DNA of 64,000 bases from Elusimicrobiota bacterium (GTDB taxonomy: Bacteria > Elusimicrobiota > Elusimicrobia > UBA1565 > UBA9628): contig JABEUV010000011.1 in the NCBI GenBank assembly GCA_013044195.1, positions 10,577 through 74,576 of the forward strand, written 5' to 3'. The notes under the pieces are model-generated. The model searched no databases and was not told the DNA's origin. It saw only the letters and a list, made by a program, of their open reading frames with translations. The position numbers were made by a program, and so were the translations under genes. Shown here one piece after another: positions 1-64,000 of the stretch (positions are counted from its first letter, which is position 1; each line of letters begins with the position of its first letter).

Positions 1-663
1 CGCGCCTATGCGGGACGCATTTCCGTTCTAGAAGGAACCGAGCATTGGAAGAAAGCAATCTCGCGCGGCAAGGGCGTGATCTTCGTGTCCAGCCACCTGG
101 GATTCTGGGAGATGAGCGCCGCCGCCGCGGGCCTGGCCGGAATGGCGCCGACCGTGGTCACGACTTACTTGAAGCCGAAGTGGCTGCACGACAAGATCGT
201 CGCCGCGCGCCGGTCCGCCGGCGTGAGCCACGCCTTCCACCCGGGCTCCGTGCCGACGGTGATGAAGGCCCTGCGCCGCGGCGGCAGCGCCGCGTTCATG
301 AACGACCAATACTCGCGCCCGCCCATGGGCCTGCCGGTTCCGTTCTTCGGCGTGAAGGTCGACACTTTGGCCGCCGTCGCCCCGCTGGCCCTGCGCAGCG
401 GTGCGGCCGTGGTGCCCGTCACCGTCCACCGCGACGCGGCCGGCCTCTGTCACGTCGTCATGGAGCCGGAGATCGAGTTCGGCGACGCCTTACGCGACGC
501 CGAGAGGGCCACGGCGATCATCGCCGCCATCGTCGAGCGCTGGGTCCGCGCCCGCCCCGAACAATGGCTCTGGATTCACCGCCGCTTCAAAAATGTCCAA
601 GAGGGTCAGTCCTTGACGCCCCCGCAAGCTGAACTTAAGTTGGAAAGGACTGACCCTCAATGA
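1..663 (+). CDS. Lipid A biosynthesis lauroyl/myristoyl acyltransferase (LpxL/HtrB family), 5' end outside window
   Basis: Frame 1 is open from nt 1 (RAYAGRISVLEGTEHWKKAISRGKGVIFVSSHLGFWEM...). Family-typical GKGVIFVSSHLG-WE block and C-terminal EQWLWIHRRFK motif. Confidence 0.7.
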   Translation, partial: RAYAGRISVLEGTEHWKKAISRGKGVIFVSSHLGFWEMSAAAAGLAGMAPTVVTTYLKPKWLHDKIVAARRSAGVSHAFHPGSVPTVMKALRRGGSAAFMNDQYSRPPMGLPVPFFGVKVDTLAAVAPLALRSGAAVVPVTVHRDAAGLCHVVMEPEIEFGDALRDAERATAIIAAIVERWVRARPEQWLWIHRRFKNVQEGQSLTPPQAELKLERTDPQ

Positions 664-1919
664 ACGAACTGATCGCGCTGGCGCCGCCGGACGCCGTCAA
701 GATCATGTTGACGCTGTTCTTGTGCTTCTTGATCGGGTTGGAGCGCGAGGACCGCGCGGCCGGCGGCGCCTATTCGTTCGGCGGCGTGAGAACCTTCCCG
801 TTGATCGGCTTGCTGGGCTACGCGTTGTCTTTGCTGTCGACGGCGTCCAGCCTGCCGTTCGCGGCGGGCTTCGCGGTGATCGGAGCTTTCCTCTTTATCT
901 CGTTTCGGCACAAGATCGACGACCACCCGACCTCGGGCGTCACGAGCGAGGTCTCCGCCCTACTGACCTACGCCCTGGGCGCGCTGATCCAGCGCGACTT
1001 CTACTGGATCGCGGCCACGCTCGTGGTAATCAGCTTGCTTCTGCTGGAGCTCAAGCGCGGCCTGGAGGACCTCTCGCGGCGCTTTGCCGGCGAGGAGATA
1101 CTGTCCTTCACCAAGTTCCTTCTGCTGGCCGCCGTGATCCTGCCCGCGGTGCCGGACCGCAGTTTTACCTCGTTTGAGCTCAACCCCTACAAGACCTGGC
1201 TCGTGGTGGTCGCCGTCAGCGGCGTCTCCTACGGCAGCTACGTGCTCCAGCGTCTGTTCAAGGGACGCGGCGGAGTATTAACCACCGCCCTGCTGGGCGG
1301 CGCCTACTCCTCGACCGTGACCACGGTCACGCTCGCCAAGAAATCGCGCGGCGCGGGAAGGCCGCGACTGTACGCAGGCTCCATTTTGATGGCGTCGGGC
1401 GTGATGTACGTGCGCCTGCTGGGCTTGCTTTGGATGTTCAACCGCGGCCTGTTTGCCTTGCTGGGACCATCCTTCGCGATCCTGGCCTTGATCGGTCTGC
1501 TCGCGGGACTGTGGTGGGCGCACCGCCCCGATACCGGCGGCGGCGCCGAGACGGCGGCCACGGCGCCCAAGAACCCGCTGGAGCTCGACGCGGCGTTCCT
1601 CTTCGCCGCCTTGTTCGTCGGCATCCTGATCGTCACTCACCTGGTCGTGACGTACCTGGGCAACGCGGGAGTCTACGGCCTGGCCGGGATCATGGGCCTG
1701 ACCGACGTGGACCCCTTCATCATGGGCATGACCCAGTCCGGCGCCGGCACCGCCCTGAACGTCGCCGCGGCCGCCATCGCCATCGCCGCGGCCAGCAACA
1801 ACGCGGTCAAGGGCGTCTACGCCTGGACCTTCGCCGAACGCGAAACCGGCCTGCCGTCGCTATTGCTCCTATTGGCGCTCGCAGCACTCGGACTTCTGCC
1901 CCTCCTGCGCTTAGGCTAA
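660..1919 (+). CDS. MgtC/SapB-family membrane protein with C-terminal DUF4010-like polytopic domain
   Basis: N-terminal LIGLEREDRAAGGAYSFGGVRTF matches the MgtC signature (GLERE...AG.RT). About 10 hydrophobic helices. ATGA overlap with the upstream gene. Confidence 0.6.
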   Translation: MNELIALAPPDAVKIMLTLFLCFLIGLEREDRAAGGAYSFGGVRTFPLIGLLGYALSLLSTASSLPFAAGFAVIGAFLFISFRHKIDDHPTSGVTSEVSALLTYALGALIQRDFYWIAATLVVISLLLLELKRGLEDLSRRFAGEEILSFTKFLLLAAVILPAVPDRSFTSFELNPYKTWLVVVAVSGVSYGSYVLQRLFKGRGGVLTTALLGGAYSSTVTTVTLAKKSRGAGRPRLYAGSILMASGVMYVRLLGLLWMFNRGLFALLGPSFAILALIGLLAGLWWAHRPDTGGGAETAATAPKNPLELDAAFLFAALFVGILIVTHLVVTYLGNAGVYGLAGIMGLTDVDPFIMGMTQSGAGTALNVAAAAIAIAAASNNAVKGVYAWTFAERETGLPSLLLLLALAALGLLPLLRLG

Positions 1920-3785
1920 GCGCACGGCGTCGAGCGTCGCCCGTATGCGCGCGCCAAGCTGACCCACGGAGTAGGGCTTGCTGAGGAATTCCGCGCCCGA
2001 CTCGAACACGGCGCGTCCGGGAATGGCGTCTTCGGTGTAGCCCGACGTGAACAGAACCCGCACGTCCGGGCGCAGGAGCGCGATGGCCTCAGCCAACTTG
2101 ACGCCGCCGAGCTTGGGCATGACCATGTCGATGAGCGCCAGACGCACCCGCCTTTCCCGGTCGCCGCGCAGAACCTCCAGAGCCTCCTCTCCATCGGGCG
2201 CTTCCAGCACCGTGTAGCCCAGCGCGCCGAGGATGCGCGTGCTCAATCGCCGGATGGGCGCCTCATCTTCGGCGATCAGCACGGTTTCGGTGCCGCGGGG
2301 CGTCGGGGCCGAAACCGCGGCGCGCGGCTCGGAGATCTCGGCCGCGTGCTGCGGCAGCAGGACCTCGAACGACGCGCCCTGCCCCCCCGCGCTGCGGCAG
2401 ACGATGGCTCCGCCGTTCTGCTTGGCGATGCCGTAGCAGGTCGCCAATCCCAGCCCCGTACCTTTGCCCTGCTCCTTTGTGGTGAAAAACGGCTCGAAGA
2501 GATGCGGCCTGGCCGCAGCGGGAACTCCCGGCCCGGTGTCGGACACGACAAGCCGGGCGTAGACCCCGGCGGCGAGGCCGTCGTACGCCGCCACTGCGCC
2601 CGCGTCCAACTCGACGAGACCCGCTTCGATGGTCAGCTTGCCTCCCTCGGACATCGCGTCGCGCGCGTTGACGGCCAGGTTCATCACCAACTGCTCGATC
2701 TGGCCGGGGTCCGCGCGCACCACCGCGGGCCGCGGGCCGGGAACGACCGACAGCTCAATGTGCTCGCCGATCACGCGACGCAGGAGCATGGCCATGGACA
2801 GAACCGCGTCGTTGAGATCGAACGGCCGGGGCTCGATGACCTGGCGCCTGGAGAACGCCAGCAGTTGCCCCGTCAATGCCGCCGCTCTAGCACCGGTGCG
2901 CCGGATTTCCTCCAGGTCGGCGCGAACCTGATGGCCCACGGGCAACGCCGCAATCGACATCTCCGAAAGCCCCAATATCGCGGTCAGCAAATTGTTGAAG
3001 TCATGGGCGATCCCTCCGGCCAGCCGGCCGACCGCCTCCATCTTTTGCGCTTGGCGCAGCCGCGTTTCGGTCTCCATCAACAAGCGCTCGCTTTCCACCC
3101 GCGCGGTGACGTCGCGCACGGCGGCGACGACCCGAGAGCCCGCCTCCGACTCGATTTCAGAGGTCCGGACTTCCACGGGGAACTCAGCGCCGTCCTTGCG
3201 CCGGTGCCGCCGCGCATCGGCAAATCCCCCCAAAATCGGCCCCGGCTCGGCGCAGAGCGCGGCGGCCGGAAGTCCGGCCGCCTCGTCGCGCGAATAGCCA
3301 TACATCGCCAGGGCGATATCGTTCATCTCCAGCACTCGCCCGGCGCCGACATCGATGACGACCAGGGCGTCGGCCACGGCGTTGAAAAGGCGCCGCCAAT
3401 TGCGTTCGCTGTCGCGCAACTCGCGCAAGGCCCGATTCCAGCCGGTGACGTCTCGCAGGATCGATATGCGCACGAAGCGCCCCTCGGACAGATGCCGCAC
3501 CGTGGTCACGTCGGCCTCGATAAGTTCGCCGCTCTTGGTGCGATGGCGCCAGACACCCCGATTTTGGTCGCCCGGATTCGTCGCCAAGCTTCGGCTCAGC
3601 CGCGACGCCTCATCCTGAGACCGGTAATCAAGAATATTCATCGCCAGAAATTCATCGTGGGTGTAGCCGTAGCGCGCGACCATCGCGTCGTTGACCGCAA
3701 GAATGCGCAAGGTCGATTCGTCGTAAACGACCATCGGATTCGGATTGCGGTCGAATATCGCCCGGCAGGTATCCGCAACACTCAT
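1911..3785 (-). CDS. Hybrid sensor histidine kinase (PAS-PAS-HisKA-HATPase_c-REC)
   Basis: PAS-like N-terminus, H-box AHDFNNLLTAILG, G2 box GLGLATCYGIAKQNGG, and a C-terminal receiver (LIAEDEAPIRRL...IDMVMPKLGG). Confidence 0.85.
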   Translation of the reverse strand: MSVADTCRAIFDRNPNPMVVYDESTLRILAVNDAMVARYGYTHDEFLAMNILDYRSQDEASRLSRSLATNPGDQNRGVWRHRTKSGELIEADVTTVRHLSEGRFVRISILRDVTGWNRALRELRDSERNWRRLFNAVADALVVIDVGAGRVLEMNDIALAMYGYSRDEAAGLPAAALCAEPGPILGGFADARRHRRKDGAEFPVEVRTSEIESEAGSRVVAAVRDVTARVESERLLMETETRLRQAQKMEAVGRLAGGIAHDFNNLLTAILGLSEMSIAALPVGHQVRADLEEIRRTGARAAALTGQLLAFSRRQVIEPRPFDLNDAVLSMAMLLRRVIGEHIELSVVPGPRPAVVRADPGQIEQLVMNLAVNARDAMSEGGKLTIEAGLVELDAGAVAAYDGLAAGVYARLVVSDTGPGVPAAARPHLFEPFFTTKEQGKGTGLGLATCYGIAKQNGGAIVCRSAGGQGASFEVLLPQHAAEISEPRAAVSAPTPRGTETVLIAEDEAPIRRLSTRILGALGYTVLEAPDGEEALEVLRGDRERRVRLALIDMVMPKLGGVKLAEAIALLRPDVRVLFTSGYTEDAIPGRAVFESGAEFLSKPYSVGQLGARIRATLDAVRLA

Positions 3786-3842
3786 GAGCCCAGCGTAGCG
3801 GAGGAGCGATGACGCGGCGCTTAAGTCGGGATTAATTCCGCC

Positions 3843-4502
3843 TCAGCGCAGGCGGTGGACCAAGCCGGTGATCAGCGCGTCGGCGCCGTTCCAGGCGATC
3901 TGCACGCCGATGCAGAGCAACAAAAACGCGACCACGCGCAGAACGCCGTGCGCAGTCGACGGCGGAATGACGCGCGCGATTTTGGGCGCGTAGGCGTAGG
4001 CCAGATACACCAGCGCGCACAGCGCGGCCGCGGCCAGGAACAAGCCGACGTGAGTCAGCACGTCGTCGGAGAAGACCTTCCGCGACGCGTGCGCGCTCAG
4101 CGTCAGCATGACCACGATGCACCCCGGACCCGCCGTCACGGGAAACGTCAAAGGATAGAACGTGCCTTGATCGGCGTCGCGCGGCGAGGAAGGCCGCGGC
4201 GCGTCGGACGGCTCATCCTTCTCATTGAGCATCGACCAGCCCATGGCGGCCAGCACCAGGCCGCCGGAGACCTGGACGATGGGCAAGGAAATGCCGAAGA
4301 AGCTCAACGCGGCCGAGCCCACCAACTCGACGGCGGCGAAAAACAGGATGGTGTTGAACGCGATGCTCCGCGCCAGCGCGCGGTACTCCCCCGCGGGGCG
4401 CACGCCGACCAGCCCCAGAAATACCAACGCGGAGCCCAGCGGGTTGACCACGGGCAGAAGCGCGCTGAACGCCAGCACGAAGTATTTCCAAATAAGCGGC
4501 AT
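3843..4502 (-). CDS. MarC-family (UPF0056) integral membrane protein
   Basis: 219 aa, six hydrophobic segments, conserved NPLGSA motif near the N-terminus. Confidence 0.7.
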   Translation of the reverse strand: MPLIWKYFVLAFSALLPVVNPLGSALVFLGLVGVRPAGEYRALARSIAFNTILFFAAVELVGSAALSFFGISLPIVQVSGGLVLAAMGWSMLNEKDEPSDAPRPSSPRDADQGTFYPLTFPVTAGPGCIVVMLTLSAHASRKVFSDDVLTHVGLFLAAAALCALVYLAYAYAPKIARVIPPSTAHGVLRVVAFLLLCIGVQIAWNGADALITGLVHRLR

Positions 4503-4525
4503 GAGATGTTCCCGATCCCGACTTG

Positions 4526-4996
4526 TTAGACGGCGTCCAGCATGGCCTGGGCGTGGCCGGTCACCGAGACCTTGCGCAGCGCGGCCTTGATCCGGCCGTC
4601 GGGACCGATCACGAACGTGGAACGCTCCACGCCCAGGAACTTGCGGCCGTACAAGGTCTTCATGCGCCAGACGCCGTAGGCCTTGCAGATCTCGCGCTCC
4701 TCATCGACGAGCAGAGGGAAGGGCAGGCCGTGCTTGGCCTTAAAGCCCGCATGGGATTTGGCCGAGTCGGGGCTGACGCCCAGCACCACGACCTTCTTCT
4801 TGGCGAAGTTGTCGTAGCGGTCGCGGAAATCGCAGGCCTCGGTCGTGCAGCCGGGAGTGTTGTCCTTCGGATAGAAGTAGAGCACGACGGACTTGCCCTT
4901 GAGCGCCTTGAGCGACCAGCCGCGGCCGGTCTCGTCCTGCGCGGAGAAATCGGGAGCCTTGTCCCCGACGGAGAGTTCGCGCGTCTTGGTCGCCAT
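4526..4996 (-). CDS. bcp: Thiol peroxidase Bcp (peroxiredoxin, bacterioferritin comigratory protein)
   Basis: 156 aa. VVLYFYPKDNTPGCTTEACDFRD active site with peroxidatic and resolving Cys (CxxxxC). Confidence 0.9.
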   Translation of the reverse strand: MATKTRELSVGDKAPDFSAQDETGRGWSLKALKGKSVVLYFYPKDNTPGCTTEACDFRDRYDNFAKKKVVVLGVSPDSAKSHAGFKAKHGLPFPLLVDEEREICKAYGVWRMKTLYGRKFLGVERSTFVIGPDGRIKAALRKVSVTGHAQAMLDAV

Positions 4997-5093
4997 CCGA
5001 GCATTGTACTTCTATGTCCCGTGCGAGTCAAATCCGGCGGCGTATACGGGCATTGACGAACAGATAGCGATAAACGTAACTTTCACAATATCC

Positions 5094-6638
5094 ATGCTCC
5101 CGTCTTCCAACACCTCCGAGGAAAACACGGTGCGTCTGATTCTGATTGAAGACTCCGACGACGATGTCGAGCTCATCGGGCGAGAGTTGACGTCCGGCGG
5201 AATTCGATGCGAGATTCGGCGCGTGCAGGCGCTCGTCGAATTAGGCCGCGCGCTCGCCGATTTTCGTCCCGACGCCGTGCTGTGCGACTATCTTCTGCCC
5301 GGCTTTACCGCTCCCGAGGCGCTGGCCTTGGTCCGGTCCTCGCATCCCAATCTTCCTTTCTTATGCGTTTCGGGCAGCGTCGGCGAGGGAAAAATCGTCA
5401 CGTTGCTCAAGGACGGCGCGACCGACTGCGTGCTCAAGGACCGCCTCGCCCGCCTGCCGGCGAGCCTGCGCCGCGCGCTGGAGCAGGCGCGGGAGCGCGC
5501 CGACCGCCTGCGCGCCGAGGAAGAATTGAGCGCCAGCCGCGAGCAACTCCTGCAGGCGCAGAAGATGGAGGCGGTCGGGCGCTTGGCCGGAGGCGTCGCG
5601 CACGACTTCAACAACATCCTGACCACGATCTCGGGCTACGCCGAGCTCTTGAACGCGGCCCTGCCGTCCGATTCTCCACACAGAGAGGATGTGAACGAAA
5701 TACTCGCCGCCTCCGCGCGGGCCGCCCAGTTGACGCGTCAGCTCCTCGCCTTCGGACGACGGCAGGTTCTTGAAATGCGCGTCCTCGACCTTAACGAGAT
5801 CGTGCGCGGCGTTTCGCGCATGCTTACGCGGGTGATCGGCGAGGACGTGCGCATCGAGCTGGCCTTGGCGCCGGACTTGCGCCGCGTGCGCGCCGACTCG
5901 GGCCAACTGGAGACCGTGCTGATGAACCTGGCGGTCAACGCGCGCGACGCCATGCCCAAGGGCGGGCATCTCAAACTGGCCACGCGCGCCGATGGGGACT
6001 TCGTGGAGCTGACGGTCACCGACGACGGACTGGGCATGAGCGCCGAGGTCCGCGCGCGGCTCTTCGAACCTTTTTTCACCACCAAGGAGAAAGGCAAGGG
6101 CACCGGCCTGGGACTTTCGACCGCCTACGGCGTCGTGCGCCAATCTGACGGCACCATCGATGTGGAAAGCTCTCCCGGCCGCGGCGCGACATTCCGAATC
6201 CGCCTGCCCGCGACCGACGAGGAGGCGGACAGCGTGCGCGTCGGCGCGCCTGCCGCCGCCGCGGGCGGACGCGAAACCGTGCTCGTCATTGAGGACGAGG
6301 CGCCTCTGCGCCAGCTGCTGGTCCGAGTGCTCGGCGAACTCGGCTACCACGTGATCCCGGCCGCGGGGGCCAAGGAGGCGCTTGCGGCGTCCGCCGAGAC
6401 CGCCGGGATCGACGCGGCGGTCGTGGACGTCATCATGCCCGAGCTCGACGGCCCTTCGCTTGTGGCGCGCCTGCGCGAAAGCCGCCCCTCGCTCAAGGCG
6501 CTGTTTATTTCCGGCTATGCCGATCAGGTGCGCCTGCCTGAGCCCGAAAGCGGCAAGTCCTATCCATTCCTCGCCAAGCCCTTCACCTCCGCGGCCTTGG
6601 CCGCTAAGCTCCGCGAAATGCTCGACGCCCGGCCTTAA
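5094..6638 (+). CDS. Hybrid sensor histidine kinase/response regulator (REC-coiled coil-HisKA-HATPase_c-REC)
   Basis: Start chosen at ATG 5094 (MLPSSNTSEENTVRLILIEDSDDDVEL = N-terminal receiver). H-box AHDFNNILTTISGY, G-box GKGTGLGLSTAYG. C-terminal receiver VLVIEDEAPLRQL...DVIMPELDG. Confidence 0.85.
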   Translation: MLPSSNTSEENTVRLILIEDSDDDVELIGRELTSGGIRCEIRRVQALVELGRALADFRPDAVLCDYLLPGFTAPEALALVRSSHPNLPFLCVSGSVGEGKIVTLLKDGATDCVLKDRLARLPASLRRALEQARERADRLRAEEELSASREQLLQAQKMEAVGRLAGGVAHDFNNILTTISGYAELLNAALPSDSPHREDVNEILAASARAAQLTRQLLAFGRRQVLEMRVLDLNEIVRGVSRMLTRVIGEDVRIELALAPDLRRVRADSGQLETVLMNLAVNARDAMPKGGHLKLATRADGDFVELTVTDDGLGMSAEVRARLFEPFFTTKEKGKGTGLGLSTAYGVVRQSDGTIDVESSPGRGATFRIRLPATDEEADSVRVGAPAAAAGGRETVLVIEDEAPLRQLLVRVLGELGYHVIPAAGAKEALAASAETAGIDAAVVDVIMPELDGPSLVARLRESRPSLKALFISGYADQVRLPEPESGKSYPFLAKPFTSAALAAKLREMLDARP

Positions 6639-6710
6639 AGGAAAATTCAGCGCGAGCTCAGCGCGCGGACGGCGCCCGCGTCCATAATGGGAACGTCGCG
6701 CGGAGGCCGC

Positions 6711-7151
6711 ATGAAAGCTTGCGCTTTATTCGCCGTCATCATCCTGCTCCTGTCGGCCTGCTCGGGACCTCGGGCGCGGCTTGTCGGCGGGCGTATACCC
6801 GACGTTTTGGACGAGAGGCCCGAAGCAAGCGCCTATTTCGAGGCCGTCGGCATCGGCGCGTCGGACCCCGCCCTGCCGACCGAAACCCAGCGGCGCGCGC
6901 TGGCGCGCGACGCGGCCATCGTGCAGGCCCAATACGAACTACTGTCCATGATCAAAGGAGTGGAACTCGACGGCGGCTACAAGATCTCGCGCGCCATCGA
7001 GGTGGACTCCACGCTTGAGACAAAGGTGAACGCCGCCGTACGCGGCGCGGAAGTCTTAAAAAGCGAGTTCACCTCCGACGGCGGCTGCGTGGTCACTTTG
7101 CGCCTACCCAAACGGCGGTTGGGCGCTGAAACGGGTCTGGCGCTGCGCTGA
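6711..7151 (+). CDS. Lipoprotein, LPP20/FlgP-like family (tentative)
   Basis: Signal peptide with lipobox LLSAC. A.GIG...A...A...I.G.....GG pattern resembles LPP20-family lipoproteins. A start at 6687 is also possible. Confidence 0.45.
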   Translation: MKACALFAVIILLLSACSGPRARLVGGRIPDVLDERPEASAYFEAVGIGASDPALPTETQRRALARDAAIVQAQYELLSMIKGVELDGGYKISRAIEVDSTLETKVNAAVRGAEVLKSEFTSDGGCVVTLRLPKRRLGAETGLALR

Positions 7152-7174
7152 GCCGCGCGGATTTTGAATTGTCT

Positions 7175-7203
7175 GTTGACATAGGGGCGCGCATGCTTTA
7201 TCC
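7175..7203 (+). promoter_or_regulatory. Sigma70-like promoter upstream of the OmpR-family regulator (TTGACA-N17-TATCCT)
   Basis: TTGACA at 7175-7180, 17-nt spacer, TATCCT at 7198-7203, 15 nt before the ATG at 7219. Confidence 0.3.
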
Positions 7204-7218
7204 TATGCAAACCAAGCA

Positions 7219-7929
7219 ATGCCCGCCAAAATACTGGTCGTAGACGATGACCGCGCGATCCTTGGTCTCGTCAAGAAATTTCTAACGTCCAGCGGCATGA
7301 CCGTGATGGTCTCCGACGACGGCTCCGAGGCGCTCCTGCTGGTACGCGACTCCAAGCCCGACCTGATCTTGTGCGACGCCGCCATGCCTGGGCTCGACGG
7401 CCACGCGCTGTGCCGCCGCATCAAGGCGGAGGCGACGACCGGCTCAATTCCCGTGATCCTGATGTCCGGCGAACGCGTCGACGACAAGTCCATGCTGCAG
7501 GGCTTCGAGGGCGGCGCCGACGACTACGTGCTCAAGCCATTTTCCCTGCCGGTTCTGCTCGCCCGCCTTCAAGCCGTTCTGCGCCGCTACGCGACCGCCC
7601 GCTCCAGCGACGAGACGCTGCGCAAGTGCGGCCTGGAGCTTGACGCCGCCGGACGTACGGTCAAGGTCGGAAAGTCCCCGGTGTCCCTGACGCGCAAGGA
7701 ATTCGATCTGCTGGCGGTGCTGGTGGAGAAGAGCGGCAAGGTTCTCTCGATCCCTTACCTTCTAGAGACCGTCTGGGGCTACGATCCCGCCGACTACAAC
7801 GACCCGGGCACCGTCGAGGTGCACGTCTATCACCTGCGCAAGAAGCTGGGTCCCACGCTGGCCAAGCGCATACTGAACCTTCCCGGCCTCGGCTACAAGT
7901 TCGACGACGCGCCCGCCCGCGTCGCTTAA
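7219..7929 (+). CDS. OmpR/PhoB-family two-component response regulator
   Basis: Receiver with D-box ILVVDDD and LILCDAAMPGLDG. C-terminal winged helix (LTRKEFDLLAVLV...VEVHVYHLRKKLG). Confidence 0.9.
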   Translation: MPAKILVVDDDRAILGLVKKFLTSSGMTVMVSDDGSEALLLVRDSKPDLILCDAAMPGLDGHALCRRIKAEATTGSIPVILMSGERVDDKSMLQGFEGGADDYVLKPFSLPVLLARLQAVLRRYATARSSDETLRKCGLELDAAGRTVKVGKSPVSLTRKEFDLLAVLVEKSGKVLSIPYLLETVWGYDPADYNDPGTVEVHVYHLRKKLGPTLAKRILNLPGLGYKFDDAPARVA

Positions 7930-7985
7930 GACCGACTTCATCCCGCGTTCGGAACGCGGTCATCGCGCGCGGTTATGCTGAGAGC

Positions 7986-8783
7986 ATGGACACGCGCTCT
8001 CTTCGCAGGCTCCTGGTCCTCGCCTCCCTGGCTCCGGCGCCGGTCTTCGCCGCCTCCGGGATGGACGGTCTGGCGCGGGAACTGGCCGACGGCGCGCGCG
8101 CGGCGGGCCTGGCGCGGGTCGCCGTCGCGCGGCTGGAGCCCGCCGGAGGACGCGACGACGGCCGCGGCGAGGCGCTGACCGAACAGCTGACGTTGGCCCT
8201 GGTGCGCGGCGGCCGCGTGCAGACGGTGGAGCGCTCTTTGCTTGGCAAGCTTGCCGATGAGATGAAGCTCGACCGGACCGGCGCCGTCGCGGGTGCCACC
8301 GACCGCGAGGCCAAGCTGGCCTCAGCCGACGCGCTGATCGTGGGCCGCTACGAGATCACCGAGGGACGCGTGCGCGTCTATGCCCGCGTCGTCGAGGCGC
8401 AGACCGGCATCATCGTCGCCGCGGGCGGGGCGGACGTCGCCGACGATTCGTCGGTCGTCCTGCGCGACGCCGTCGCCGCTCCCGCCGCGGCGGAAACCGA
8501 CTGCTCGGCGGCCTCCGAGCGCGTGGCCGCGGTGCAAGAAGACATGCTCGACCTCAAGGCGCGCTACTGGGCCTTCCGGCGGCGGCTGGGCGTCGACGAG
8601 ACCGCCGCCCGGGCCGACGCGCGCCAGACCATCCCCGACGCCGACCAGCGCTCGCGCTACGAATACGCTCTCGCGTCCTGGACCGCCGCCGACGAGGTCC
8701 CCCCGCTCAGCGGCGCGGAAGTCGCGCGCTTAAACGAGTCGCAGGCCCGAGCCCGCGAACTCGTGCGCTCCTGCCGGCTCTAA
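7986..8783 (+). CDS. Secreted protein with FlgO/LpoB/TolB-N-like fold (hypothetical)
   Basis: Signal peptide (LLVLASLAPAPVFAAS). Pattern RVAVARL...LTEQLTLALVRGGRVQTVERSLLGKLADEMKLDRTG...ALIVGRYEI is typical of this alpha/beta periplasmic domain. Confidence 0.35.
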   Translation: MDTRSLRRLLVLASLAPAPVFAASGMDGLARELADGARAAGLARVAVARLEPAGGRDDGRGEALTEQLTLALVRGGRVQTVERSLLGKLADEMKLDRTGAVAGATDREAKLASADALIVGRYEITEGRVRVYARVVEAQTGIIVAAGGADVADDSSVVLRDAVAAPAAAETDCSAASERVAAVQEDMLDLKARYWAFRRRLGVDETAARADARQTIPDADQRSRYEYALASWTAADEVPPLSGAEVARLNESQARARELVRSCRL

Positions 8784-8837
8784 AATACCGGAGACCTTGA
8801 TCGGGCGCGACTCCCGCAACGCGGGCGCGAGAAGCCG

Positions 8838-10406
8838 TCAAACCTGCGCGGCGGGCAAGTAGCTCTCCACTCGTTTGGAGACCTCAGCCACGGCGTGCTC
8901 CTGGCCCTCACGGACCTCCCAGATCGACACGATCGGGAAGAATCGGGTAAACAGAACGTAGAGCAGCGAGAAGCCGGCGAAACACGCCGCAAGCAGCGAA
9001 ACCTCCACCCAACTCGGCGTGTAATGGCCGCCCAAATAAGGCAGGCGCGGACGCACGAGCGTCGGCACGACGATCAAGAAGCGCTCAAGCCACATGCCGA
9101 CGCAGATAGGGACCGAGGCGATCACGACTCCGGCGACGGTCTTTCGCAGCGGCGAGGCAAGGACGGTAAACGGGATCACGAAGCAGGTCGCGATCATCGT
9201 CCAGAAGTACGGCGCGTAGGCTCCGGTGAGCTTGGACCAGAAGATCACCATGTCGTCGGGCGCGGCGCCGTACCAAGTGGTGATGAACTCACAAAACGTG
9301 AAATACAGCCACAAGCAGCACATGACGAGCAGCAGCGCGCCGAGATTCTGGAAGTGGATCGGCCGCAGATAATCGCCCAGGCCGTACGCCCAGCGCAGGA
9401 TCGCCATCGCGATGATGAGAGCGGCGATGCCGGAGAAGATCGCTCCGACGACGAAATACGGCCCAAAGATCGCCGAGTGCCACATCGGCTGGATCGTCAT
9501 GCTGAAGACGTAGGACACGACGGTATGGACGGAAACGGCGACGGGGATCACGATCAAAGCCATGATCCCGATGCAGGACTCAAGGACATGAACCTGATGC
9601 GGCGTACCGGTCCAGCCCAAGGACAGCAGGTCGTAGAGGCCGCGGCGCCAATCGTGCACGTGATCGCGCAGTATCGCGATGTCGGGGATAAGCGGCAGAT
9701 ACAGGTAGATCATGCTGCCGGTGATGTAGCCCGTGATGCTGCAGACGTCCCACAGCAACGGCGACTCAAGGCGTCCGTTAAAGAAGACGTTGAGCATGCG
9801 GTCCGGGCGCCCGAGGTCGAGGATGATGTTGCCCGCGCCGAACAGAATCACGAGCACCGTGATCACCTCGGCCGAACGCGTAATCGCGCGGCGCCACTCG
9901 GCGCTGGCGATGCGCAGGATGGCGGAAATGAGCGTGCCGGCGTGCGAGATGCCGATGAAGAAGACGAAGTTCGTGATGTAGAAGCCCCAGAACACCGGGG
10001 AGCCCAGGCCCGTTACCTGAAGGCCGTGGTAGAGCTGCCAGCCCCACGCGAAAACACCCCACAGCGACACGGTCAAAAGCGCGCCCGCGGTCATGAGCGT
10101 CCGTGGATGCGGGCGGTTTAAGATCGGCTCGAGCAGGACGCGTTCGCCCGGACGGAGCTCCATCGGCGGCGCGTCGGCGGGGCGGCCCGGCACGGCGATC
10201 GTCAGGAAAAGCTTCCAGAGTATCCCCGCGAAGACCAAGAACAAAGGCGCCTCGACGATTCCGATTGCGACGGCCGGCTGCCACATATCATGAAGGCTGC
10301 GCAGTTGCAGCGCGCGCCAGATGAACCAGAAGCCGACGGAGATCGCGAAAGCGCTGAAGGCGCAGAGAACGGCGAATTGCACATAGAAGGTCCAGCTTCT
10401 TTTCAT
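8838..10406 (-). CDS. NrfD/PsrC-family quinone-interacting membrane subunit (ActC/QrcD-like), module 1
   Basis: 522 aa polytopic. Paralogous to the second-module ActC (shared [21 protein letters not shown] and SPLLWDV blocks). ATGA overlap with the upstream FeS gene. Confidence 0.8.
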   Translation of the reverse strand: MKRSWTFYVQFAVLCAFSAFAISVGFWFIWRALQLRSLHDMWQPAVAIGIVEAPLFLVFAGILWKLFLTIAVPGRPADAPPMELRPGERVLLEPILNRPHPRTLMTAGALLTVSLWGVFAWGWQLYHGLQVTGLGSPVFWGFYITNFVFFIGISHAGTLISAILRIASAEWRRAITRSAEVITVLVILFGAGNIILDLGRPDRMLNVFFNGRLESPLLWDVCSITGYITGSMIYLYLPLIPDIAILRDHVHDWRRGLYDLLSLGWTGTPHQVHVLESCIGIMALIVIPVAVSVHTVVSYVFSMTIQPMWHSAIFGPYFVVGAIFSGIAALIIAMAILRWAYGLGDYLRPIHFQNLGALLLVMCCLWLYFTFCEFITTWYGAAPDDMVIFWSKLTGAYAPYFWTMIATCFVIPFTVLASPLRKTVAGVVIASVPICVGMWLERFLIVVPTLVRPRLPYLGGHYTPSWVEVSLLAACFAGFSLLYVLFTRFFPIVSIWEVREGQEHAVAEVSKRVESYLPAAQV

Positions 10407-11242
10407 GCCCCGCCTCGCAGATAGGTGACTTTGGGATGGGTCCCGAGATCTTCCATCAAATGGAAGGCGCGGTCGTCTTTGGAGAGGCGCGCGACGTCGC
10501 TGTCACGATCATGCAGGTCGCCGAATACGATCGCTTTCGCCGGACACACCTCGGCGCACGCCGTCTGATAGTCGGCTTGCGACAGGGGGCGATGCCCCTC
10601 GGCCGCCGCTTTCTCCTTGGCGCGCTGCAGACGCTGATGGCAGAACAGGCATTTCTCGACGACGCCGCGAGGACGCACGGACACATCGGGATTGAGCCCC
10701 GCTTCCATCTCCACCGGCCACTGCGGCGTCTTCCAGTTGAACTCCTTGCACGTGTAGGGGCAGGCGTTGACGCAGTAGCGGCAGCCGATGCACCGCGCGT
10801 AGACCTGGCCGACGATGCCTTCAGGATTAAGATAGGTCGCGTAGACCGGGCAGACCTTGATGCAGGGCGGGTCATCGCACTGCTGACAGGGCATCGGCGC
10901 AAGGCGCTGCTTGGGCGCAGGATATTCGCCCTCGTTCAACGGCAGGATCTTCAGCCAGCGGATCACGCGGTTCATGGCCGCGTCCTCGGGGTTGCCGAGA
11001 GAGAGGTTGCTCTCGGCCGAGCAGGCGACGACGCAGGAGCCGCAGGCCGTGCATTTGTCGAGGTCGATGACCATGCCCCAGCGGCGCCCCTCAAGCGACG
11101 ACGGCTGCGAACGCCCGACCTCGGCCGCCAGAGCCTTCTTGCCGACGACGAGAGCGGCCAGGGCGGCGACGGGAGCCAGCCCGCGCTTGAAGAACTCCAG
11201 GCGCGAGACCCCTTGCGGCGATTCTTGAGGCTGTTCGCTCAT
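10403..11242 (-). CDS. Periplasmic 4x[4Fe-4S] ferredoxin subunit (ActB2/QrcC/PsrB-like), module 1
   Basis: Four Cys clusters (CTACGSCVVAC, CQQCDDPPCIKVCP, CIGCRYCVNACP, CLFCHQR...CAEVCP). Tat-like N-terminus. Confidence 0.8.
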   Translation of the reverse strand: MSEQPQESPQGVSRLEFFKRGLAPVAALAALVVGKKALAAEVGRSQPSSLEGRRWGMVIDLDKCTACGSCVVACSAESNLSLGNPEDAAMNRVIRWLKILPLNEGEYPAPKQRLAPMPCQQCDDPPCIKVCPVYATYLNPEGIVGQVYARCIGCRYCVNACPYTCKEFNWKTPQWPVEMEAGLNPDVSVRPRGVVEKCLFCHQRLQRAKEKAAAEGHRPLSQADYQTACAEVCPAKAIVFGDLHDRDSDVARLSKDDRAFHLMEDLGTHPKVTYLRGGA

Positions 11243-13122
11243 ACCGGCTCCATGCGCACGCGCGCGCCATCAAAAGACTCGGCAAGCTCCATCGGATTGG
11301 CGCCGACGCCCTTTGCCCAGCGTCCATAGGACGTATGTCCGAGACCGAAAGGCACGCTGACGACTCCGGGCATCGCCGAGGAAAGAACCCGCGCCTTGAC
11401 CTCGATCTTGCCCGCCGGCGACAATATACGAGCCTTCCGCCCGTCCTCGACGCCGCAGGCCTTCGCGGTGTCGGGGTGTATCTCGGCCCAGGTCTCCCAT
11501 TGCTCGCTGGTCTGCACGCCGGCAAGGCTCTGCAAATAGGGAAGATGCGCTCCCTCACCGCGGGAAAACGCCAGCGGCGTAAAGACGCAGAGCTCGAGCG
11601 GAAAGTCCTTGTCCTTGGGCGCAGGTTGCGAGGCGTCCTTGAGCGCCGACGCAAGCGGCGCATAGTCGACGGGCCCGGCCGGTGGCGAGGTCAAACGTTT
11701 GTGCCAGCCAGCGGCCTTTGTCTTGGCGTAATCGCCGTAGTCTCCGCCTCGTCCGAGGGCAAGGAATATCTCCCCCGCGTCCTTCGTGTCGTAGAGCGGC
11801 TTGACGCTCCGCTCCGCGAAGTTGACCGTCGTCCCCCCCGAAAGCAGGGTATTCTCGGACGCATGCAGTTGCTCGAGCGGCGTGCGGCAGGGGAGCACGA
11901 CGTCGGCATATTCCGCCGTCTCCGTCATATACGGTGTGACCGCGACGACGAAGTCGGCCTTCTCGAGCGCGGCCCGCCAGGCGCGCGGCGCCGTGAAAAC
12001 CGGGTTGACCCGGTCGATGAGCACGACGGAGGACAGCTTCGACGAGTCCGGCGCCGGGCGAGCCTCTTGCGGACTGGCCCGGAAATACGCGCCCAAACCG
12101 CCGCACAACGCGTTGAGGGAATGGACCGCCATCTGGCTCCACGCCGGCGCGCAGCGGCTGCCCAAAGCGACGGCCGGCCTCTGCGAGGCGAACTTCTCGG
12201 CAAGGACGCGCAACGACTGCTCGGGCGCTCCCGTCAACTCGGCGGCGCGCTCGAACGTGAACGGCTCGACGGCCCGCGCCAAGGCGTCCAGTCCCCGGCC
12301 CCCGCGTTCGTGTCGGCCGGTCTTCAGCAACTGGCGCGCGACGGCCAGCGCGACATAACCGTCCGTCCCGGGCCGCGCCGGAATCCAGGAGTCTCCTTTG
12401 CCGGCCGTGACCGAAAAACGCGGCGCGACGGACACGATCTGCGCGCGCGGAATCGAGGCGCGCAACCGGCCCCAGAGCCTTTGAGTTTCAACGTGCGATG
12501 ATTGCGTCTGCAGCCAGTCGTCGCCGAACGAGACGACAAGCCGCGCGCCCGCAGGGTCGCACGAAAGCGCCCCGCCGTTCATCGCAAGATGGGCGTCGAG
12601 CGGCGGCTCTCCAGGCGCAAATCCAAAATGCAAAACACGGCCGCCAAGAGCCGTAAGCGACTCCAGCCCGACGTCGCGCAGACGGGAAAACGTCACGGCG
12701 TCGAAGGCCCCGGGGCGCAGCTTGGCGGCGACGAGCTTGAGCGCTTCCTCCCATGGCACGTTCTTCCATGAGCCTTTTGCGCGCGCACCGCTGCGGACCT
12801 GAGCGAAGCGCAGGCGGTCTGGATGATAGAGTTCCTGAAGAAGCGCCGAACCTTTCGGGCACAGCGTGCCCTGGTTGACCTGATGATCAAGGACGCCCGA
12901 CACGCCGACGGCGAGGCCGTCGATCAGGCGCACGCGCACGCCGCAGCCGGCGGGACATAAGGAGCAGACCGAGGCCGAGAATGTCTCGATGCCGAGCGGC
13001 GGCGCGGCCTCCTCCATCGGCGTCAGAAAACTCTTGCGCGCGCAAGCGGGCAACGCGGAACCTGCGCCGAAGATGCCGGCCAATTTCAGGAAATTCTTGC
13101 GTGAGAGGTCGAAGTCGTTCAT
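11239..13122 (-). CDS. Molybdopterin-oxidoreductase-like subunit (ActB1/QrcB-like), module 1
   Basis: Tat-like signal SRKNFLKLAG. N-terminal FeS cage CSLCPAGCG...C. 627 aa, corresponding to the N-terminal two-thirds of the fused 967-aa ActB at 20255-23158. Confidence 0.75.
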   Translation of the reverse strand: MNDFDLSRKNFLKLAGIFGAGSALPACARKSFLTPMEEAAPPLGIETFSASVCSLCPAGCGVRVRLIDGLAVGVSGVLDHQVNQGTLCPKGSALLQELYHPDRLRFAQVRSGARAKGSWKNVPWEEALKLVAAKLRPGAFDAVTFSRLRDVGLESLTALGGRVLHFGFAPGEPPLDAHLAMNGGALSCDPAGARLVVSFGDDWLQTQSSHVETQRLWGRLRASIPRAQIVSVAPRFSVTAGKGDSWIPARPGTDGYVALAVARQLLKTGRHERGGRGLDALARAVEPFTFERAAELTGAPEQSLRVLAEKFASQRPAVALGSRCAPAWSQMAVHSLNALCGGLGAYFRASPQEARPAPDSSKLSSVVLIDRVNPVFTAPRAWRAALEKADFVVAVTPYMTETAEYADVVLPCRTPLEQLHASENTLLSGGTTVNFAERSVKPLYDTKDAGEIFLALGRGGDYGDYAKTKAAGWHKRLTSPPAGPVDYAPLASALKDASQPAPKDKDFPLELCVFTPLAFSRGEGAHLPYLQSLAGVQTSEQWETWAEIHPDTAKACGVEDGRKARILSPAGKIEVKARVLSSAMPGVVSVPFGLGHTSYGRWAKGVGANPMELAESFDGARVRMEPV

Positions 13123-13123
13123 A

Positions 13124-13615
13124 TCAGCGGTGGCAGGCCAGGCAGTCCCTGGTCACCCCTCGGGACTGGTGGCAGGCGATGCACCGGGCCATTTTGATGG
13201 GAACCGCCTGGTAGGCGACCGGCGTCGCCTTTTCGGCCATGTCGCCGTGGCAGACGGCGCAGTCGAGCTGGGCGATCCCGACGTGGCGCTCATGCGAGAA
13301 GTAGACGTGCTTGGGCACGCTGTAGACGCGCTGCCACGGGATCTCGCGCTTCTGGGCCGCGTAATCGCGGATCGCCTGGGTCTTCGGATTGTCCTCGGAG
13401 CTGTGGCAGGTCATGCAGACCTCGGTGCGCGGAAATTGCGCATGAACGCGCCCCTCGGCGATGCCCTCGTGGCAGACTCCGCACTCCAGCCCCGCCCCGA
13501 TATGCTTCTTGTGATTAAAAGCGATCGGCTGCTCCGCCGCCTGAAGCCGGCGCGCCAACCAGAGCGCGCCGACCACGGCGGCCAGAAAGGCGCCCGCGAG
13601 TGCCGCTCGCCTCAT
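13124..13615 (-). CDS. Pentahaem c-type cytochrome, ActA-like, module 1
   Basis: N-terminal membrane anchor plus five CXXCH (CGVCH, CMTCH, CAVCH, CIACH, CLACH). Homologous to the C-terminal domain of 23174-24268 (PIAFNHKKH / VYFSHERH blocks). Confidence 0.8.
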   Translation of the reverse strand: MRRAALAGAFLAAVVGALWLARRLQAAEQPIAFNHKKHIGAGLECGVCHEGIAEGRVHAQFPRTEVCMTCHSSEDNPKTQAIRDYAAQKREIPWQRVYSVPKHVYFSHERHVGIAQLDCAVCHGDMAEKATPVAYQAVPIKMARCIACHQSRGVTRDCLACHR

Positions 13616-13618
13616 GGC

Positions 13619-13975
13619 TTACTTTTTCCCTTTCGGCGCGGCAAGCTTCGCCTGAAGCGAGCGCACATAGGCGAGGATCCCTTTGATCTCGTCATCCTGG
13701 AGCTTGCCCTTGAACGAGGGCATATTCTTGCGGCCCGAATTGATGACCTTGATCAAGTCGGCGTCCGGAGTCTTGACCGCGGCGCCGCCCGCGAGGTTCA
13801 TGATATTGATATCCGCCTTAAACGCATCGGCCATGGATGCTTTTCCGGTCCCACTCTTCGAATGGCAGATCGCGCACTTCTGCGCAAAGAGCTTTGCGCC
13901 GTCCACCTTCGCCGGCGCGGTGGGCGTCTGGGCAGCGACGTTCACGGTCAGCAACAACGTCATCAGTGTGTTCAT
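13619..13975 (-). CDS. Monohaem class-I cytochrome c
   Basis: Signal peptide, a single CAICH, distal Met (NMPSF). 118 aa. Confidence 0.8.
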   Translation of the reverse strand: MNTLMTLLLTVNVAAQTPTAPAKVDGAKLFAQKCAICHSKSGTGKASMADAFKADINIMNLAGGAAVKTPDADLIKVINSGRKNMPSFKGKLQDDEIKGILAYVRSLQAKLAAPKGKK

Positions 13976-14799
13976 TCCTTCCTCCTCTGCTTGAGAGCTA
14001 TTATAGGCTCGCTGCGCGCCGCCCGTATTGCCGGAACGCAGGCGGGGCCATGATAAAAATCATGTCTCTGCGGCGGGAGGTGCCCGACGTAGCGCAGGCG
14101 GGCCTCGTCGAGGACGCGGAGTCGGCGCCCCTCGATGGAGACAAGATTTTTGCGGGCAAGTTCGGAAAGCCCGCGGCTGACGGCCTCCGCGGACGTGCCG
14201 AGCAAATCGGCCAATTCCCGGCGCGATTCGGAGAACCGCACCATCGCTCCGCCGGACGACTCAAGCCGGCTTACAATGAGCCCCGCAAGCCGTTCAAGAA
14301 TCGTGCGCTGCGCCAGATTAAAAGTGGCCCCGTCGGCCTCGGCTAGTTTACGGGCCAGATGCCGGGAGAACATGCGCGAAAGTTCCGGCTCGACGCGCCA
14401 CAGCTCGAAGAAACTTTCCGCGTCGAGGGCGCAGATCAGAGAGTCTTCCATGACCTGCGCCGACGCGGCATAAGGCTGCTCGGCGAGCAGCGCCCTCTCC
14501 CCGAATATGTCGGGACCGCAGAACACTCGCAGGATATGACAGCGCTCCGCGCGATCATCGCGCACGAGCTTAACTCTTCCCTTGCAGAGAAAGTAGACGC
14601 TCGACGGCATGTTCCCTTCGTAGAAGAGAACGTCTCCCCGGCGGTAGCGGTTCGCGCGCCACATCACGGACATTCGTGCGTATGCCGCCTGCGGCAACCC
14701 CCTCGCGCAGGCCCAACCGCTAAAAGCGCACCGTCCGCCCGGGTCTGATCGGGCGCAAATAGCCGGAAGCAGGGCGGATTGACGGGATCGGGAGTCCAT
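13972..14799 (-). CDS. Crp/Fnr-family transcriptional regulator
   Basis: cNMP-binding-like beta-roll (GDVLFYEGNMPSSVYFLCKGRVKL) and C-terminal HTH (RRELADLLGTSAEAVSRGLSELARKNLV). Stop overlaps the start of the downstream cytochrome c gene (ATGA). Confidence 0.8.
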   Translation of the reverse strand: MDSRSRQSALLPAICARSDPGGRCAFSGWACARGLPQAAYARMSVMWRANRYRRGDVLFYEGNMPSSVYFLCKGRVKLVRDDRAERCHILRVFCGPDIFGERALLAEQPYAASAQVMEDSLICALDAESFFELWRVEPELSRMFSRHLARKLAEADGATFNLAQRTILERLAGLIVSRLESSGGAMVRFSESRRELADLLGTSAEAVSRGLSELARKNLVSIEGRRLRVLDEARLRYVGHLPPQRHDFYHGPACVPAIRAARSEPIIALKQRRKE

Positions 14800-14880
14800 C
14801 GCCTATCCGTGTCGAAACGATCCTGCCATCCCGCGTTGAACGAACGCGCGGCAGGATTTAAGCTACGGCGACGCCGCAGC

Positions 14881-16038
14881 CTAAACGCCCGCGAAGGTTC
14901 GGCTTTCCTCGATGAACGGGTCGCGCTCGGGCTCGGCGGGGACCGCGGCGAACGCGCGGTCGAGAAGAAGAACGAACGCCGCGCCTACGGCGACGAAGGC
15001 CGCCGCTTCCGCCAAGCCCAAACGCGGGCCAGGACCCTGCGACGGCTCGATCAGCATGAAGAGGTCGAGCGCATGGCCGGCCAAGAGAAGCAGGGCCGCG
15101 AAGAACAAGACGCCCTCCTTCCTCTTGCGGCTGGCGGGCAGAAGCAATCCGAAAGGAACGACGAAGTTGACGACCGGATTCGTCCAGAACAGGCACGACC
15201 ACGCCGGCGACGAGCGCATCATGTAGTGGACGGCCTCATCGGGGATGTTCGTATACCAGATCAGCAGGTACTGGCAGAACCACAGATACGCCCAGAAGCA
15301 GCTGAAGGCGAACAGATATTTTCCGAGGTCGTGCAGGTGGTTCTCATTGAGTTCGGAAAAGAAGCCGCGCCGGCGCAAGACGATGACCAGCGCTGTCACC
15401 GCCGCCAAACCGCCCTCGAAAGCGCCCGCGAAAACGAACCAGGGATAGAGCGTGCTGGTCCAGCGCGGTTCCAGCGACATCAGCCAGTCCACGGACGCCA
15501 GGCTGAACGTCAGTCCGAAGGCGAGCAGAAACGTCGCCGACGCGGCGACGGGCAGACGCAACGCTTCGCCGTGCGCGCCGTCCTGCGCGCGTGAGGATCC
15601 CACCAGCACGCGCGCGTAGGCAAGCCACACCAGCCAGCAGACGGCCGCGCGCGCGGCAAACCAGCCGACGCTGAAATAAACGGCCTTGCCCGTCCCCAGC
15701 GTCTGCGCGACTCCGGGAACGGCCCACGGGTAAATATCGCGCGCCAGGAACGCCGTCAGCATCGTCAACGCCGCGCCGAGCGGCAGGTAGGACGTCATCG
15801 CCTCCGGCGCGCGCCGGAACAGCGCCGGCCAGCCCGCGGAGGAGACGTTCTGGATCGCGATAAAAAACAGCGCGGTCAGCGCCAGCGAGGAAAAGTAGAA
15901 GTTCGCCAGCAGGAGCCCTGCTCCCGCGCGTGAAACGGAGAACTTCGCGCCGAGAACAAACAACGCGGCACCCGCGAGCAGGGCCACGAAGGCTGCGGAA
16001 GATTCGGACGGGGTCAGCAGACGCCGGTTTTCCTTCAT
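14881..16038 (-). CDS. ACIII membrane subunit ActF-like (NrfD-related)
   Basis: 385 aa polytopic protein, last gene of module 2, overlapping the cytochrome gene by 4 nt. NrfD-like hydrophobic profile. Confidence 0.6.
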   Translation of the reverse strand: MKENRRLLTPSESSAAFVALLAGAALFVLGAKFSVSRAGAGLLLANFYFSSLALTALFFIAIQNVSSAGWPALFRRAPEAMTSYLPLGAALTMLTAFLARDIYPWAVPGVAQTLGTGKAVYFSVGWFAARAAVCWLVWLAYARVLVGSSRAQDGAHGEALRLPVAASATFLLAFGLTFSLASVDWLMSLEPRWTSTLYPWFVFAGAFEGGLAAVTALVIVLRRRGFFSELNENHLHDLGKYLFAFSCFWAYLWFCQYLLIWYTNIPDEAVHYMMRSSPAWSCLFWTNPVVNFVVPFGLLLPASRKRKEGVLFFAALLLLAGHALDLFMLIEPSQGPGPRLGLAEAAAFVAVGAAFVLLLDRAFAAVPAEPERDPFIEESRTFAGV

Positions 16039-18374
16039 TTATGCTTCTCCCAGGATCGCAGGTAGGCGATGATCGATTGGATGTCCGAGGCCGCCAAGCC
16101 CGGCTTGCCGTTCATGCCGTCGCCGAAGGTGGGCATCGCCGTGCCCGGACGGCCCAGGGCGATCGTCGCCTCGAGGAAGTTGTCGTCGACCGCCTTCAAG
16201 AACTCGGGATCGAGGGACGGGGCGTAGACGCCGGGCTTGCCGCCGTGGTTGCCGCGGCCGTCGGCGCCGTGGCAGCGCGCGCAGTTGACGAGGAACAAGG
16301 CCTTGCCGTCCGAGGCGTTGTCCGAGGAGCGGTCAACCTCGCGGTAGGCCGTCGGCGGATGCGTCTCGAAGCTTCTTACATAGGCGACGACGTTGTCGAT
16401 ATCGTCCGAGGACAGCGCCGGCACGGCCGAGCCGTTTTCAAGCCCGTCGTGGAACGAAGGCATCATCGAGCCCTCGCGGCCAAGGATCACGGTTCCCTCA
16501 AGGAATCCGTTGCTGGCGACCTGGAGGAACGCCGTGTTGCCGATGCCCGGGCCAATGCCGCCTTCGCCCTGATCGCCGTGGCAGCGCGCACAGTTGGCCA
16601 CGTACACCTTTTTGCCGTCGGAGGCGGACGCCCACGAGTAGTTGCGCTTGAGGCCGTCGGCCGGAGGATGAGACTGCAGGCGACGCAGGTAGGCGACCAG
16701 GTCGTCGATGTCCTTGGGCGCCAGAGGATCGCGCGCGCGCTTCAAGAATCCCTGCATCTCGGTGCCGGTTTTTCCTCCAGCGATGGTCCGCCACAGGAAA
16801 TCGTCGGACTCCTGAGCGAGCAGGGCCGGGTTGCCGATCTGGGTGCCCATGTCGCCGGCGCCCAGGTCGCCATGACACTTGCGGCAGTTATTCTGATAGA
16901 GGACGGCGCCGTGATCGGCGTTGCCACGGCGCAGGGCCGTCGTCATCTGAACGGCGGGACTCGTGCGCCAGGTGCCGATGAAGGAGATCACATCGGCAAT
17001 CTCCTGCGCGCTGAGCTGGCGCCAGGCCGGCATCGCGGTGCCGGGGCGGCCCTGCGTGATCACGTTATACAGGAAGCGGTCGTCGGCCATCGCCAGGAAC
17101 GAGGGCGCCGACAAGGAGGAGCCGACCAGGCCCTCGCCCTTGGCGCCGTGGCAGGCCGCGCACTTGGCGGAAAACAACTTCGCGCCGTTCGAAGAAGACG
17201 CCTTCGCCGACAGCGCCGCCACCGCATCGTAGGCCGGCGCCGGAGCGTGCCAGGAGCGGATGTAGGCGATCAGGGCGTTGACGTCTCCCTCGGTCAGGTC
17301 GTAGGGCGCGGGCATCGCGGTGCGATGGCGTCCCAAAGAAATCGTGCGCCGCAGGAAGTCGTCGGAGGCCAGCGACAGGAACTGCGGCGAGTTCAGCATG
17401 TTGCCGATGCCGCCCGCGCCCTCGGGACCGTGACAGCCGATGCAGTGAGTCAGGAACAAAGCCTTGCCGCGCGCGGGATCGGCCTTGACGACGGCGTAGG
17501 GCACGATGCGCGGCGTGGGCCACGCCCAGCTACGGATGTAGAGCAGAACGCTCTGGCGCTGAGAGGGCGTCAGCGCGGTCTTCCAGGACGGCATGCCCGC
17601 GATGAGCCGGCCGTTGGCGATAATATCCATGTAGTAGGAATCTTCGGCGATCGAAATGACCGGGGGCAGGTGCAAGGTCGGTACGCCGGCGGTGGGGGTG
17701 AGCCCTTCCTCTCCGTGGCACGACGCGCAGTTCTGAGCGAAGAGTTCTCGTCCGTAGTCCACCGTCGCAGGCTCGTTGCGGCGCGGGTCATTGCCCAGAC
17801 GGACGAGCTCACGGACCTGGAGCGTGCGCAGATAATCGATGACCTTCCAGCGGTCGTCGGCACTCACCAGCGCGCCGTGCGCCGGCATCAGGTTCAGGCC
17901 ATGGCCGAAGGTGATGACGTGGAACAGCGCGCCGTCGGGCATCGCATACACCGACGGCGACGCGACCGGAAACGAAAAGCGCTTGAAGGCTCGCGCCACC
18001 GCGCCGTCGCCGAGCCCGGTATAGCCGTGGCAGTGCTGGCAGTACGACTCGAAGACCTTGCGGCCGCGGGCGAGGTTCTCCGCGGTGGGCGGAAACGGGT
18101 TCTTGAGCTCGCGGCCGGCGCGAGCCATCTCACGCAGGCCGGGACCGTAGTGCAAAGGCTCCTGTCCGCGCGCGACCGCGCCTTCCGGCGCCGGGCGCAT
18201 CGCCCGCCCGTCCGAGAAAAGAGTGCTGGACTCCTGGCTGTGCACCGCCGGCGTGCGGTACAAGTCGGTGAAAATGCGGGGGTTGAAGCGGGTCAGGTCT
18301 TGACGCGTGGCCAGGATCACGACGGAAACCAAGACGGCCAAAATCGCGGCGGGAAGCAGACTGCGGCGGCTCAT
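16035..18374 (-). CDS. Membrane-anchored c-type cytochrome with seven tandem class-I haem c domains (ActE position)
   Basis: 779 aa. Seven CXXCH (CQHCH, CASCH, CIGCH, CAACH, CRKCH, CARCH, CARCH), each followed about 40 aa later by a TAMP/TEMQ/SMMP Met-ligand motif. N-terminal transmembrane anchor. Confidence 0.8.
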   Translation of the reverse strand: MSRRSLLPAAILAVLVSVVILATRQDLTRFNPRIFTDLYRTPAVHSQESSTLFSDGRAMRPAPEGAVARGQEPLHYGPGLREMARAGRELKNPFPPTAENLARGRKVFESYCQHCHGYTGLGDGAVARAFKRFSFPVASPSVYAMPDGALFHVITFGHGLNLMPAHGALVSADDRWKVIDYLRTLQVRELVRLGNDPRRNEPATVDYGRELFAQNCASCHGEEGLTPTAGVPTLHLPPVISIAEDSYYMDIIANGRLIAGMPSWKTALTPSQRQSVLLYIRSWAWPTPRIVPYAVVKADPARGKALFLTHCIGCHGPEGAGGIGNMLNSPQFLSLASDDFLRRTISLGRHRTAMPAPYDLTEGDVNALIAYIRSWHAPAPAYDAVAALSAKASSSNGAKLFSAKCAACHGAKGEGLVGSSLSAPSFLAMADDRFLYNVITQGRPGTAMPAWRQLSAQEIADVISFIGTWRTSPAVQMTTALRRGNADHGAVLYQNNCRKCHGDLGAGDMGTQIGNPALLAQESDDFLWRTIAGGKTGTEMQGFLKRARDPLAPKDIDDLVAYLRRLQSHPPADGLKRNYSWASASDGKKVYVANCARCHGDQGEGGIGPGIGNTAFLQVASNGFLEGTVILGREGSMMPSFHDGLENGSAVPALSSDDIDNVVAYVRSFETHPPTAYREVDRSSDNASDGKALFLVNCARCHGADGRGNHGGKPGVYAPSLDPEFLKAVDDNFLEATIALGRPGTAMPTFGDGMNGKPGLAASDIQSIIAYLRSWEKHK

Positions 18375-18889
18375 TGCAGGGACTCCTCTTTGACTTCAAC
18401 GGCACCGGCGTCGCTCAACAAACGACGCAAAGCCTCACCGTCGCCGCCGCGCCTCAGCGCCAGGACGAAGCGGTCGTTGAGGCCGCCCAGGTTCGACAAG
18501 GCCGGGACCTTCTCCGGATTCGGAATCAGCCCGCGCGTGAGCAGGAACGTGAGCACGGACCCCACGGACGCGAACAGAACGGTCAGTTCGAAGCCGATCG
18601 GGATCAGCGCCGGGATGGCCGAGTAGGACTTGCCGCCGATGATCATCGGCCAATCGATGCGCGTGGCCCAATACTCGAAGCTCAGCGCGGTGGCCAAGCC
18701 CGCCGCGCCGAAGCCCAGACACGCCAACGGCAGAAACGACGGCGACAAGCCCATGGCCGTATCCAGGCCGTGCACGGCGAACGGCGTGTAGGCGTCCTGG
18801 ATCGTGAACCCGGCCGCGCGCGCATTCCTGGCGGCGGCGACGATGTCGTGCTCGGTGCGAAAAATTCCGACGACGAGCTCAGTGGCCAT
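18371..18889 (-). CDS. ACIII subunit ActD-like (DUF3341) membrane protein
   Basis: 172 aa, two predicted transmembrane helices, between ActC and the cytochrome as in act operons. Confidence 0.6.
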
Positions 18890-20258
18890 GCGCGCCCTCC
18901 TCGGGCCGCCGGGCGTAGTGGAGCACCCCTTTGACCTCGCTGATCGCGATCATCGGCAGAACGCGACAGAACAGCAGAAATGCCGTAAAGAACAGACCGA
19001 AGCTGCCGCACAGCGTGCCGACCTCGATATACGTCGGGTGATACATCGTCCAACTCGACGGCAGGAAGTCCCGGTGCAGGGAGATCACGATGATGTTGAA
19101 GCGCTCCAGCCACATCCCGATGTTGATGCAGATCGAGATGATGAAGACGAGCCAGGGCGTCGTGCGCACGCGCTTGGACCACAGCGCCTGAGGGATGAAG
19201 GCGTTGCAGAGAAACATCGTGTAGTAGCACCACCGGTAGGGCCCGAAGAGGCGGTTGAGGAAAGTGAAGCGCTCGTAGGGGTTGCTGCCGTACCAGGCGA
19301 AGAACAACTCCGTGCAGTAGCCGAGCGTGAGGATCATCCCCGTCGCCAGGGTGATCTTGCACATCGCGTCGATGTGGCGCAGCGTGATGTATTCCTCGAA
19401 GTTCATCACCTTGCGCGCGATGATCATCAAGGTCATGACCATCGCAAATCCCGAGAAGATGGCGCCGTCCACGAAGTAGGGCGGGAAGATCGTCGTGTGC
19501 CAGCCGGGCAGGACCGCGGTGGCGAAGTCGAAGCTGACGATGGTGTGCACCGAGAGCACCAGCGGCGTGGCCAAGCCCGCCAGCAGAAGATACAGCGCCT
19601 CATAGTGCGTCCAAGTGCGCATGGACCCGTCCCAACCCAGGCTCACCGCCCGGAAGATCTTCCGACGCCAGCCATTGGCCCGCTCCGCGACCAGCGCCAG
19701 GTCGGGAAGAAGGCCCATGTACCAGAATATCGCCGAGACGGTGAAGTAGGTGCTGATCGCGAACACGTCCCAGAGCAGGGGCGAGCGGAAGTTGACCCAC
19801 AACGGACCCATCGTGTTCGGATAGGGGAACACCCAATAGGCCAACCAGGGCCGGCCCATATGGATCAGCGGGAACACGCCCGCGCACATGACCGCAAACA
19901 ACGTCATGGCCTCGGCCGAGCGGTTGACCGACGTGCGCCAACGCTGGCGGAACAGGAACAGAATCGCCGAGATCAGCGTTCCGGCGTGGCCGATGCCGAC
20001 CCAGAACACGAAGTTCGTGATGTCGAACGCCCAGCCCACGGTCTTGTTGAGGCCCCAGGTCCCGATGCCGGTCCAGATCTGATCAACGACCAGAAAAACG
20101 CCGATCATCAAGACCGTCGACGACGCGGCGATCGAGTAGTACCAGGCGGACGTCGGGCCCCGCTCGATCGGGGAACACACGTCCTCGGAAACGCGAGCGT
20201 AATCCTTGCCCCCGTCGATCAACGGCCGGCGCAATGTCGAGACGGCGTGTTCGCTCAT
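18879..20258 (-). CDS. ACIII quinol-oxidising membrane subunit ActC (NrfD family), module 2
   Basis: 459 aa polytopic. [22 protein letters not shown] and [11 protein letters not shown] blocks, paralogous to 8838-10406. Confidence 0.85.
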
Positions 20259-23158
20259 GACTTCCTCACCTGCGCGTTGCGCACCTTAATCCCGTAGAAC
20301 ACCGAGGGGCCCACGCCCAATTCCTCGAGCACGCGGAAACTGTGATTCTCGCGTGCCGTCCGAGCGACCCGGCTCTTCGGGTCGTTCATGTCGCCGAACA
20401 CGATCGCGTCCGCCGGACAGCTCTGCGCGCAGGCGGGCGTGACGTCGCCGTCCACCACCGCGCGGCCGTCCTCGGCCGCTTGGAACTTGGCGGAGTTGAT
20501 GCGCTGGACGCAGAACGAGCACTTCTCCATGACGCCGCGCGTGCGCACCGTGACGTCCGGGTTCAAGACCATATTCTGAGTCAGATCGTCATGCGCGTAA
20601 TCGAACCAGTTGAAGCGACGGACCTTATAGGGGCAGTTGTTGGCGCAGTAGCGCGTGCCCACGCAACGGTTGTAGACCTGCATGTTCAGGCCTTCCGTCG
20701 AGTGCGTGGTCGCGGCCACGGGGCACACGGTCTCACAGGGCGCGTCGTCGCAGTGCTGGCAGAGCATCGGCTGGAACGCCACGGTCGGATTCGTCTCGGG
20801 CTCGTCGCCGCCGTAGTAGCGGTCCAGACGGATCCAGTGCATCTCGCGGCTCTTGCGCACCTCGGCCTTGCCCACGACCGGCACGTTGTTTTCCGCCGTG
20901 CAGGCGACCACGCAGCCGGCGCAGCCCGTGCAGGAGGTCAAATTGATGGCCATCCCCCACTTGTGGCCCTTGTAGTCGTGCTTGGGCCACATCCCCGCCT
21001 CATTTTCCGGCACGCCCTCGGCCGGAGCAAGCTTGCGGTATTCCTCCAGGCTCGCTTCTTGAATAATCGGGCGTTCGCGGCCGGTGAACGGCTCCGTCAG
21101 CGAATCCATGAGCTGAGTGCGCGCCAACGCGGAGGTCTGCTCCAGCACGGCCACCGACAGCGCCGAACCGGACGCCAGCGGGAAGATGTCCGCGCCGCCC
21201 GGCGGATCCACCTCGATGGGCAGAAGCTTGCGCGTCGGCAGGTTCGCCGCGATCGGGCCCGCGGACGGGCGTCCGTAGCCCAGAGCCGCCGCCACCACGC
21301 CGTCGGCCTGGCCGGGCTGGACGCACGCGGGCAGGTCGATCGCGCGGGTGCCGGCGCTCAACCGCACCATGCGCCCGTCTTCCACGCCCAGGCGCTTGGC
21401 GTCGGCCGGAGAGAACAAAGCGACATTGCCCCACGTGACTTTCGTCACCGGGTCCGGTAGTTCCTGCAACCACGGATTGTTGGCCTGGCGTCCGTCGAAC
21501 ATCGCCACGCTGGCGTAGGCGTCCAGCTCGAACTCGCCCGCCGCCGCCGCCGCGCGCGCGGATTTAAGCCCGGACAGAGCCTCGGCGCGCAGGGCGCCGT
21601 GCGCCTCGGCCGGAGCGTCGATCGATACCACGCCGCGCTCCAATGCTTGGTCCCAGAACGCGTCGAAGGAGCCGCCGCCCTTGTGACGGGGATAGACGGT
21701 CTTAAGCCACTGGCCGCGCACGTAATCGTGGGCCGTGACCGCCTGGCCCGACCACGCCAGCAGGCTTTCGATGATCGAGCGCGAATCGTAAAGCGGCTCG
21801 ATGAGCGGCTGGACCAAGCTGTGCACGCCGGCCGCGGGCCGCGCGTCGCCCCAGGTTTCCAGGGCGTGCGGCGTCGTCGCCACGAAAGCCGCGTGCGTCG
21901 CGGTCTCGTCGCGGCGCTGCGTCAAGGACACGAGCGCCCCGACCTTCGCCAACGCGGCGGTGAACGCCTCCGCCCGGGAGTGGTCGTAGCACGGGTTGGC
22001 CTCGAAAACGATCAGCGCGCCGACTTCGCCGCGCTCCATCTCCGCGATCAGGCGGTCCAAAGCACCCGTCTCGCCACGGCGCTGGTAGGAAGGATGCGCG
22101 ACGTCCACGGTGCGGCCATAGGCGCCCAGCGTCTCGTTGAGTCCGTTGACCGCGCGCTGAACGGCCGAATCGGAGGAACCGCTGACGACCAAGGCCTCGC
22201 CGTGAGCGGCGGCCAAGGCCTCCGCGGTCCGGCGCAGAACCTCGTGCGCGACGGGCGTCTTGCCCGCCACGTGCGCCGGCGCGGCGCGGCCCAAGCGTTC
22301 GGCGACCAACCGGGACAGTTCGACGACGGTCGCCAGCATGTCCGAAGGCTTGACGGCCGCGCGCAGGTCGGCGTTGGCTCCGGTGACGGACATGCGCGAC
22401 TCAAATTGCGCATGCCAGGACATCTTGCCGTCGGGCTTGCGTCGGGCGGACCAGGACTTGGTGAACTCCACGGGCGAAAGCCACGCGCCCAGGAAATCCG
22501 CGTCGAAAGAGGCGATCGCGCGCGCATTCTCGAAGCGATAACGGGGCAGGACGGCCCGGCCGCGCGTGAGGCGGTGCGCCTCCAGGATCGCGGCGAAGGA
22601 CGGCTCGTCGTAGATCACGCGCTCCGCGCCGTGGCGCGCGCAGAACTCCGCGACCGCGGCGTCCAGCGCCGGGCTGGGCACGGTCTGCGAAAGCACGCGC
22701 ACTTTGCGCCCCTGGCGCTTCGCCTCGGCCAACGCCTTCTCCACACCTGCGTCCAAGGACGCCCACGAGGCCGCAGCTCCCGCGGACAAAGGATTTTTGA
22801 GACGCTCTGAATCGTAAAGGTCCAGAACCGTCGCTTGACCGCGCGCGCACAGGCCGCCGCGCGAAAGCGGATGATCGGGATTGCCTTCCATCTTGATCGG
22901 ACGGCCGTCGCGGCTCTTGACCAGAACGCCGCACGCCGCCGCACAGCCCGCGCAGGTGGACGCATACCAGCGCGCCAGGCCCGGCGTCTGACCTTCGATT
23001 TGGCGGGCATACGGCACGATCTTCTCGCGCGGGGCGTGCAGGTCGCAGCCGGAGGCCATCGCAGCAAAGCTGCCGCCGAGAATTTTTAGGAAGTCGCGGC
23101 GCTCCACGCCTTCCCGGCCGTCCTGCTCTTCGTACGCGCGGCGCTCGTCTTCGGTCAT
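20255..23158 (-). CDS. ACIII subunit ActB (fused molybdopterin-like domain + 4-cluster FeS domain), module 2
   Basis: 967 aa. Twin-arginine signal [11 protein letters not shown]-terminal CAGCAAACG...C cage. C-terminal ferredoxin clusters ([37 protein letters not shown]). Confidence 0.85.
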
Positions 23159-23173
23159 GGGTTCCTCAAAGTG

Positions 23174-24268
23174 TCAAAAATGGCAGGACGCGCAATCAAG
23201 CGGTCCGCCGACACGCTTCCAGTGGCTGGGCGCGTCCTTCGGCGTCAAGCGATGGCAATTGATGCACCAGCCCATGGTCAGCGGCGCGGCCTGACGCATC
23301 CGCGTCATCGTCTGCACGGGCCCATGGCACTCCTGGCACTGCAGGTTATTGGCGATGTGCGCGCGATGGCTGAAGTGCACGTAGTCGGGCAGGTGATGGA
23401 CCCGGTTCCACGCAAAGCCCCGTGCGGTCGGGGAGCTCACGCTCGCATCGTAAGCCGCGACGATCTTGGCGATCTCGGGCGAAGGCTCCTTGGCGCCGGA
23501 GACGGAGCGCACGGCCACATGGCAGTTCATGCACACGCTGAGCGGCGGAACGCCCGCCGAGTCGCTGCGCTGGGCGCCGCCGTGGCAATACAGGCAGGAG
23601 ATGGTCAGACGACCGGCGTGAAGCTCATGAGAGAACGCGATGGGCTGAGGCGGTATGTGGCCCTGCTGGTCGCCGGGGAGGCGGAAATAACGCCAGCCGC
23701 CGAACGCCCAGTAGGCGGACGCCGCACAGAACACCGCCAGCACCGCGGCGTCGCGCCGTGCGCCGAAAACCGAAACGATCAAAGTCCCGGCCGCCAACAC
23801 CGCGAAAATTAGCAGGCCCGGGACGGAGAACCCGTGCCAGCCCTCGTCCGGAGAGCGCAGTTCTGGGGAAGGCGTCTGGGACGCGGACTGAATGAACGCA
23901 ATCAGGCCTTCGGCCTGGGCCTTGGTGACATGGACGTTTTCCATGCGCAGGTCGCCGTACTCGGCCAACAGCTTCTTGGCCTGCGCATCCTTGTCCAAAT
24001 AGGGATCCGGGTTCTGAATAAAGCCGACGAGCCAATCCTTGTCGCGGCGGGAAGTCACGCCCGCCAGGTCGGGGCCGACGCCGCGTCCGCCGCCGACAGT
24101 GTGGCATTGCGCGCAGCGATGGATGAAAAGCATCGCGCTGTCGTGCAAAGAACCGGAGGAGGCCTCCGCATGTGCGGACACGGCCGCCAGCAACAGAACG
24201 AACGCCGCGACCGCACGCGCGGGCACCCCAAAACTCGATCGCGATGTCCGCTGGCTCATCCTTTTCAT
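23174..24268 (-). CDS. ActA-like pentahaem cytochrome c with an additional N-terminal monohaem class-I domain (six CXXCH)
   Basis: Signal peptide, then CAQCHTVGGG (class-I-like), a transmembrane segment, then five CXXCH (CLYCH, CMNCH, CQECH, CINCH, CASCH). Confidence 0.8.
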   Translation of the reverse strand: MKRMSQRTSRSSFGVPARAVAAFVLLLAAVSAHAEASSGSLHDSAMLFIHRCAQCHTVGGGRGVGPDLAGVTSRRDKDWLVGFIQNPDPYLDKDAQAKKLLAEYGDLRMENVHVTKAQAEGLIAFIQSASQTPSPELRSPDEGWHGFSVPGLLIFAVLAAGTLIVSVFGARRDAAVLAVFCAASAYWAFGGWRYFRLPGDQQGHIPPQPIAFSHELHAGRLTISCLYCHGGAQRSDSAGVPPLSVCMNCHVAVRSVSGAKEPSPEIAKIVAAYDASVSSPTARGFAWNRVHHLPDYVHFSHRAHIANNLQCQECHGPVQTMTRMRQAAPLTMGWCINCHRLTPKDAPSHWKRVGGPLDCASCHF

Positions 24269-24278
24269 TCTCCGATTC

Positions 24279-24728
24279 TCAGTTCTTGGCCGGAGCCGCA
24301 GGCGTCGTCATCGAAGACGACGACACAGTCGCCGAAGCCGCCTTGGACTCGCCCTGGCCCGCCGCGGCCTTCAACTTGGCGGCCAACAGGTCTTTCTTGC
24401 GCACCGACGAGTCGTAGATCAGGAAGTCGGTGATCGTCTTCTGCGCGGCGCCGTGGATGCCCGAGTAGCGCTTGTGGCGCATCTTATCGACGAGAGCCTG
24501 CCACTCGGCGGGAGTCGCGTAGTCCGAATTGATCGCGCGCGCCGTCGTGTGGCAGGTCGAGCACTTGTCCAGGAACAGTTTGTAGGCGGCCTGTTGTTCC
24601 TTGGGATACTTCGAAACATCGATGGTGGCGGGGCCGCTGTCGGCCGGGAACGTCTGGTCGGCCGCGTACGAAGGCGCGCAGACCAGGAAGGCCGCCAAAA
24701 CGAAGACGGCCACTAGAATTTTTTTCAT
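24279..24728 (-). CDS. Small secreted single-CXXCH protein (putative monohaem cytochrome), paralogue A
   Basis: Signal peptide MKKILVAVFVLAAFLVCAPSYA. FPADSGPATIDVSKYPKE...KCSTCHTTARAIN. Paralogous to 25095-25616. Confidence 0.5.
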   Translation of the reverse strand: MKKILVAVFVLAAFLVCAPSYAADQTFPADSGPATIDVSKYPKEQQAAYKLFLDKCSTCHTTARAINSDYATPAEWQALVDKMRHKRYSGIHGAAQKTITDFLIYDSSVRKKDLLAAKLKAAAGQGESKAASATVSSSSMTTPAAPAKN

Positions 24729-24742
24729 GGTCGGAATCTCCC

Positions 24743-24961
24743 TCACCGCTTCGCCCTTGCGGCCTTCACCGCGTCCGCGGGCATGGGCTCAAAAATGGTA
24801 TCCATCGGACCGTTCGGGCGGGAGCGTGGCGCCGCAGAGCGCGACGACCGGCGCAGACGCGGCAGAACGAACATTCCGCCCGCCAATCCGACCAGCGCCC
24901 CCCCGATGAACTGTCTTCGAGTTTTCGCGGCGGACTTTTTCGATTCGATCATGCGGCCCAC
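24743..24961 (-). CDS. Small ORF with Tat-type signal (TRRQFIGGALVGLAGG), hypothetical
   Basis: 72 aa. Stop overlaps the start region of paralogue A. Tat consensus S/T-RR-x-F-L/I. No other homology recognised. Confidence 0.3.
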   Translation of the reverse strand: MGRMIESKKSAAKTRRQFIGGALVGLAGGMFVLPRLRRSSRSAAPRSRPNGPMDTIFEPMPADAVKAARAKR

Positions 24962-25094
24962 TCCTCAAGCAACAAAATTTCTAAGGCCATTTTAGTTCAT
25001 GTCCGAGCCGTTGTCAAAAATCACGACGGGGCGGCTCCGGCGCTCGACCGCAACGCTTAGACGCGCCGCGGCCGAGCGCCGTGTCTGCGTCCGT

Positions 25095-25616
25095 TTATTT
25101 CGGGAACAGGCGCTTGTAATCGTCGGGGTGCTTCTTTTCGAAGTCCTCGACGAGCTTGAGACGCGCGGCCTTCCACGCGGCGGCCTTCGCTCCGGTCTTG
25201 CGCGCTTTCGAGTCGTAGACCAGGAACTCCCAGATGCGCTTGCCGCTCATCTTGTTGACCGGGCAGCCGGGCTTGGCCATCATGCGCTTGACCAGGCGGT
25301 TCCAGGCGTGCTCGCTGACGTCGATCAGGCGCGTGTCGGTGAACAGATCGGGCTGATCCTTGCGCGCCTTGGCCTCTTCCTCCGCGTTCAACTCCACGAA
25401 CTGAGCGTTGATCGGGCGGGCGATCGTGTGGCAGTTCGAGCACTTCTTCTGGAACTCTGCGTACGTCTTCTGCATTTCCTTCGGATAAGAAGAGACGTCG
25501 ATCTTGGTCGGGCCCGCGTCGTTGGGAAAAATCTGCGCCGCGGCCCGCGGCGCGGCGCCGAACACGGCACCCGCCAGCAACGCCGTCACGACCGCCACAA
25601 TCCGCACTTTCTTCAT
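25095..25616 (-). CDS. Small secreted single-CXXCH protein (putative monohaem cytochrome), paralogue B
   Basis: Signal peptide. FPNDAGPTKIDVSSYPKE...KCSNCHTIARPIN, aligning with paralogue A. Confidence 0.5.
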   Translation of the reverse strand: MKKVRIVAVVTALLAGAVFGAAPRAAAQIFPNDAGPTKIDVSSYPKEMQKTYAEFQKKCSNCHTIARPINAQFVELNAEEEAKARKDQPDLFTDTRLIDVSEHAWNRLVKRMMAKPGCPVNKMSGKRIWEFLVYDSKARKTGAKAAAWKAARLKLVEDFEKKHPDDYKRLFPK

Positions 25617-25701
25617 GCTATCGCCTCCGCTCCGTCCGATTTGCGCGGCGGTTTCGCCGTCCGCGCGACAACCTTGTATATAATACGGGCGCAGAGATCA
25701 A

Positions 25702-26310
25702 ATGATCGCGCAAATTCTCGAGAACAACTCCCTTCGAACGCTTGACGCCGACGGCTTTGCGCGCCGGTTCGGCGCGGCCTACCGGCCGACGCTGTACCTC
25801 GACGAACCCGCGCCGGCGTCGCTGGCCGCCGCGGCCGACGCATCCGCGGCCGAGTCTGCCCGGACCTGGGGCCCATTGGCGACGCAAGCCTTCCGGCGCT
25901 TCCTGCGCGACGGCGCGTCCGTCCCCGGTTGGATCGCGCGCGCCCAAGACTCGGTCGGGTTCGGGCTGTTCGCCGCGCGCGCGCTCGCGCCGGGAGATCC
26001 CGTCGGGGAATACGCGGGACTTCTCACGCGCGCTTGGCGGCCGCTCGGCCAGGGCCGCTTCAATCCCTACCTGCTCAAATATCCGTTCGAGTCCCCGTTC
26101 GCCGTCGACGCGGAGGCCCAGGGCAACGAACTGCGCTTCGTCAATCATTCCGCGCGCCGCGCCAACGTCGCGCGCGCTCTCCTGGTGCACGACGGCCTGC
26201 CGCGGGTTCTGTTCGTCGTCTCGCGGCCGATCTCCCTCGGCGAGCAGTTCCTCCTGGACTACGGACCGAGCTACGTCTTCGCCGCTGCGCCGAAGGACCT
26301 GGCGCCGTGA
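25702..26310 (+). CDS. SET-domain protein (putative protein lysine methyltransferase)
   Basis: GNELRFVNHSARRANV (SET NHSC.PN-like motif) and a C-terminal EQFLLDYG post-SET-like block. Confidence 0.65.
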   Translation: MIAQILENNSLRTLDADGFARRFGAAYRPTLYLDEPAPASLAAAADASAAESARTWGPLATQAFRRFLRDGASVPGWIARAQDSVGFGLFAARALAPGDPVGEYAGLLTRAWRPLGQGRFNPYLLKYPFESPFAVDAEAQGNELRFVNHSARRANVARALLVHDGLPRVLFVVSRPISLGEQFLLDYGPSYVFAAAPKDLAP

Positions 26311-26339
26311 GATTCTCCCCCGAGTCCGCGTTCCGTCGG

Positions 26340-26969
26340 ATGGCGTCCGGACGCATGCGCCGAGTCTGCCTGCTGGCCGGCGCGGGCGCGGACAGCTCCG
26401 CGCTCGCCTGGGAGCTCTTGAGCCGCGGCTTCGAGGTGCATCCGCTCTACGTGCGCTGCGGCTTTCGCTGGGAGCGCGCGGAGCTGTTTTGCCTGAGGCG
26501 CCTTCTGCGCCGCCTGGCGCGGCCCGGGCTCAAGCCGCTGACGGTGATGGCGGCCCCGATGAACGGCGCGCTTGCCGGACACTGGAGCCTGTCCGGGCGC
26601 GCGGTGCCCGATGCGCGCAGCGCCGCCGACAGCGTCTATCTTCCCGGCCGCAACCTGATCCTGCTGTCCCAGGCCGGAGTGCTGTGCGGCCTCAAGGGAC
26701 TGCCGGCGATCGCGACGGCGGTGCTCCGCGGCAATCCGTTTGCCGACGCGCGTCCCGCGGCGTTCGCCGCGATGTCGCGCGCGATCAGCCTGGCCGTCGA
26801 CAGGCGCGTGGAGGTCTTCGCGCCGTATCTGCGGCTGAGCAAGGAAAGAGTGCTGGCCCGCACGCCCGGCCTGCCGCTGGAATTGACCTTCTCCTGCCTC
26901 AATCCGCGCGGATTGCGCGCGTGCGGCGACTGCAACAAGTGCGCCGAGCGCGCGCTCGTCGTTTCTTAA
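26340..26969 (+). CDS. QueC/ExsB-like PP-loop ATPase with C-terminal Zn-ribbon
   Basis: Degenerate PP-loop LLAGAGADSS (cf. SGGxDS). C-terminal CLNPRGLRACGDCNKCAER four-Cys motif as in QueC. Start assigned to ATG 26340 within the longer ORF. Confidence 0.55.
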   Translation: MASGRMRRVCLLAGAGADSSALAWELLSRGFEVHPLYVRCGFRWERAELFCLRRLLRRLARPGLKPLTVMAAPMNGALAGHWSLSGRAVPDARSAADSVYLPGRNLILLSQAGVLCGLKGLPAIATAVLRGNPFADARPAAFAAMSRAISLAVDRRVEVFAPYLRLSKERVLARTPGLPLELTFSCLNPRGLRACGDCNKCAERALVVS

Positions 26970-28021
26970 GCCTGAACGGGACGCGGCGCGTGACGCAGGC
27001 TCAACTCGCGTCCGCTGGACAGCGAGCGCGCCCAGGCGTCGAACTCCGCGGCTTTCGCCTGGACGATGGCGCGCGCGGCGGCGATCGCCCCGGCGCGCTC
27101 GGACAGATTCTTGGCCACGATCGACTCCAGGTCTTCCAGGCGGTAGAGGTAGACGCCGTCGAGCTCGTGCACCGATTCCTCCACGTCGCGCGGCATGGCG
27201 ATGTCGATGAAAAACAAGGAGCGCCCGCCGCGGCGGCGCAGGGCGGAGGCGACCATCGCGCGCGTGACCACCGCGCTCGGCGCGCCGGTGGACGCGATCA
27301 CCACGTCCGCGTCGACCAAGGCTTCCGCGGCCGCCTCCCAGCGCACGGCCTCGCCGTGGAAGCGCGCGGCCAGCGCATAGGCGCGCTCCCAGGTGCGGTT
27401 GGCCACCGAGATGCGGGCGGCCCCCCGGGCGACCAGGTGCTTGACGGCGAGCTCCGCCATGGCGCCCGCGCCCAGGATCAGCGCGGATTTTCCCTCCAGC
27501 CGGCCGAAGATGCTCTCGGCCAGTTGCACGGCCACCGAGGGCACCGACGAAGCGCCCGCGGCGATGCCGGTCTCGGAGCGCGCGCGCTTACCGACGTAGA
27601 GCGCGCGCTGAAACAGAACGTTCAAGCGCTTGCCGGTCATGCCCGCGGCTTTCGCCGTCTCGTAGGACGTCTTGAGCTGACCCAGGATTTCGGTCTCTCC
27701 GACGACGAGCGAGTCCATGCCCGCCGAAACGCCGAAAAGATGCTCGACTGCGGCGGCGTCTTCGCGCGCCTCGGCGTTCGCGCGGACGTCGGCGCCCGCC
27801 AACTCGCTCAACGCCTCCAGCAGGCGCTCGCACGCCGGCGGCGAGTCAAGGGCGGAGGCCGCGTACAGCTCGAAGCGGTTGCAGGTGGAGATCGCGACGG
27901 CTTCGGTCACGCCGCGGCTCTTGAGCTCGGCCAACACGCGCTCCACCGGCACCGCCGCCAACGCCTCGCGCGACGCCGCCGCCGAGGCGCGATGGCTCCA
28001 GCCCAATTGGAGAAGCTTCAC
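26966..28021 (-). CDS. hemA: Glutamyl-tRNA reductase HemA
   Basis: GTG start (VKLLQLGWSHRASAAASREAL...), catalytic TCNRFELYA, Rossmann LILGAGAMAELAVKHL. GTGA overlap with hemX upstream. Confidence 0.8.
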   Translation of the reverse strand: MKLLQLGWSHRASAAASREALAAVPVERVLAELKSRGVTEAVAISTCNRFELYAASALDSPPACERLLEALSELAGADVRANAEAREDAAAVEHLFGVSAGMDSLVVGETEILGQLKTSYETAKAAGMTGKRLNVLFQRALYVGKRARSETGIAAGASSVPSVAVQLAESIFGRLEGKSALILGAGAMAELAVKHLVARGAARISVANRTWERAYALAARFHGEAVRWEAAAEALVDADVVIASTGAPSAVVTRAMVASALRRRGGRSLFFIDIAMPRDVEESVHELDGVYLYRLEDLESIVAKNLSERAGAIAAARAIVQAKAAEFDAWARSLSSGRELSLRHAPRPVQA

Positions 28022-28872
28022 CGCCCCCCTCCCAGATACGCGTGGCGGCCGCTGAGCAGTTCCGCGCCGAAGAAGGTCACCAGCGCCGACGCGAAGCCCG
28101 CCAGCGACACGTAGACGGGCCTGCGGCCGCGCCGCCCGCCGACGAAATGCTGCCACAGGAAGGCGCCATACACGACCGCGGTCAGCACCGCCAACGTCAA
28201 CTTCGGGTCTCCCGTCCACACCCGGCCCCAATCCCGATAGGCCCAGACAAAACCCATGACCAGTCCGACGATCAGCACCGGATAGGCGCTGGCCACGATT
28301 TTCGCGTTGAGCCCGTCCAGTTCGTCGAGCGAGGGCAAGCGGTAGCACAGCTCGGTGGGCTTGCGCGACTTAATCTGGCGCTCCTGGATCAGCAAGGCCA
28401 CCGCCACGCCCGCGGCGTTGGCGAACGCCGCGTAGGCGGTCATCAGGAGAACCGGGTGCAGGTTCAGCCAGTAGGAGCGCAAAGCCGGCGCCAGCGGCTG
28501 GGCCTGAGGATTGGCCAGCGCCACGGCCGCGCCCAGCGCCAGCGCGGCCCAGGGCAGAACGAACGCGCCGAGGATGCCCAGCCGGTTGCGCGCCTCCACG
28601 GCCAGAAACGCCGCGGCCAGCGCGAAGGCCATATACGAGAGCGCGCCGTAGAAGTTGTTGAGCGGCAAAAACCAGCGGTTCTCCGGATAGGCCCAAAACG
28701 CCGCCACGTGAACGGCGACGGCCAACGCGTGCAGGACCACGCCCAGCGTCAGCAGAACGAGCATCGCGCGGCTGGCGCGCGCGTCCTTGGAGAACAGATA
28801 GCCCAGCGCCGCGAACGCCGCCGCGGTGTAGAGCACGAAAGCGGACCAGGACAGCGCGCTCTGCGCGATCAC
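28018..28872 (-). CDS. HemX / CcsA-like cytochrome c assembly membrane protein
   Basis: Polytopic protein with a tryptophan-rich WAYRDWGRVWTGDPK block (CcsA/ResC WWD-like). Positioned upstream of hemA as in hemAX operons. Confidence 0.7.
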   Translation of the reverse strand: MIAQSALSWSAFVLYTAAAFAALGYLFSKDARASRAMLVLLTLGVVLHALAVAVHVAAFWAYPENRWFLPLNNFYGALSYMAFALAAAFLAVEARNRLGILGAFVLPWAALALGAAVALANPQAQPLAPALRSYWLNLHPVLLMTAYAAFANAAGVAVALLIQERQIKSRKPTELCYRLPSLDELDGLNAKIVASAYPVLIVGLVMGFVWAYRDWGRVWTGDPKLTLAVLTAVVYGAFLWQHFVGGRRGRRPVYVSLAGFASALVTFFGAELLSGRHAYLGGGR

Positions 28873-28905
28873 GGAAGTGATTCTACCATTTCCGCGTCGG
28901 CGGCG

Positions 28906-31326
28906 TCAGTTCCAGTTCCAGTCCCCGCCGTTGGGCAGAGCGTTCGGGTCGACCGCCGCCGGCGCGTGCAGGAGGCCGTAGTAGATCAGCGCGTAGATCC
29001 CGAAAGTGAGCGCGAACAGGCCCGCGACGGCCAGCGCGCGTTTGAGCGCCGCGTATGGCCGGGGCACGAGGACCTCGCCGGTGCCGGCGTGAATGGACAT
29101 CAGTTCCCGGCCTTTCTCGCCGCGCGCGACGTACCAGAGCTGAGCCGGGCCTTCGCCGTTCCGCCAGCGCGCCTCGACCGAAAGCGTGCGCGCGTCGGCA
29201 CCGGTCTTGGCGACCGCCTCCATGGGAGTAAGCTTCAGCAGTTCCGGCGCCGCGGCGGCCGGCACGCCCGAAAACAGGCTCACCGGACCCAGGTCGTCTT
29301 CGGCGATCGCGTCGAGCTGGGTCTCCGACACCATAGTGCGCCGCACCGTTACGCCGAACTCGCGCGGCCCCTTCAGCGCGTCCTGTCGAGGCGAGACGAA
29401 GAAGAAGCGCCAATCCTCGCCCCACGCCCGCGGATAAAGGACGGCGTCGGTGAAGCGCAGATTGTCCGGCCGGTAACCGGCCTTCGCCGCCAGTTCCCGC
29501 GCCGATTCCAGCGCGCGCGCGTAGACGAAAGTCGAGAAACCGTCCACCGGGCTTTGCCGGGAGATCGACTCCGCCAGCGACGGCGCGAACTCGCGCGTCG
29601 CAGGAGCGGAGGCGAACGCGCCCAACATCCCGACGCCCACAAAATCGGGCGTTCGGCTCATCAAGTCCTGAAGCGTGTTCTCCCACCCCTGCAGAAGAGC
29701 AACGAAGCCGTGAGCCAATAGGACATAAGCGCCGCCGACGGTCGCCAGTAGGGCGACGACAGCGGCGACATCCAGCGCGGAACGGGCGCGGCTCATCACG
29801 CGCGGCGCGCCGGCGGGCTTCGAGGCGACCGCCCGCAGGACCCGGAGCGTGACGGACGGACCTTTGCCGGACAGCACGTAGAGGTTCTTCGTCCGGGGAT
29901 CGCCGGCGCCGCCCACCGACAAAGTCAGCGCGCCCGGCACGCCCTTCTCCATATTCGCGTCGGTGCGATTGCCGAACGCGTGCGCGACGCGGTCACCCGC
30001 GCGCGCGGCCAGGCGCGCCAGCCGGGCCAGCCGCTTGGGCGCCACGGGCGAAAATTGGCTGTCGCCCAGGATCAGCACGTCCTCGGCCGCCGCGCCGCGG
30101 GCCTTGGCGATATACGCCGCGGCCTTGGCCTTCGTAATCATGGAGAACGTTATATATGGAGGATTGGCGGGGTCCTTGGCGAAGCGGGGCATGACCTCCA
30201 CCTCGACTCCGCGCCGGTCCAGCTCCTGCTGAAGAATCGCCGCCGCACCCCGCACGGAGGCCTCCGATGATCCCGGCTTCAGCATCAACGCATACCCGTA
30301 GGGGCCCCAAGATTCGGCCGGACCCCGGATCGCACCGTCATGCTGCTCAGCGCCGACCTCGGCCAGCCGCCGTTTCGTCGCTTCGGCCGCGGCGGCCACG
30401 TCGGCCTTGACCGCGTCGCTCATCGCCGGAGCTTCATAGACCTTCGTCGGCACGCCGTCCTCTCCGTAGAGATAGACGCGTCCGCCGGAATTCGCCGCCA
30501 CATACATGCCCGCGCGCGTGGCGACGGGCAAGGTGTCCAGGGAGTCGAACACGGTGAGCTGGTTGGGACGCGGCTCGTCGCCGCGGTCGCTGATCACGTC
30601 GAAAGTCTTGCCGGCGGCGCGCACGGCCTGCACGGCCTCAACCATGTCCTCGGGCAGGCGCTGATTGTAGGGAGCCAGGGTGTCGTCGTAGTCGGACAGC
30701 ACCGCGCGGCGGTCGGCGGCGCGGGCGATCAGCGCGTCGGTCAGCGCGGGCCCGGCGGTGGGAAGCGAATAGACGCCGCCGGTCAGCGCGGCGGCCGTGG
30801 CCAGAATCATGCGGCGAACCTTGTAGGCCGCGGCGGAGTCGACGCCCGGTTCAAGCGCCGGGCCGGCGGCGGGCACGCGGCCGCCATCGAAGCCCCCGGA
30901 GCCCGCCTTGCCGACCGCGGCGGCCAGCGGCGCGGCGTCGACGCCGGGATTCAACGCGGGCGCGGCGGCGGACGCCGCGACGGAGCGCGCGCCGGTGAGT
31001 TCGTCTTCGATGCCGCGACCCGCGTCGTAGGCGGCCGAAGCGCCGGCGGCGGCGTCCGCGGCGGCGGCCAGGCGCGGCGTCAGCGCCGCGGCGACGGACG
31101 GCAAGTAGGCAACGGTCGCAGCCGACGGCGTGACGGCAAAGACGGACAGCGCCGGGGCGAGGGGAACGGCGGGAGCGACGCCCTCGACGGGGGTCGCGCG
31201 CAGTTCCTGCGCGAAGACGCGCGAAGCCTCGAGGCCCGGCGACAGAACGATAAGCGCCAAGGACACGGCGGAGGCAAGAACGGCGCGAAGGCGTCGGGCC
31301 AAGAGGCGGGTCATGGTCTCTCCCAA
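28906..31326 (-). CDS. Large envelope protein with embedded HAD-superfamily (IIB-like) phosphatase domain, hypothetical
   Basis: Signal/anchor, Ala-rich linker, HAD motif I VLSDYDDTLAP and motif IV-like LILGDSQFS. C-terminal transmembrane helices. 806 aa. Confidence 0.4.
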   Translation of the reverse strand: MGETMTRLLARRLRAVLASAVSLALIVLSPGLEASRVFAQELRATPVEGVAPAVPLAPALSVFAVTPSAATVAYLPSVAAALTPRLAAAADAAAGASAAYDAGRGIEDELTGARSVAASAAAPALNPGVDAAPLAAAVGKAGSGGFDGGRVPAAGPALEPGVDSAAAYKVRRMILATAAALTGGVYSLPTAGPALTDALIARAADRRAVLSDYDDTLAPYNQRLPEDMVEAVQAVRAAGKTFDVISDRGDEPRPNQLTVFDSLDTLPVATRAGMYVAANSGGRVYLYGEDGVPTKVYEAPAMSDAVKADVAAAAEATKRRLAEVGAEQHDGAIRGPAESWGPYGYALMLKPGSSEASVRGAAAILQQELDRRGVEVEVMPRFAKDPANPPYITFSMITKAKAAAYIAKARGAAAEDVLILGDSQFSPVAPKRLARLARLAARAGDRVAHAFGNRTDANMEKGVPGALTLSVGGAGDPRTKNLYVLSGKGPSVTLRVLRAVASKPAGAPRVMSRARSALDVAAVVALLATVGGAYVLLAHGFVALLQGWENTLQDLMSRTPDFVGVGMLGAFASAPATREFAPSLAESISRQSPVDGFSTFVYARALESARELAAKAGYRPDNLRFTDAVLYPRAWGEDWRFFFVSPRQDALKGPREFGVTVRRTMVSETQLDAIAEDDLGPVSLFSGVPAAAAPELLKLTPMEAVAKTGADARTLSVEARWRNGEGPAQLWYVARGEKGRELMSIHAGTGEVLVPRPYAALKRALAVAGLFALTFGIYALIYYGLLHAPAAVDPNALPNGGDWNWN

Positions 31327-31423
31327 GATTCCGGTCGGGCGTCTGCCCTCATGATACCAGCCGGACCCGAGCCGGCTCTAGGCCTGCGGGGCATGAGGCA
31401 CGGGCATTGGCCCTAGGACTTTA

Positions 31424-31443
31424 GGCCTAGAGGCATCTAGGCC
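31424..31443. repeat. Inverted repeat GGCCTAG-N6-CTAGGCC in a CTAGG-rich divergent intergenic region
   Basis: Perfect 7-bp arms. Surrounding sequence has several CCTAGG/CTAGG copies, between the divergent 806-aa gene and the S8 protease gene. Confidence 0.3.
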
Positions 31444-31507
31444 TTCGGACCCTCTTACGGACCCAAGGGCCCAGACTAGACTAGGACAGACGGACCCGGA
31501 GAAACCC

Positions 31508-32776
31508 ATGAACCGCTCCCGACTCCTCGCCCTGATCGTCGCGCTGGCCGCCACGTCCGCGGCCGCGCAGTCCGACGCGACGAACCCGACCCGGCGCCGC
31601 ATCGTCAGTTGCGTGGGCGAGGCCTCGATGGCGCAGTGCAGCGCCGCCGCCGAGCATATCGGCGTGGTGGTGCGCTCCCTGCCGCTGATCCACGCGGTCG
31701 TCGTCGACGCTCCCGTCGTGCGCGCCTTCGCCGTGGCGAGCATCTCGGGCGGGGTCGCCAACATCGCCCGCATCGACGAGGACAAGACGGTCCACTGGCT
31801 CAACGACATCGGCTCCGCCGATTTCACCGCTCCGGACCTCTCCGCCGTTCAGGTCCGGATGCACGCGCTGCAGGCGCTCTCCGTCCAGTCCGACCCGCGC
31901 ATCCCCTGGGGCGTGGCCCGCGTCGGCGCTCCTCAAGAGTGGAAGGCCGCGCAAGGCGACGGCGCGGTCGTCGCCGTCATCGACACCGGCATCGACGCCA
32001 CGCACCCCGACCTCCAGGGCCAGGTCGCCGGCGGCGTGAACATTCTGGACGCCGCGCACCCCGACAACTGGGCCGACGACGAGGGCCACGGCACGCACGT
32101 CTCCGGCACCATCGCCGCCAAGGGCGCGGGCCTGTTCGGCGTTGCGCCGAAGGCGAAGCTCTACGCGGTAAAGGTCCTCGACAAGGACGGCAACGGCGAC
32201 TACTCCGGCGTGATCGCGGGCATCCAGTGGGCGATGAACCACGGCATCAAGATCCTGAACATGAGCCTGGGCGCGCCGGAAGGCAGCGACCCCCTGCACG
32301 CCGCCATCATCGCCGCGCAGAAGGCCGGAGTGACCATCATCGCCGCGGCCGGCAACACCGGTGGCTCGGTGGGCTACCCCGGCGCCTACCCCGAGGTCAT
32401 CGCCGTGGGCGCGTCCGACTCCGCCGATCACATCGCCCCCTTCTCCAGCCGCGGCCCGCAGGTGTCCTTCATCGCGCCCGGCGTCAACATCCTGTCGGCG
32501 AAAATGGGCGGCGGCTACATCACCATGTCGGGCACGTCGATGGCCACGCCGCACATGGCCGGCCTGGCCGCGCTGGCCTGGTCGCTGGGCGTGCGTGATC
32601 CGCAGTCCCTGCGCGCCGCCCTCACCCGCGCCGCCCGTCCGATCAACGGTCTGACGCCCGACGACGAGGGCAACGGCCTGGTCCTCGCCGGAAACCTCGG
32701 CGGGATGGCGGGAGGCGCGACGTTCGCCTCAGCCGCTCCGTCTTCCGGCGTGACGGTCCTGGCCTCCCTGCGCTAG
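31508..32776 (+). CDS. Secreted subtilisin-like serine protease (peptidase S8)
   Basis: Signal peptide. Asp (VIDTGID), His (DDEGHGTHVSGT) and Ser (GTSMATPHMAG) triad blocks. Confidence 0.9.
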   Translation: MNRSRLLALIVALAATSAAAQSDATNPTRRRIVSCVGEASMAQCSAAAEHIGVVVRSLPLIHAVVVDAPVVRAFAVASISGGVANIARIDEDKTVHWLNDIGSADFTAPDLSAVQVRMHALQALSVQSDPRIPWGVARVGAPQEWKAAQGDGAVVAVIDTGIDATHPDLQGQVAGGVNILDAAHPDNWADDEGHGTHVSGTIAAKGAGLFGVAPKAKLYAVKVLDKDGNGDYSGVIAGIQWAMNHGIKILNMSLGAPEGSDPLHAAIIAAQKAGVTIIAAAGNTGGSVGYPGAYPEVIAVGASDSADHIAPFSSRGPQVSFIAPGVNILSAKMGGGYITMSGTSMATPHMAGLAALAWSLGVRDPQSLRAALTRAARPINGLTPDDEGNGLVLAGNLGGMAGGATFASAAPSSGVTVLASLR

Positions 32777-32842
32777 ACGATTCGGCGGGCGTCGGAATAC
32801 GTTCCAGCCTAACCCCGGGTCTTGGAACGGTTCCGGCGCCCG

Positions 32843-33046
32843 TCACATTTTAGCGTCGAGCTTCAACACGGAGAGGACGCGGCGGGCGGAGGTGCCCGTT
32901 TCGAGCGCGACGCGCTCGACCATCTGACGGCGGCCCAAACCGCGGCCCAGTTCCCGGCCTTTCGCGTCGATCAACTCCCACTGGCGCATCGACTTGAGTA
33001 TGCGCGCGTCGCAGTCGGCGGCCTCGGATTTTATCGTCATGGACAA
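32843..33046 (-). CDS. Small hypothetical protein (67 aa)
   Basis: Open frame only. No motif recognised. Confidence 0.2.
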   Translation of the reverse strand: MSMTIKSEAADCDARILKSMRQWELIDAKGRELGRGLGRRQMVERVALETGTSARRVLSVLKLDAKM

Positions 33047-33055
33047 CGATACCAG

Positions 33056-33829
33056 TTATGAGCCGCGCTTGAACGCGAAAGGGCCGAACGCCTGCGTCGT
33101 CGGCATCACCTGAAGGCGGTTGACGTTGACGTGGCGCGGCAAGGTGCAGGCCCAGAAGATGGTCTCGGCCACGTCTTCCCCCGTCAACGGCCTCAGCCCC
33201 TCGTAAGGGCCGTGCGCCCTCGCGGCGTCGCCCTTGAAGCGCACCAGAGAAAACTCCGTCTCCGCCAGCCCCGGCTCAACACAGGTCACGCGCACGTCGG
33301 CGCCCAGCAGGTCCGCGCGCAGGTTCAGCGCGAACTGGGACACGAACGCCTTCGTCGCGCCGTAGACGTTGCCGCCCGGATACGGAAAGTCCCCCGCCAC
33401 CGAGCCCAGCAGAACCACGTGCCCCGCGCCGCGCGCGGTCAGGCCCGGCAGGAACGCGCGCACCGTGTGGACCAGGCCCGAGATATTGGTGTCGATCATC
33501 GTCTTCCAGTCTTCGGGATCGGCCTGCGGCGCGGGCGACAGGCCCAGCGCCAGGCCCGCGTTGGCGATCACCACGTTCACGCCGGCAAATTCCGGCGGCA
33601 GGCCCGTGGCCAGCGCGTCCACCGCCGCGCGGTCGCGCACGTCCAAAACCGCGGTGAGACAGCGTGCTCCCAACTCATTCTTGAGCGCCGCCAACCGGTC
33701 CTCGCGCCGTCCGGTCGCCACCACGCGCGCGCCTTCTTTGATGAAGCGGCGGCACGCAGCCTCCCCGAAGCCCGACGTGGCTCCGGTCACCAGCACCGTC
33801 AGGGATTTCGGATCGACGCTCTCTTTCAT
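33056..33829 (-). CDS. Short-chain dehydrogenase/reductase, YdfG-like NADP-dependent
   Basis: TGATSGFG Rossmann motif, NAG, and catalytic YGATKAF (YxxxK). Start taken at the second Met (MKESVDPKSLTVLVTGA). Confidence 0.8.
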   Translation of the reverse strand: MKESVDPKSLTVLVTGATSGFGEAACRRFIKEGARVVATGRREDRLAALKNELGARCLTAVLDVRDRAAVDALATGLPPEFAGVNVVIANAGLALGLSPAPQADPEDWKTMIDTNISGLVHTVRAFLPGLTARGAGHVVLLGSVAGDFPYPGGNVYGATKAFVSQFALNLRADLLGADVRVTCVEPGLAETEFSLVRFKGDAARAHGPYEGLRPLTGEDVAETIFWACTLPRHVNVNRLQVMPTTQAFGPFAFKRGS

Positions 33830-33857
33830 TGGGGATATTTTACTACCATTGGCGCGT

Positions 33858-34268
33858 ATGGTACACATGAACGCCGTCTACACCGGCCGCCTGCGTTGCA
33901 CGTTGGTTCATGAGCCTTCGGGCTCCAAGATCGAAACCGACGCGCCGAAGGACAACATGGGCGAAGGCGCGCTGTTCTCCCCCACCGACCTGATCGGCGC
34001 GGCGCTGTCGGCCTGCGTGCTGACCACCATGGCCATCGTCGCCAAGCGCGACGGCGTGGAGCTGGACGGGGCGCGCGCGGAGGTGGAAAAAGAAATGACC
34101 TCCCAGCCCACGCGGCGCATCGGCGCTCTTCCTCTGCGCGTCACTTTGCCCGCGCGCATCCCTGCGGACTACCGCGCCAAGCTCGAGAACGCCGCGCGCA
34201 CCTGCCCCGTGCACAAGAGCCTGCACCCGGACGTGCGCACCGAGATCTCGTTTACCTATTCGGACTGA
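33858..34268 (+). CDS. OsmC/Ohr-family peroxiredoxin-like protein
   Basis: 136 aa. LSACVLTTM and CPVHKSL conserved-Cys blocks typical of OsmC. Confidence 0.75.
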   Translation: MVHMNAVYTGRLRCTLVHEPSGSKIETDAPKDNMGEGALFSPTDLIGAALSACVLTTMAIVAKRDGVELDGARAEVEKEMTSQPTRRIGALPLRVTLPARIPADYRAKLENAARTCPVHKSLHPDVRTEISFTYSD

Positions 34269-34705
34269 GCCACGCCCATCCCGAAGCCGTAGACCAGCTC
34301 GCCGCCGTGCTGGGCCGTGGCGGCCAGCAACGCAAAGCCTAGAACCCACAGCGCCAGTTGGGCGGCGCGCCACGCGCCCGCGTCGCGCCGCCGCGCCAGC
34401 ACGAAAGCGCGCAGGACCGCCAGCGCGCTGAAGGCGCCGCACGTCCACCAGGCCAACGTCTTATGATCGGCCAGGACCTCCCACGCCAGGGGCTTGTGCG
34501 GCGCGGTGTTCTCGGCCAGAAAACCCAGACCCAGCGTGGTCCAGGCCGCGAGAACGCCCAGGACCAACAGCCAGGTCTCCGCACGCGCAAGCCACTGCGG
34601 CGCGTCCCGCCTCAACCGCAGTCCGGCGACCGCCAATCCCGTCGCCAGCAAGGCGATCGGGAAATGGACGGCCGCCGGGTGCAGATGATAAGGCTCGATG
34701 GGCAC
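34256..34705 (-). CDS. DUF2231-like membrane protein
   Basis: HPAAVHFPIALL N-terminal motif, four transmembrane segments. Confidence 0.45.
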   Translation of the reverse strand: MPIEPYHLHPAAVHFPIALLATGLAVAGLRLRRDAPQWLARAETWLLVLGVLAAWTTLGLGFLAENTAPHKPLAWEVLADHKTLAWWTCGAFSALAVLRAFVLARRRDAGAWRAAQLALWVLGFALLAATAQHGGELVYGFGMGVAQSE

Positions 34706-34707
34706 GT

Positions 34708-35100
34708 CTACTGCTTCTGTGCCTTGCTGACGATCAGCGCCGGCAGGCCGCCCTTATGCACCACCCGCCCGGTCAAGGTCGCGTGCTCGCCCGCCAGTTC
34801 CTTGGCGGCCTGGTAGGGCTTCTCGTTGGCGTGGTCGGCGACGACCAAATACAACGACCCGCTCTTGTCGAGCAGACCCAGCGGCGCTCCGTCCTTCATC
34901 ACGCACATCTTCGCGCACTTCGCGTGCTTCTCTCCCGCGCCGCCGTGGCCCAGGTAGCAGGCCATGTCCACCAGTTCTCCCGACATCGTCGCCACGACTC
35001 CGCCCTTGGCCGCCATGTCGTCGTCATGACCCTCGTGCGCCCGCGCCGCCACGCCGCACAGCAGCGCCGCCGCGACCAGCGCGAATGTCCAGTTCTTCAT
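34708..35100 (-). CDS. Secreted hypothetical protein with His-rich N-terminus (HEGHDDDM)
   Basis: Signal peptide MKNWTFALVAAALLCGVAARA. Conserved Cys pairs. Possible metal-binding. Confidence 0.3.
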   Translation of the reverse strand: MKNWTFALVAAALLCGVAARAHEGHDDDMAAKGGVVATMSGELVDMACYLGHGGAGEKHAKCAKMCVMKDGAPLGLLDKSGSLYLVVADHANEKPYQAAKELAGEHATLTGRVVHKGGLPALIVSKAQKQ

Positions 35101-35165
35101 TTTTTGATTCTCCTCCCCCAAGCCGTCGTTTCCCATCATCGTCTTTTATGTCGTTGGATTGCAAG

Positions 35166-36398
35166 TCACGGCTGGACCTCCGTTGCGTCCAGAGAGCCGC
35201 CGACGGCCCGCTCCAGTTCCGCGCGCGCCGTCCAGTAGTCGCGCCGCGCCTCGATCAACCGCAACCGCGAGGATATCTCCTGGTCCTTGGCCGCCGACAG
35301 CTCGCGCCGGGAGGTCGGCCGCGCGCCGGGGCGCGTCGAAAGCTCGGCGACGATCGACTCCCGCAGAGGAAGCACCGCCGCGTCAAGCCGCCGCGCGCGC
35401 CGCGCCGCGGAGTCCAGCCGGGAGCTCAACGCGCGCACGTCCTCCTCGATCTCCGCGTCGTCCTCGTCGGCCCGGGCGTCGGCCTCCTCGGCCTGCGCGC
35501 GGGCCTGGTCCATGCCCAACGAACCGCGCCCGGTCGCGGGCACGTTCATCTGCAGGGACGGTCCGACCAGCCTCGCGCCCAAGTCGTATTCGTAGGCGAC
35601 CCCGCCGCGAAAATCGCCGAACGCGCGGTTGCCGCGGTCGAACGCGGCCGCGCGCGCCGCGCGCGCCGCGGCCAGTGCCGCCGCGCGCCGCGGTCGGCGC
35701 GCGCGCGCCATCGTCGTCAGCGCGGCCGCGTCGGGCACGACGCCGGCCGGGGGCTGCGGCGCTCCGACGTCCCCCCAGTCCGCCTCCGCCGGCACGCGCA
35801 TCAACCGCGCCAGACGCGCGCGCGCCATTTCGAGGCGGGCCTCGCCGTCGTCGACGGCAAGCGCGCTCTCCTCGGCGTCCGCGCGCAGTCTCTGCGCGTC
35901 GAGGCGGGCGACGTCGCCCGCCCCGCTTTGAGCGTCGGCCCACTGCGCCGACGCCAGCGCCTCCCGCCGCCGGTCGCGGCACAGCGCCACGCTGGCGCTG
36001 GCCGCCTGCACCTCGTAGAACGCGGACTTGGCCTCGGCCTCCAGATCGAGCGCGCTCTCGGCCAGCTCCGCGGCGGCACGCGCGCTTTGCGCTTGGCCCG
36101 CGCGCCGCCGCGACGCGTAGCCGATGAGGCTCCACAAGTCGAAATCCACGCCGATCTGCTCGTTGCGCCCGCCGGGACCGGACAGATCCATCGCCGTCAA
36201 GCGCGGATCCTGGGGCCGCGAGTCAAGCCGCGCCGCGGCCTGCGCCGCCGCCGCCCGCGCGCGCGCCGCGCGCACTTCGGGACTGCGCGAAAGCGCCAGC
36301 GACGCGGCCAACTCGTCGGTCAGCCGCGCATGCGCCGGCAGGTCCTGCGCGCGCGCGCACGGACTCAACAGCAGCGACAGCAGGATCATCGCGAGCAC
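35166..36398 (-). CDS. TolC-like outer-membrane efflux protein (OEP family)
   Basis: Signal peptide. Long coiled-coil/Ala-rich repeats with an internal duplication. C-terminal pattern typical of OEP. Confidence 0.55.
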   Translation of the reverse strand: MLAMILLSLLLSPCARAQDLPAHARLTDELAASLALSRSPEVRAARARAAAAQAAARLDSRPQDPRLTAMDLSGPGGRNEQIGVDFDLWSLIGYASRRRAGQAQSARAAAELAESALDLEAEAKSAFYEVQAASASVALCRDRRREALASAQWADAQSGAGDVARLDAQRLRADAEESALAVDDGEARLEMARARLARLMRVPAEADWGDVGAPQPPAGVVPDAAALTTMARARRPRRAAALAAARAARAAAFDRGNRAFGDFRGGVAYEYDLGARLVGPSLQMNVPATGRGSLGMDQARAQAEEADARADEDDAEIEEDVRALSSRLDSAARRARRLDAAVLPLRESIVAELSTRPGARPTSRRELSAAKDQEISSRLRLIEARRDYWTARAELERAVGGSLDATEVQP

Positions 36399-36431
36399 GG
36401 GCTCCTCCTAAAAAAACAGCCGCGACGGCCT

Positions 36432-36761
36432 CTATTTATAGCAGAACTGGGCCGCGGCCGCGGCGGCGACGCGGGCACGCACGATGTCCGGAGCCAGGCG
36501 CACGCCCAACTCCAGCTTGCGGTACTCGACGGCACGCTCGGGAAACTTATCCATGGCCGCGTAATAAGGCAGGCGCCGGATCGCCGACAGCAGGGCCTCT
36601 TTGCCCGAGCCGTCCTCCTTGAGGTAACGGGAGAATAAGCGCGCCAGCTGGACGCTCGGACTCTTGGGCACGGCCGAGGCACGACGCGACGCCGAAGCGG
36701 CCGCGAAGGCCCGCGATGCAAGCATCCCGCTCAGGAGCAAGACGACGAAGCATATCTTCAT
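36432..36761 (-). CDS. Small secreted hypothetical protein
   Basis: Signal peptide MKICFVVLLLSGMLASRAFA. 109 aa. Confidence 0.3.
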   Translation of the reverse strand: MKICFVVLLLSGMLASRAFAAASASRRASAVPKSPSVQLARLFSRYLKEDGSGKEALLSAIRRLPYYAAMDKFPERAVEYRKLELGVRLAPDIVRARVAAAAAAQFCYK

Positions 36762-36857
36762 GGCGCATGGATATTATCCCACGCGCCCGAAGCTCCGCTC
36801 TGGGCCCTTCGCCTCACCCGCGAGGCAAAGGGCCCGGGAAAGTCCTATTGAGCGCGG

Positions 36858-37859
36858 TCAACGCCCGAACGCGTCGGCCGGAGACGCGCTCAGCTTCTCA
36901 AGCAACGGCGCCACGAACGGCCGCGCCGGCAGGCCGGCCACGGCCGACGCCACGGCGGCCGCCGGGCCGTGCGTCCACGGACCCTGGTTGCAGGCGCCCA
37001 AAGTGTTCGACCAAATCCACTGCACCGTGCTGGTCAGTCCGGAGCCGGTCACGGTGGAGGAGCCTCCGACGCAGAGGTCGGCGACTTCGTTGCCCTGGTT
37101 GTCGTTCCAAGCCTGCGGATAGGAGGGGTTCGACCCATCCGTCGGGAAAGGATCGGTGACGGCCTCGATGAGTTCGTGAGACGTCGTCGACGACAAGCCG
37201 TCGAATCCCGCGCCGCAGCCGACGCCGCCGCACGTGGGCATCACGCCGTAGTAGATCGAGGAGCCGTCGCGCGGAGACTTGAAGCCCTCGTGGTAGGCGC
37301 AGAAGTCCGAGCACGACCCGCCGCCCGTGCTTCCGCTGCCCAAGGAGATGCTGACCCCCGCCGGGAAGAAGATCATATAAAGCGAGTTCGCGTCCGGCTT
37401 GGCCAGCTTGCCCGCCGCGATCTGCGCGTCGAGCTCGGACTGGATCATCGCGTCGGTGAGGTTGGTCGACGCGTTGGCCGGGGTGATCGTCACGCTGCCG
37501 GCGAAGGTCCCGCGCCCGATGGTCTGGTTCGTCCCCGGGCGCCCGTCGACGGCCTTGACGTTCGTGGCGTATTCCGACAGCCAGTCCATGTAGGTGCTGC
37601 CCAGGATGTTGGAGAAAAACGGGCCGACCTGGGACTGGGTCTGGGCATCGACGTTCGGACCCCAGAACACGGCATACACCTTCGCGTTGGAAATGACCGG
37701 GCCGCCGTAATAGAGGACATCATTCACGGCCTCAGCCAAAAACGGGCTGGACGTGCGGGGGCGATTGATCCACAGCGCGTGAGGCGCGGCCGACGCCGAA
37801 GACGACAGCGCGAGCGCGGCGAAAACGGCGACGGCGCGGCGGGTGCAAGTCGAGATCAT
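36858..37859 (-). CDS. Secreted Cys-containing protein of unknown function
   Basis: Signal peptide. Conserved-looking blocks YYGGPVISNAKVYAVFWGP, YMIFFP and CSDFCAYHEG. No confident family assignment. Confidence 0.35.
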   Translation of the reverse strand: MISTCTRRAVAVFAALALSSSASAAPHALWINRPRTSSPFLAEAVNDVLYYGGPVISNAKVYAVFWGPNVDAQTQSQVGPFFSNILGSTYMDWLSEYATNVKAVDGRPGTNQTIGRGTFAGSVTITPANASTNLTDAMIQSELDAQIAAGKLAKPDANSLYMIFFPAGVSISLGSGSTGGGSCSDFCAYHEGFKSPRDGSSIYYGVMPTCGGVGCGAGFDGLSSTTSHELIEAVTDPFPTDGSNPSYPQAWNDNQGNEVADLCVGGSSTVTGSGLTSTVQWIWSNTLGACNQGPWTHGPAAAVASAVAGLPARPFVAPLLEKLSASPADAFGR

Positions 37860-37959
37860 GAGGCCTCCAGGACGGCGTTGGCGATATTATGCCACAGGAT
37901 CGCCGATTTTTGACGCGGGTCAATATTGCCGCGGGCGTCAACTAAGGTAGAATGCGGGA

Positions 37960-38925
37960 ATGAACGACAGCAACCCTTTGGATTTCCACGGTTCGGACCG
38001 CTGGGCCGTCATCTTGGGCGGGTCGTCCGGCTTCGGCCTGGCCACGGCCAAGCGCTTGGCGCGCGCCGGCTTCAACATCCTGATCGGCCATAAAGACAAG
38101 GAAGGCACGGTCGAGAGCGTCATCAAGCCCCACTTCGACGAGATCCGAAAGACGGGCGTCAAGCTGGTCACGCACAACGTCAACCTGTTCGACGACGAAG
38201 GGCGCGGCGAGGTCTTCGAGAGCATCATGACCAACGCCGGCTTGGGCAAGGTCCACCTGTTCATGCAGTCGATCGCGGCCGGCTCCTGCCGCCTGATGAT
38301 CGAGGACAAGACGCCGGATTTCCGCGGCCGCGCCATCCAAGGGCTGGCCGACGCGCTGGGGCTTCCCGCCGAAAAGGTCAAGGCCGCGGTGAACGCCGCG
38401 TTCCACGACAAGGGCTGCGACGCCCTGCACACGCTTGCCGACAGCCGCATCCCCTACCGTGAGGAACTGCTCACGCAGGACGACCTGGCCAAGACCATCT
38501 TCATGATGGGCTACGACTACCTGCTGTGGAGCCGCGAGCTATGTAAGGAAGGCTTGTTCACCAAGGACGCGCGCGTGGTGGCGATGACGTCCGAGGGCAA
38601 CGAGGTGGCGTGGAAGGGCTACGCCGCCGTCTCCGCCGCGAAGACGGCGCTGGAGGCGTCCTGCCGCGCGATGGCCGTGGAGCTGGCGCCTTACGGCGTG
38701 TCCTCCTATATTGTGCAGGCCGGCATCACGGACACGCCCGCCGGCAACGCAATTCCGAACTTCGACTTGATGAAGGCGCAGGCGCGCATCCGCAACCCGT
38801 TCCACCGCCTGACCACGCCCGAAGACATCGCCGAGACGATCCTGGGATTGTGCGGCCCGACTTTGCGCTGGGCCAACGGCACGATCCTGAGGATCGACGG
38901 CGGTGAGGCCATCTCCGGCCTCTGA
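37960..38925 (+). CDS. Enoyl-ACP-reductase-like SDR (FabI/FabL/FabV-like, Y-x6-K)
   Basis: VILGGSSGFGLATA nucleotide fold. Y-x6-K (YAAVSAAK) as in enoyl reductases. First gene of the FAS-like cluster. Confidence 0.55.
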   Translation: MNDSNPLDFHGSDRWAVILGGSSGFGLATAKRLARAGFNILIGHKDKEGTVESVIKPHFDEIRKTGVKLVTHNVNLFDDEGRGEVFESIMTNAGLGKVHLFMQSIAAGSCRLMIEDKTPDFRGRAIQGLADALGLPAEKVKAAVNAAFHDKGCDALHTLADSRIPYREELLTQDDLAKTIFMMGYDYLLWSRELCKEGLFTKDARVVAMTSEGNEVAWKGYAAVSAAKTALEASCRAMAVELAPYGVSSYIVQAGITDTPAGNAIPNFDLMKAQARIRNPFHRLTTPEDIAETILGLCGPTLRWANGTILRIDGGEAISGL

Positions 38926-39935
38926 TGAGCCAACCCTTCTACGTACACGGGATGGGCTGGGCCCTGCCCCAGAACGTGCTCGACGACGACTTCCTCCATA
39001 AAGAAGTCGGCCTGGAAAAAGGCCTGGACTGGAACCGCTCGCGGCTGGGCATCCACCAGCGCTACTCGGTGCTCTCGCGCGACTACATCAAGTCCACCAA
39101 GAACAGGGACCCGCTGGCGGCCATCGCCCACGCGCGCGCTCTCGGCGACACGCCGGTCACCATGGCCGTGCGCGCCGCCCAAGGCGCGCTGGCGCGCGCC
39201 GGCGTCAAGCCGGAGCAGATCGGCATGGTCGTCGCCAACAACGACACCCCGTTCGATCTTCTGCCGACCATGGCCAACTCGGTGGCCAAGGCCCTGGGCA
39301 TCGACGGCGGCCCGCACATCGACGTGAACTCCGCCTGCTCCTCTTTTGCGCGCCACATGAAGCTTCTAGGCGACACCAACGCCGCCGACTGGCCCGACTA
39401 CGTGCTGACCATCCAGAGCTCCGCCTACACCACCCGCACCGACTATTCGCCCAAAAGCATCGACGGCTACATCTGGGGCGACGGCGCCGCCGCCCAGATC
39501 AGCTCCCAGCGCCATCCCGGCCGCCTGCGCGTCGAGCCTCTGATCTTCGGCACCAGCCCCAAGGACGCCAACGCCATCACCGTCGACACCTGCGGCCTCT
39601 TCCGGCAGGACGGTGCTGCCGTGCGCGAGTTCTCCATCCGCAAAACCGTCGAGATGTTCGAGACCATCGCCGCGGCCAAGAAGCTCTACGCCGAGGACGT
39701 CTACACCGTCAGCCACCAAGCCAACTACGTGATGCAGGACTCCATTTTAGGCCACCTGCACCTGCCCCCCGAGCGCCACCTGCGCAACGTCCAAAGCCAA
39801 GGCAACATCGCCGCCGCCGGCGCGCCCTCGGTCATCGCCCAGAACTGGGACAAGTTCAAAAAGGGCGACCAGATCGTCTACGCGGTCCTGGGCGCGGGCC
39901 TGGCGTGGGGCGGCGGGTACATGGAGGTGCTGTGA
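38925..39935 (+). CDS. 3-Oxoacyl-ACP synthase III (FabH-like KAS III)
   Basis: Active-site block DVNSACSSF. C-terminal GAGLAWGG. 336 aa. Confidence 0.85.
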   Translation: MSQPFYVHGMGWALPQNVLDDDFLHKEVGLEKGLDWNRSRLGIHQRYSVLSRDYIKSTKNRDPLAAIAHARALGDTPVTMAVRAAQGALARAGVKPEQIGMVVANNDTPFDLLPTMANSVAKALGIDGGPHIDVNSACSSFARHMKLLGDTNAADWPDYVLTIQSSAYTTRTDYSPKSIDGYIWGDGAAAQISSQRHPGRLRVEPLIFGTSPKDANAITVDTCGLFRQDGAAVREFSIRKTVEMFETIAAAKKLYAEDVYTVSHQANYVMQDSILGHLHLPPERHLRNVQSQGNIAAAGAPSVIAQNWDKFKKGDQIVYAVLGAGLAWGGGYMEVL

Positions 39936-41035
39936 CGGTCGAATCCGTCCCCGACCTCTCCAGTCTGCCGACCGGGTTGCTGCGTCCGTTTCATGAGGTC
40001 CGGCTGGTGCGCTGGGACGAGGCTTCCGGCACGGGACGCATCGAGGTGGTGCGGCGCAACCGTTACGACGATTGGTTTTATGCCTGCCATTTCTTGGGCG
40101 ATCCGGTGATGCCGGGATGCTGGGGGCTTGACGGCGTGTGGCAGGCCTTGCGTTTGTTCGCGGCGTGGCGCGGCCTGTCCGGCAACTTCAAGCCGCTGAG
40201 CATGGAAGGCGTGTCCTTCTTCGGACAAATTCGGCCCCACGACAAAAACGTCGTGTATACGGTCGACGTGCTGTCGATCGAGCGCGACGGAAACGAGGCT
40301 CTGATCACGGCCAAGGCCTGCGTGTGCGTCGACGGCACGCCGGTCTACACGATCGATTCGGCCCAGGTAGGCACGGCGTTCTGGGACAGCGAGCCCGCCG
40401 CCGCGCCCAGCCTGCCCGACGCGCGGACGGAGCCGTATCGCGCCCCGCTGAGCTGGGACGAGTTCTCGCGCCGCGGCGCGTTTTCCGCCCCAGAAGTGAC
40501 CGCGCTGTCGCGCGGCACGCTCGTCAAAGACCCCCCCGGCGAGATGCCGCTTCTGCCCGATTCGCTGATGCTGGAGGTCACCGACGTGCGCCGCATCGTC
40601 GCCGATCCCGCCTCCGGCGAGGGCGAGGTGCTGGCCACGCGCGCCAACGGGCCCGACGAATGGTTCTTCCCCATGAACGCGGGGGTCAAGCCCGCGGCCT
40701 TGCTGGTCGACGGCGTGTGGCAGTTGATGGGCGTGTTTCACGCGTGGATCGGCTCCGCGGGCACCGGCCGCGCGCTGGGCTTCGAGCGCGTCGACTTCTT
40801 CGGCGAGGTGACGCCGCGCGACGCGCGCCTGGACTACCGCCTGCGCATACTCAAGTCCGTGCGCGCGCCCAACGGCGACGTGTTCGTGCGCGCCGACGCG
40901 GAGATTTTCGCCGGCGGACGCCGGATACTGTCCTGCGCGAACGCCAACGTGGGCTGTCACAAGAACATCCGCTATGCGGACTATCCGGTCGCCTCCGAGA
41001 TGGGCTTCGGCGGCAAACTCAAGATCAAGGAATAA
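39932..41035 (+). CDS. Double-hotdog FabA-like 3-hydroxyacyl-ACP dehydratase
   Basis: GTGA-coupled start. First hotdog carries the FabA active-site block CHFLGDPVMPGCWGLDGVWQ. Second degenerate hotdog (FFPMNAGVKPAALLVDGVWQ). Confidence 0.7.
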   Translation: MTVESVPDLSSLPTGLLRPFHEVRLVRWDEASGTGRIEVVRRNRYDDWFYACHFLGDPVMPGCWGLDGVWQALRLFAAWRGLSGNFKPLSMEGVSFFGQIRPHDKNVVYTVDVLSIERDGNEALITAKACVCVDGTPVYTIDSAQVGTAFWDSEPAAAPSLPDARTEPYRAPLSWDEFSRRGAFSAPEVTALSRGTLVKDPPGEMPLLPDSLMLEVTDVRRIVADPASGEGEVLATRANGPDEWFFPMNAGVKPAALLVDGVWQLMGVFHAWIGSAGTGRALGFERVDFFGEVTPRDARLDYRLRILKSVRAPNGDVFVRADAEIFAGGRRILSCANANVGCHKNIRYADYPVASEMGFGGKLKIKE

Positions 41036-41037
41036 CC

Positions 41038-41763
41038 ATGGCCGATATCGCGGTGGTGACGGGAGGCTCGGGCGGGATCGGGGCGGCGATCGCGAAGATG
41101 ATCCACGCCAAGTCCGACGGCCAATTGACCGTCTGCATTCACTACAACGGCAACGAGGCCGCGGCCAAGGCGGTCGCGGCCGAAATCCCGGGCTCGTTCA
41201 TCGTGAAGGCCGATCTCTCCACCGGCGAAGGCCGCAAGGCCCTTTTGGACGCCGTGCTGGCGAAAGGCACGCCGTTTTGTTTGATCAACAACGCCGGCAT
41301 CGACAAGCCGCACGAACCGGCGCTGATGGTCGACGAGGCGTCGTTCGACAAGATCATCAACACCAATCTGCGCGCGCCGTTGTTTCTGATGCGCGACTTC
41401 GCCAAGGAAATGGCGCGCAACGAGGCGGGCGTCATCGTCAACATCTCCTCGGTGCTGGCGCGCAAGGCCGTGATCGGCTCCGCGCTGTATCGCGCCTCCA
41501 AGGCCGCGCTGGAGGCGCTGACCATGCAGTTCGCCGCCGAACTGGGCCCCAAGGGCCTGCGCGTGGTCGCCGTGGCCCCCGGCTTCATCGAGACCGCCAT
41601 GACCGCGGGCATCCCTGAGGACCAGCGCGCGGGCATCAAGAAGGACGTGGCGCTCGGCGCCTTCGGCTCGCCCGACGCCGTGGCCGAGACCGTGTGGCAC
41701 GCCGTCGAAAACCAATACCTCAACGGTGCCGTGATCGCCGTGGACGGAGGAATGCACCTCTAA
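41038..41763 (+). CDS. 3-Oxoacyl-ACP reductase (FabG-like SDR)
   Basis: VVTGGSGGIGAAIA, NNAG, and catalytic S...YRASKAAL. Confidence 0.85.
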   Translation: MADIAVVTGGSGGIGAAIAKMIHAKSDGQLTVCIHYNGNEAAAKAVAAEIPGSFIVKADLSTGEGRKALLDAVLAKGTPFCLINNAGIDKPHEPALMVDEASFDKIINTNLRAPLFLMRDFAKEMARNEAGVIVNISSVLARKAVIGSALYRASKAALEALTMQFAAELGPKGLRVVAVAPGFIETAMTAGIPEDQRAGIKKDVALGAFGSPDAVAETVWHAVENQYLNGAVIAVDGGMHL

Positions 41764-42251
41764 TGACGATCTTGAACCCCGCCGAAGTCTTGAAGATGAT
41801 TCCGCAGCAGCGCCCCATGCGCTTCGTCGACGACATTCTGGAGCTCGACGACGAGCACATCCTCGGCACCTACACGTGGAAGGACGAGGACTGCGAAGGC
41901 CACTTTCCCGGCTACCCGGTGGTGCCCGGCGTCAAGCTCATCGAGATGGCCGCGCAGGTGGGCTCGGTGGGCTGGTGCATCTACCATATCGCCAAGACCG
42001 TGAGCCCCGCGGAGATCAGCCAGCTGGTGGGCTTTTTCACCTCGGTGGAGAAAGCCGTCTTTAAAAAGCCCGTGCGCCCCGGCGAGCGCGTAATCGCGCA
42101 GGCGAGCTTCGGCGACGCCGGCTATTTCCGCGGCAACAAGCTGGTCAGCGAAGTCGAGATTCAGTTCCACGGCGGACCGAAGGACGGGGAGACCGTATTC
42201 CTCGGCACCACCGCCGGCATGTTCGTGCCGAAGAACACGGAGGGAAATTGA
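41763..42251 (+). CDS. 3-Hydroxyacyl-ACP dehydratase FabZ-like
   Basis: GHFPGYPVVPGVKLIEMAAQ active-site motif. 162 aa. Confidence 0.85.
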   Translation: MTILNPAEVLKMIPQQRPMRFVDDILELDDEHILGTYTWKDEDCEGHFPGYPVVPGVKLIEMAAQVGSVGWCIYHIAKTVSPAEISQLVGFFTSVEKAVFKKPVRPGERVIAQASFGDAGYFRGNKLVSEVEIQFHGGPKDGETVFLGTTAGMFVPKNTEGN

Positions 42252-43561
42252 GCTTTCCGAAACGAATCGTCGTCACCGGTCTGGGCGTCGTCGCACCCAA
42301 CGGGCTGGGCCTGGAGGCCTACCGCGCCGCACTGAAGGCCGGCAAGTCCGGCATCTCCCATCACGAGGAGCTCAAGGCCTTGAACTTCGCCTGCCAGATC
42401 GGCGGCAAGCCGCCGGTCGGCCCCGACGAGGCCGAGGCGCTGATTCCCGAGGCGGACCTCGCCAAGCTCAACGAGGCCATGGTCTACGCGACCATGGCCG
42501 CCGTCGAGGCCGCGCGCATGTCGGGCGTCAGCATCGACCTGAAGAAAGGCTATCAAGACACGCCCGTGGACTGGGACACGGGTGCTATCATCGGCTGCGG
42601 CATCGGCGGCATGGACACGATGCTTGATGAACTTGGTCCGGTGATGAGCCAAGCCGCGGACGGAGAACCCGGCATGGGCTGCCGTCCGATGGGCACCGAT
42701 ATCGTGCCCAAGATCATGGAGAGCTCGGTCTCCGTCGCGGTCGGCAAGTTCCTGGGACTGGGCGGACAGACGACGACGAACTCCTCCGCCTGCAACACGG
42801 GAACCGAAGCCATCTTCGAGGCCTTCAAGCACCTCCAGATGGGCTACGGCGAATCCATGTACGCCGGCGGCGCCGAGGGCACGCACGCGGGCACCTGGTC
42901 GGGCTTCGACGCCATGCGCGACGTGCTGTGCTCCAAGTTCAACGACATGCCCGAGAAGGGCTCCCAGCCCATGGGCGCCGGCGCCTGCGGCTTCGTTCCG
43001 GCCGGCGGCGCGGGCGTGGTGCGCCTGGAGACCTTGGAGCACGCGCAGAAGCGCGGCGCCAAGATCTTGGTCGAGCTGGTCGCCGCCTATTGCAACTCCG
43101 GCGGCCAGCGCGACGGCGGCACCATGACCTTCCCCAACCCGGACGGAGTCGCGCGCTGCATCCGGCGCGTGCTCAAGGACTCCGGCGTGGACCCCAAGCG
43201 CATCTCCCTCATCAACGGCCATCTGACCTCCACCGGCGCGGACCCGCGCGAGGTCGGCTCTTGGATCAAGGCGCTGGAACTGCCTTTGGACAAGTTCCCG
43301 CTGATCCAGTCCACGAAGTCCATGATCGGACACACGTTGGGTGCGGCCGGGGCGCTGGAGTCCGTCGCCGCGATCGACCAGTTGGTCCACGGCTACGTGC
43401 ATCCGTCGATCAACTCCGAGAACGTTCATCCCCAGATCCCGATCGGCGCGAGCATTCCCCACGAAATGAAGATCAAGGAGCTCGAGTACGTGGTCAAGGC
43501 CAGCTTCGGCTTCGGCGACGTCAACGGCTGCCTGCTCTTCAAACGCTGGGACGGCAAGTGA
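42248..43561 (+). CDS. Beta-ketoacyl-ACP synthase I/II (FabF/FabB-like)
   Basis: RIVVTGLGVVAPNG N-terminus. Cys block SSACNTGTEA. His blocks GHLTSTGA and IGHTLGAAG. TTG start overlapping the fabZ stop. Confidence 0.85.
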   Translation: MSFPKRIVVTGLGVVAPNGLGLEAYRAALKAGKSGISHHEELKALNFACQIGGKPPVGPDEAEALIPEADLAKLNEAMVYATMAAVEAARMSGVSIDLKKGYQDTPVDWDTGAIIGCGIGGMDTMLDELGPVMSQAADGEPGMGCRPMGTDIVPKIMESSVSVAVGKFLGLGGQTTTNSSACNTGTEAIFEAFKHLQMGYGESMYAGGAEGTHAGTWSGFDAMRDVLCSKFNDMPEKGSQPMGAGACGFVPAGGAGVVRLETLEHAQKRGAKILVELVAAYCNSGGQRDGGTMTFPNPDGVARCIRRVLKDSGVDPKRISLINGHLTSTGADPREVGSWIKALELPLDKFPLIQSTKSMIGHTLGAAGALESVAAIDQLVHGYVHPSINSENVHPQIPIGASIPHEMKIKELEYVVKASFGFGDVNGCLLFKRWDGK

Positions 43562-43600
43562 TATAATTCCGGTTCTAGCCCGCACCCAGGAGAAACCATC

Positions 43601-44500
43601 ATGGCATTCATGCGCAAACAGGCGGTCGTCGAGGCGACGGACATCAACACTTTGCCCCCCGACGAGGTGGAGAAGCGGATCACGGCCGGCGTCAAGAAAT
43701 ACGCAACCAACGAGGCGAACTTCGCCAAGGCCGACGGCAACACGCCCTACCTGGGCCAGATCGTCGGCATGGGCATCGAGTCGTCCAACCTGGCCGACAT
43801 CACCATGTCCATCGAGCGCCAGTTCCTGACCAAGCTCACCACGAAGGTCCCCCTCGCCGACGGCTCGGCCGAGTACAAGCTGGCCCCCGGCGAACTGGGC
43901 AAGCTGCGCATCCTCGACGGCCAGGACGCGCTGGCCGCGACCCCGGGCCTGTCGGTCAAGATGCTCATGGACCTGGGCCATATGCCGTCCTCTGCGTCGT
44001 ATCTCGATAAAGTCGTCTCGTTCGCCTACATCATGGCCTGCGGCGACGGCTGGAAGATGGCCGACGCGCTCAAGAAGATGACCGCGAAAGCCGAGAAGCT
44101 GGCAGGTGCTGAGCGCGCCGACGCGCTGTCCAACGTCAAGACCCTCGCCGCACAGGCCAAGGACTACGACACTCTGCTGGCCGACGCGGCCAAGCTCTCC
44201 GCCGCCAAGCAGAAGACCTACCTGAGCGACAAGGCCTCCTGCGACGCGCTCGACAACGAACTCAACGTCGTGCTCGACAAGATCAAGGGCCACTCCGGCG
44301 GCGACGCCGCCGCGATCGCCAAGCTGCGCACCGAGGAAGCCGAAGTCCGCACCCGCCTCAAGATGTCCGCGGCGAAGCTGCGCGTCTCCAAGGACGTGGC
44401 CGAGGCCGCCGGTCGGCGCCGACCCATTGAGGACCAGAAAGTCGCCGAGGTCCGCAAGGCCCTCCAGGAGGCCGTCGCCGCGGCCCAGACGCTCGCCTAA
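43601..44500 (+). CDS. Hypothetical protein within the FAS-like cluster
   Basis: 299 aa, Ala/Lys-rich and predicted helical. No motif recognised. Confidence 0.3.
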   Translation: MAFMRKQAVVEATDINTLPPDEVEKRITAGVKKYATNEANFAKADGNTPYLGQIVGMGIESSNLADITMSIERQFLTKLTTKVPLADGSAEYKLAPGELGKLRILDGQDALAATPGLSVKMLMDLGHMPSSASYLDKVVSFAYIMACGDGWKMADALKKMTAKAEKLAGAERADALSNVKTLAAQAKDYDTLLADAAKLSAAKQKTYLSDKASCDALDNELNVVLDKIKGHSGGDAAAIAKLRTEEAEVRTRLKMSAAKLRVSKDVAEAAGRRRPIEDQKVAEVRKALQEAVAAAQTLA

Positions 44501-44501
44501 G

Positions 44502-45908
44502 ATGGCGCTGACGCCCGAGGACATCCAAAGCCTCCGGCGACAGCGCCTGATCAGCCGCGCGGTCGCCGTTCCGCTGTCGTTGTTCGTGGCGGTGACCGCG
44601 CGGCTTCGCTTTCGCTACGGCCTGGCCGACGCCGCGCGCCTGCGCGCGGAGATCTGGGCCAAGCTCGACGCTCACGACGGACCGGTCATCTGGGCGGCCA
44701 ACCACCTGACCTTGATCGATTCCTTCCTGGTCTACTGGGCGATCTTCCCCCTGTCGCGCGTGCTGGAAGACCGCCTGATTCCCTGGTCCACGCCCGAGTA
44801 CACGAACTACTACAAGCTGGGCGGCCCCTTCAAGGCGGCCTTCATCCGCGCGCTGCTCTACTGCTGCCGCTGCGTGCCGTTCCTGCGCGGCGGCGAGGAC
44901 GCGGCCTCCGAGGCCTGGCGTCAGAAAGCCTACGACAAATGCGTCTGGCTCCTGCGCCAAGGCGGCTCCGTGTTCGTCTACCCGGAGGCCGGCCGCTCGC
45001 GCTCCGGCTGGTTCGAGGCGCGCCGCCCGAAGGATTTTCTCGGCCGCATGGCCATCGACGTCCCCAACGCGAAAATTCTGTGCGTCTACCTGCGCGCCGA
45101 TGGACAGTTGGCCACCACCGTGCGGCCGCCCGAAGGCTCCGTGTTCCGCGTGCGCTGCGACCTGATCGACGGCACGCGTCCCGGCGAGACGAACCCGCGC
45201 GAAGTCTCCCAGCGCCTGTTCGACCGCATCGCAGCACTTCAGAACGAGTGGTGGCGCGACTGCCCCTTGCCCAAGAACTGCGCCGGCAACGACGTCGTCG
45301 ACCTGAAAGCCCCCCTTCTCCAGGAAAATTTTTCCGAGGACCTGTCCGACGCCGACCCCGAGTGGCTGGAACGCCACCTGACGCCCCGCGAGCTGGCGGG
45401 CCTGCGCGCCAAGTCCGGCGTGGAGTTCTTCCGGACCTTTTGGCGCGTGTTCGCCGCCAAGGAAGCCTGCCACAAGGCCTTGGCGCGCGCGGGACTGACC
45501 ATACCCAACGGCGCATTTTGCGAACTGGAGGTCGACTTGTTCCGCCGCAAGGCCGCGCACGTCCCCACCGGCCTCCAGCTGGACCTGCGCTTCACCGACG
45601 ACGACGAGGACAAGCTTCACTGCTTGGCCGTCCTGCGCGGCGGCTTCATCGGCGACGAGACCGCCGAGGGCGACGCCGTCTGGGACGTCTGCGAGGCGCC
45701 GCCCGGCGTTGCCCCCGGCGCCTTCGCCCGCGAGCGCGCGCTGGAGTTCATCGCCTCCTGCAACGACGAGCTGGGCGGCCCCACCGCCCTTGCCCTGTCC
45801 GAGGACGGCGGCCTGCCGACCGTCCTCTGGCGCGGCAAGCCCCAGGACTGGAGCTTGACGCTGTCGCACTCGGGCCGCTACGCCGCCTGCGCCTTCATGG
45901 TCTCGTAG
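44502..45908 (+). CDS. Fusion: lysophospholipid/glycerol-phosphate-type acyltransferase (LPLAT) + AcpS-type 4'-phosphopantetheinyl transferase
   Basis: N-terminal half has the acyltransferase HX4D box (ANHLTLIDS) and VFVYPEAGRS. C-terminal ~170 aa has PPTase motifs GNDVVDL, FAAKEACHKA and LSHSGRYAACAF. Confidence 0.7.
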   Translation: MALTPEDIQSLRRQRLISRAVAVPLSLFVAVTARLRFRYGLADAARLRAEIWAKLDAHDGPVIWAANHLTLIDSFLVYWAIFPLSRVLEDRLIPWSTPEYTNYYKLGGPFKAAFIRALLYCCRCVPFLRGGEDAASEAWRQKAYDKCVWLLRQGGSVFVYPEAGRSRSGWFEARRPKDFLGRMAIDVPNAKILCVYLRADGQLATTVRPPEGSVFRVRCDLIDGTRPGETNPREVSQRLFDRIAALQNEWWRDCPLPKNCAGNDVVDLKAPLLQENFSEDLSDADPEWLERHLTPRELAGLRAKSGVEFFRTFWRVFAAKEACHKALARAGLTIPNGAFCELEVDLFRRKAAHVPTGLQLDLRFTDDDEDKLHCLAVLRGGFIGDETAEGDAVWDVCEAPPGVAPGAFARERALEFIASCNDELGGPTALALSEDGGLPTVLWRGKPQDWSLTLSHSGRYAACAFMVS

Positions 45909-46321
45909 GCGCTACGGCCTCCGTGAAAACCCGATAGCCGCGCGAGATGCGCCGGGCTCTTCTTCCATCGATATGCGCCCGACGGCCTTTACGAGAGGAT
46001 AATACGTCGCTGAACAGGTTCCACGCGTCCAGGAAGGTCACGCAATTCAACGAGCTCTTGCGGGGACGATTTAGCCAAGAAACGAGCGCGTCAATGTCCA
46101 GCGGCTTACGATTGGCCTGCGCAGAAACTTTGAGTCCGTGCTTCGCGGCATAACGACGCCGTCCGCGGAAAGCCGATCGCCCTCCCGCCAAATCAACGCA
46201 CGGATGACCCCATTGAGACGATATTTATACGGGAAATGATTTGCCAGGCCGTCGCGCATCCCTTTCGTCCGAACCATTGAGGCAGTATATCCCCCACGCC
46301 TCCTCTGTGTCGATGCCGAAT

Positions 46322-46367
46322 ATCCCTGTATATTCAGACCTCTAAAATAGACTAAATATACAGGGAT
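46322..46367 (+). promoter_or_regulatory. Perfect 13-bp inverted repeat (ATCCCTGTATATT-N20-AATATACAGGGAT) overlapping the start codon of the XRE regulator
   Basis: Arms at 46322-46334 and 46355-46367. The right arm ends inside the ATG at 46366. AT-rich relative to the surrounding sequence. Confidence 0.4.
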
Positions 46368-46737
46368 GGGACGACAGACTTACGTCGCGCTGCCGGACAG
46401 GCAGGCGCTCAACAAGACGCTGCTGTTCGCCAAAGACGCGCCTACCGCTGCGGGGCAGCCGGCGCGGGTGTATGTGCGCGCGCTCCGGGCCGCGCTGAGG
46501 ATGACGCAAGCACAGCTTGCGCGGCGAGCCGGGGTAGCCAAATCGCACGTGGCGCTCATCGAAGCCGGTACCGCGAACGTCGGCGTCGAAACGCTGCGCA
46601 AGGTCTTCGACGCGATGTTTTGCGACCTTCTGGTCATCCCTAAGCCGCGCAAAAAACCGACGCAGGCGCTGGCGGAGCGCGAACTCGAACGTCTGAGGGA
46701 GCCGCGATATTACGAAAAGCGCGGACCCTGGGATTGA
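46366..46737 (+). CDS. XRE-family (Cro/C1-type HTH) transcriptional regulator
   Basis: LRMTQAQLARRAGVAKSHVALIEAG helix-turn-helix. Confidence 0.75.
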   Translation: MGRQTYVALPDRQALNKTLLFAKDAPTAAGQPARVYVRALRAALRMTQAQLARRAGVAKSHVALIEAGTANVGVETLRKVFDAMFCDLLVIPKPRKKPTQALAERELERLREPRYYEKRGPWD

Positions 46738-46751
46738 GGTAGAATATCGCC

Positions 46752-47702
46752 ATGAATGAGGCATTCCTGGCCGCGGCGCTGGCGGTTTTCCCGGGCGCGG
46801 ACCGGAATATGGCCTTGCCCGATCCGCCGCCCTTGCCGCCGGCGTGGGTCCAGGGCACGTTCGCGGCCGAAGACGGCACGCCGCTGAACTACGAATACCG
46901 TCCCGGCAGCGGCCCGGCCGTGGTGCTGGTGCACGGGCTCGGCATCGGCGCGGACGGCTTCGACGGCTGGCGCGGCTTCTTCGCGGGGCGGCCGCTGATG
47001 ATCTTGGAGCGGCGCGGCTACGGCTCGCCCATGGGCTTGGTCGACGCGACCGACGTGGGCGCCGTCAACCAGGCCGACGTCTCCGCGGCCGTCGACGAGG
47101 CTCTGCGTCTGGACGGCGGCCAACCCGTCGGCGTGCTCGGTTACTCGCTGGGCGCGCTCCTGCTGACCGCGCCGGACCCCGCGCGCGTGCGCTGGCTGGC
47201 GCTGGTCTGCCCGGGCGTGCCGGGCATGGCCGCCGACCTGCCGGCGGCCGAACAGGCCCTGGCCGCGCAGACGCGCTACTGGTATGGAGTGGCGAGCGCC
47301 GGCGGAACGGCCGCGCGGGATTCCTGGCTCATGTCGGTCGTCGCACCGGGAGTCCTGGAACTGGCGACGACCGCGCGCGGGCTGGGCCTCTCGACGGCCG
47401 CCGACGAGGTGACCGCCGATGCGGCTTCGCCCGATTTTCTCAACCTCTACACCGAGGAGTCTCTCTGGGCATACGCCCAGACTCACGGCTTTACGCCCAA
47501 CCCCGGCGTGCCGGTGTTCGTCGGCTACGCCGAGAATGACCTTGTCGTGCCCCCGGCGGCCGTCCAAAGCCGCGTCGGACGGCTGGAATCCCAGGGCGCG
47601 CACGTCAGCGTCGCGCATTGGCCCGGCGACCACCTCGACGCTCTCGCCCATCCGGGACTGGTGCGCTCCGCGCTTGAGTCCTTCGACGCAGGAACTCCAT
47701 GA
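46752..47702 (+). CDS. Alpha/beta-fold hydrolase (possible thioesterase/esterase)
   Basis: VVLVHGLG oxyanion region, nucleophile elbow GYSLG, C-terminal His region (WPGDHLDALAHP). Confidence 0.7.
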   Translation: MNEAFLAAALAVFPGADRNMALPDPPPLPPAWVQGTFAAEDGTPLNYEYRPGSGPAVVLVHGLGIGADGFDGWRGFFAGRPLMILERRGYGSPMGLVDATDVGAVNQADVSAAVDEALRLDGGQPVGVLGYSLGALLLTAPDPARVRWLALVCPGVPGMAADLPAAEQALAAQTRYWYGVASAGGTAARDSWLMSVVAPGVLELATTARGLGLSTAADEVTADAASPDFLNLYTEESLWAYAQTHGFTPNPGVPVFVGYAENDLVVPPAAVQSRVGRLESQGAHVSVAHWPGDHLDALAHPGLVRSALESFDAGTP

Positions 47703-48643
47703 GCCAAAAAGTCTGCGCGCTGTTCGCCGGCCAGTCCGTCCAAGAAACCGGCATGGGCGTCGAATTGCTCAAGCGCCCCACCGCGCGCGCCGTCATCGAG
47801 CGCCTGAAGCCCTCCCTCGGCCAAGACCTGGAGGCCTTGCTGACGACGACGCCCGACGACGACCTGGCCAAGACCTTCAACGCCCAGCGCGCCATTCACG
47901 CCTCCCACGTGGCGCATTGGCTGACTTGGCGCGCGGCTCATCCGGAAGCGGAGCTTGACGGCGCGATCGGGCATTCGATGGGCGTGGTCGCGGCCCTGGT
48001 CGCCGCCGAGGCGCTCACCGTCGAGGACTCCGGCGTCTTCATCGCCGCCCGCGCGAAGGCCTTCGCGGACTGCTGTGCGGCGTTCTCCGAGCCCATGGGC
48101 CTGGCCGCGGTGAGCGCCGACGACTTCAACGAGGTCGCGCAGTCCGTCAATGAGGTCCCCGGGGTTTCCGTCGCTCTGTGGAACACCGTGGGCCGAGGCA
48201 CGCTCGGAGGCACGCTCGCGGCGCTGGAGGCCTATGCCGCCAAGGCGCGCGACGAGGACTGGCCGGTCAAGGTCAAGATATTGAAGGTGGAAGGCCCCTA
48301 TCACACCGCCGCCTTCGCGCCCGCGCAGGTCCCCCTGGGCGCCGTGCTGGCGCGACTGGACGTCCGGCCGCCGAAGGTCCCCGTGTTCATGGGCACCTCC
48401 GGCAGCGCGGAGACGGACCCGGCGCGCATCAAGGAACTGCTGGCCGAGCAAACCGTCGCCTGCGAACGGCATCTCGACGCGGTACGCGCGGCCTACGCCG
48501 CGGGATGCCGAAACTTCGTCGAGGTGTCCTTCAAACCCCAGCCCGTGACCTGGCTGGCGGAGCAGTTGATCGGCGAGGACGGCGCGAAACTGCCCGGCGT
48601 CGAGGGCCGCGCCGTTCCCACCTCGGAACTCCAGGCAGGATGA
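47699..48643 (+). CDS. Malonyl-CoA:ACP transacylase-like acyltransferase (FabD-like AT)
   Basis: ALFAGQSVQETGMG and GHSMGVVAAL (GHSxG). ATGA-coupled to the hydrolase gene. Confidence 0.7.
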   Translation: MSQKVCALFAGQSVQETGMGVELLKRPTARAVIERLKPSLGQDLEALLTTTPDDDLAKTFNAQRAIHASHVAHWLTWRAAHPEAELDGAIGHSMGVVAALVAAEALTVEDSGVFIAARAKAFADCCAAFSEPMGLAAVSADDFNEVAQSVNEVPGVSVALWNTVGRGTLGGTLAALEAYAAKARDEDWPVKVKILKVEGPYHTAAFAPAQVPLGAVLARLDVRPPKVPVFMGTSGSAETDPARIKELLAEQTVACERHLDAVRAAYAAGCRNFVEVSFKPQPVTWLAEQLIGEDGAKLPGVEGRAVPTSELQAG

Positions 48644-49436
48644 TCGACATCATATGGATGATTCGGCTCTCCCAGCCCCGTAAATCCAGAACGCGGCCGA
48701 CAAGACGCACGGGCTCGCCGTAGCTGTCGCGGCACTTGATGGCGTAAATCGGCTGCTCGGCCGGATAGCTCGCCTCGATACGCCCGCAAAACTCACCGAA
48801 CCTGCCTCGGGAAACTATTGTGTCTACGCCGAAGAGGATGACGGGCATTTCTGGAGCAAGAACTTTCGGATTGTTGACGGTTTCGTCGGCGTTGCAGACG
48901 AGAAATCCATTCGATAAGACCCCCATCAAGTCGCTGGCCTCCACGAGAATATGGTCGACGGCCGACACCCCGGGAAGAACGCGGCACTCGTAACCGTTCT
49001 TTCGGCAGTAATTCAGGACATGCAAGCCGTCGCTGAAGACGGCCGGGTGTCCATAGGTCACATATGTCACTTTCTTGCCCTTCTTCAATTCGACGCAGAT
49101 GTCGCGAGCGACGCTTTTGATCTTCTCCTCGTTGCCGAGGGACTCGAATTTCGCGCCATGGAACAAACGAACGTCGACGCAGAAAGTCCGAAGAAACGGC
49201 AGCAACCGCTCTCCGTCTCCGTGCATATAGAAAAGAATCTCGCTGTCCTTGAGCGCCTGGATCGTCCCCAACGTGACATCTTGAGGCCGATCAATTCCCA
49301 CGCCGCATACGGTCAAACATCCGCCCGCGACCGCCGCCTTCGGATTGGACGCGCGCACTCGCCGACTCACAGCAGAAACCCCATGACGTTCTCTCCCTTC
49401 ATGACCCACGCCAGAAAAAATCCAAGAAAAATCCAA
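48531..49436 (-). CDS. Tetrapyrrole-methylase-superfamily SAM-dependent methyltransferase (start uncertain; a GTG near 49358 is possible)
   Basis: N-terminal CLTVCGVGIDRPQDVTLGTIQALKDSEILFY (GxGxGxxD..LT..A...L..AD.(L)Y) and a second motif VTYVTYGHPAVFSDG. 3' end overlaps the FabD-like gene on the opposite strand. Lower GC than neighbouring genes. Confidence 0.45.
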   Translation of the reverse strand: MDFSWIFSGVGHEGRERHGVSAVSRRVRASNPKAAVAGGCLTVCGVGIDRPQDVTLGTIQALKDSEILFYMHGDGERLLPFLRTFCVDVRLFHGAKFESLGNEEKIKSVARDICVELKKGKKVTYVTYGHPAVFSDGLHVLNYCRKNGYECRVLPGVSAVDHILVEASDLMGVLSNGFLVCNADETVNNPKVLAPEMPVILFGVDTIVSRGRFGEFCGRIEASYPAEQPIYAIKCRDSYGEPVRLVGRVLDLRGWESRIIHMMSIILPGVPRWERRGPRRRAVSRRPRRSTAPPARSRAGV

Positions 49437-50755
49437 AAAGCGAACGAAATAGTCGGAGTCAACGGTATCATTTCGACGCCGTTACGGGCGCACCATTCCT
49501 GGAGCGCCTGCGCTTGGCTGGGCGTCAATCCATCCGCATAGAGGCGCGAAAAATGCTCCTCGAAGAATTCGGCGTCCTGCCGCAGACGTTCGATAAAGCC
49601 GGGCGCCAACACGGAATACGACGAGACTTCGCCGATGGCGCTCGGGAGAACTTCATGGTCCCAAAGGCGGACCAGGACCAAGCTCAATCCAAAAAATACC
49701 CCCATCGCGGCAAGCGCCAGAATCGTGCGCTCGACGGCATAAGGAACGGCGATGACCCGCATCACCGCCGCGCACGCCCCGCCCAGAAGCGGCAGCGCGA
49801 TCGTCAAGACGGAAGCGGCGCCGACGCTGCCCGTCAAGACCAGCATCGTCCACCGCGTGCCCAATTGGATGAACATGCTGAATATCGAGAGATCGAGTAA
49901 TATCCGCCACACATCCATCCAATGCGTCGGCGGACGAATAACGACCAACGCGACGCCCAAGACCCCGAGGAGCAACCGGCAATAATTGGCCCCGATCACT
50001 ACGGAAAGTCGGTTCCATAAGACGAATACGACCCCCCAAAACATGGTGAAGAGTATCGGCGAGCTAAAGAAGCCTTTTAAGTAATAGGAAAACAGCGACA
50101 GGGCGAGCATCTGCAGCCCCTGCAGAGCCGCAAAGCCCGCGAAAGCGCCCGGCTGTGCCGCGATCGAACGAATGGATCGAGCCGCTTTTATGCGCCAGGA
50201 CTCGGGCGTACCGATTGCTTCGCGCAGGCTGTCGTAAATAAAATGAACTGCTTTTCCCCATCCCAACTGAATAAAAAAATGGCGTCGATGGCTCAGGCGC
50301 GTTGAATAAACATAATGCAGCGCCCTCAGGAAGACCGCGATGCTCGCCGGGATAAACGTGTTGATCAGCGCGATCAGAAACAACCGCCGCCCATAACTAG
50401 GCCCCCCCAAAGTCGTCAGCGGGTACAAGGCGGCAAGCAGAAGAAATAATTTCGCATCGCCCGCGGGCCAGACGCCGAACCACCATAAAGCGCCCGCCGC
50501 CGTCGCGCATAGAAAAACATTCGACAAGGCCTCCCGGTAAAATATTCCTCGGGGGAACACCTCGATCCAGCGCAATCCGCCGAGGATGCTCATCACCAGC
50601 AGGATCAAATACGCGCACGCGATGATCCTGGCGCTGGAACGCAGGAATTGATTGCGTATTTTTTGATGGGTGTAGTCGTTCCAACCCACCACGATCCAAA
50701 GATAAAAGAAAAAGGCGGCCATCGCGGCCTGTACGGCCGTCAATGCGGCGCTCAT
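49367..50755 (-). CDS. Polytopic membrane protein with prepilin-peptidase (A24)-like GDAKL motif, function unknown
   Basis: About 12 hydrophobic helices. WWFGVWPAGDAKLFLLLAALYP resembles the second catalytic-Asp motif (GGDVKL) of type IV prepilin peptidases. Start set at Met 50755 (ATGA-coupled to the upstream TPR gene). Lower-GC gene. Confidence 0.4.
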   Translation of the reverse strand: MSAALTAVQAAMAAFFFYLWIVVGWNDYTHQKIRNQFLRSSARIIACAYLILLVMSILGGLRWIEVFPRGIFYREALSNVFLCATAAGALWWFGVWPAGDAKLFLLLAALYPLTTLGGPSYGRRLFLIALINTFIPASIAVFLRALHYVYSTRLSHRRHFFIQLGWGKAVHFIYDSLREAIGTPESWRIKAARSIRSIAAQPGAFAGFAALQGLQMLALSLFSYYLKGFFSSPILFTMFWGVVFVLWNRLSVVIGANYCRLLLGVLGVALVVIRPPTHWMDVWRILLDLSIFSMFIQLGTRWTMLVLTGSVGAASVLTIALPLLGGACAAVMRVIAVPYAVERTILALAAMGVFFGLSLVLVRLWDHEVLPSAIGEVSSYSVLAPGFIERLRQDAEFFEEHFSRLYADGLTPSQAQALQEWCARNGVEMIPLTPTISFAFWIFLGFFLAWVMKGENVMGFLL

Positions 50756-53700
50756 GCGGCCAAACGCGACTCGCCTGCAAAGAGGCCTGGAGCGACGCTC
50801 ATCGCCCGCTCCCTGTATTTTGCGGCGGCGCTTGCGCGCCGCAGCTTCTCCAGGCACGCCGACGCGCCGATCAGCGCCCACGGATCCGCGGCGTCCAGCG
50901 ACAGCGCCTTCATAAACGACGATAAGGCCGGCCGCCAACGCTTTTGTTCGCAGTAGGCCCGCCCTTGCCACGTCCACGCATCTTGATAAGCGTCATGGGC
51001 GCCGAGGACTTGCGCGAATTCCGCGAGCGCTCCGCGGACGTCCCCACGAACCAGCTTCAGTTCGCCCAGCCACGCGCGCGCCCAGTAACAGTCGGCGTCG
51101 AGCTCGACGGCATGATCCAAATCGCGCCGCGCGGCCTCCCAGCGTTCTCTCTTTCGATGAATTCCTCCGCGCCACGCATAAACCCAGGCGTAGCGGGAAT
51201 CTCGCCAAACATGAGGCGGATCCGCTCCGAGAAAATCATAAGCGCAGGAGCAGTTCCCATCAAGTTTGACGGCGCGCCGCACCAGGTCGAAACCGGCTTT
51301 GATTCGTCCCAGTTCGCGGTTGATCTCCCCGCAAAGCGCGACGGCCCAGGCGCACGTCGGCTCAAGATCGATCGCCGCGCGCGCGGCCGCCTCGGCCTCC
51401 CGCAGACGCCCGTCCCTGCGCAGCGCGTCGGCCTCCCAGCCGCGGGCTTTGGCGTCGCTCGGGTCGAGACGCGCTGCCCGACGAAAATCCAACAATGCGC
51501 CCGCGCTGTCCCCATTCTGCCGGTGCGCCTTCCCCCGAACGACATAGGCCCACGCAAGCTCCGGCTGCGCCGCGATGGCGTCCGTCGCCGAGGCAACCGC
51601 CTCGGGAAGGCGTCCGAGATTACGAAGCGCTTCGCTCGCGAGCATGTGGGCGGGCGCGGGGTCATCCGGTCTCAGTTTCAAGGCCGACAGCGCGTCATCC
51701 AAGGCGCCACTGAAATCGCCTGAAATACGGCGGCCCGCCCCGCGCTTGCACCAAAGATCGGGCCGTCGCGGCGAAAGTTCGAGCAGGCGATCAAGATCGG
51801 CGACATGCTTGTCATAGTCGCCCGAGCAGCGGTAGGCCTCCGCGCGAAAGCGCAGGGCTTCTTCGCAACTACCGTCGACGCGAAGGATTTCATCGCAGGT
51901 CGCCGCCGCCTCCAAATGAAGCCCATTTTCCGCCGACCGGCGAACGTGCCGCAGGGCTTTCAAGACCAAATCGGCAGACGCCGCCGCGCCCAGCTTGGCG
52001 AACCTCCGCGCGACGCGCAGTTCCTCCCGCGTCAAGCGATCCGCCCCGCTCAATGCCTGCGCGAAATTCGAACGCGCCTCTCCCCATCGTCCCTCGCGTT
52101 CGTTCAGGACTCCAAGCCGGAAGTTGACGCGCGGATCGTCTCGTTGCGCCGCGAGCGCCCGCTCCAAATCCTCTCGAACACCGACGTCGTTATTGCATCG
52201 CTGCCGCAGAGCCGCGCGCGCAAGCATGGCGGCGACATGATTGCGGTCGATGGCCAATGAAGCCCCGAAGTCCTCCTCGGCCTCTTTTGCCAAGCCCAGG
52301 CGATCTTCGGCTTCCCCTTTCCAAAGGAAAATCCATGACGTCATTCGATTCAATTCGACGGCGCGCCTCAAGTCCGTCAGCGCGCCGGCCGAGTCCCCTA
52401 AAAGATGGCGAGCGCGGCCGCGCCACGCATAAGCGTAGGCATACGAAGGCTCAAGCCTCAACGCTCGATCGCAATCCTTGAGAGCGCGTCTTATCGATCC
52501 CAATTCCAGCAACGCGCCGCCTCGCCAAGCCCGCACCCAGCCCAGTCCTCCGTCAAGCGCGAGCGCTCGATCCATATCCGCGACGGCGCCCGCGTAATCG
52601 GCTTTCCGGAGTTTAGCCTCGCCTCGCCATGCCCACGCCCACGAGTTTCGCGGGTGGGCTCGTATTTCCTCGTCCAATTGCGCCGACGCGGCTGCGAACT
52701 GATCGGGCGTGCCGCCGCACCAAGAATATTTCGGATCAAGGCGATGGGCCGCCTCTAATTTTTCCAGAGCCGCGCCGACGTCGCCGAGCTGGCGAAGCGC
52801 GAGGGATTGTTCTTGGAGCGTCCAAGCATGCCGGGGGTCCAAAGACGAAGCCAGCGCAAAGTCGACCAGCGCCTGCGCGGGCCGGCCCAAACCCCTTTTT
52901 GCGCCGCCGCGCCACGCATAACCCAGTTCGTAGTCCGGGTCAAGCCGCAAGCCTCGATTCAAATCGCAAAGTGCTCCCTTCTGATCGCCCCGCAGCCGCT
53001 TGATCTCGCCGCGCCAACAGAGTATCCAGCCGCATGAAGGCTTCAGCAACACCGCCCTGTTCACCGCTTCCATCGCCGCCGACGAGTCGCCCTGCATCAA
53101 CCGCGAGCGCGAAAGATACGCCCAGCCGTAGGCGCAGTCCGGCTTGAGCTCCACCGCCTTCTCCAGATCCCGTCGCCCGCCGTTTTGGTCGTTGACCTCC
53201 GGCGCGCGCTTGTAATCGCCGCGGTACACATACATCCAATATGCGCGCGGATGCCGCGCCAAATAGCGCGACACCGCCATGATTTTCTCCGCGACGGTGA
53301 CCGCTCCGGAGCTTCGGCCTCCGGCGTTCTGAAAATAACCGACTCCTTCGTCGGCATAAACGGCGCTTTCGCAATCGGAAAGATATCCGCGCAGATCGCC
53401 GCGCTCGATGCGGCAGGCGCTTCGAAACGCAAGCAAGAACGCGGTGTCGGGCTCCTCGGCGAGCGCCCGGTCGAAATAGCCCTCCGCCTGTTTTCTCTCG
53501 CCCGCGTTGTAAAGCGCCATGCCCGCGGCGACCAGGGCCGGAACGCAGCGCGAATCAATTTCCAGGGCCTTCTGCAAATCAGCCAGCGGCCGGCGGACGT
53601 CTGCGGAACGGGCGTCCATGAATTCCACGGTTTTCGCGATTCCTCGGAAAGCCCGCCACAGAGCCCGGCGGGGCGCCAGCGCGATCGCCCGGTCTATGCC

Positions 53701-54045
53701 GTCGTACGACCGAGAGGCTCCAGGTTCGCACGGCTCCGCGGTCCAACGCCATGCCCACGCCGCGTCGCAGCCGCGATCCAAGCGCAACGCCGCGTCGAAT
53801 TCCCTCCGGGCTTCGCGGGCGCGTCCCAAATAATGAAGGATCCGCGCTCGCGCGACGCATTCCTCCGCGGACGATCCGCGCGAACGCTCGAGGGCGCGCT
53901 CATAGCGCGGTCGATAGCGGACCCCGTGACGCCGCAGAATATAGCGCGAGGAGCGCGACACCAGCTTCGACTGCCAGAGCGCGATGAGGCGATCAGCCCC
54001 CAGCTCGCGCAGGAGCGCCGCAGCACTCGATCCCATTTCAGCCAT
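50752..54045 (-). CDS. Giant TPR-repeat protein (~1100 aa, WRG-type TPR family)
   Basis: More than 20 TPR-like 34-aa units with a recurring AWAWRGEAK...A..D..RALALDP pattern. Start trimmed to Met 54045 to avoid overlap with the radical SAM gene. Confidence 0.75.
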   Translation of the reverse strand: MAEMGSSAAALLRELGADRLIALWQSKLVSRSSRYILRRHGVRYRPRYERALERSRGSSAEECVARARILHYLGRAREARREFDAALRLDRGCDAAWAWRWTAEPCEPGASRSYDGIDRAIALAPRRALWRAFRGIAKTVEFMDARSADVRRPLADLQKALEIDSRCVPALVAAGMALYNAGERKQAEGYFDRALAEEPDTAFLLAFRSACRIERGDLRGYLSDCESAVYADEGVGYFQNAGGRSSGAVTVAEKIMAVSRYLARHPRAYWMYVYRGDYKRAPEVNDQNGGRRDLEKAVELKPDCAYGWAYLSRSRLMQGDSSAAMEAVNRAVLLKPSCGWILCWRGEIKRLRGDQKGALCDLNRGLRLDPDYELGYAWRGGAKRGLGRPAQALVDFALASSLDPRHAWTLQEQSLALRQLGDVGAALEKLEAAHRLDPKYSWCGGTPDQFAAASAQLDEEIRAHPRNSWAWAWRGEAKLRKADYAGAVADMDRALALDGGLGWVRAWRGGALLELGSIRRALKDCDRALRLEPSYAYAYAWRGRARHLLGDSAGALTDLRRAVELNRMTSWIFLWKGEAEDRLGLAKEAEEDFGASLAIDRNHVAAMLARAALRQRCNNDVGVREDLERALAAQRDDPRVNFRLGVLNEREGRWGEARSNFAQALSGADRLTREELRVARRFAKLGAAASADLVLKALRHVRRSAENGLHLEAAATCDEILRVDGSCEEALRFRAEAYRCSGDYDKHVADLDRLLELSPRRPDLWCKRGAGRRISGDFSGALDDALSALKLRPDDPAPAHMLASEALRNLGRLPEAVASATDAIAAQPELAWAYVVRGKAHRQNGDSAGALLDFRRAARLDPSDAKARGWEADALRRDGRLREAEAAARAAIDLEPTCAWAVALCGEINRELGRIKAGFDLVRRAVKLDGNCSCAYDFLGADPPHVWRDSRYAWVYAWRGGIHRKRERWEAARRDLDHAVELDADCYWARAWLGELKLVRGDVRGALAEFAQVLGAHDAYQDAWTWQGRAYCEQKRWRPALSSFMKALSLDAADPWALIGASACLEKLRRASAAAKYRERAMSVAPGLFAGESRLAA

Positions 54046-54053
54046 CGCGCCTA

Positions 54054-55049
54054 TCAGCCGTCCCGCAGAAGGCGCCGCCGCAGGGCGTCGGCCGACTTCC
54101 GACTGGGACGCAGCTCGCCGTCGCCGTGGAGAAGTACGTAGTCGCGCCGCGGCCCCGGGCAGAGTTCCACAAGCGTACAGCCCGTGCAGCGCGGGGTCTG
54201 GGCCTTCTCGTTGATGTAGCGCCGCTCGAGGCGCGCAAGCTTCCATGCGTCGATCGAGTCCTCCTCGAAACCCGGGGTCGCGCACAGCGGGAAACCGTCG
54301 GTCATGAAGCGGATGCCGCAGCGGCGCAGCCGGGCCCACGACTCCAGAAGATAAGGCTCCATGTCGGTCAGCGTCGGCACCAGGAATTTTCTCTGCTTGA
54401 CGTAGCCGAGGACCTTCACGATGTTGAATTCGACGAAGAAAATGCCCGGGAACTCCTCCCGAACGAACCGCGCGTAGTCGGGCATGATCTTGTAATTGAA
54501 CTTATTGACGACGACGTGCAGGCGGACCTTCGCGCCGCCCGCCGTTTCGATCAGATTCTTGACCGCCTTCACGCGCCGGTGAAAGTATCCCCGCGTCTGG
54601 GTGATCGCGTCGTAGAGACGGTCTATGTGCGCCGGGAAATTCACGTTAAAGACGTCAAGGCCGGCCGTGACGAGCTCTTCGATGCGATCCGTGTTCTCGA
54701 ACACCGCCGCGTTCGTGCACAGAACGGTCTCGCGCACGCCGTTTTCCTTCGCAAAGCGCACCCATTTCGGCAGGTCCTTCGAAAGCGTCGGCTCGCCCCC
54801 CTCGAAGGAGATCGTGTGCTTGTTGGCCAGTATCAACCGGCGGATGTCGTCGTCCGAGGTGAGCCGGTATTCATTGACCGAGGAGCAGAAAACGCAATCG
54901 ATATTGCAATGCGTGTTCAGGTAAATGTTCGGGTCGGTCTCCGGATAATACCAATCCGGTTTCCCGCCCGACTCGTCGAGGGGAACACAGCGCTCGACAT
55001 GCTCAAGCGGGCCCCGAGTTCCGCCGCCGTCGCCGATTTTCTCGTTCAT
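54054..55049 (-). CDS. Radical SAM enzyme with C-terminal auxiliary Cys cluster (SPASM/twitch-like)
   Basis: CNIDCVFCSS (Cx3Cx2C). Glycine-rich ISFEGGEPT SAM-binding motif. C-terminal PLCATPG...RCTGCTLVELCPG Cys cluster. ATGA-coupled to the upstream TPR gene. Confidence 0.8.
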   Translation of the reverse strand: MNEKIGDGGGTRGPLEHVERCVPLDESGGKPDWYYPETDPNIYLNTHCNIDCVFCSSVNEYRLTSDDDIRRLILANKHTISFEGGEPTLSKDLPKWVRFAKENGVRETVLCTNAAVFENTDRIEELVTAGLDVFNVNFPAHIDRLYDAITQTRGYFHRRVKAVKNLIETAGGAKVRLHVVVNKFNYKIMPDYARFVREEFPGIFFVEFNIVKVLGYVKQRKFLVPTLTDMEPYLLESWARLRRCGIRFMTDGFPLCATPGFEEDSIDAWKLARLERRYINEKAQTPRCTGCTLVELCPGPRRDYVLLHGDGELRPSRKSADALRRRLLRDG

Positions 55050-56788
55050 GGCGCCCGCTCGCCGCCGCTTGGCCGCGAACCAACATAGTGTGCGCCTACG
55101 TCGGCCGAATTGCAAGGGTCTTCCATCCGGCCGCCGGACGCCGCGCTGCGGGCCTCCCGCCTCCAGGCAAGCCACTGCGCCGTACGCGGCCCGCGCAGGA
55201 ATCCTTCCTCCAAATCGGCCAGCCCGTCATCATAGTTGCCCGCGAGAAAACGAACCCTGCCCCGGTATGAGAAAAAGCCCCCCAGACCGGGGCCGATCCT
55301 CAGCGCCCTGGTAAAATCATAGTCGGCTCTTTCCAGATCGTTGACCTCGAGCCGCAGAACGCCGCTCCATGCCCAAAAAGTGGCCTTCTCTTTTTTTAGC
55401 GCCAAACACAAATCCATATCCTGCAAGGCCTCTTTCTTCCAGCCCATTTTCAGCCGAGCGCGCGCCCGCCGGCTGCGCGCCCACGCGTGATCCGGTGAAA
55501 TTCGGACGGCCTCATCCAAGTCTCGCAAGCCGTCGGCCGCACGGCTTTGATCTCCCTGCGACGACGTCGCGCCGCGGAAAGCAAGAGCCCACGCGTTGCC
55601 GGGATACGTCTCGACCAGGCGCTCCATGTCCTCATGCAGCGCCGTTTTTTCTCCCGCGGCGCAAGCACGCCTTCCATTTTTCAGCGTCGGGCTCCACAGC
55701 GTCGCGGGAGAAGCTGGGAAGGCTTTGTCGAAATCCTCGGCCGCCCGCGCGAAGCGTCCGGACTTCAGAAGCGCCTCCGCGCGTAGAAGATAAAAGTGCT
55801 CGTCAAAGAACTTTCTGCCCCTCGCCGCCCGCCGCAGGCACGCCAAAGCCTCGCCGACTCGCCATTGGGCGTTCAAGAGCCGCGCCTTCCACACGAGAGC
55901 GTTATAGTTTCCGGGCTGCGACCGCAACGTCCGATCCATCCAGCCGAGAGCCCCGGCATAATCGCCCCGCTTGCGTATCGTCTCTCCAATCCAGGCATTC
56001 AGGACGGACAAGCGCGAATCCATGCGCATCGCCCTTTTCATATCGTCGCAGGCGGACTGGAAAAGACCGGCCTTGCCGCGCTCGCGCCCGCGGCAAGCAT
56101 ACGCCCAAGCGCTCGAGGAGAATCTCTCGACCATCTCCCGGCAGACTTTCAGGGCCTCGTCGCCGCGCTGAAGTTCCGAGAACGTATCTCCGAGAAGCGA
56201 ATAGGCCCAGTCGTACGAGGGGTCGATCTCCAGCGTTCTTTGAAGATCCTTCATGCCCGCCTCTTCCTGGTCCAAGCTGTTCAAGAATTGCGACCGCCAT
56301 GCGTAGACGTCTCTATTTCCCGCATCGAGAATCTCCGCGGCCGCAAAATCGGACAACACAGCGCGGAATTCCGGCGCCAGCGGAAAGATCGAGGATCGAT
56401 GCCTCGCTTGACGCAAAGACACGAGCAACGCCCCGCGGGCGCGGGCTCTCCAGAGAAATCCCCAAGCCCAGCCGGGATCGAGACTCACGGCGCGCTCTCC
56501 GGCCGCCAGGGCGCGCCTTGTACGGAAAAACAGCAGCTCCACGGCGGCCTTCAAGCCCCAATACTCCGCCCGTCGGCGACTCGCCCGTCCGACCGAATCC
56601 AGAACCTTACTCAGCTTCAGGTAAAGCCTTGCGTCCGGCGAACCTCCGGATTGGAAGTGCCGCAAGGGATCGAAGCGAACCGCATGCTTCGCCGCGGAAT
56701 GATCGGCAACACCGGCGACATCAAGCACGCAGCCCAAACTGCGCTCAAAATCACCGTTGCGGGCGAATAGAAGCATCCGTTCGGTCAT
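55046..56788 (-). CDS. TPR-repeat protein (WRG-type family)
   Basis: Multiple TPR units (AYACRGRERGKAGLFQSACDDMKRAMRMD, WAWSGVLRLEVNDLERADYDFTRALRIGP). Start taken at Met 56788 adjacent to the Sel1 gene stop. Confidence 0.7.
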   Translation of the reverse strand: MTERMLLFARNGDFERSLGCVLDVAGVADHSAAKHAVRFDPLRHFQSGGSPDARLYLKLSKVLDSVGRASRRRAEYWGLKAAVELLFFRTRRALAAGERAVSLDPGWAWGFLWRARARGALLVSLRQARHRSSIFPLAPEFRAVLSDFAAAEILDAGNRDVYAWRSQFLNSLDQEEAGMKDLQRTLEIDPSYDWAYSLLGDTFSELQRGDEALKVCREMVERFSSSAWAYACRGRERGKAGLFQSACDDMKRAMRMDSRLSVLNAWIGETIRKRGDYAGALGWMDRTLRSQPGNYNALVWKARLLNAQWRVGEALACLRRAARGRKFFDEHFYLLRAEALLKSGRFARAAEDFDKAFPASPATLWSPTLKNGRRACAAGEKTALHEDMERLVETYPGNAWALAFRGATSSQGDQSRAADGLRDLDEAVRISPDHAWARSRRARARLKMGWKKEALQDMDLCLALKKEKATFWAWSGVLRLEVNDLERADYDFTRALRIGPGLGGFFSYRGRVRFLAGNYDDGLADLEEGFLRGPRTAQWLAWRREARSAASGGRMEDPCNSADVGAHYVGSRPSGGERAP

Positions 56789-58203
56789 GACTTTTTTTGC
56801 GCAAGCTCGGCGGGCGCATCGCTCCGGACCGTCGGCGACCAAAAGCGCGTCAAGGCGTTCTCCTTCAGAACCGGCCGGCCGGCCGCGATCTTCTCGTTGG
56901 CCGCGGCCAGCAGGCGACGCAGCGCGGGAACCGGCGTCTTCCACGCCAAAGCCGGCCACCGCATGACCGCCTCTCGCCGCACGCCGTCCGCCTCGGCCGG
57001 CGTGAGCAGCCGGCTCAAGCGGTCCCAGCGCTCACGCGACCCCGGGGCGTCCTGGGCGCTCGACAGCAAAGACCACAAGGCCGCCTCCCGCAAGTTGCGG
57101 CGCGTCCCTCGACCGGACTCAAGCAACGCGGCCAGCCTTGACTGCGCCGGCGGCGAGCCGCGCTCGGCGACGCGCCGGAACCATTTGGCGGCCTCGCCGA
57201 TGCTGCGCCGGACGCCGTGCCCGTGAAGATAGCTTTCGCCGATCATGATCTGTGAGTGCGTGTCGTTCTTCCACGCCGCCTGCCAATACAGGCGGAAGGC
57301 CTCGTCGTAGTCGCGAGGAACTCCAATCCCGTTGTAATACATGTAGCCCAGGCGCCATTGGCTTTTTGTGTTTCCACGCAGCGCGGCCAGCCTCAGCCAT
57401 TTGACCGCCGCCTCATCGTCTTTCGGCACCCCAAGCCCCTCGTGATACAGGGCGCCCAACAGCAGTTGAGCCCGCGGCTTGCCCGCCGCGGCCGACCGCC
57501 GACACCAGCGCGTCAGCTTCGCCCAATCCGCGTCGCTCACGCGCCCAATAAGGGCCGCTAAATTGTCGCTTGCCTGCTCCTTGCGATAAAGGGCTCCGAG
57601 AATGTACCACTTGGCCGCCTCGAACAAGTCCCGAGGCACGCCGGCGCCCACGGAGTATATATGGCCGAGATTGCACATGGATGGGCCGTTTCCCTGTTCG
57701 GCCGCGGCGCGATGCCAGCGGACCGATTCGGAAAACTCGTGGCGGTGGAAATAAAGCAGTCCCAGGTTGCTCTGAGCTTTCGAGTCCCCCAGTTGCGCGG
57801 CGCGAAGCAGGCAGCGCAAGGACAGGCCGTAGTCGCAAGCGACGCCCAGCCCGTGCGCGTACATGTAGCCGAGATTGGCCAGGGCCGCCGACTCGCCGCG
57901 CTCCGCGGCAAGCCGATACCAGCGCGCCGCCTCAAGGTAATCGGGGCCGCCATCCTGGCCGAAATAGGACATCCGGCCGAGACAGAGCGCGGCGCGCCCG
58001 TTTCCGCCCTCGGCGGACCGGCGATACCACGCCGCCGCAGCACTCCGGTCCAGGGGCCCGCCCAGCCCCTCGTCGCCGAGATAACCGAGACGCAACTGCG
58101 CCGCGGCGTCGCCGGCCTCCGCGCGCTTCACGAGAGCCCGGCGGGCGGCCCGCTCGCGGGCGGGCGGCAGGAATTCCGGCGCCCCCGAGAACGCGCGATC
58201 CAT
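56785..58203 (-). CDS. Sel1-like repeat (SLR) protein
   Basis: At least nine Sel1 units (AQSNLGLLYFHRHEFSESVRWHRAAAEQG, AQLLLGALYHEGLGVPKDDEAAVKWLRLAALRG, etc.). The long Arg-rich N-terminal extension of the raw ORF was rejected. Start set at Met 58203. Confidence 0.7.
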   Translation of the reverse strand: MDRAFSGAPEFLPPARERAARRALVKRAEAGDAAAQLRLGYLGDEGLGGPLDRSAAAAWYRRSAEGGNGRAALCLGRMSYFGQDGGPDYLEAARWYRLAAERGESAALANLGYMYAHGLGVACDYGLSLRCLLRAAQLGDSKAQSNLGLLYFHRHEFSESVRWHRAAAEQGNGPSMCNLGHIYSVGAGVPRDLFEAAKWYILGALYRKEQASDNLAALIGRVSDADWAKLTRWCRRSAAAGKPRAQLLLGALYHEGLGVPKDDEAAVKWLRLAALRGNTKSQWRLGYMYYNGIGVPRDYDEAFRLYWQAAWKNDTHSQIMIGESYLHGHGVRRSIGEAAKWFRRVAERGSPPAQSRLAALLESGRGTRRNLREAALWSLLSSAQDAPGSRERWDRLSRLLTPAEADGVRREAVMRWPALAWKTPVPALRRLLAAANEKIAAGRPVLKENALTRFWSPTVRSDAPAELAQKKS

Positions 58204-58289
58204 CGCCGGCTGAACGAACGCGAGAAAGATATTCCCTTCGGGACGCGGCCGAGATCGGCCCGCCCGCGAAACCTCGGAAGGCACGGCGT

Positions 58290-59306
58290 TCAGCGGGAGG
58301 AGCGCGCGCCGGCTCGAACCAGCGGGCCGAAGCTCGCCCGTAATTCGGCGCATCGCTTCGACAAGGCCTCGATCTTCCGTCGTCGGCTCACGGCCTCGTC
58401 CGAATCCTCCAAGCCGGCGAGCCCGGAGAGAATCGACCGCAGATCCTCTCGCGTTTGATCGAGAGCGGCGATCAAGCCGGCGCGATTCGTCGCCGTTTCC
58501 TGGGTCATCTTGCTGCAATAGCCGTCGCGCAGCGGGGCGGAATAGCGCTCGCAACTCCCCGCTTTTTGGCCCCGCAGCGCAAGACACAAGCCGGAGGCGC
58601 GGCACTGCGACGAATCTCCATTCTTCACTGCCGCCCAATAGGCGCGCAGCGTCATGCAACTGAACCCCAGAGCCCAATCCGGCTTGCCCAGCGCGACGCA
58701 CTCCGTCTTGCTCTCCCGGCCCATGTTCACGCTGTCTTGCGCCAGAATCTTCGCTTCCTCCCAGCCCGTCAGCGGCGAAAGCTTCGCCGCTCGCTTGCGG
58801 GGATCGCCCGCGTTGTCGACGTAAACATCGCAGAAGCCGGGAGCCTCGAACCGGGCCACGGACGAACAGAGCCGCTTGGCGCCGGCCGGGTCGGACGCCG
58901 CCGTCGCCAGGACCTTGCCGAGGGTCAGGTGCTGGAGAATCGGCGTGCAGGAGCCGCTCAGCGGCTTCGACTCGTCGCAAACGGCGGAGTCGCCGGTCAA
59001 AAGGGCCCGGCACACCAGATATTTCGCCGCGGTCTGCGAGGCCGCTTCGTCCAGCTCGGAATATAAATTAGCGACATAGCGGGGGCTCGTGAGCATGGCC
59101 TCGACGGTGAAGGAGCGAAGGCAGCCGGCTTTCGTCATTTTTGCCGACTTCAACTCCCGAGCCTGAGCCTCCATGGCGGCGACATGAGCCGCCGCCGAAG
59201 CGATCATCACGTCCATTTTTTTCAGGCTGACCGCTTCCGCCGGGCAGGAGCACGCCGCCCAAAATGCCGCGACCAGCGCCGCGACGACTCTCTTCTTCCC
59301 TTTCAT
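58290..59306 (-). CDS. Secreted Cys-rich protein (about 19 Cys), hypothetical
   Basis: Signal peptide MKGKKRVVAALVAAFWAACSCPAEA. Regularly spaced Cys pairs (CDESKPLSGSC, CSSVARFEAPGFC, CRASGLC...SC...YC). Confidence 0.5.
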   Translation of the reverse strand: MKGKKRVVAALVAAFWAACSCPAEAVSLKKMDVMIASAAAHVAAMEAQARELKSAKMTKAGCLRSFTVEAMLTSPRYVANLYSELDEAASQTAAKYLVCRALLTGDSAVCDESKPLSGSCTPILQHLTLGKVLATAASDPAGAKRLCSSVARFEAPGFCDVYVDNAGDPRKRAAKLSPLTGWEEAKILAQDSVNMGRESKTECVALGKPDWALGFSCMTLRAYWAAVKNGDSSQCRASGLCLALRGQKAGSCERYSAPLRDGYCSKMTQETATNRAGLIAALDQTREDLRSILSGLAGLEDSDEAVSRRRKIEALSKRCAELRASFGPLVRAGARSSR

Positions 59307-59367
59307 GGCATCTCCGTTGCAAGCCTTTCGGAAATAGTACAAAATCTTGGCGCGCGCTCCGCGAATA

Positions 59368-61728
59368 TCAACCTTCCCCGCGCGCGCCGGAATCCTCGAT
59401 GGCCCGCGCCGCCAGGAGGTCCGCCTTCGCGTCCGCCAAAGCCCCCAGAAGCATGGCCGCCTTCGCGCGCACGATCAGCGCCTCGGATTGCCGCGGATTG
59501 ATCCGCAGCGCGGCCGCGGCGTCGGCGCGCGCGCCAAACGCGTCGCCGCTGGCGAGGCGAAGCTTGGCCCGCAGCAGCCGCACGCGATCCTCGATCATGG
59601 CGCGCTCCACGCCGGACTCGAACTCCTCGCGCAGCGCCTCAAGGCGCGAGCCCTCGGCCGGGCTCCTCGACAGGGCGCACAGACGCAAGGCCTTGTCGAG
59701 ATCCGCCGCGGCGTCGGCTGGGCGGCCGAGGTGGCGCCGGGCCTCGCCGCGCAGCGCGTAGGTCCACGGTCCCGGAGCTCCCGCGGAAATCGCGCGATCA
59801 AGCGAGGCTTGCGCGGCGGCCGGATCGCCGCTGCGCAGTTCGGCCTCTCCGCGGCGGAAGTGCCCCCACGCGTCGTCCGCCCTTGGAACGGGCCCAGGAG
59901 GCGTCGGAACGTCGAGGGCCTGAGTCCATTCGACCGCGCCGAGCACGGCCAGGTCCTTGAGAAGGCGAAAAACCTGCGCGTCCAGGACGTCGCGGGGCAA
60001 CGGTGAGCGCCGCGACAACTCGCGCTTGATCGCGCCGACCGAACGTTTGCCGTCCGTCAGCGCGAGCGCGAGGGCATACGAACGAGGCAATATCCGGCGC
60101 GGATTGGCCGCGTCGCCGTCGGCGTCGAGGCCTTCGGCCTTGACGATGCGGTAGCGTCGCGCGGGCAATAGCCGACCGTCCCCGGAGACCGGCAGAAACG
60201 TCGTCTGCTCCTCGATTCTCTTGGCCAAGCGAGGGATCCAGGAATCCGGGATTTCACGGCGCGCGGCCTCGTCCTCGGCGCGGCGCAACCCCTCGTCGCG
60301 CGACGGCTCGGCCTTCAAGAACCCGGTCTCGACGACGGCGAGAATCTGCCGCGTCCAGTTCTTCAGTTCCAGCTTGGTGCCTTCCCACTGCCAGGAATGC
60401 TCGGTTCCGCTGGAGCCGAAGAGCAGGGTCTGGGAGGTGTAGGCGCGCTCGAAATAGTAGGTCAGCCCGGCCGCGACGGCCACGAAGGCGGTTTTGTCAT
60501 CAAGATCGATCGGCGACGCCGCGCCCAGCGCTTTGCGCGCCTCGGCCCGCCATGCGCGCGCGTTCGGATCGTGACGGTACCAAAAGCGTACGAGCGTCGA
60601 GAAAGAACCCGCGACCTCCCCACAGAAGCGGTCGTAGTCGTTCCACAGCAATCCGCGAACCTCCGCGTCGGCCTCGCGGCGCGAGGACAGCCACGTGTAG
60701 GCCGCGCGATGCCCCGACAGATGCGCCATCATGACGCCCGACGACAGCAGCGGGTCGAGAAAGAACGCCGCGTCGCCCGCGGCCAGCCAGCCCTCGCCGC
60801 AGGCGCGTGCGTTGCGGTAGGACCAGTCGGCGGCCGTGAAAAAATCCTTGCCCGGAGCGCGAGGGTCCACGCCGGCCAGCAGTTGCGCGCCGTCAAGCAG
60901 CGGCGCGATCTCCGTGCACCGCCCCAGCGCCTCGAAGAAATACGCGCGGAAATCCTTGCCCCGCGGGTGGGACTTCACGAACGAAGCCTTGGAGACGAGT
61001 CCGACCGAGACCATCTCCCGCGAAAGAGGAATATACCAGAACCAGCCCTCCGGCACGGAGCAGATGAAGATTTTGGTCTTGTCGGGATGTCCCGAGAACT
61101 CGAACTTCCACTTCGCGCCCTTGTAGTAGGCGTAACCGGCCGTGTTCTTGAGCTCCGGGTCGAACTCGCGCACGCCGCGCTGCGCCGACAGAAATCCGGA
61201 CTGCCCCGAGCAGTCGGCCAGCGTGCCGCACCGCAGCGTGCGCCGGCGTCCGCCCTTCTCGACGACCACGCCGACGAAGCGCCCGTTCTCCTCGACGGCG
61301 GAGAGCGCGCGCCAGCCGAAGCGGACTTCCGCGCCAAGCTCGGCGGCGTGGTCGAGCAGGATTTTATCGTACTTCGAGCGCAGAACCTGCCAGGAGAACT
61401 CCGCGTCGAGCATGCGCCCATACTTCTTGACCATCTCCAGATTCAGGTTGTTGAAGTCCGCGTCCCACGGCGCGCGCTCGTCGCCCCAGACGAAAACGAC
61501 GCCCATCTTTCGCGGGAATCCCCCCGCGTCGATCTTGTCCTGCACGCCGAGTTCCTTCAAGACGGGGATCGCCCCCGGAAGAAGCGACTCGCCGACGTGA
61601 TGGCGGGGAAACTCGTCCTTCTCCAAGACGAGTATTCGCGCCGTCGAATCGTGCTTGCGCGCGATGCCCGCCAGCGTGCTTCCCGCGGGGCCGCCGCCCA
61701 CGACGATCATATCCCAGGTTGTCGTCAT
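59368..61728 (-). CDS. Flavin-dependent halogenase-like FAD monooxygenase fused to C-terminal TPR repeats
   Basis: N-terminal FAD fold (IVVGGGPAGS), halogenase-signature GWFWYIPL (WxWxIP) and distal FxxPxxSxG-like FLDPLLSSGV. C-terminal ~280 aa of TPR (WTYALRGEARRHLGRPADAAADLDKALRL). Confidence 0.65.
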   Translation of the reverse strand: MTTTWDMIVVGGGPAGSTLAGIARKHDSTARILVLEKDEFPRHHVGESLLPGAIPVLKELGVQDKIDAGGFPRKMGVVFVWGDERAPWDADFNNLNLEMVKKYGRMLDAEFSWQVLRSKYDKILLDHAAELGAEVRFGWRALSAVEENGRFVGVVVEKGGRRRTLRCGTLADCSGQSGFLSAQRGVREFDPELKNTAGYAYYKGAKWKFEFSGHPDKTKIFICSVPEGWFWYIPLSREMVSVGLVSKASFVKSHPRGKDFRAYFFEALGRCTEIAPLLDGAQLLAGVDPRAPGKDFFTAADWSYRNARACGEGWLAAGDAAFFLDPLLSSGVMMAHLSGHRAAYTWLSSRREADAEVRGLLWNDYDRFCGEVAGSFSTLVRFWYRHDPNARAWRAEARKALGAASPIDLDDKTAFVAVAAGLTYYFERAYTSQTLLFGSSGTEHSWQWEGTKLELKNWTRQILAVVETGFLKAEPSRDEGLRRAEDEAARREIPDSWIPRLAKRIEEQTTFLPVSGDGRLLPARRYRIVKAEGLDADGDAANPRRILPRSYALALALTDGKRSVGAIKRELSRRSPLPRDVLDAQVFRLLKDLAVLGAVEWTQALDVPTPPGPVPRADDAWGHFRRGEAELRSGDPAAAQASLDRAISAGAPGPWTYALRGEARRHLGRPADAAADLDKALRLCALSRSPAEGSRLEALREEFESGVERAMIEDRVRLLRAKLRLASGDAFGARADAAAALRINPRQSEALIVRAKAAMLLGALADAKADLLAARAIEDSGARGEG

Positions 61729-63854
61729 TTGAGAGCAGTCCCGCCGCCCAGGTCGAGAATGCGCGCGCGCAGCCAGCGCCCCGCCGCGTCCTCCGGATCC
61801 AGCGCCGCGTCGAGAGAGCGCGCGGTCTCCTCAAGCGCGCCGCGCGCGTCGCCGCAGGACAACTTCAGCCACGCGAGTACTCGATAAAATCCGGCCTCAC
61901 GGGAGGCCGGCCTTTCCTGCGCGCGCGCCAGGGCTCCGCGCGCGTCCGCGCGCAGCAGCGCCGCCGCGCACCCGCGCAGGCCGCAAGACCGTGCCGTCCG
62001 CGCCAAGGCCTCCGGCGCGAAGGACGCCGCCGGATCTTCGACGCGGCGCAGCGCAAAGGCCCTGCGCGGATCGGGCCTCCGGCCCGCGCGGCGGCACGCC
62101 AGAACGTATAAAGCCAGCGGCTGCCGAGGATTTCGGCGCAGCGCCTCTTCAAGCGCCCGCGACGCCTGCCGGCCGCGGCCCGCACGGGCGAGAAGAAAGC
62201 CCTCCATGGCCGCGTCCGCGTCGGAAGGGCCGCCGCGCCCGTACGCGGCCAGAGCCTCCTCCCATGCGCCGCAGCGCGCCAGGGACTCGGCCAGCCGCAG
62301 GGAAATCCAACGGTCCCGCGGGTGGAGTTCGAGCGCGGCGCAATAGGCCGCCGCGGACTCGACTGGACGACCGACCTCCAGCAAGGCCCGCCCTCGAAAC
62401 GCGTGCGCGGGACCGCAGTGCGGCTGCAGGCGCAGGGAACGCTCGAGCTCGGCCAGCGCCGCGCGGACGCGGCCCTGCTCGAGCAGGCACGCTCCCCGTC
62501 CCGCGTGCGCCCAGGACAGCCGCGCGTCCAGACGCAGAGCCGACTCGAAATCGGCCCGAGCCTCGCCGACGAGGCCTAGGCGCCGGCGTGCCTCGCCGCG
62601 CCAAAGACGCGCCCACGCGTCCCGCGGAGCGAGCGCGACGGCCCGATCAAGATCGTCGATCGCGCGCCAATAATTCTGCAGCAGAAGCTCCGTCTGGCCC
62701 CGCCAGGCCAAGGCCCACGCGGCCCGCGGCCGCCGCTCCAGGTAGCGGTCCAGATCCCGCCGCGAGCGCAGAGCCGCGGGATTGGGGTGAGACATGCTGA
62801 TGCGATGCTCGATCCAGACGCCGGAGCGGTCGACGGCCGCGGCTTCCCGCATGATCCGCCCCGCCTCGTCCCAGCGCTTGAGGCTCATTAGCGCGCCCGC
62901 CAAGGGATACAGCGTCGTCGGGTAGTACGCATTGAGGGCGCGCGCCTTCATCAGTAGCGCTGCGGCACGACGCGTCTGCCCCTGCTCGGCCAAGGACACG
63001 CCCAGCCACGACCAGCCGCGGTCGTAATCGGGCAGAAGCTTGATCGACGCCCGCAAATCCGCGAGAGCCCGCGGCGCGCGTTTGAGGACGAACATGGCCC
63101 GGCCGCGCCAGGAGAGGGCGAAGCCCGAGCGCGGCGCGAGCGTCAGCGCCCGATCAAGATCGGCCACGAGCGTGCGGTCGCGCAGGTCCGCCTTCGCGCG
63201 CGCCAAGAAGAGCAAGGGCAGTTCCCCCGACGCGTCGAGCCGCGCCGCTTGGCCGAACGCCGACACCGAGGCGCGAAACTCCGCCAGATACCACAGGCAT
63301 ACGCCGCGAAACACGAGCGGCCAGGACCAGTCCGCAGCAAGCGAACTCGCCGCGTCGAATTGCGCGATCGCGCGCACGTAGCGACGCCGCATCTCCCAGG
63401 CCATCCCCAAACCCATGCGCGCCCAGAGCTGATCGCCGTCGAGCGCGAGCGCGGCCTCAAAATCCGCGATGGACGCCGCTCCAAGGCGCCGCGAGCCCCA
63501 GCAGCGCTCGGACCGCAGGAAGCCCCTCAAGATCAGGAAGGCGGGCTGCCGCGGATCGAGGCGGATCGCCTCGTCCAGACGCCCCCGCGCCGCCTCGGAC
63601 CAGCCCGGCCCCGTCGGCGGCCGCGCGCGGGGCCGGCCGGTCTCCCCGCCGGGGCCGAGGCGGAACTCGCGGCCGATGCGCCGCAGTTCGCCGAGGCCGC
63701 GCAGATCGTTCTGCCGATAAAAAAGGAGAGAGTGAGCGATGTAGCCGCGAAAGATCTCCGCAGCGAAAGTTCCGGAGCCTTCCGCGAAAAATGCGTCGAG
63801 CGGGTCAGGCTTGGGGACCAAGAAGGGCCTCCGCCCGCTTGCGCTGCTCTTCAT
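61725..63854 (-). CDS. TPR-repeat protein (WRG-type family)
   Basis: 709 aa. Repeated units (WALAWRGQTELLLQNYWRAIDDLDRAVALAP, WARLWRGEARRRLG...). ATGA overlap with the halogenase gene. Confidence 0.7.
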   Translation of the reverse strand: MKSSASGRRPFLVPKPDPLDAFFAEGSGTFAAEIFRGYIAHSLLFYRQNDLRGLGELRRIGREFRLGPGGETGRPRARPPTGPGWSEAARGRLDEAIRLDPRQPAFLILRGFLRSERCWGSRRLGAASIADFEAALALDGDQLWARMGLGMAWEMRRRYVRAIAQFDAASSLAADWSWPLVFRGVCLWYLAEFRASVSAFGQAARLDASGELPLLFLARAKADLRDRTLVADLDRALTLAPRSGFALSWRGRAMFVLKRAPRALADLRASIKLLPDYDRGWSWLGVSLAEQGQTRRAAALLMKARALNAYYPTTLYPLAGALMSLKRWDEAGRIMREAAAVDRSGVWIEHRISMSHPNPAALRSRRDLDRYLERRPRAAWALAWRGQTELLLQNYWRAIDDLDRAVALAPRDAWARLWRGEARRRLGLVGEARADFESALRLDARLSWAHAGRGACLLEQGRVRAALAELERSLRLQPHCGPAHAFRGRALLEVGRPVESAAAYCAALELHPRDRWISLRLAESLARCGAWEEALAAYGRGGPSDADAAMEGFLLARAGRGRQASRALEEALRRNPRQPLALYVLACRRAGRRPDPRRAFALRRVEDPAASFAPEALARTARSCGLRGCAAALLRADARGALARAQERPASREAGFYRVLAWLKLSCGDARGALEETARSLDAALDPEDAAGRWLRARILDLGGGTALK

Positions 63855-64000
63855 TGAGAAGATACGGGAAGTCCTTGAGAACGGCGCGGTAGGAAGCGAC
63901 CGCCTCTTCGGCGCGGCCCAGACGCGCCAGCGCTTCGGCCTTGGCGACGAGCGCGCGTCCCACGTTGGGGGCGAACGACAGGCACTGCTCGGCCGCGGCC
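63805..64000 (-). CDS. C-terminal end of a further TPR-like protein (5' end outside window)
   Basis: Minus-strand frame open to the window edge (…AAAEQCLSFAPNVGRALVAKAEALARLGRAEEAVASYRAVLKDFPYLLNEEQRKRAEALLGPQA*), TPR-like. Confidence 0.4.
   Translation of the reverse strand, partial: AAAEQCLSFAPNVGRALVAKAEALARLGRAEEAVASYRAVLKDFPYLLNEEQRKRAEALLGPQA

Follow-up and report, generated by a model that had tools for sequence, protein, structure and literature searches.

A long minus-strand gene cluster from an uncultured Elusimicrobia MAG may belong to an Elusimicrobia-specific cluster family for post-translational modification of a ribosomal peptide or secreted protein, in which a TPR scaffold (G) and a membrane protease (H) would work alongside tailoring enzymes recruited through TPR modules; we place the probability of this reading at roughly one half. 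The cluster spans positions 48531-64000 of the window, by which we mean the whole 64-kb stretch of DNA analysed, and comprises nine complete ORFs (A-I) and the 3′ end of a tenth gene, whose coordinates were transferred onto the window from Logan contig locus L002:

63805..64000, minus strand: 3′ end of the upstream TPR gene (685 aa in the full contig; Logan contig loci L001 and L002)
61725..63854, minus strand: A, cytoplasmic TPR protein, 709 aa (698 aa if started at TTG 63821); TPR_2 86 bits and other TPR families
59368..61728, minus strand: B, flavin-dependent halogenase with C-terminal TPR; Trp_halogenase 88 bits
58290..59306, minus strand: C, secreted all-alpha Cys-rich protein, 338 aa, 15 Cys; Sec-type signal peptide
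56785..58203, minus strand: D, cytoplasmic Sel1-repeat protein, 472 aa, 7 repeats; Sel1 189 bits
55046..56788, minus strand: E, TPR protein, 580 aa; TPR families
54054..55049, minus strand: F, HxsC-like radical-SAM (rSAM) enzyme, 331 aa; Radical_SAM 54.8 bits
50752..54045, minus strand: G, cytoplasmic TPR protein, 1,097 aa; TPR_2 174 bits
49367..50755, minus strand: H, polytopic membrane protein, 462 aa; assigned by fold, motifs and transitive homology
48531..49370, minus strand: I, borosin-type (OphMA/SonM-like) SAM methyltransferase of TP_methylase fold; TP_methylase 60.6 bits

The initial annotation had described ten co-directional genes forming a single unit, and this organization was confirmed for the nine complete genes and the partial tenth. 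Five junctions are 4-nt start/stop overlaps: the three ATGA overlaps already proposed at A/B (61725/61728), E/F (55046/55049) and G/H (50752/50755) are real, and we found two more, an ATGA at D/E (56785/56788) and a GTGA at H/I (49367/49370), with the remaining gaps measuring 8-86 nt. Terminator-like sites occurred at background level (22 versus 18.2 ± 5.3 expected), all within coding sequence and none of them intergenic. Because five 4-nt overlaps are accompanied by zero intergenic terminators, A-I and the upstream TPR genes are supported as one operon, which runs past the window edge to include at least three more TPR genes on Logan contigs. As previously noted, H and I are lower in GC (0.57) than the other operon genes (0.62-0.72), and the mosaic origin suspected at that time is real, with identities to loci L012 and L008 differing gene by gene. 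The export function also envisaged for the cluster found no counterpart, as the operon lacks an exporter gene.

Profile searches upheld the TPR and Sel1 assignments, with TPR family scores far over their cutoffs and D reaching 189 bits against a Sel1 cutoff of 30.7 bits. The WRG-type signature attributed to the TPR proteins holds for G and A, where a W[RK]G motif recurs at 34-residue spacing seven and three times, respectively, but not for E and B, which carry only a looser aromatic-x-aromatic-R-G form. The stops of A, D and G overlap the starts of B, E and H in ATGA sequences, and E is translationally coupled to the rSAM gene F in the same manner. Orthologues of A (66% identity in L012, 75% in L089) each lie directly upstream of a halogenase, the nearest relative of E in L033 forms the TPR portion of an rSAM-TPR fusion, and D has an orthologue in L089 only (70% identity). 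Full-length G orthologues (36-64% identity) adjoin H homologues in 18 loci. We propose that G is a conserved scaffold partner of H, and that the TPR modules would act as adaptors for enzymes.

Across Elusimicrobia, G and H constitute the conserved core, and the other genes are variable plug-ins; the rSAM enzyme, halogenase-TPR fusion and Cys-rich protein, whose co-conservation had been put forward as a check, are not kept as a set. Co-localised homologues do occur elsewhere. L089 has the same gene order as the window (identities: A 75%, B 82%, C 37%, D 70%, E 68%, F 84%, G 64%, H 56%, I 40%), and parts of the gene set are shared with L012 (A 66%, B 77%, G 43%, H 39%, I 39%), L008 (F 76%, G 64%, H 54%, B 33%) and L090. 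Among the 37 loci with full-length H homologues, 27 also contain an aKG-HExxH hydroxylase (J), a usual neighbour that scores 104 bits against a cutoff of 40 for the aKG-HExxH peptide beta-hydroxylase model and is missing from the window. The tailoring enzymes change from locus to locus, and their fusion to the same TPR type is frequent, as in an HxsC-like rSAM-TPR fusion (L033), TP_methylase-TPR fusions (L026, L034, L037) and GDSL-TPR fusions (L016, L020). Such plug-in variability, together with mosaic identities, is typical of tailoring-enzyme clusters. Part of the co-localisation is inherited synteny, because most comparison genomes are related Elusimicrobia MAGs and the neighbouring FabD gene is kept too. 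One might still suppose that unrelated enzymes were inserted by chance among paralogous TPR genes, which are abundant in these genomes and whose surrounding gene content varies between related loci. We disfavor this explanation as very improbable, given five translationally coupled junctions, orthologous G-H pairs in 18 loci, three different enzyme types fused to the same TPR type, and the recurrence of the same enzyme families around His-Xaa-Ser (HxS) precursors.

Fusion of a catalytic domain to a polypeptide-binding TPR array is also found in human AspH and in OGT, a TPR-guided protein-modifying enzyme. AspH substrates are Cys-rich EGF domains (PMC6817910), recalling the Cys-rich protein C. 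In contrast to AspH and OGT, whose catalytic domains are unrelated to those described here, the Elusimicrobia cluster combines several chemically different enzymes with one TPR type, in an operon with a membrane protease.

The description of I as TP-methylase-like stands at the level of fold (60.6 bits against a TP_methylase cutoff of 27.8), but its closest relatives are borosin peptide N-methyltransferases. In PDB rankings, the borosin peptide alpha-N-methyltransferases come first (OphMA 5.6e-12, MroMA 1.8e-10, SonM 9e-6), ahead of tetrapyrrole methyltransferases at 7e-4 or weaker. The GTG start of I overlaps the H stop, and its last ~27 codons enter the 3′ end of the convergent FabD gene. 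Relative to split borosin pathways (SonM/SonA; OphMA-type), I has the same fold, ranks with OphMA, MroMA, dbOphMA and SonM, and has in common the YGHP motif, which is invariant; earlier work on borosin clusters describes radical SAM genes (8% of clusters) and TPR-bearing multidomain proteins among them (10.1101/2021.12.24.474128). Unlike those pathways, the window contains neither an adjacent precursor bearing a borosin-binding domain nor a fused core peptide, the identity of I to characterised enzymes is low, and in the Elusimicrobia family the methylase is joined either to an A24-like protease by coupling or to a TPR by fusion.

F was confirmed as a radical SAM enzyme (54.8 bits against a cutoff of 29.5) with CxxxCxxC and GGEP motifs; a check for a SPASM domain detected none, and four conserved C-terminal Cys are possible ligands of an auxiliary cluster. 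Its family has 36 members, and its best NCBIfam matches are HxsC4 and HxsC, under the equivalog cutoff (73.6 bits versus 267.9). These models describe HXS systems (HxsABCD; Li et al., Nat Commun 2026, PMC13128918; TIGR03977, NF038332), 99.7% of which are reported from Pseudomonadota and in which rSAM enzymes mature the signal-peptide-bearing HxsA before its periplasmic action. TPR proteins, a halogenase, an N-methyltransferase and an A24 protease are absent from HXS. Relatives of F and H cluster with HxsD and HxS-repeat precursors, and in other Elusimicrobia loci small HxS-repeat precursor genes are flanked by the same enzyme families as in the window: L037 contains two B12-rSAM genes, precursor, H, methylase-TPR and ABC exporter; L039 contains rSAM genes, precursor, H and J; and L064 contains a precursor, rSAM genes, an A24-like gene and a B-like halogenase. 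The system is evolutionarily tied to Hxs-type radical-SAM maturation clusters, and because the same enzyme families flank HxS-repeat precursors, the comparison points to a pathway directed at a peptide or protein.

This kinship also raises the idea of an HXS-like anti-phage or envelope defence, in which C, a would-be analogue of HxsA, would serve as a periplasmic effector matured before export by the rSAM and other enzymes, as HxsA is by HxsB/C/D. Besides the HxsC4/HxsC matches of F and the rSAM-dependent maturation of a periplasm-active HxsA (PMC13128918), C is a secreted protein whose gene diverges faster than any other in the cluster, and the cluster is mosaic, with H and I lower in GC than the rest. 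We regard a defence role as unlikely, since the window has no HxsB, HxsD or HxsA-type repeat protein, F lies far under the HxsC cutoff, and PADLOC models gave no match beyond generic rSAM similarity to viperins. The G/H core also occupies a conserved chromosomal position across the lineage, resembling a housekeeping locus and not a mobile island.

H is a divergent FlaK-like GxGD (A24) aspartyl protease on the basis of its FlaK fold, its motifs and transitive homology. The initial call of an A24-like membrane protein is sustained, except that H itself reaches no Pfam A24 threshold. As in FlaK, PilD and TadV/CpaA, two invariant Asp lie in TM helices, one of them in a GD-x-KL motif, and archaeal H relatives in rSAM/HxS clusters carry an Arc_PepC C-terminal domain. 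H differs from these proteases in being about twice the size of FlaK, with several additional TM helices and a conserved cytoplasmic C-terminal domain, and in having as neighbours TPR proteins and peptide-modifying enzymes instead of pilin, archaellin or Flp genes. A locus accessory to type IV pili or secretion could also accommodate this fold and the two catalytic Asp motifs, with H as a prepilin-type peptidase, PilF/PilW-like TPR proteins, and enzymes modifying pilins encoded elsewhere. Weak sub-threshold matches of the TPR proteins to PilW, PrsT and Tgl models fit that picture, and the pairing of I with H recalls PilD, which is both peptidase and N-methyltransferase. Several observations make it a distinctly remote prospect: the window and the surroundings of H in the 37 loci contain no pilin-like ORF (the only ones found, in L083, adjoin a short relative), annotated neighbourhoods showed no pilus ATPase, platform or secretin genes, all TPR matches to pilus families fall far under cutoff, and the TPR proteins lack signal peptides and so are not outer-membrane pilotins.

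The halogenase-TPR fusion was likewise borne out, with B scoring 88 bits against a Trp_halogenase cutoff of 21. The halogenase domain (aa 1-~400; GGGPAG at 11, Lys74, WFWYIP at 229, GDAAFF at 318) is followed by a conserved linker and C-terminal TPRs (aa ~620-786), and within the linker a PqqD/RRE-like segment (aa ~505-600, nt 59929-60216) is weakly supported, with E=0.6 to PqqD and an hhalign probability of 70%. Known RiPP halogenases such as SrpI and MibH, the latter a RiPP-associated flavin-dependent halogenase, are FAD-dependent and act on ribosomal peptides guided by a recognition region. SrpI is a RiPP-associated proteusin brominase (PMC10858898), and the B-like enzyme in L064 sits in an HxS-precursor cluster. 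Unlike these halogenases, B is closest in sequence to PltA, CmlS and CndH-type enzymes (best solved relatives: 8zop, 2e-50, PltA and CmlS), and its C-terminal TPR and putative RRE-like insert are unreported for those enzymes.

The substrates of PltA, CmlS and CndH are carrier-bound small molecules and not peptides, and a small-molecule or lipid pathway would have B, I and F tailor a carrier-bound acyl or aromatic intermediate from the adjacent FAS-II-like cluster, with the TPRs as glue only. That convergent cluster (37960-48643) encodes an enoyl reductase, KAS III, FabA, KAS, an acyltransferase-PPTase fusion, an alpha/beta hydrolase and FabD. Synteny between FabD and H is seen in 21 of the 37 loci, and related loci carry WelO5-like enzymes and APS-kinase/sulfotransferase, both often small-molecule-acting. 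Although this is the alternative we take most seriously, we consider it improbable: no carrier protein, NRPS, PKS or ligase is encoded in the operon, and the FAS-like cluster, whose neighbourhood is kept whatever tailoring enzymes occur, runs on the other strand. Moreover, I is nearest to peptide backbone N-methyltransferases (OphMA/SonM), F to a protein maturase (HxsC), H has a protease fold (FlaK) and J belongs to a peptide beta-hydroxylase family, with the same families found beside ribosomal HxS-repeat precursors. Characterised members of the I, F, H and J families work on peptides or proteins, in line with the protein or peptide substrate suggested initially.

For the modification pathway that we favor, the substrate can be named only as candidates, because the entire 64-kb window contains no precursor peptide gene or HxS-repeat ORF. 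C is a plausible best local candidate by analogy with HxsA, and an equally possible substrate is a precursor whose gene lies elsewhere in the genome. With 15 Cys in 338 aa, C is moderately and not heavily Cys-rich; four loci show eight invariant Cys and twelve family members show ten, and a DPSLCGxSGLCxALxGQ motif is present. C matches no Pfam or NCBIfam family, its family amounts to no more than 25 representative clusters in a set of 1.84 billion proteins, and its predicted structure (pLDDT 87.6) has no PDB fold match. Its signal peptide is of the ordinary Sec type, not the A24 type, and its identity to the L089 orthologue (37%) is below that of most neighbours (56-84%), with I at 40%. C-like proteins adjoin G/H in 7-8 loci, among them L089, L008, L090, L091, L022 and L033, and are missing from many others.

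Collectively, we infer a scheme in which the cytoplasmic scaffold G would work with the membrane-embedded FlaK-like protease H, and interchangeable tailoring enzymes would be recruited via TPR modules of the same type, either enzyme-fused or supplied by a translationally coupled gene. In the window these enzymes are halogenase B, which carries a TPR of its own and follows TPR protein A, the HxsC-like F, which follows TPR protein E, and the borosin-type alpha-N-methyltransferase I, which is coupled to H. The substrate would probably be held and modified in the cytoplasm first, after which H would cut its N-terminal region at the cytoplasmic face of the membrane. In agreement with the initial annotation, we found no published description of this gene set in the literature; if our reading is true, these Elusimicrobia would possess an undescribed way to modify a peptide or secreted protein chemically.

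The minus-strand genes at the end of the window form one co-directional series:

63805-64000, minus: tenth TPR gene, only its 3′ end inside the window
61725-63854, minus: A, TPR protein
59368-61728, minus: B, halogenase-TPR protein
58290-59306, minus: C, secreted Cys-rich protein
56785-58203, minus: D, Sel1-repeat protein
55046-56788, minus: E, TPR protein
54054-55049, minus: F, radical-SAM (rSAM) enzyme
50752-54045, minus: G, 1,097-aa TPR protein
49367-50755, minus: H, membrane protein
48531-49370, minus: I, methyltransferase

ATGA overlaps join A to B, D to E, E to F and G to H, a GTGA overlap joins H to I, and the other intergenic gaps span 8-86 nt. Terminator-like sites occurred at background frequency, every one of them inside coding sequence; together with the overlaps, their absence from intergenic DNA shows that the coupled operon proposed by the initial annotation is real. 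On a longer, 48.7-kb Logan contig that also covers the region, A is preceded by three further TPR genes, and since this contig breaks off within the first one, the operon's 5′ end lies beyond the available DNA.

The enzymes had been named correctly in kind as an rSAM enzyme, a halogenase and a TP-methylase-fold protein: the Trp_halogenase, Radical_SAM, TP_methylase, TPR and Sel1 profiles all passed their Pfam thresholds, whereas SPASM (in F) and Peptidase_A24 (in H) gave no Pfam match. B scored 88 bits against a Trp_halogenase cutoff of 21 and carries TPRs at its C-terminus. The solved structures nearest to it are flavin-dependent halogenases (8zop at 2e-50, then PltA, CmlS and CndH), and it contains the GGGPAG, WFWYIP and GDAAFF motifs as well as Lys74, whose aligned counterpart in PltA is the Lys of the fpkKfG segment. 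By both profile and motifs, B is a predicted flavin-dependent halogenase. The linker between its halogenase and TPR parts holds a segment (LPxxYAxALxLxDGxRSVGxIKxELS...) that is kept even in distant homologues; it had no Pfam match and weakly resembles PqqD-like RiPP recognition elements (RREs), with E = 0.6 to PqqD 5sxy in a profile search of the PDB and 70% probability by hhalign against a PqqD sequence. F reached 54.8 bits with Radical_SAM, and its CxxxCxxC (C48, C52, C55) and GGEP motifs, characteristic of rSAM enzymes and SAM binding, are invariant, as are four C-terminal Cys (C256, C288, C291, C297). F is 100% identical to a database entry annotated as an rSAM protein from an Elusimicrobia bacterium MAG. 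Its top family matches were HxsC4 (79.5 bits, cutoff 500) and HxsC (73.6 bits, equivalog cutoff 267.9), both scores far too low to pass. The remaining TPR and Sel1 proteins (A, D, E and G) are plain repeat arrays with no signal peptide, and in G and A a W[RK]G motif is repeated at a spacing of 34 residues.

The TP-methylase fold of I was likewise upheld, but its nearest relatives are borosin enzymes rather than tetrapyrrole methylases. Against the PDB, OphMA (5.6e-12), MroMA, dbOphMA and SonM (9e-6) outranked all tetrapyrrole methylases (CobA/CysG-type, 7e-4 or weaker), a ranking that excludes assignment to the latter, and a YGHP motif common to I and borosin N-methyltransferases is invariant. 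Judged by sequence, I is closest to the peptide alpha-N-methyltransferases of borosins. It comprises a methyltransferase domain and a read-through tail only; we found no borosin precursor, either as a fused core or as a neighbouring borosin-binding-domain protein, and no small conserved ORF near I. With no cognate precursor, the locus was not filed as a borosin cluster. The I ORF runs 113 nt into the 3′ end of the FabD gene, which is convergent with it (window 48531-48643), and this overlap supplies the Arg/Pro-rich C-terminal tail (~27 aa) that homologues in two related loci, L089 and L090, lack; the tail probably arose from a stop codon lost at a recombination joint.

For H, which had been annotated as A24-like, the two Asp residues expected of a GxGD protease, both placed in TM helices, do not vary among 23 family members: D27 (D-x3-QKIRN) and D100 (WPAGD100AKLF). 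H itself matched nothing in Pfam or NCBIfam, with Peptidase A24 (PF01478) absent even at E<=1, and an H-family profile found no A24 match among PDB sequences, so a fold comparison was needed; this revealed a FlaK-like fold. Shorter relatives lie closer to the PF01478 cutoff of 26.5 bits, which four of eight reached (26.5-28.0 bits) while three fell below (19.7-23.5 bits) and one had no match; P0120, a distant match of H, scored 27.1 bits, and two archaeal relatives passed Arc_PepC. We conclude that H is a predicted divergent, enlarged GxGD aspartyl protease, A24-like in its catalytic motifs and fold though not by any Pfam match. A pilus accessory locus, to which a protease of this type could belong, is the less likely setting; pilin-like N-termini occurred neither in the window nor near full-length H homologues, and pilin-like ORFs were seen only in L083, beside a short H relative.

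The operon is one member of a cluster family that recurs in Elusimicrobia. Scanning genomes with the H family recovered 77 loci, mostly from Elusimicrobia, and a full-length G orthologue (36-64% identity over about 1,070-1,100 aa) adjoins H in 18 of the 37 loci with full-length H, many of the remainder having no upstream DNA. In 27 of these 37 loci, H is followed by J, a ~450-aa protein that scores 104 bits with the aKG-HExxH peptide beta-hydroxylase model (TIGR04267), whose cutoff is 40. J is usually followed in turn by a ~210-aa uncharacterised protein, a QueC-like PP-loop protein (to which the former is fused in some cases) and convergent FabD; the module of H, J, the ~210-aa protein and the QueC-like protein is found in L019, L020 (8457-12664), L021, L024, L027-L029, L031-L033, L036 and others. 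The window has neither J nor K (listed between J and the QueC-like gene), and I sits in J's place. A QueC-like paralogue at 25929-26969 (plus strand), 51-56% identical to the post-H copies elsewhere, lies 22 kb from the operon beside glutamyl-tRNA reductase and cytochrome c assembly genes, and in this heme-gene setting it looks unrelated to the operon.

Loci related to the operon, with gene content

L089: window order (identities A 75%, B 82%, C 37%, D 70%, E 68%, F 84%, G 64%, H 56%, I 40%); beyond these, J, one more TPR gene, and a 268-aa uncharacterised gene that carries an HxD-like motif
L012: A-B-G-H-I only
L008: four WelO5-like genes, B-like halogenase, F, C-like protein, two B12-rSAM genes, G, H
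L090: APS-kinase/sulfotransferase, TPR genes, C-like protein, G, H, I
L016: two FGE-like genes, GDSL-TPR fusion

The gene neighbourhood described by the annotation is therefore conserved in order in L089 and in its G-H core more widely, but close relatives carry differing enzyme plug-ins. That these genes came together by chance can effectively be discounted. Identities to the relatives are mosaic, A-B resembling L012 and F-G-H resembling L008, a pattern that fits the reduced GC content of H and I. Composition varied elsewhere too: genes of the L012 block (1-12128) show GC3 values of 0.64-0.72, whereas those of the larger genes on its flanks (12135-21373) are 0.74-0.91, which suggests that the TPR/halogenase/G/H/I block is compositionally foreign there, and G and H match their flanks in L016 and L026. 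Among the plug-ins, the WelO5-like Fe/2OG halogenase/hydroxylase paralogues of L008 stand in tandem (1-3872); L008 is a sister cluster that has F, G and H in common with the window and also carries two B12-rSAM genes. The APS-kinase/sulfotransferase fusion of L090 (95-1504) heads a G-H-I cluster with no halogenase or rSAM gene, which suggests sulfation as an alternative modification. In L016, FGE-sulfatase-domain proteins (6918-8579 and 12964-16137, both minus) lie directly beside the G orthologue, with an ankyrin-repeat Ser/Thr kinase nearby.

Enzymes and TPR arrays are also physically joined in this family. L033 encodes an 826-aa HxsC-like rSAM-TPR fusion whose TPR half is the best match of E in that locus, TP_methylase-TPR fusions occur in L026, L034 and L037, GDSL-TPR fusions in other loci, and B is itself such a fusion. 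Since three enzyme types are fused elsewhere to the same TPR type, the coupled E-F, A-B and G-H-I genes look, from sequence comparison, like split forms of an enzyme-TPR fusion design.

The kind of substrate is indicated by more distant relatives. Homologues of F at 43-50% identity lie in clusters where small rSAM genes are numerous, and short H relatives are embedded in rSAM clusters of Elusimicrobia, CPR bacteria and DPANN archaea that encode precursors of 70-190 aa with long His-Xaa-Ser (HxS) repeat tracts. Elusimicrobia precursors share a conserved leader (...FLSSEEGKI..DVVKTA.ALGL.G...). Across all of these clusters, precursor genes lie at L005:1168-1470, L037:9505-9858, L039:5600-5977, L042:9013-9414 and L064:1118-1444, and in L045-L051, L053, L066-L070, L076, L077, L086 and L087. 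Three of these loci bridge the two cluster types: in L037 a precursor and a full-length-type H occur with two B12-rSAM genes, a methylase-TPR fusion and an ABC exporter; L039 joins a precursor and rSAM genes to H and an HExxH hydroxylase; and in L064 a precursor accompanies rSAM genes, an A24-like gene and a B-like halogenase that contains the RRE-like segment. The presence of F and H relatives in HxS-precursor clusters argues for a peptide or protein substrate. The sole characterised relative is the proteobacterial HXS system, in which HxsB/C mature a signal-peptide-bearing protein effector (PMC13128918); as published, it has four genes, is 99.7% proteobacterial and includes no peptidase (PMC13128918). 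The clusters of numerous HxsC-like rSAM genes, with HxS precursors and a dedicated A24/FlaK-like peptidase, look like an undescribed extended Hxs-like RiPP family. An HXS-like defence function for the operon itself is less likely: PADLOC gave only generic rSAM/viperin similarity, and HxsB and HxsD had no matches among the nine operon proteins.

No precursor gene was recognised in the window, which contains neither a conserved small ORF nor an HxS-repeat ORF or leader motif, and around H and G in 39 loci the only small conserved ORFs were shadows of large genes. C, with a Sec-type signal peptide and 15 Cys, is the only exported operon product, recurs directly beside G or H (L089, L008, L090, L091, L022, L033) and is the fastest-diverging gene of the cluster, which makes it the strongest candidate substrate at this locus; equally possible is a precursor gene located before the TPR array or at another genomic site. 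Counting against C are its ordinary signal peptide and the many G/H loci that do not encode it. Four loci share eight invariant Cys, and twelve family members share 10. C belongs to no known family, and its confident all-alpha predicted structure had no PDB match in a fold search. An exhaustive HMM search of 1.84 billion proteins placed its family in 25 representative clusters; a word-indexed search with the C alignment returned only C itself and the L008 homologue, and a metagenome scan with C yielded no confirmed loci. From the N-termini of seven homologues, we reject C as a lipoprotein or A24 substrate. The C-terminal domain of a 685-aa protein (L013:3320-5374, minus) matches the C family weakly (E about 1e-7), hallmark Cys motif included; the N-terminal part of this protein is di-heme cytochrome c peroxidase-like.

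Collectively, we consider it about an even bet (roughly 50%) that the operon encodes a TPR-coupled peptide or protein maturation pathway around a FlaK-like protease, related to Hxs-type systems. Searches of the literature turned up no account of such a gene set. A more speculative and rather unlikely reading is a so far undescribed Elusimicrobia protein-modification machinery, present throughout the lineage, with OGT/AspH-like logic, its product a halogenated, methylated and cross-linked exported protein instead of a small RiPP. There, one TPR-array family would direct unrelated enzymes (halogenase, rSAM enzymes, backbone N-methyltransferase, HExxH and 2OG hydroxylases, sulfotransferase, FGE-like enzymes and SGNH hydrolase) onto C or another envelope protein, which the dedicated FlaK-like intramembrane protease would then process. 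Convergent to the operon lies a FAS-II-like cluster (37960-48643, plus) encoding enoyl reductase, KAS III, a double FabA, a FabA-like protein, KAS, a 299-aa unknown, an acyltransferase-PPTase fusion, an HTH protein, an alpha/beta hydrolase and FabD, and in many Elusimicrobia its FabD and acyltransferase-PPTase genes keep synteny with the H locus. A pathway to a small molecule or lipid that draws on this cluster is less likely than TPR-coupled maturation of a peptide or protein.

If the maturation reading is true, shared TPR adaptors would replace or accompany RRE domains, a new organisational principle in peptide and protein maturation, and an A24-type intramembrane protease would act as a processing enzyme in the maturation of ribosomal peptides or proteins. 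Borosin-type N-methyltransferases, peptide-linked halogenases and Hxs-type rSAM chemistry would then reach an uncultivated phylum. The enzyme-TPR fusions offer directly testable predictions of which TPR proteins and enzymes are partners, and from the HxS-precursor link across Elusimicrobia, CPR bacteria and DPANN archaea, Hxs-like maturation seems far wider and more elaborate than the four-gene proteobacterial defence system known to date.

Follow-up and report, generated by a model that had tools for sequence, protein, structure and literature searches.

The window (the whole stretch of DNA analysed, 64,000 nucleotides in length) carries on its minus strand a string of co-directional genes in which a gene for a radical SAM protein (rSAM) is embedded among genes for tetratricopeptide repeat (TPR) and Sel1-repeat proteins. 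The features considered here are as follows.

61725..63821, minus strand, TPR protein (698 aa)
59368..61728, minus strand, flavin-dependent halogenase-like enzyme with a C-terminal TPR domain (786 aa; PF04820, 88 bits)
58290..59306, minus strand, Cys-rich exported protein with a signal peptide (338 aa; approximately ten invariant or near-invariant Cys)
56785..58203, minus strand, Sel1-repeat protein (472 aa; PF08238, E 4.6e-57)
55046..56788, minus strand, TPR protein (580 aa), its stop overlapping the rSAM start (ATGA)
54054..55049, minus strand, HxsC-like radical SAM protein (331 aa; PF04055, sub-threshold HxsC4/HxsC profiles, hhalign, AF2 model)
54930..55049, minus strand, N-terminal extension of rSAM (approximately 40 aa), in the window-type subfamily only, predicted to be disordered
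54885..54908, minus strand, CX3CX2C radical SAM cluster motif of rSAM, CNIDCVFC (C48/C52/C55)
54159..54284, minus strand, motif of the HxsC type for a putative auxiliary cluster of rSAM, C256-X31-C288-X2-C291-X5-C297-P-G, invariant in 33 homologs
50752..54045, minus strand, large TPR protein (1097 aa), starting 8 nt past the rSAM stop and overlapping the membrane gene
49367..50755, minus strand, polytopic membrane protein (462 aa), its N-terminal region tentatively prepilin-peptidase (A24)-like
48531..49409, minus strand, TP_methylase-fold protein (292 aa; PF00590, 60.4 bits)
37960..48643, opposite strand to the operon, FAS-like set (enoyl reductase, KAS III, FabA, KS, acyltransferase plus PPTase, FabD)

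The longest ORF at the rSAM locus spans 54054-55175 from a GTG start, while the ATG at 55049 gives a form of 331 aa that matches, at 100% identity, a MAG protein deposited from Elusimicrobia under the annotation 'radical SAM protein'. The initial annotation of a radical SAM enzyme with a CxxxCxxC motif held, as C48, C52 and C55 are present and the protein matches PF04055 with 54.8 bits (cut-off 29.5, E 1.7e-14), placing it in the radical SAM superfamily. CNIDCVFC is the sole CX3CX2C motif in the window (ORF segments of at least 150 aa checked), and GGEP, N113 and H141 are invariant in the alignment of rSAM homologs. The N-terminal extension follows the pattern RGP-E-V-RCVP-D-G-P-WYYP, kept in the aligned window-type sequences P0001, P0002, P0003 and P0006 and missing from relatives of 45-50% identity. 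The AF2 model of rSAM has a pLDDT of 88.9 overall, falling below 50 for residues 1-32. Searches of the PDB with a sequence profile and with Foldseek returned generic matches to the rSAM core only (GDGT-MAS, BlsE, SkfB and viperin; TM approximately 0.5), with nothing matching the C-terminal domain.

The setting of the gene was likewise as first described. It lies between the 580-aa TPR gene upstream and the 1097-aa TPR gene downstream, the former ending GCG CCA TGA with the rSAM ATG overlapping that stop, and the gene for the Cys-rich secreted protein is located 3.2 kb upstream in the same gene string. Spacing in the operon is tight, with overlaps, and approximately six TPR/Sel1 proteins are encoded within the window. 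Upstream of the window end, the contig continues for 5.5 kb and holds two further complete TPR genes (685 and 676 aa), followed by a TPR-containing ORF (486 aa) truncated at the end of the contig. A hidden precursor gene within the operon was considered and rejected, as the visible intergenic gaps are at most approximately 90 nt. The halogenase-like protein carries the motifs GGGPAG, WFWYIP and KMGVVFVW, and its matches to CmlS (172 bits, its best family match) and QhpG (100 bits) are both sub-threshold. No literature match was found for radical SAM and tetratricopeptide in Elusimicrobia.

The C-terminal cysteine motif and the relation to HxsC

The C-terminal Cys cluster noted in the initial annotation consists of four residues, in the contexts DGFPLC256ATPG and C288TGC291TLVELC297PG, all of which are invariant in 33 of 33 homologs, down to 23% identity. 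Its assignment to a SPASM domain was not borne out. SPASM domains have the signature CX9-15GX4C ... CX2CX5CX3C ... C and bind two auxiliary clusters, while the twitch domain, a shortened SPASM fold, has a beta-hairpin and holds one auxiliary cluster. No match to PF13186 was obtained with the whole protein (E<=0.01), TIGR04085 was absent from its best 25 NCBIfam matches (E<=0.1), and the isolated 84-aa C-terminus gave no Pfam match at E<=1. From the seven-Cys signature only the CX2CX5C core could be recognised, with no Cys downstream of C297 and with the fourth position (X3C) occupied in this family by an invariant arginine, R301. Profiles of SPASM maturase families did not come near their cut-offs (StsB, a sactipeptide maturase, and PqqE at 34-37 bits), and the QhpD-type 'quino_hemo_SAM' model was not among the best 25 NCBIfam matches.

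With just four conserved C-terminal Cys, rSAM would hold one auxiliary cluster at most. Four Cys would also fit the single cluster of a twitch domain; the fold matches cover the core only, and in the AF2 model residues 252 to 301 form no hairpin. The rSAM protein resembles the SPASM/twitch maturases (anSME, QhpD, sactisynthases, SkfB, BtrN) in having an auxiliary Cys cluster C-terminal to the radical SAM barrel, in a CX2CX5C that equals the first three Cys of CX2CX5CX3C, in the appearance of SkfB among its top fold matches and in the likelihood that polypeptides are the substrates of both, while differing from them in the lack of a SPASM HMM match, the lack of a modelled beta-hairpin and the invariant R301 in place of a fourth Cys.

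HxsC (TIGR03977) is reportedly the maturase of the His-Xaa-Ser (HXS) system, said to have been described by Haft and Basu in 2011. To our knowledge, few widespread rSAM maturases other than HxsC still lack an assigned chemistry, and the only effects reported for canonical HxsC on HxsA are a change of +8 Da and N-terminal processing. The best NCBIfam matches of rSAM were to HxsC4 (79.5 bits) and HxsC (73.6 bits, across residues 41-299), both of which are sub-threshold, the HxsC equivalog cut-off being 267.9 bits. Comparison with a PGAP-annotated canonical HxsC using hhalign gave a probability of 99.0% (E 2.9e-18, 250 columns) and aligned C256, C288, C291 and C297 all to Cys of HxsC, the motif of rSAM corresponding there to QLC...CEGCTKKDECGG. 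CX3CX2C and CX2CX5C are 240 aa apart in rSAM and 241 aa apart in two HxsC proteins of the canonical type. Among the HxsC-like ORFs of the loci retrieved, 93 of 102 carry CX2CX5C.

The likeness to HxsC therefore comprises homology over approximately 250 residues, the CX3CX2C motif, an LC...CX2CX5C-G arrangement at equal spacing, the absence of a SPASM domain in both and the clustering of relatives of rSAM with HxsB, HxsD and HxS-repeat peptides. In contrast, rSAM lacks the N-terminal domain of HxsC (approximately 115 aa) and lies in an operon of TPR, Sel1 and halogenase-like genes, with HxsA (as an HxS-repeat ORF), HxsB and HxsD not detected by regex and HMM searches of the window, L001 and L006 (L numbers denote the loci of relatives). 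Judged from its sequence, rSAM is a divergent relative of HxsC and not a SPASM enzyme.

HxsC4 (NF038332), a rare additional HxsC paralog of expanded Hxs systems, is the top NCBIfam model for rSAM, and relatives of the window protein occur in just such expanded clusters, each holding several HxsC-like paralogs; however, the score of rSAM is far under the HxsC4 cut-off, which is 500. On this model, paralogs neighbouring the relatives in L004 and L009 reach 104-159 bits, compared to 81 bits for P0015, the L004 member of the window subfamily, and the subfamily thus forms a branch of its own.

An anti-phage role has been described for the HXS system (Nat Commun 2026, PMC13128918). Double mutations in either Fe-S motif of HxsC abolished defence and abolished or reduced the processing of HxsA, and HxsC was found to bind HxsD; the support for the HxsC Fe-S sites is mutational only (PMC13128918). 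As the four C-terminal Cys of rSAM are invariant in its family and common to HxsC, in which the equivalent CxxC matters (PMC13128918), a second Fe-S site in rSAM, as proposed initially, is very likely. A defence role is not indicated for the window protein, since PADLOC returned generic viperin-level matches to the rSAM core and none to its neighbours, and no defence call was therefore made.

Relatives and recurring partners

The rSAM family is rare (36 clusters among 5.8 billion proteins), nearly all of its members being from Elusimicrobia. Relatives at 30-50% identity, almost all of them from this group, have their genes in Hxs-like clusters that contain multiple rSAMs and (SHG)n peptides, and in the loci examined the gene is always within multi-rSAM or TPR clusters. 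In the loci of relatives of 45-50% identity, HxsB, HxsD and a His-Xaa-Ser repeat protein are present, the HxsB being bona fide (475 bits, cut-off 370). L001 was also seen to contain four WelO5-like genes, an acyltransferase_3 gene, a GDSL lipase gene and two B12-rSAMs.

Two partners recur with the rSAM subfamily, namely a polytopic membrane protein with A24 motifs and the Cys-rich exported protein. Homologs of the membrane protein are found next to rSAM relatives in Hxs-like loci; they share a locus with a relative in 14 cases and directly adjoin it in L004, L009, L022 and L024. In L001, L088 and L089, the gene directly upstream of the membrane gene encodes an ortholog of the 1097-aa TPR protein (56-64% identity), while in L006 a 567-aa TPR gene comes between the membrane gene and a 1095-aa TPR gene in the corresponding position. 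Orthologs of the TP_methylase-fold protein follow the membrane gene in L006 and L088. No rSAM gene is in view in L088, where the genes for the Cys-rich, large TPR, membrane and methylase proteins are all retained; rSAM is therefore not obligatory to that module.

D27, G99-D100 and K102 of the membrane protein are kept without exception across 42 homologs, of which seven match PF01478 (best E 6e-6). The window protein itself had no Pfam match, nor was anything found in the PDB by profile search or by Foldseek of its model. Like the A24 prepilin/preflagellin peptidases, the family has an Asp in its first loop that never varies (W-x-D-x4-KIRN), and the G-D within WPAGDAKLF is invariant as well, but most members, including that of the window, fall below detection with PF01478, roughly eight extra helices and a C-terminal soluble domain are predicted, and no pilin-like substrate is evident. 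An A24-type assignment from these motifs and weak Pfam matches alone is tentative.

The Cys-rich family has 15 representatives in 1.84 billion proteins in an exhaustive search, and a word-indexed search with the window protein returned only a self-match. The gene is conserved in the window, L001, L006, L088 and L089, and in L001 and L007 it is immediately downstream of rSAM. A first, shallow profile comparison with the Cys-rich proteins of Hxs loci was non-significant (8% probability), while with deeper alignments hhalign identified them as remote homologs (95.4%, E 1.8e-8). In L004 the Cys-rich homolog is fused, beyond a transmembrane (TM) segment, to the HxsC-binding protein HxsD, an arrangement that would place the Cys-rich domain outside the cell and the rSAM-binding HxsD domain inside.

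Proposed role and alternative explanations

The protein-maturase role suggested in the initial annotation is still the best reading, given that the closest characterised relative of rSAM is HxsC and that its relatives sit in HxsA/B/D clusters. Taken as a whole, our best explanation, in which our confidence is evenly balanced, is that rSAM is a radical SAM enzyme that belongs to the HxsC lineage and acts in the cytoplasm as a polypeptide maturase with an electron-relay auxiliary cluster. The first cluster would cleave SAM reductively, with the resulting 5'-deoxyadenosyl radical taking a hydrogen from a residue of the polypeptide substrate, while the auxiliary [4Fe-4S] cluster, fully ligated by Cys, would serve as an electron relay and not as a site of substrate binding. 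Cytoplasmic TPR/Sel1 proteins may replace HxsD as the scaffold presenting the substrate, possibly docking the disordered N-terminal 40 residues of rSAM. The halogenase-like flavin enzyme and the TP_methylase-fold enzyme could add further modifications, after which the product would be handed to the membrane protein, a putative leader peptidase of the GxGD type, and its disulfide-rich periplasmic partner. Several observations count against this explanation: neither the window nor L001 and L006 hold a substrate candidate with HxS repeats, the gaps in the operon leave no room for a concealed precursor gene, rSAM stays far under the cut-offs of HxsC and HxsC4 and has no HxsC N-terminal domain, the A24 assignment is weak, L088 has the module without rSAM in view, and FAS-like genes adjoin the cluster in two loci, so that a non-peptide substrate fits equally well.

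A bolder version, which we regard as speculative and rather unlikely, is that the operon constitutes an undescribed, Elusimicrobia-specific pathway of maturation and export. It would combine an HxsC-derived rSAM without HxsA, HxsB or HxsD, a TPR-fused halogenase and a TP_methylase-fold enzyme acting on a large protein substrate held by a TPR/Sel1 scaffold, and a new GxGD intramembrane protease with a disulfide-rich periplasmic partner. If this were true, the pair of membrane and Cys-rich proteins would represent an ancestral processing and export module of expanded Hxs systems.

The four-Cys C-terminal motif defines the HxsC lineage as a whole, and in Elusimicrobia this lineage includes expanded Hxs clusters with many HxsC paralogs and (SHG)n peptides. 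To these clusters the present analysis adds two newly noted partners, the A24-like membrane protein, which is a candidate leader peptidase for Hxs-type substrates, and the Cys-rich exported protein, found once fused to HxsD. One branch of HxsC has been redeployed in a TPR/halogenase operon lacking HxsA. Nature thus provides "minimal" and "rewired" forms that could be used to study the recognition and activity of HxsC enzymes, although practical importance will be modest until a substrate is found.

The first alternative to a polypeptide maturase is that rSAM and the halogenase-like flavoprotein tailor a lipid or polyketide-like product of the adjacent type II FAS/aryl-polyene-like genes, the TPR proteins being unrelated scaffolds. 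The FAS-like set is convergent to the operon, and its adjacency is repeated in L089 (where a 299-aa protein is 86% identical), with a FabD-like gene also nearby in L088, although this shared adjacency may reflect only the common ancestry of related genomes. The WelO5-like, acyltransferase_3, GDSL lipase and B12-rSAM genes of L001 are typical of small-molecule tailoring, and CmlS is the best family match of the halogenase-like protein. A lipid enzyme, GDGT-MAS, is the best PDB match of rSAM in both sequence and fold, but the match is limited to the generic rSAM core (TM approximately 0.55), while the C-terminal motif and the best profiles point to HxsC, a protein maturase. Furthermore, the FAS-like genes are opposite in strand to the operon, more distant relatives of rSAM are found in peptide clusters without FAS genes, and in L006 the 3 kb beyond the methylase hold a TPR gene and a 458-aa gene with no FAS-like genes. 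On balance, we consider a lipid or polyketide-like substrate unlikely, though deserving of attention.

The second alternative is that rSAM cross-links the neighbouring Cys-rich secreted protein (by thioether or other bonds) before its export, on the model of QhpD/QhpC or anSME, thioether links in this protein having been suggested initially. The Cys-rich gene is kept with rSAM in the window, L006, L001 and L089, directly follows it in L001 and L007, and belongs to a tiny family confined to these clusters; the sub-threshold QhpG match of the flavoprotein in the operon also recalls the QhpD/QhpG/QhpC trio. However, rSAM has no SPASM domain, unlike QhpD, anSME and the sactisynthases, the Cys-rich gene occurs in L088 where no rSAM is in view, and the (SHG)n peptides provide an obvious alternative substrate in Hxs-like loci. 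As a signal peptide together with an even set of approximately ten conserved Cys is what would be expected for disulfides in an exported protein, and as the L004 fusion puts this domain past the TM segment on the side opposite to HxsD, the Cys-rich protein is more likely to be a disulfide-bonded extracytoplasmic partner than a substrate of rSAM. Despite its co-conservation, we thus view its cross-linking by rSAM as a poor prospect.

It is most improbable that rSAM is a housekeeping enzyme such as MoaA, placed among TPR genes by chance: MoaA models are its next-best NCBIfam matches (49-65 bits), one source names a homolog 'MoaA' and MoaA also has a C-terminal Cys cluster, but these scores lie far under the MoaA cut-offs (TIGR02666/TIGR02668, 231-325 bits), the motif of rSAM is CX2CX5C with an upstream Cys and not the CX2CX13C of MoaA, its gene keeps to the multi-rSAM or TPR clusters described above, and the rarity of the family makes a housekeeping role unlikely. 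The initial annotation had set its proposal against a best HMM match to a housekeeping rSAM with no SPASM domain; the SPASM domain is indeed lacking, but the best match is to a maturase (HxsC4/HxsC), with MoaA second.

The radical SAM gene and its relation to HxsC

On the minus strand, positions 54054-55175 were found to form a single long ORF, with an ATG at 55049 giving a 331-aa product that is 100% identical to a deposited Elusimicrobia MAG protein named 'radical SAM protein'. The initial annotation had described a radical SAM enzyme (rSAM) with a CxxxCxxC motif and a C-terminal cysteine cluster, located between TPR genes and joined to one of them by ATGA coupling, and these features were confirmed. 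The motif CNIDCVFC (C48, C52, C55) is the sole CX3CX2C when all ORF segments of 150 aa or longer across the 64 kb window are considered, and the protein matches PF04055 with 54.8 bits (cut-off 29.5). Its C-terminal cysteines are C256 (DGFPLC) and C288-X2-C291-X5-C297, all four of which, together with G299, are conserved in every one of 33 aligned sequences, the most distant at 23% identity; R301 is kept in at least 90% of these sequences. The 580-aa TPR gene upstream ends in GCG CCA TGA, its stop being overlapped by the rSAM ATG, and the 1097-aa TPR gene downstream starts 8 nt past the rSAM stop.

An AlphaFold model (pLDDT 88.9) showed the usual partial barrel, with the N-terminal 32 residues disordered and no beta-hairpin in the C-terminal region. 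Foldseek against the PDB returned generic rSAM cores only (GDGT-MAS, BlsE, SkfB and viperin; TM ~0.5), and a sequence profile search run beside it also gave only generic rSAM-core matches.

The auxiliary cluster had initially been labelled SPASM-like, by analogy with QhpD and sactisynthases. The SPASM profile matched neither the whole rSAM nor, at E<=1, its isolated 84-residue C-terminus, and the analogy was not supported. The top NCBIfam models were HxsC4, with 79.5 bits against a cut-off of 500, and HxsC, with 73.6 bits against 267.9. HxsC is the radical SAM maturase of the His-Xaa-Ser (HXS) anti-phage system, and its model covers residues 41-299, the Cys motif included. The SPASM signature contains CX2CX5CX3C, the first three cysteines of which are resembled by the CX2CX5C of the rSAM; unlike SPASM, however, the rSAM has its fourth ligand upstream of these and could not hold a second auxiliary cluster.

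Canonical HxsC sequences for comparison were PGAP-annotated hxsC genes of one Mesorhizobium plasmid and one Nostoc plasmid. The profile of the window family matched them with 99.0% probability (E 2.9e-18, 250 columns aligned), placing C256 opposite the Cys of 'HQLC' and C288/C291/C297 opposite 'CEGCTKKDEC'. CX3CX2C and CX2CX5C are 240 residues apart in the rSAM and 241 in both canonical HxsC, and CX2CX5C is present in 93 of the 102 HxsC-like ORFs of the collected loci. HxsC has been described to possess two Fe-S motifs, to bind HxsD, and to show reduced HxsA processing and abolished defence upon C342A/C345A substitution in the second motif, a CxxC (2026 HXS paper, PMC13128918). Based on this alignment, the motif spacing and the HxsC mutant results, the C-terminal cluster is predicted to be an HxsC-type auxiliary site. 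The initial idea of a maturase with an auxiliary Fe-S cluster thus appears sound given the HxsC homology and Cys motif, while the SPASM label does not hold. As judged from sequence, the rSAM is a divergent HxsC-lineage enzyme, yet it fails HxsC membership on score, N-terminal domain and gene context, and is therefore best regarded as a variant of the HxsC kind.

Loci of the relatives

The rSAM family is small: 36 clusters were counted in 5.8 billion proteins and ~28 loci in the genomes of GTDB species, with few exceptions from Elusimicrobiota MAGs. The close relatives (P0002-P0007, 73-84% identity) have in common an N-terminal extension of ~40 aa, as seen in those that were aligned. The window context is repeated in both relatives with a fetched locus: the gene order of L006 is that of the window, and in L001 the rSAM is followed directly by a Cys-rich gene, two B12-rSAMs, a large TPR gene and a membrane gene, with four WelO5-like genes and a halogenase-like gene upstream.

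Relatives at 30-50% identity were found in multi-rSAM clusters. One of these, L009/L015, contains a bona fide HxsB (475 bits, cut-off 370), two additional HxsC4-like paralogs, three to four HxsD-like genes and a 101-aa peptide with (SHG)n at its end; L004 resembles it, with an HxsB-like gene of 299 bits. Across the loci surveyed, 9 distinct ones have HxS-repeat ORFs and 8 have HxsD-like genes. No HxsB, HxsD-like or HxS-repeat ORF was found in the window, L001 or L006, and the window holds no second rSAM.

Short HxsA-like precursors (~100 aa) were identified at L004:1168-1470 and L009:7694-7999 and as ORFs in L018 (two tandem copies), L019, L022, L024, L028, L029 and L030. In these, a conserved leader (K-x-L-x-x-F-L-x-S-E-E-G-K) is accompanied by a hydrophobic segment and by 8-16 C-terminal Ser-His-Gly repeats.

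Operon layout and recurrent partners

The genes of the operon are co-directional and tightly spaced.

Genes of the TPR-rSAM operon, in order
Beyond window end: 486-aa TPR-containing ORF (cut by contig end), then TPR proteins of 676 and 685 aa
TPR protein, 698 aa
59368-61728 (-): halogenase-like protein with TPR, 786 aa
58290-59306 (-): Cys-rich exported protein with signal peptide, 338 aa
Sel1 protein, 472 aa
TPR protein, 580 aa
54054-55049 (-): rSAM, 331 aa
TPR protein, 1097 aa
49367-50755 (-): membrane protein homologous to Hxs-like locus genes, 462 aa
48531-49409 (-): TP_methylase-fold protein, 292 aa

Two added loci were found via the membrane protein. L089 carries TPRs, a Cys-rich gene, halogenase-like (41% identity), large TPR (56%) and membrane (55%) proteins, and an HxsC-like rSAM that shares the four-Cys motif but belongs to a different subfamily (26% identity). 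L088 carries genes for the Cys-rich, large TPR, membrane and TP_methylase proteins; neither an rSAM nor a halogenase gene lies in the 9 kb visible upstream. Owing to the content of these two loci, the invariant core is the Cys-rich, large TPR and membrane proteins (five of five loci); an HxsC-like rSAM occurs in four of the five, as does the halogenase-like enzyme. A conserved protein of ~145 aa (motif DPRFQELIEIVNLAVQ...) adjoins TPR genes at L089:13764-14198, beside a second HxsC-like rSAM, and at L088:14320-14763.

The halogenase-like flavoprotein has the motifs GGGPAG, WFWYIP and KMGVVFVW, the last with a candidate catalytic Lys, and a fused C-terminal TPR domain; its best matches (CmlS, QhpG, LodB/GoxB) are all sub-threshold. 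Its orthologs lack the TPR part in L089 (587 aa) and the WxWxIP motif in L001. The TP_methylase-fold protein has weak precorrin-methylase similarity and follows the membrane gene in the window, L006 and L088, with no tetrapyrrole genes beside it in the window operon.

In its N-terminal part, the membrane protein shares 33-37% identity with the gene that directly follows the rSAM relative in L004 and L009, and a family HMM found a member in 14 of the surveyed loci. D27 (W-x-D-x4-KIRN), G99-D100 (WPAGDAKLF), K102 and N132 are invariant among 42 homologs, seven of which match Pfam Peptidase_A24 (best E 6e-6), with no other family recurring. Since no Pfam match was obtained for the window protein and its confident model (pLDDT 87) has no fold match in the PDB, it is only tentatively considered prepilin-peptidase-like, with a possible protease activity.

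Cys-rich orthologs occur in L006, L001, L088 and L089; no more than 15 representatives of the family were found in a search of 1.84 billion proteins. The profile built from 13 sequences, in which some 10 Cys are invariant or nearly so, matched Cys-rich exported proteins of Hxs-like loci (95.4% probability, E 1.8e-8); an earlier, shallower profile comparison gave no match. At L004:57-1178 a single protein comprises an N-terminal HxsD-like domain, a TM segment and a Cys-rich exported domain, while at L009:6387-7669 HxsD and the Cys-rich protein have a gene each, the two adjoining and overlapping.

Proposed role and genomic surroundings

The rSAM may be a cytoplasmic maturase of the HxsC lineage, performing 5'-deoxyadenosyl radical chemistry on a polypeptide, with a fully Cys-ligated auxiliary cluster that would serve as an electron relay. 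TPR/Sel1 proteins would take the place of HxsD in presenting the substrate, and the membrane and Cys-rich pair would act downstream in processing or export. We consider this overall reading to have about an even chance of being correct. The motifs, the homology and the gene co-location are established, and the cluster content, the class of substrate, the scaffold role and the protease activity are inferred. For HxsC itself, a +8 Da change on SHRSS has been reported (PMC13128918).

That the rSAM instead tailors a lipid or small molecule is unlikely, though suggested by a FAS/aryl-polyene-like gene set convergent to and beside the operon:
37960-48643 (+): type II FAS/aryl-polyene-like set
L089 shows this adjacency too, its 299-aa protein being 86% identical (only ~55% identity for the operon proteins). 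The WelO5, GDSL and B12-rSAM genes of L001 point the same way. It was also initially proposed that the Cys-rich protein is the rSAM substrate, bearing thioethers; this seems quite improbable, as its signal peptide, even Cys count and HxsD-fusion topology argue for a putative disulfide-bonded extracytoplasmic partner. A housekeeping, MoaA-like enzyme is highly implausible. MoaA models rank next after HxsC4 and HxsC (49-65 bits), well short of their own cut-offs. For work on the chemistry of this family, the relation to HxsC and the two newly noted recurrent partners offer useful leads.

The FAS-like set encodes enoyl reductase-like, KAS III-like, double FabA, KS and 299-aa proteins, together with an acyltransferase+PPTase fusion, an HTH protein, an alpha/beta hydrolase and a FabD-like protein. 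The G+C content of the operon region (48000-58000), at 0.62-0.65, is lower than that of most of the remaining window, at 0.64-0.72; the TPR genes have a weaker GC3 bias. The region may be a horizontally acquired or fast-evolving island. Elsewhere, an ORF with strong coding bias and no Pfam match at E<=1e-5 was identified near three other genes:
26966-28348: glutamyl-tRNA reductase
28906-31326 (-): the 806-aa ORF
31508-32776: subtilase
35166-36398: outer-membrane efflux protein
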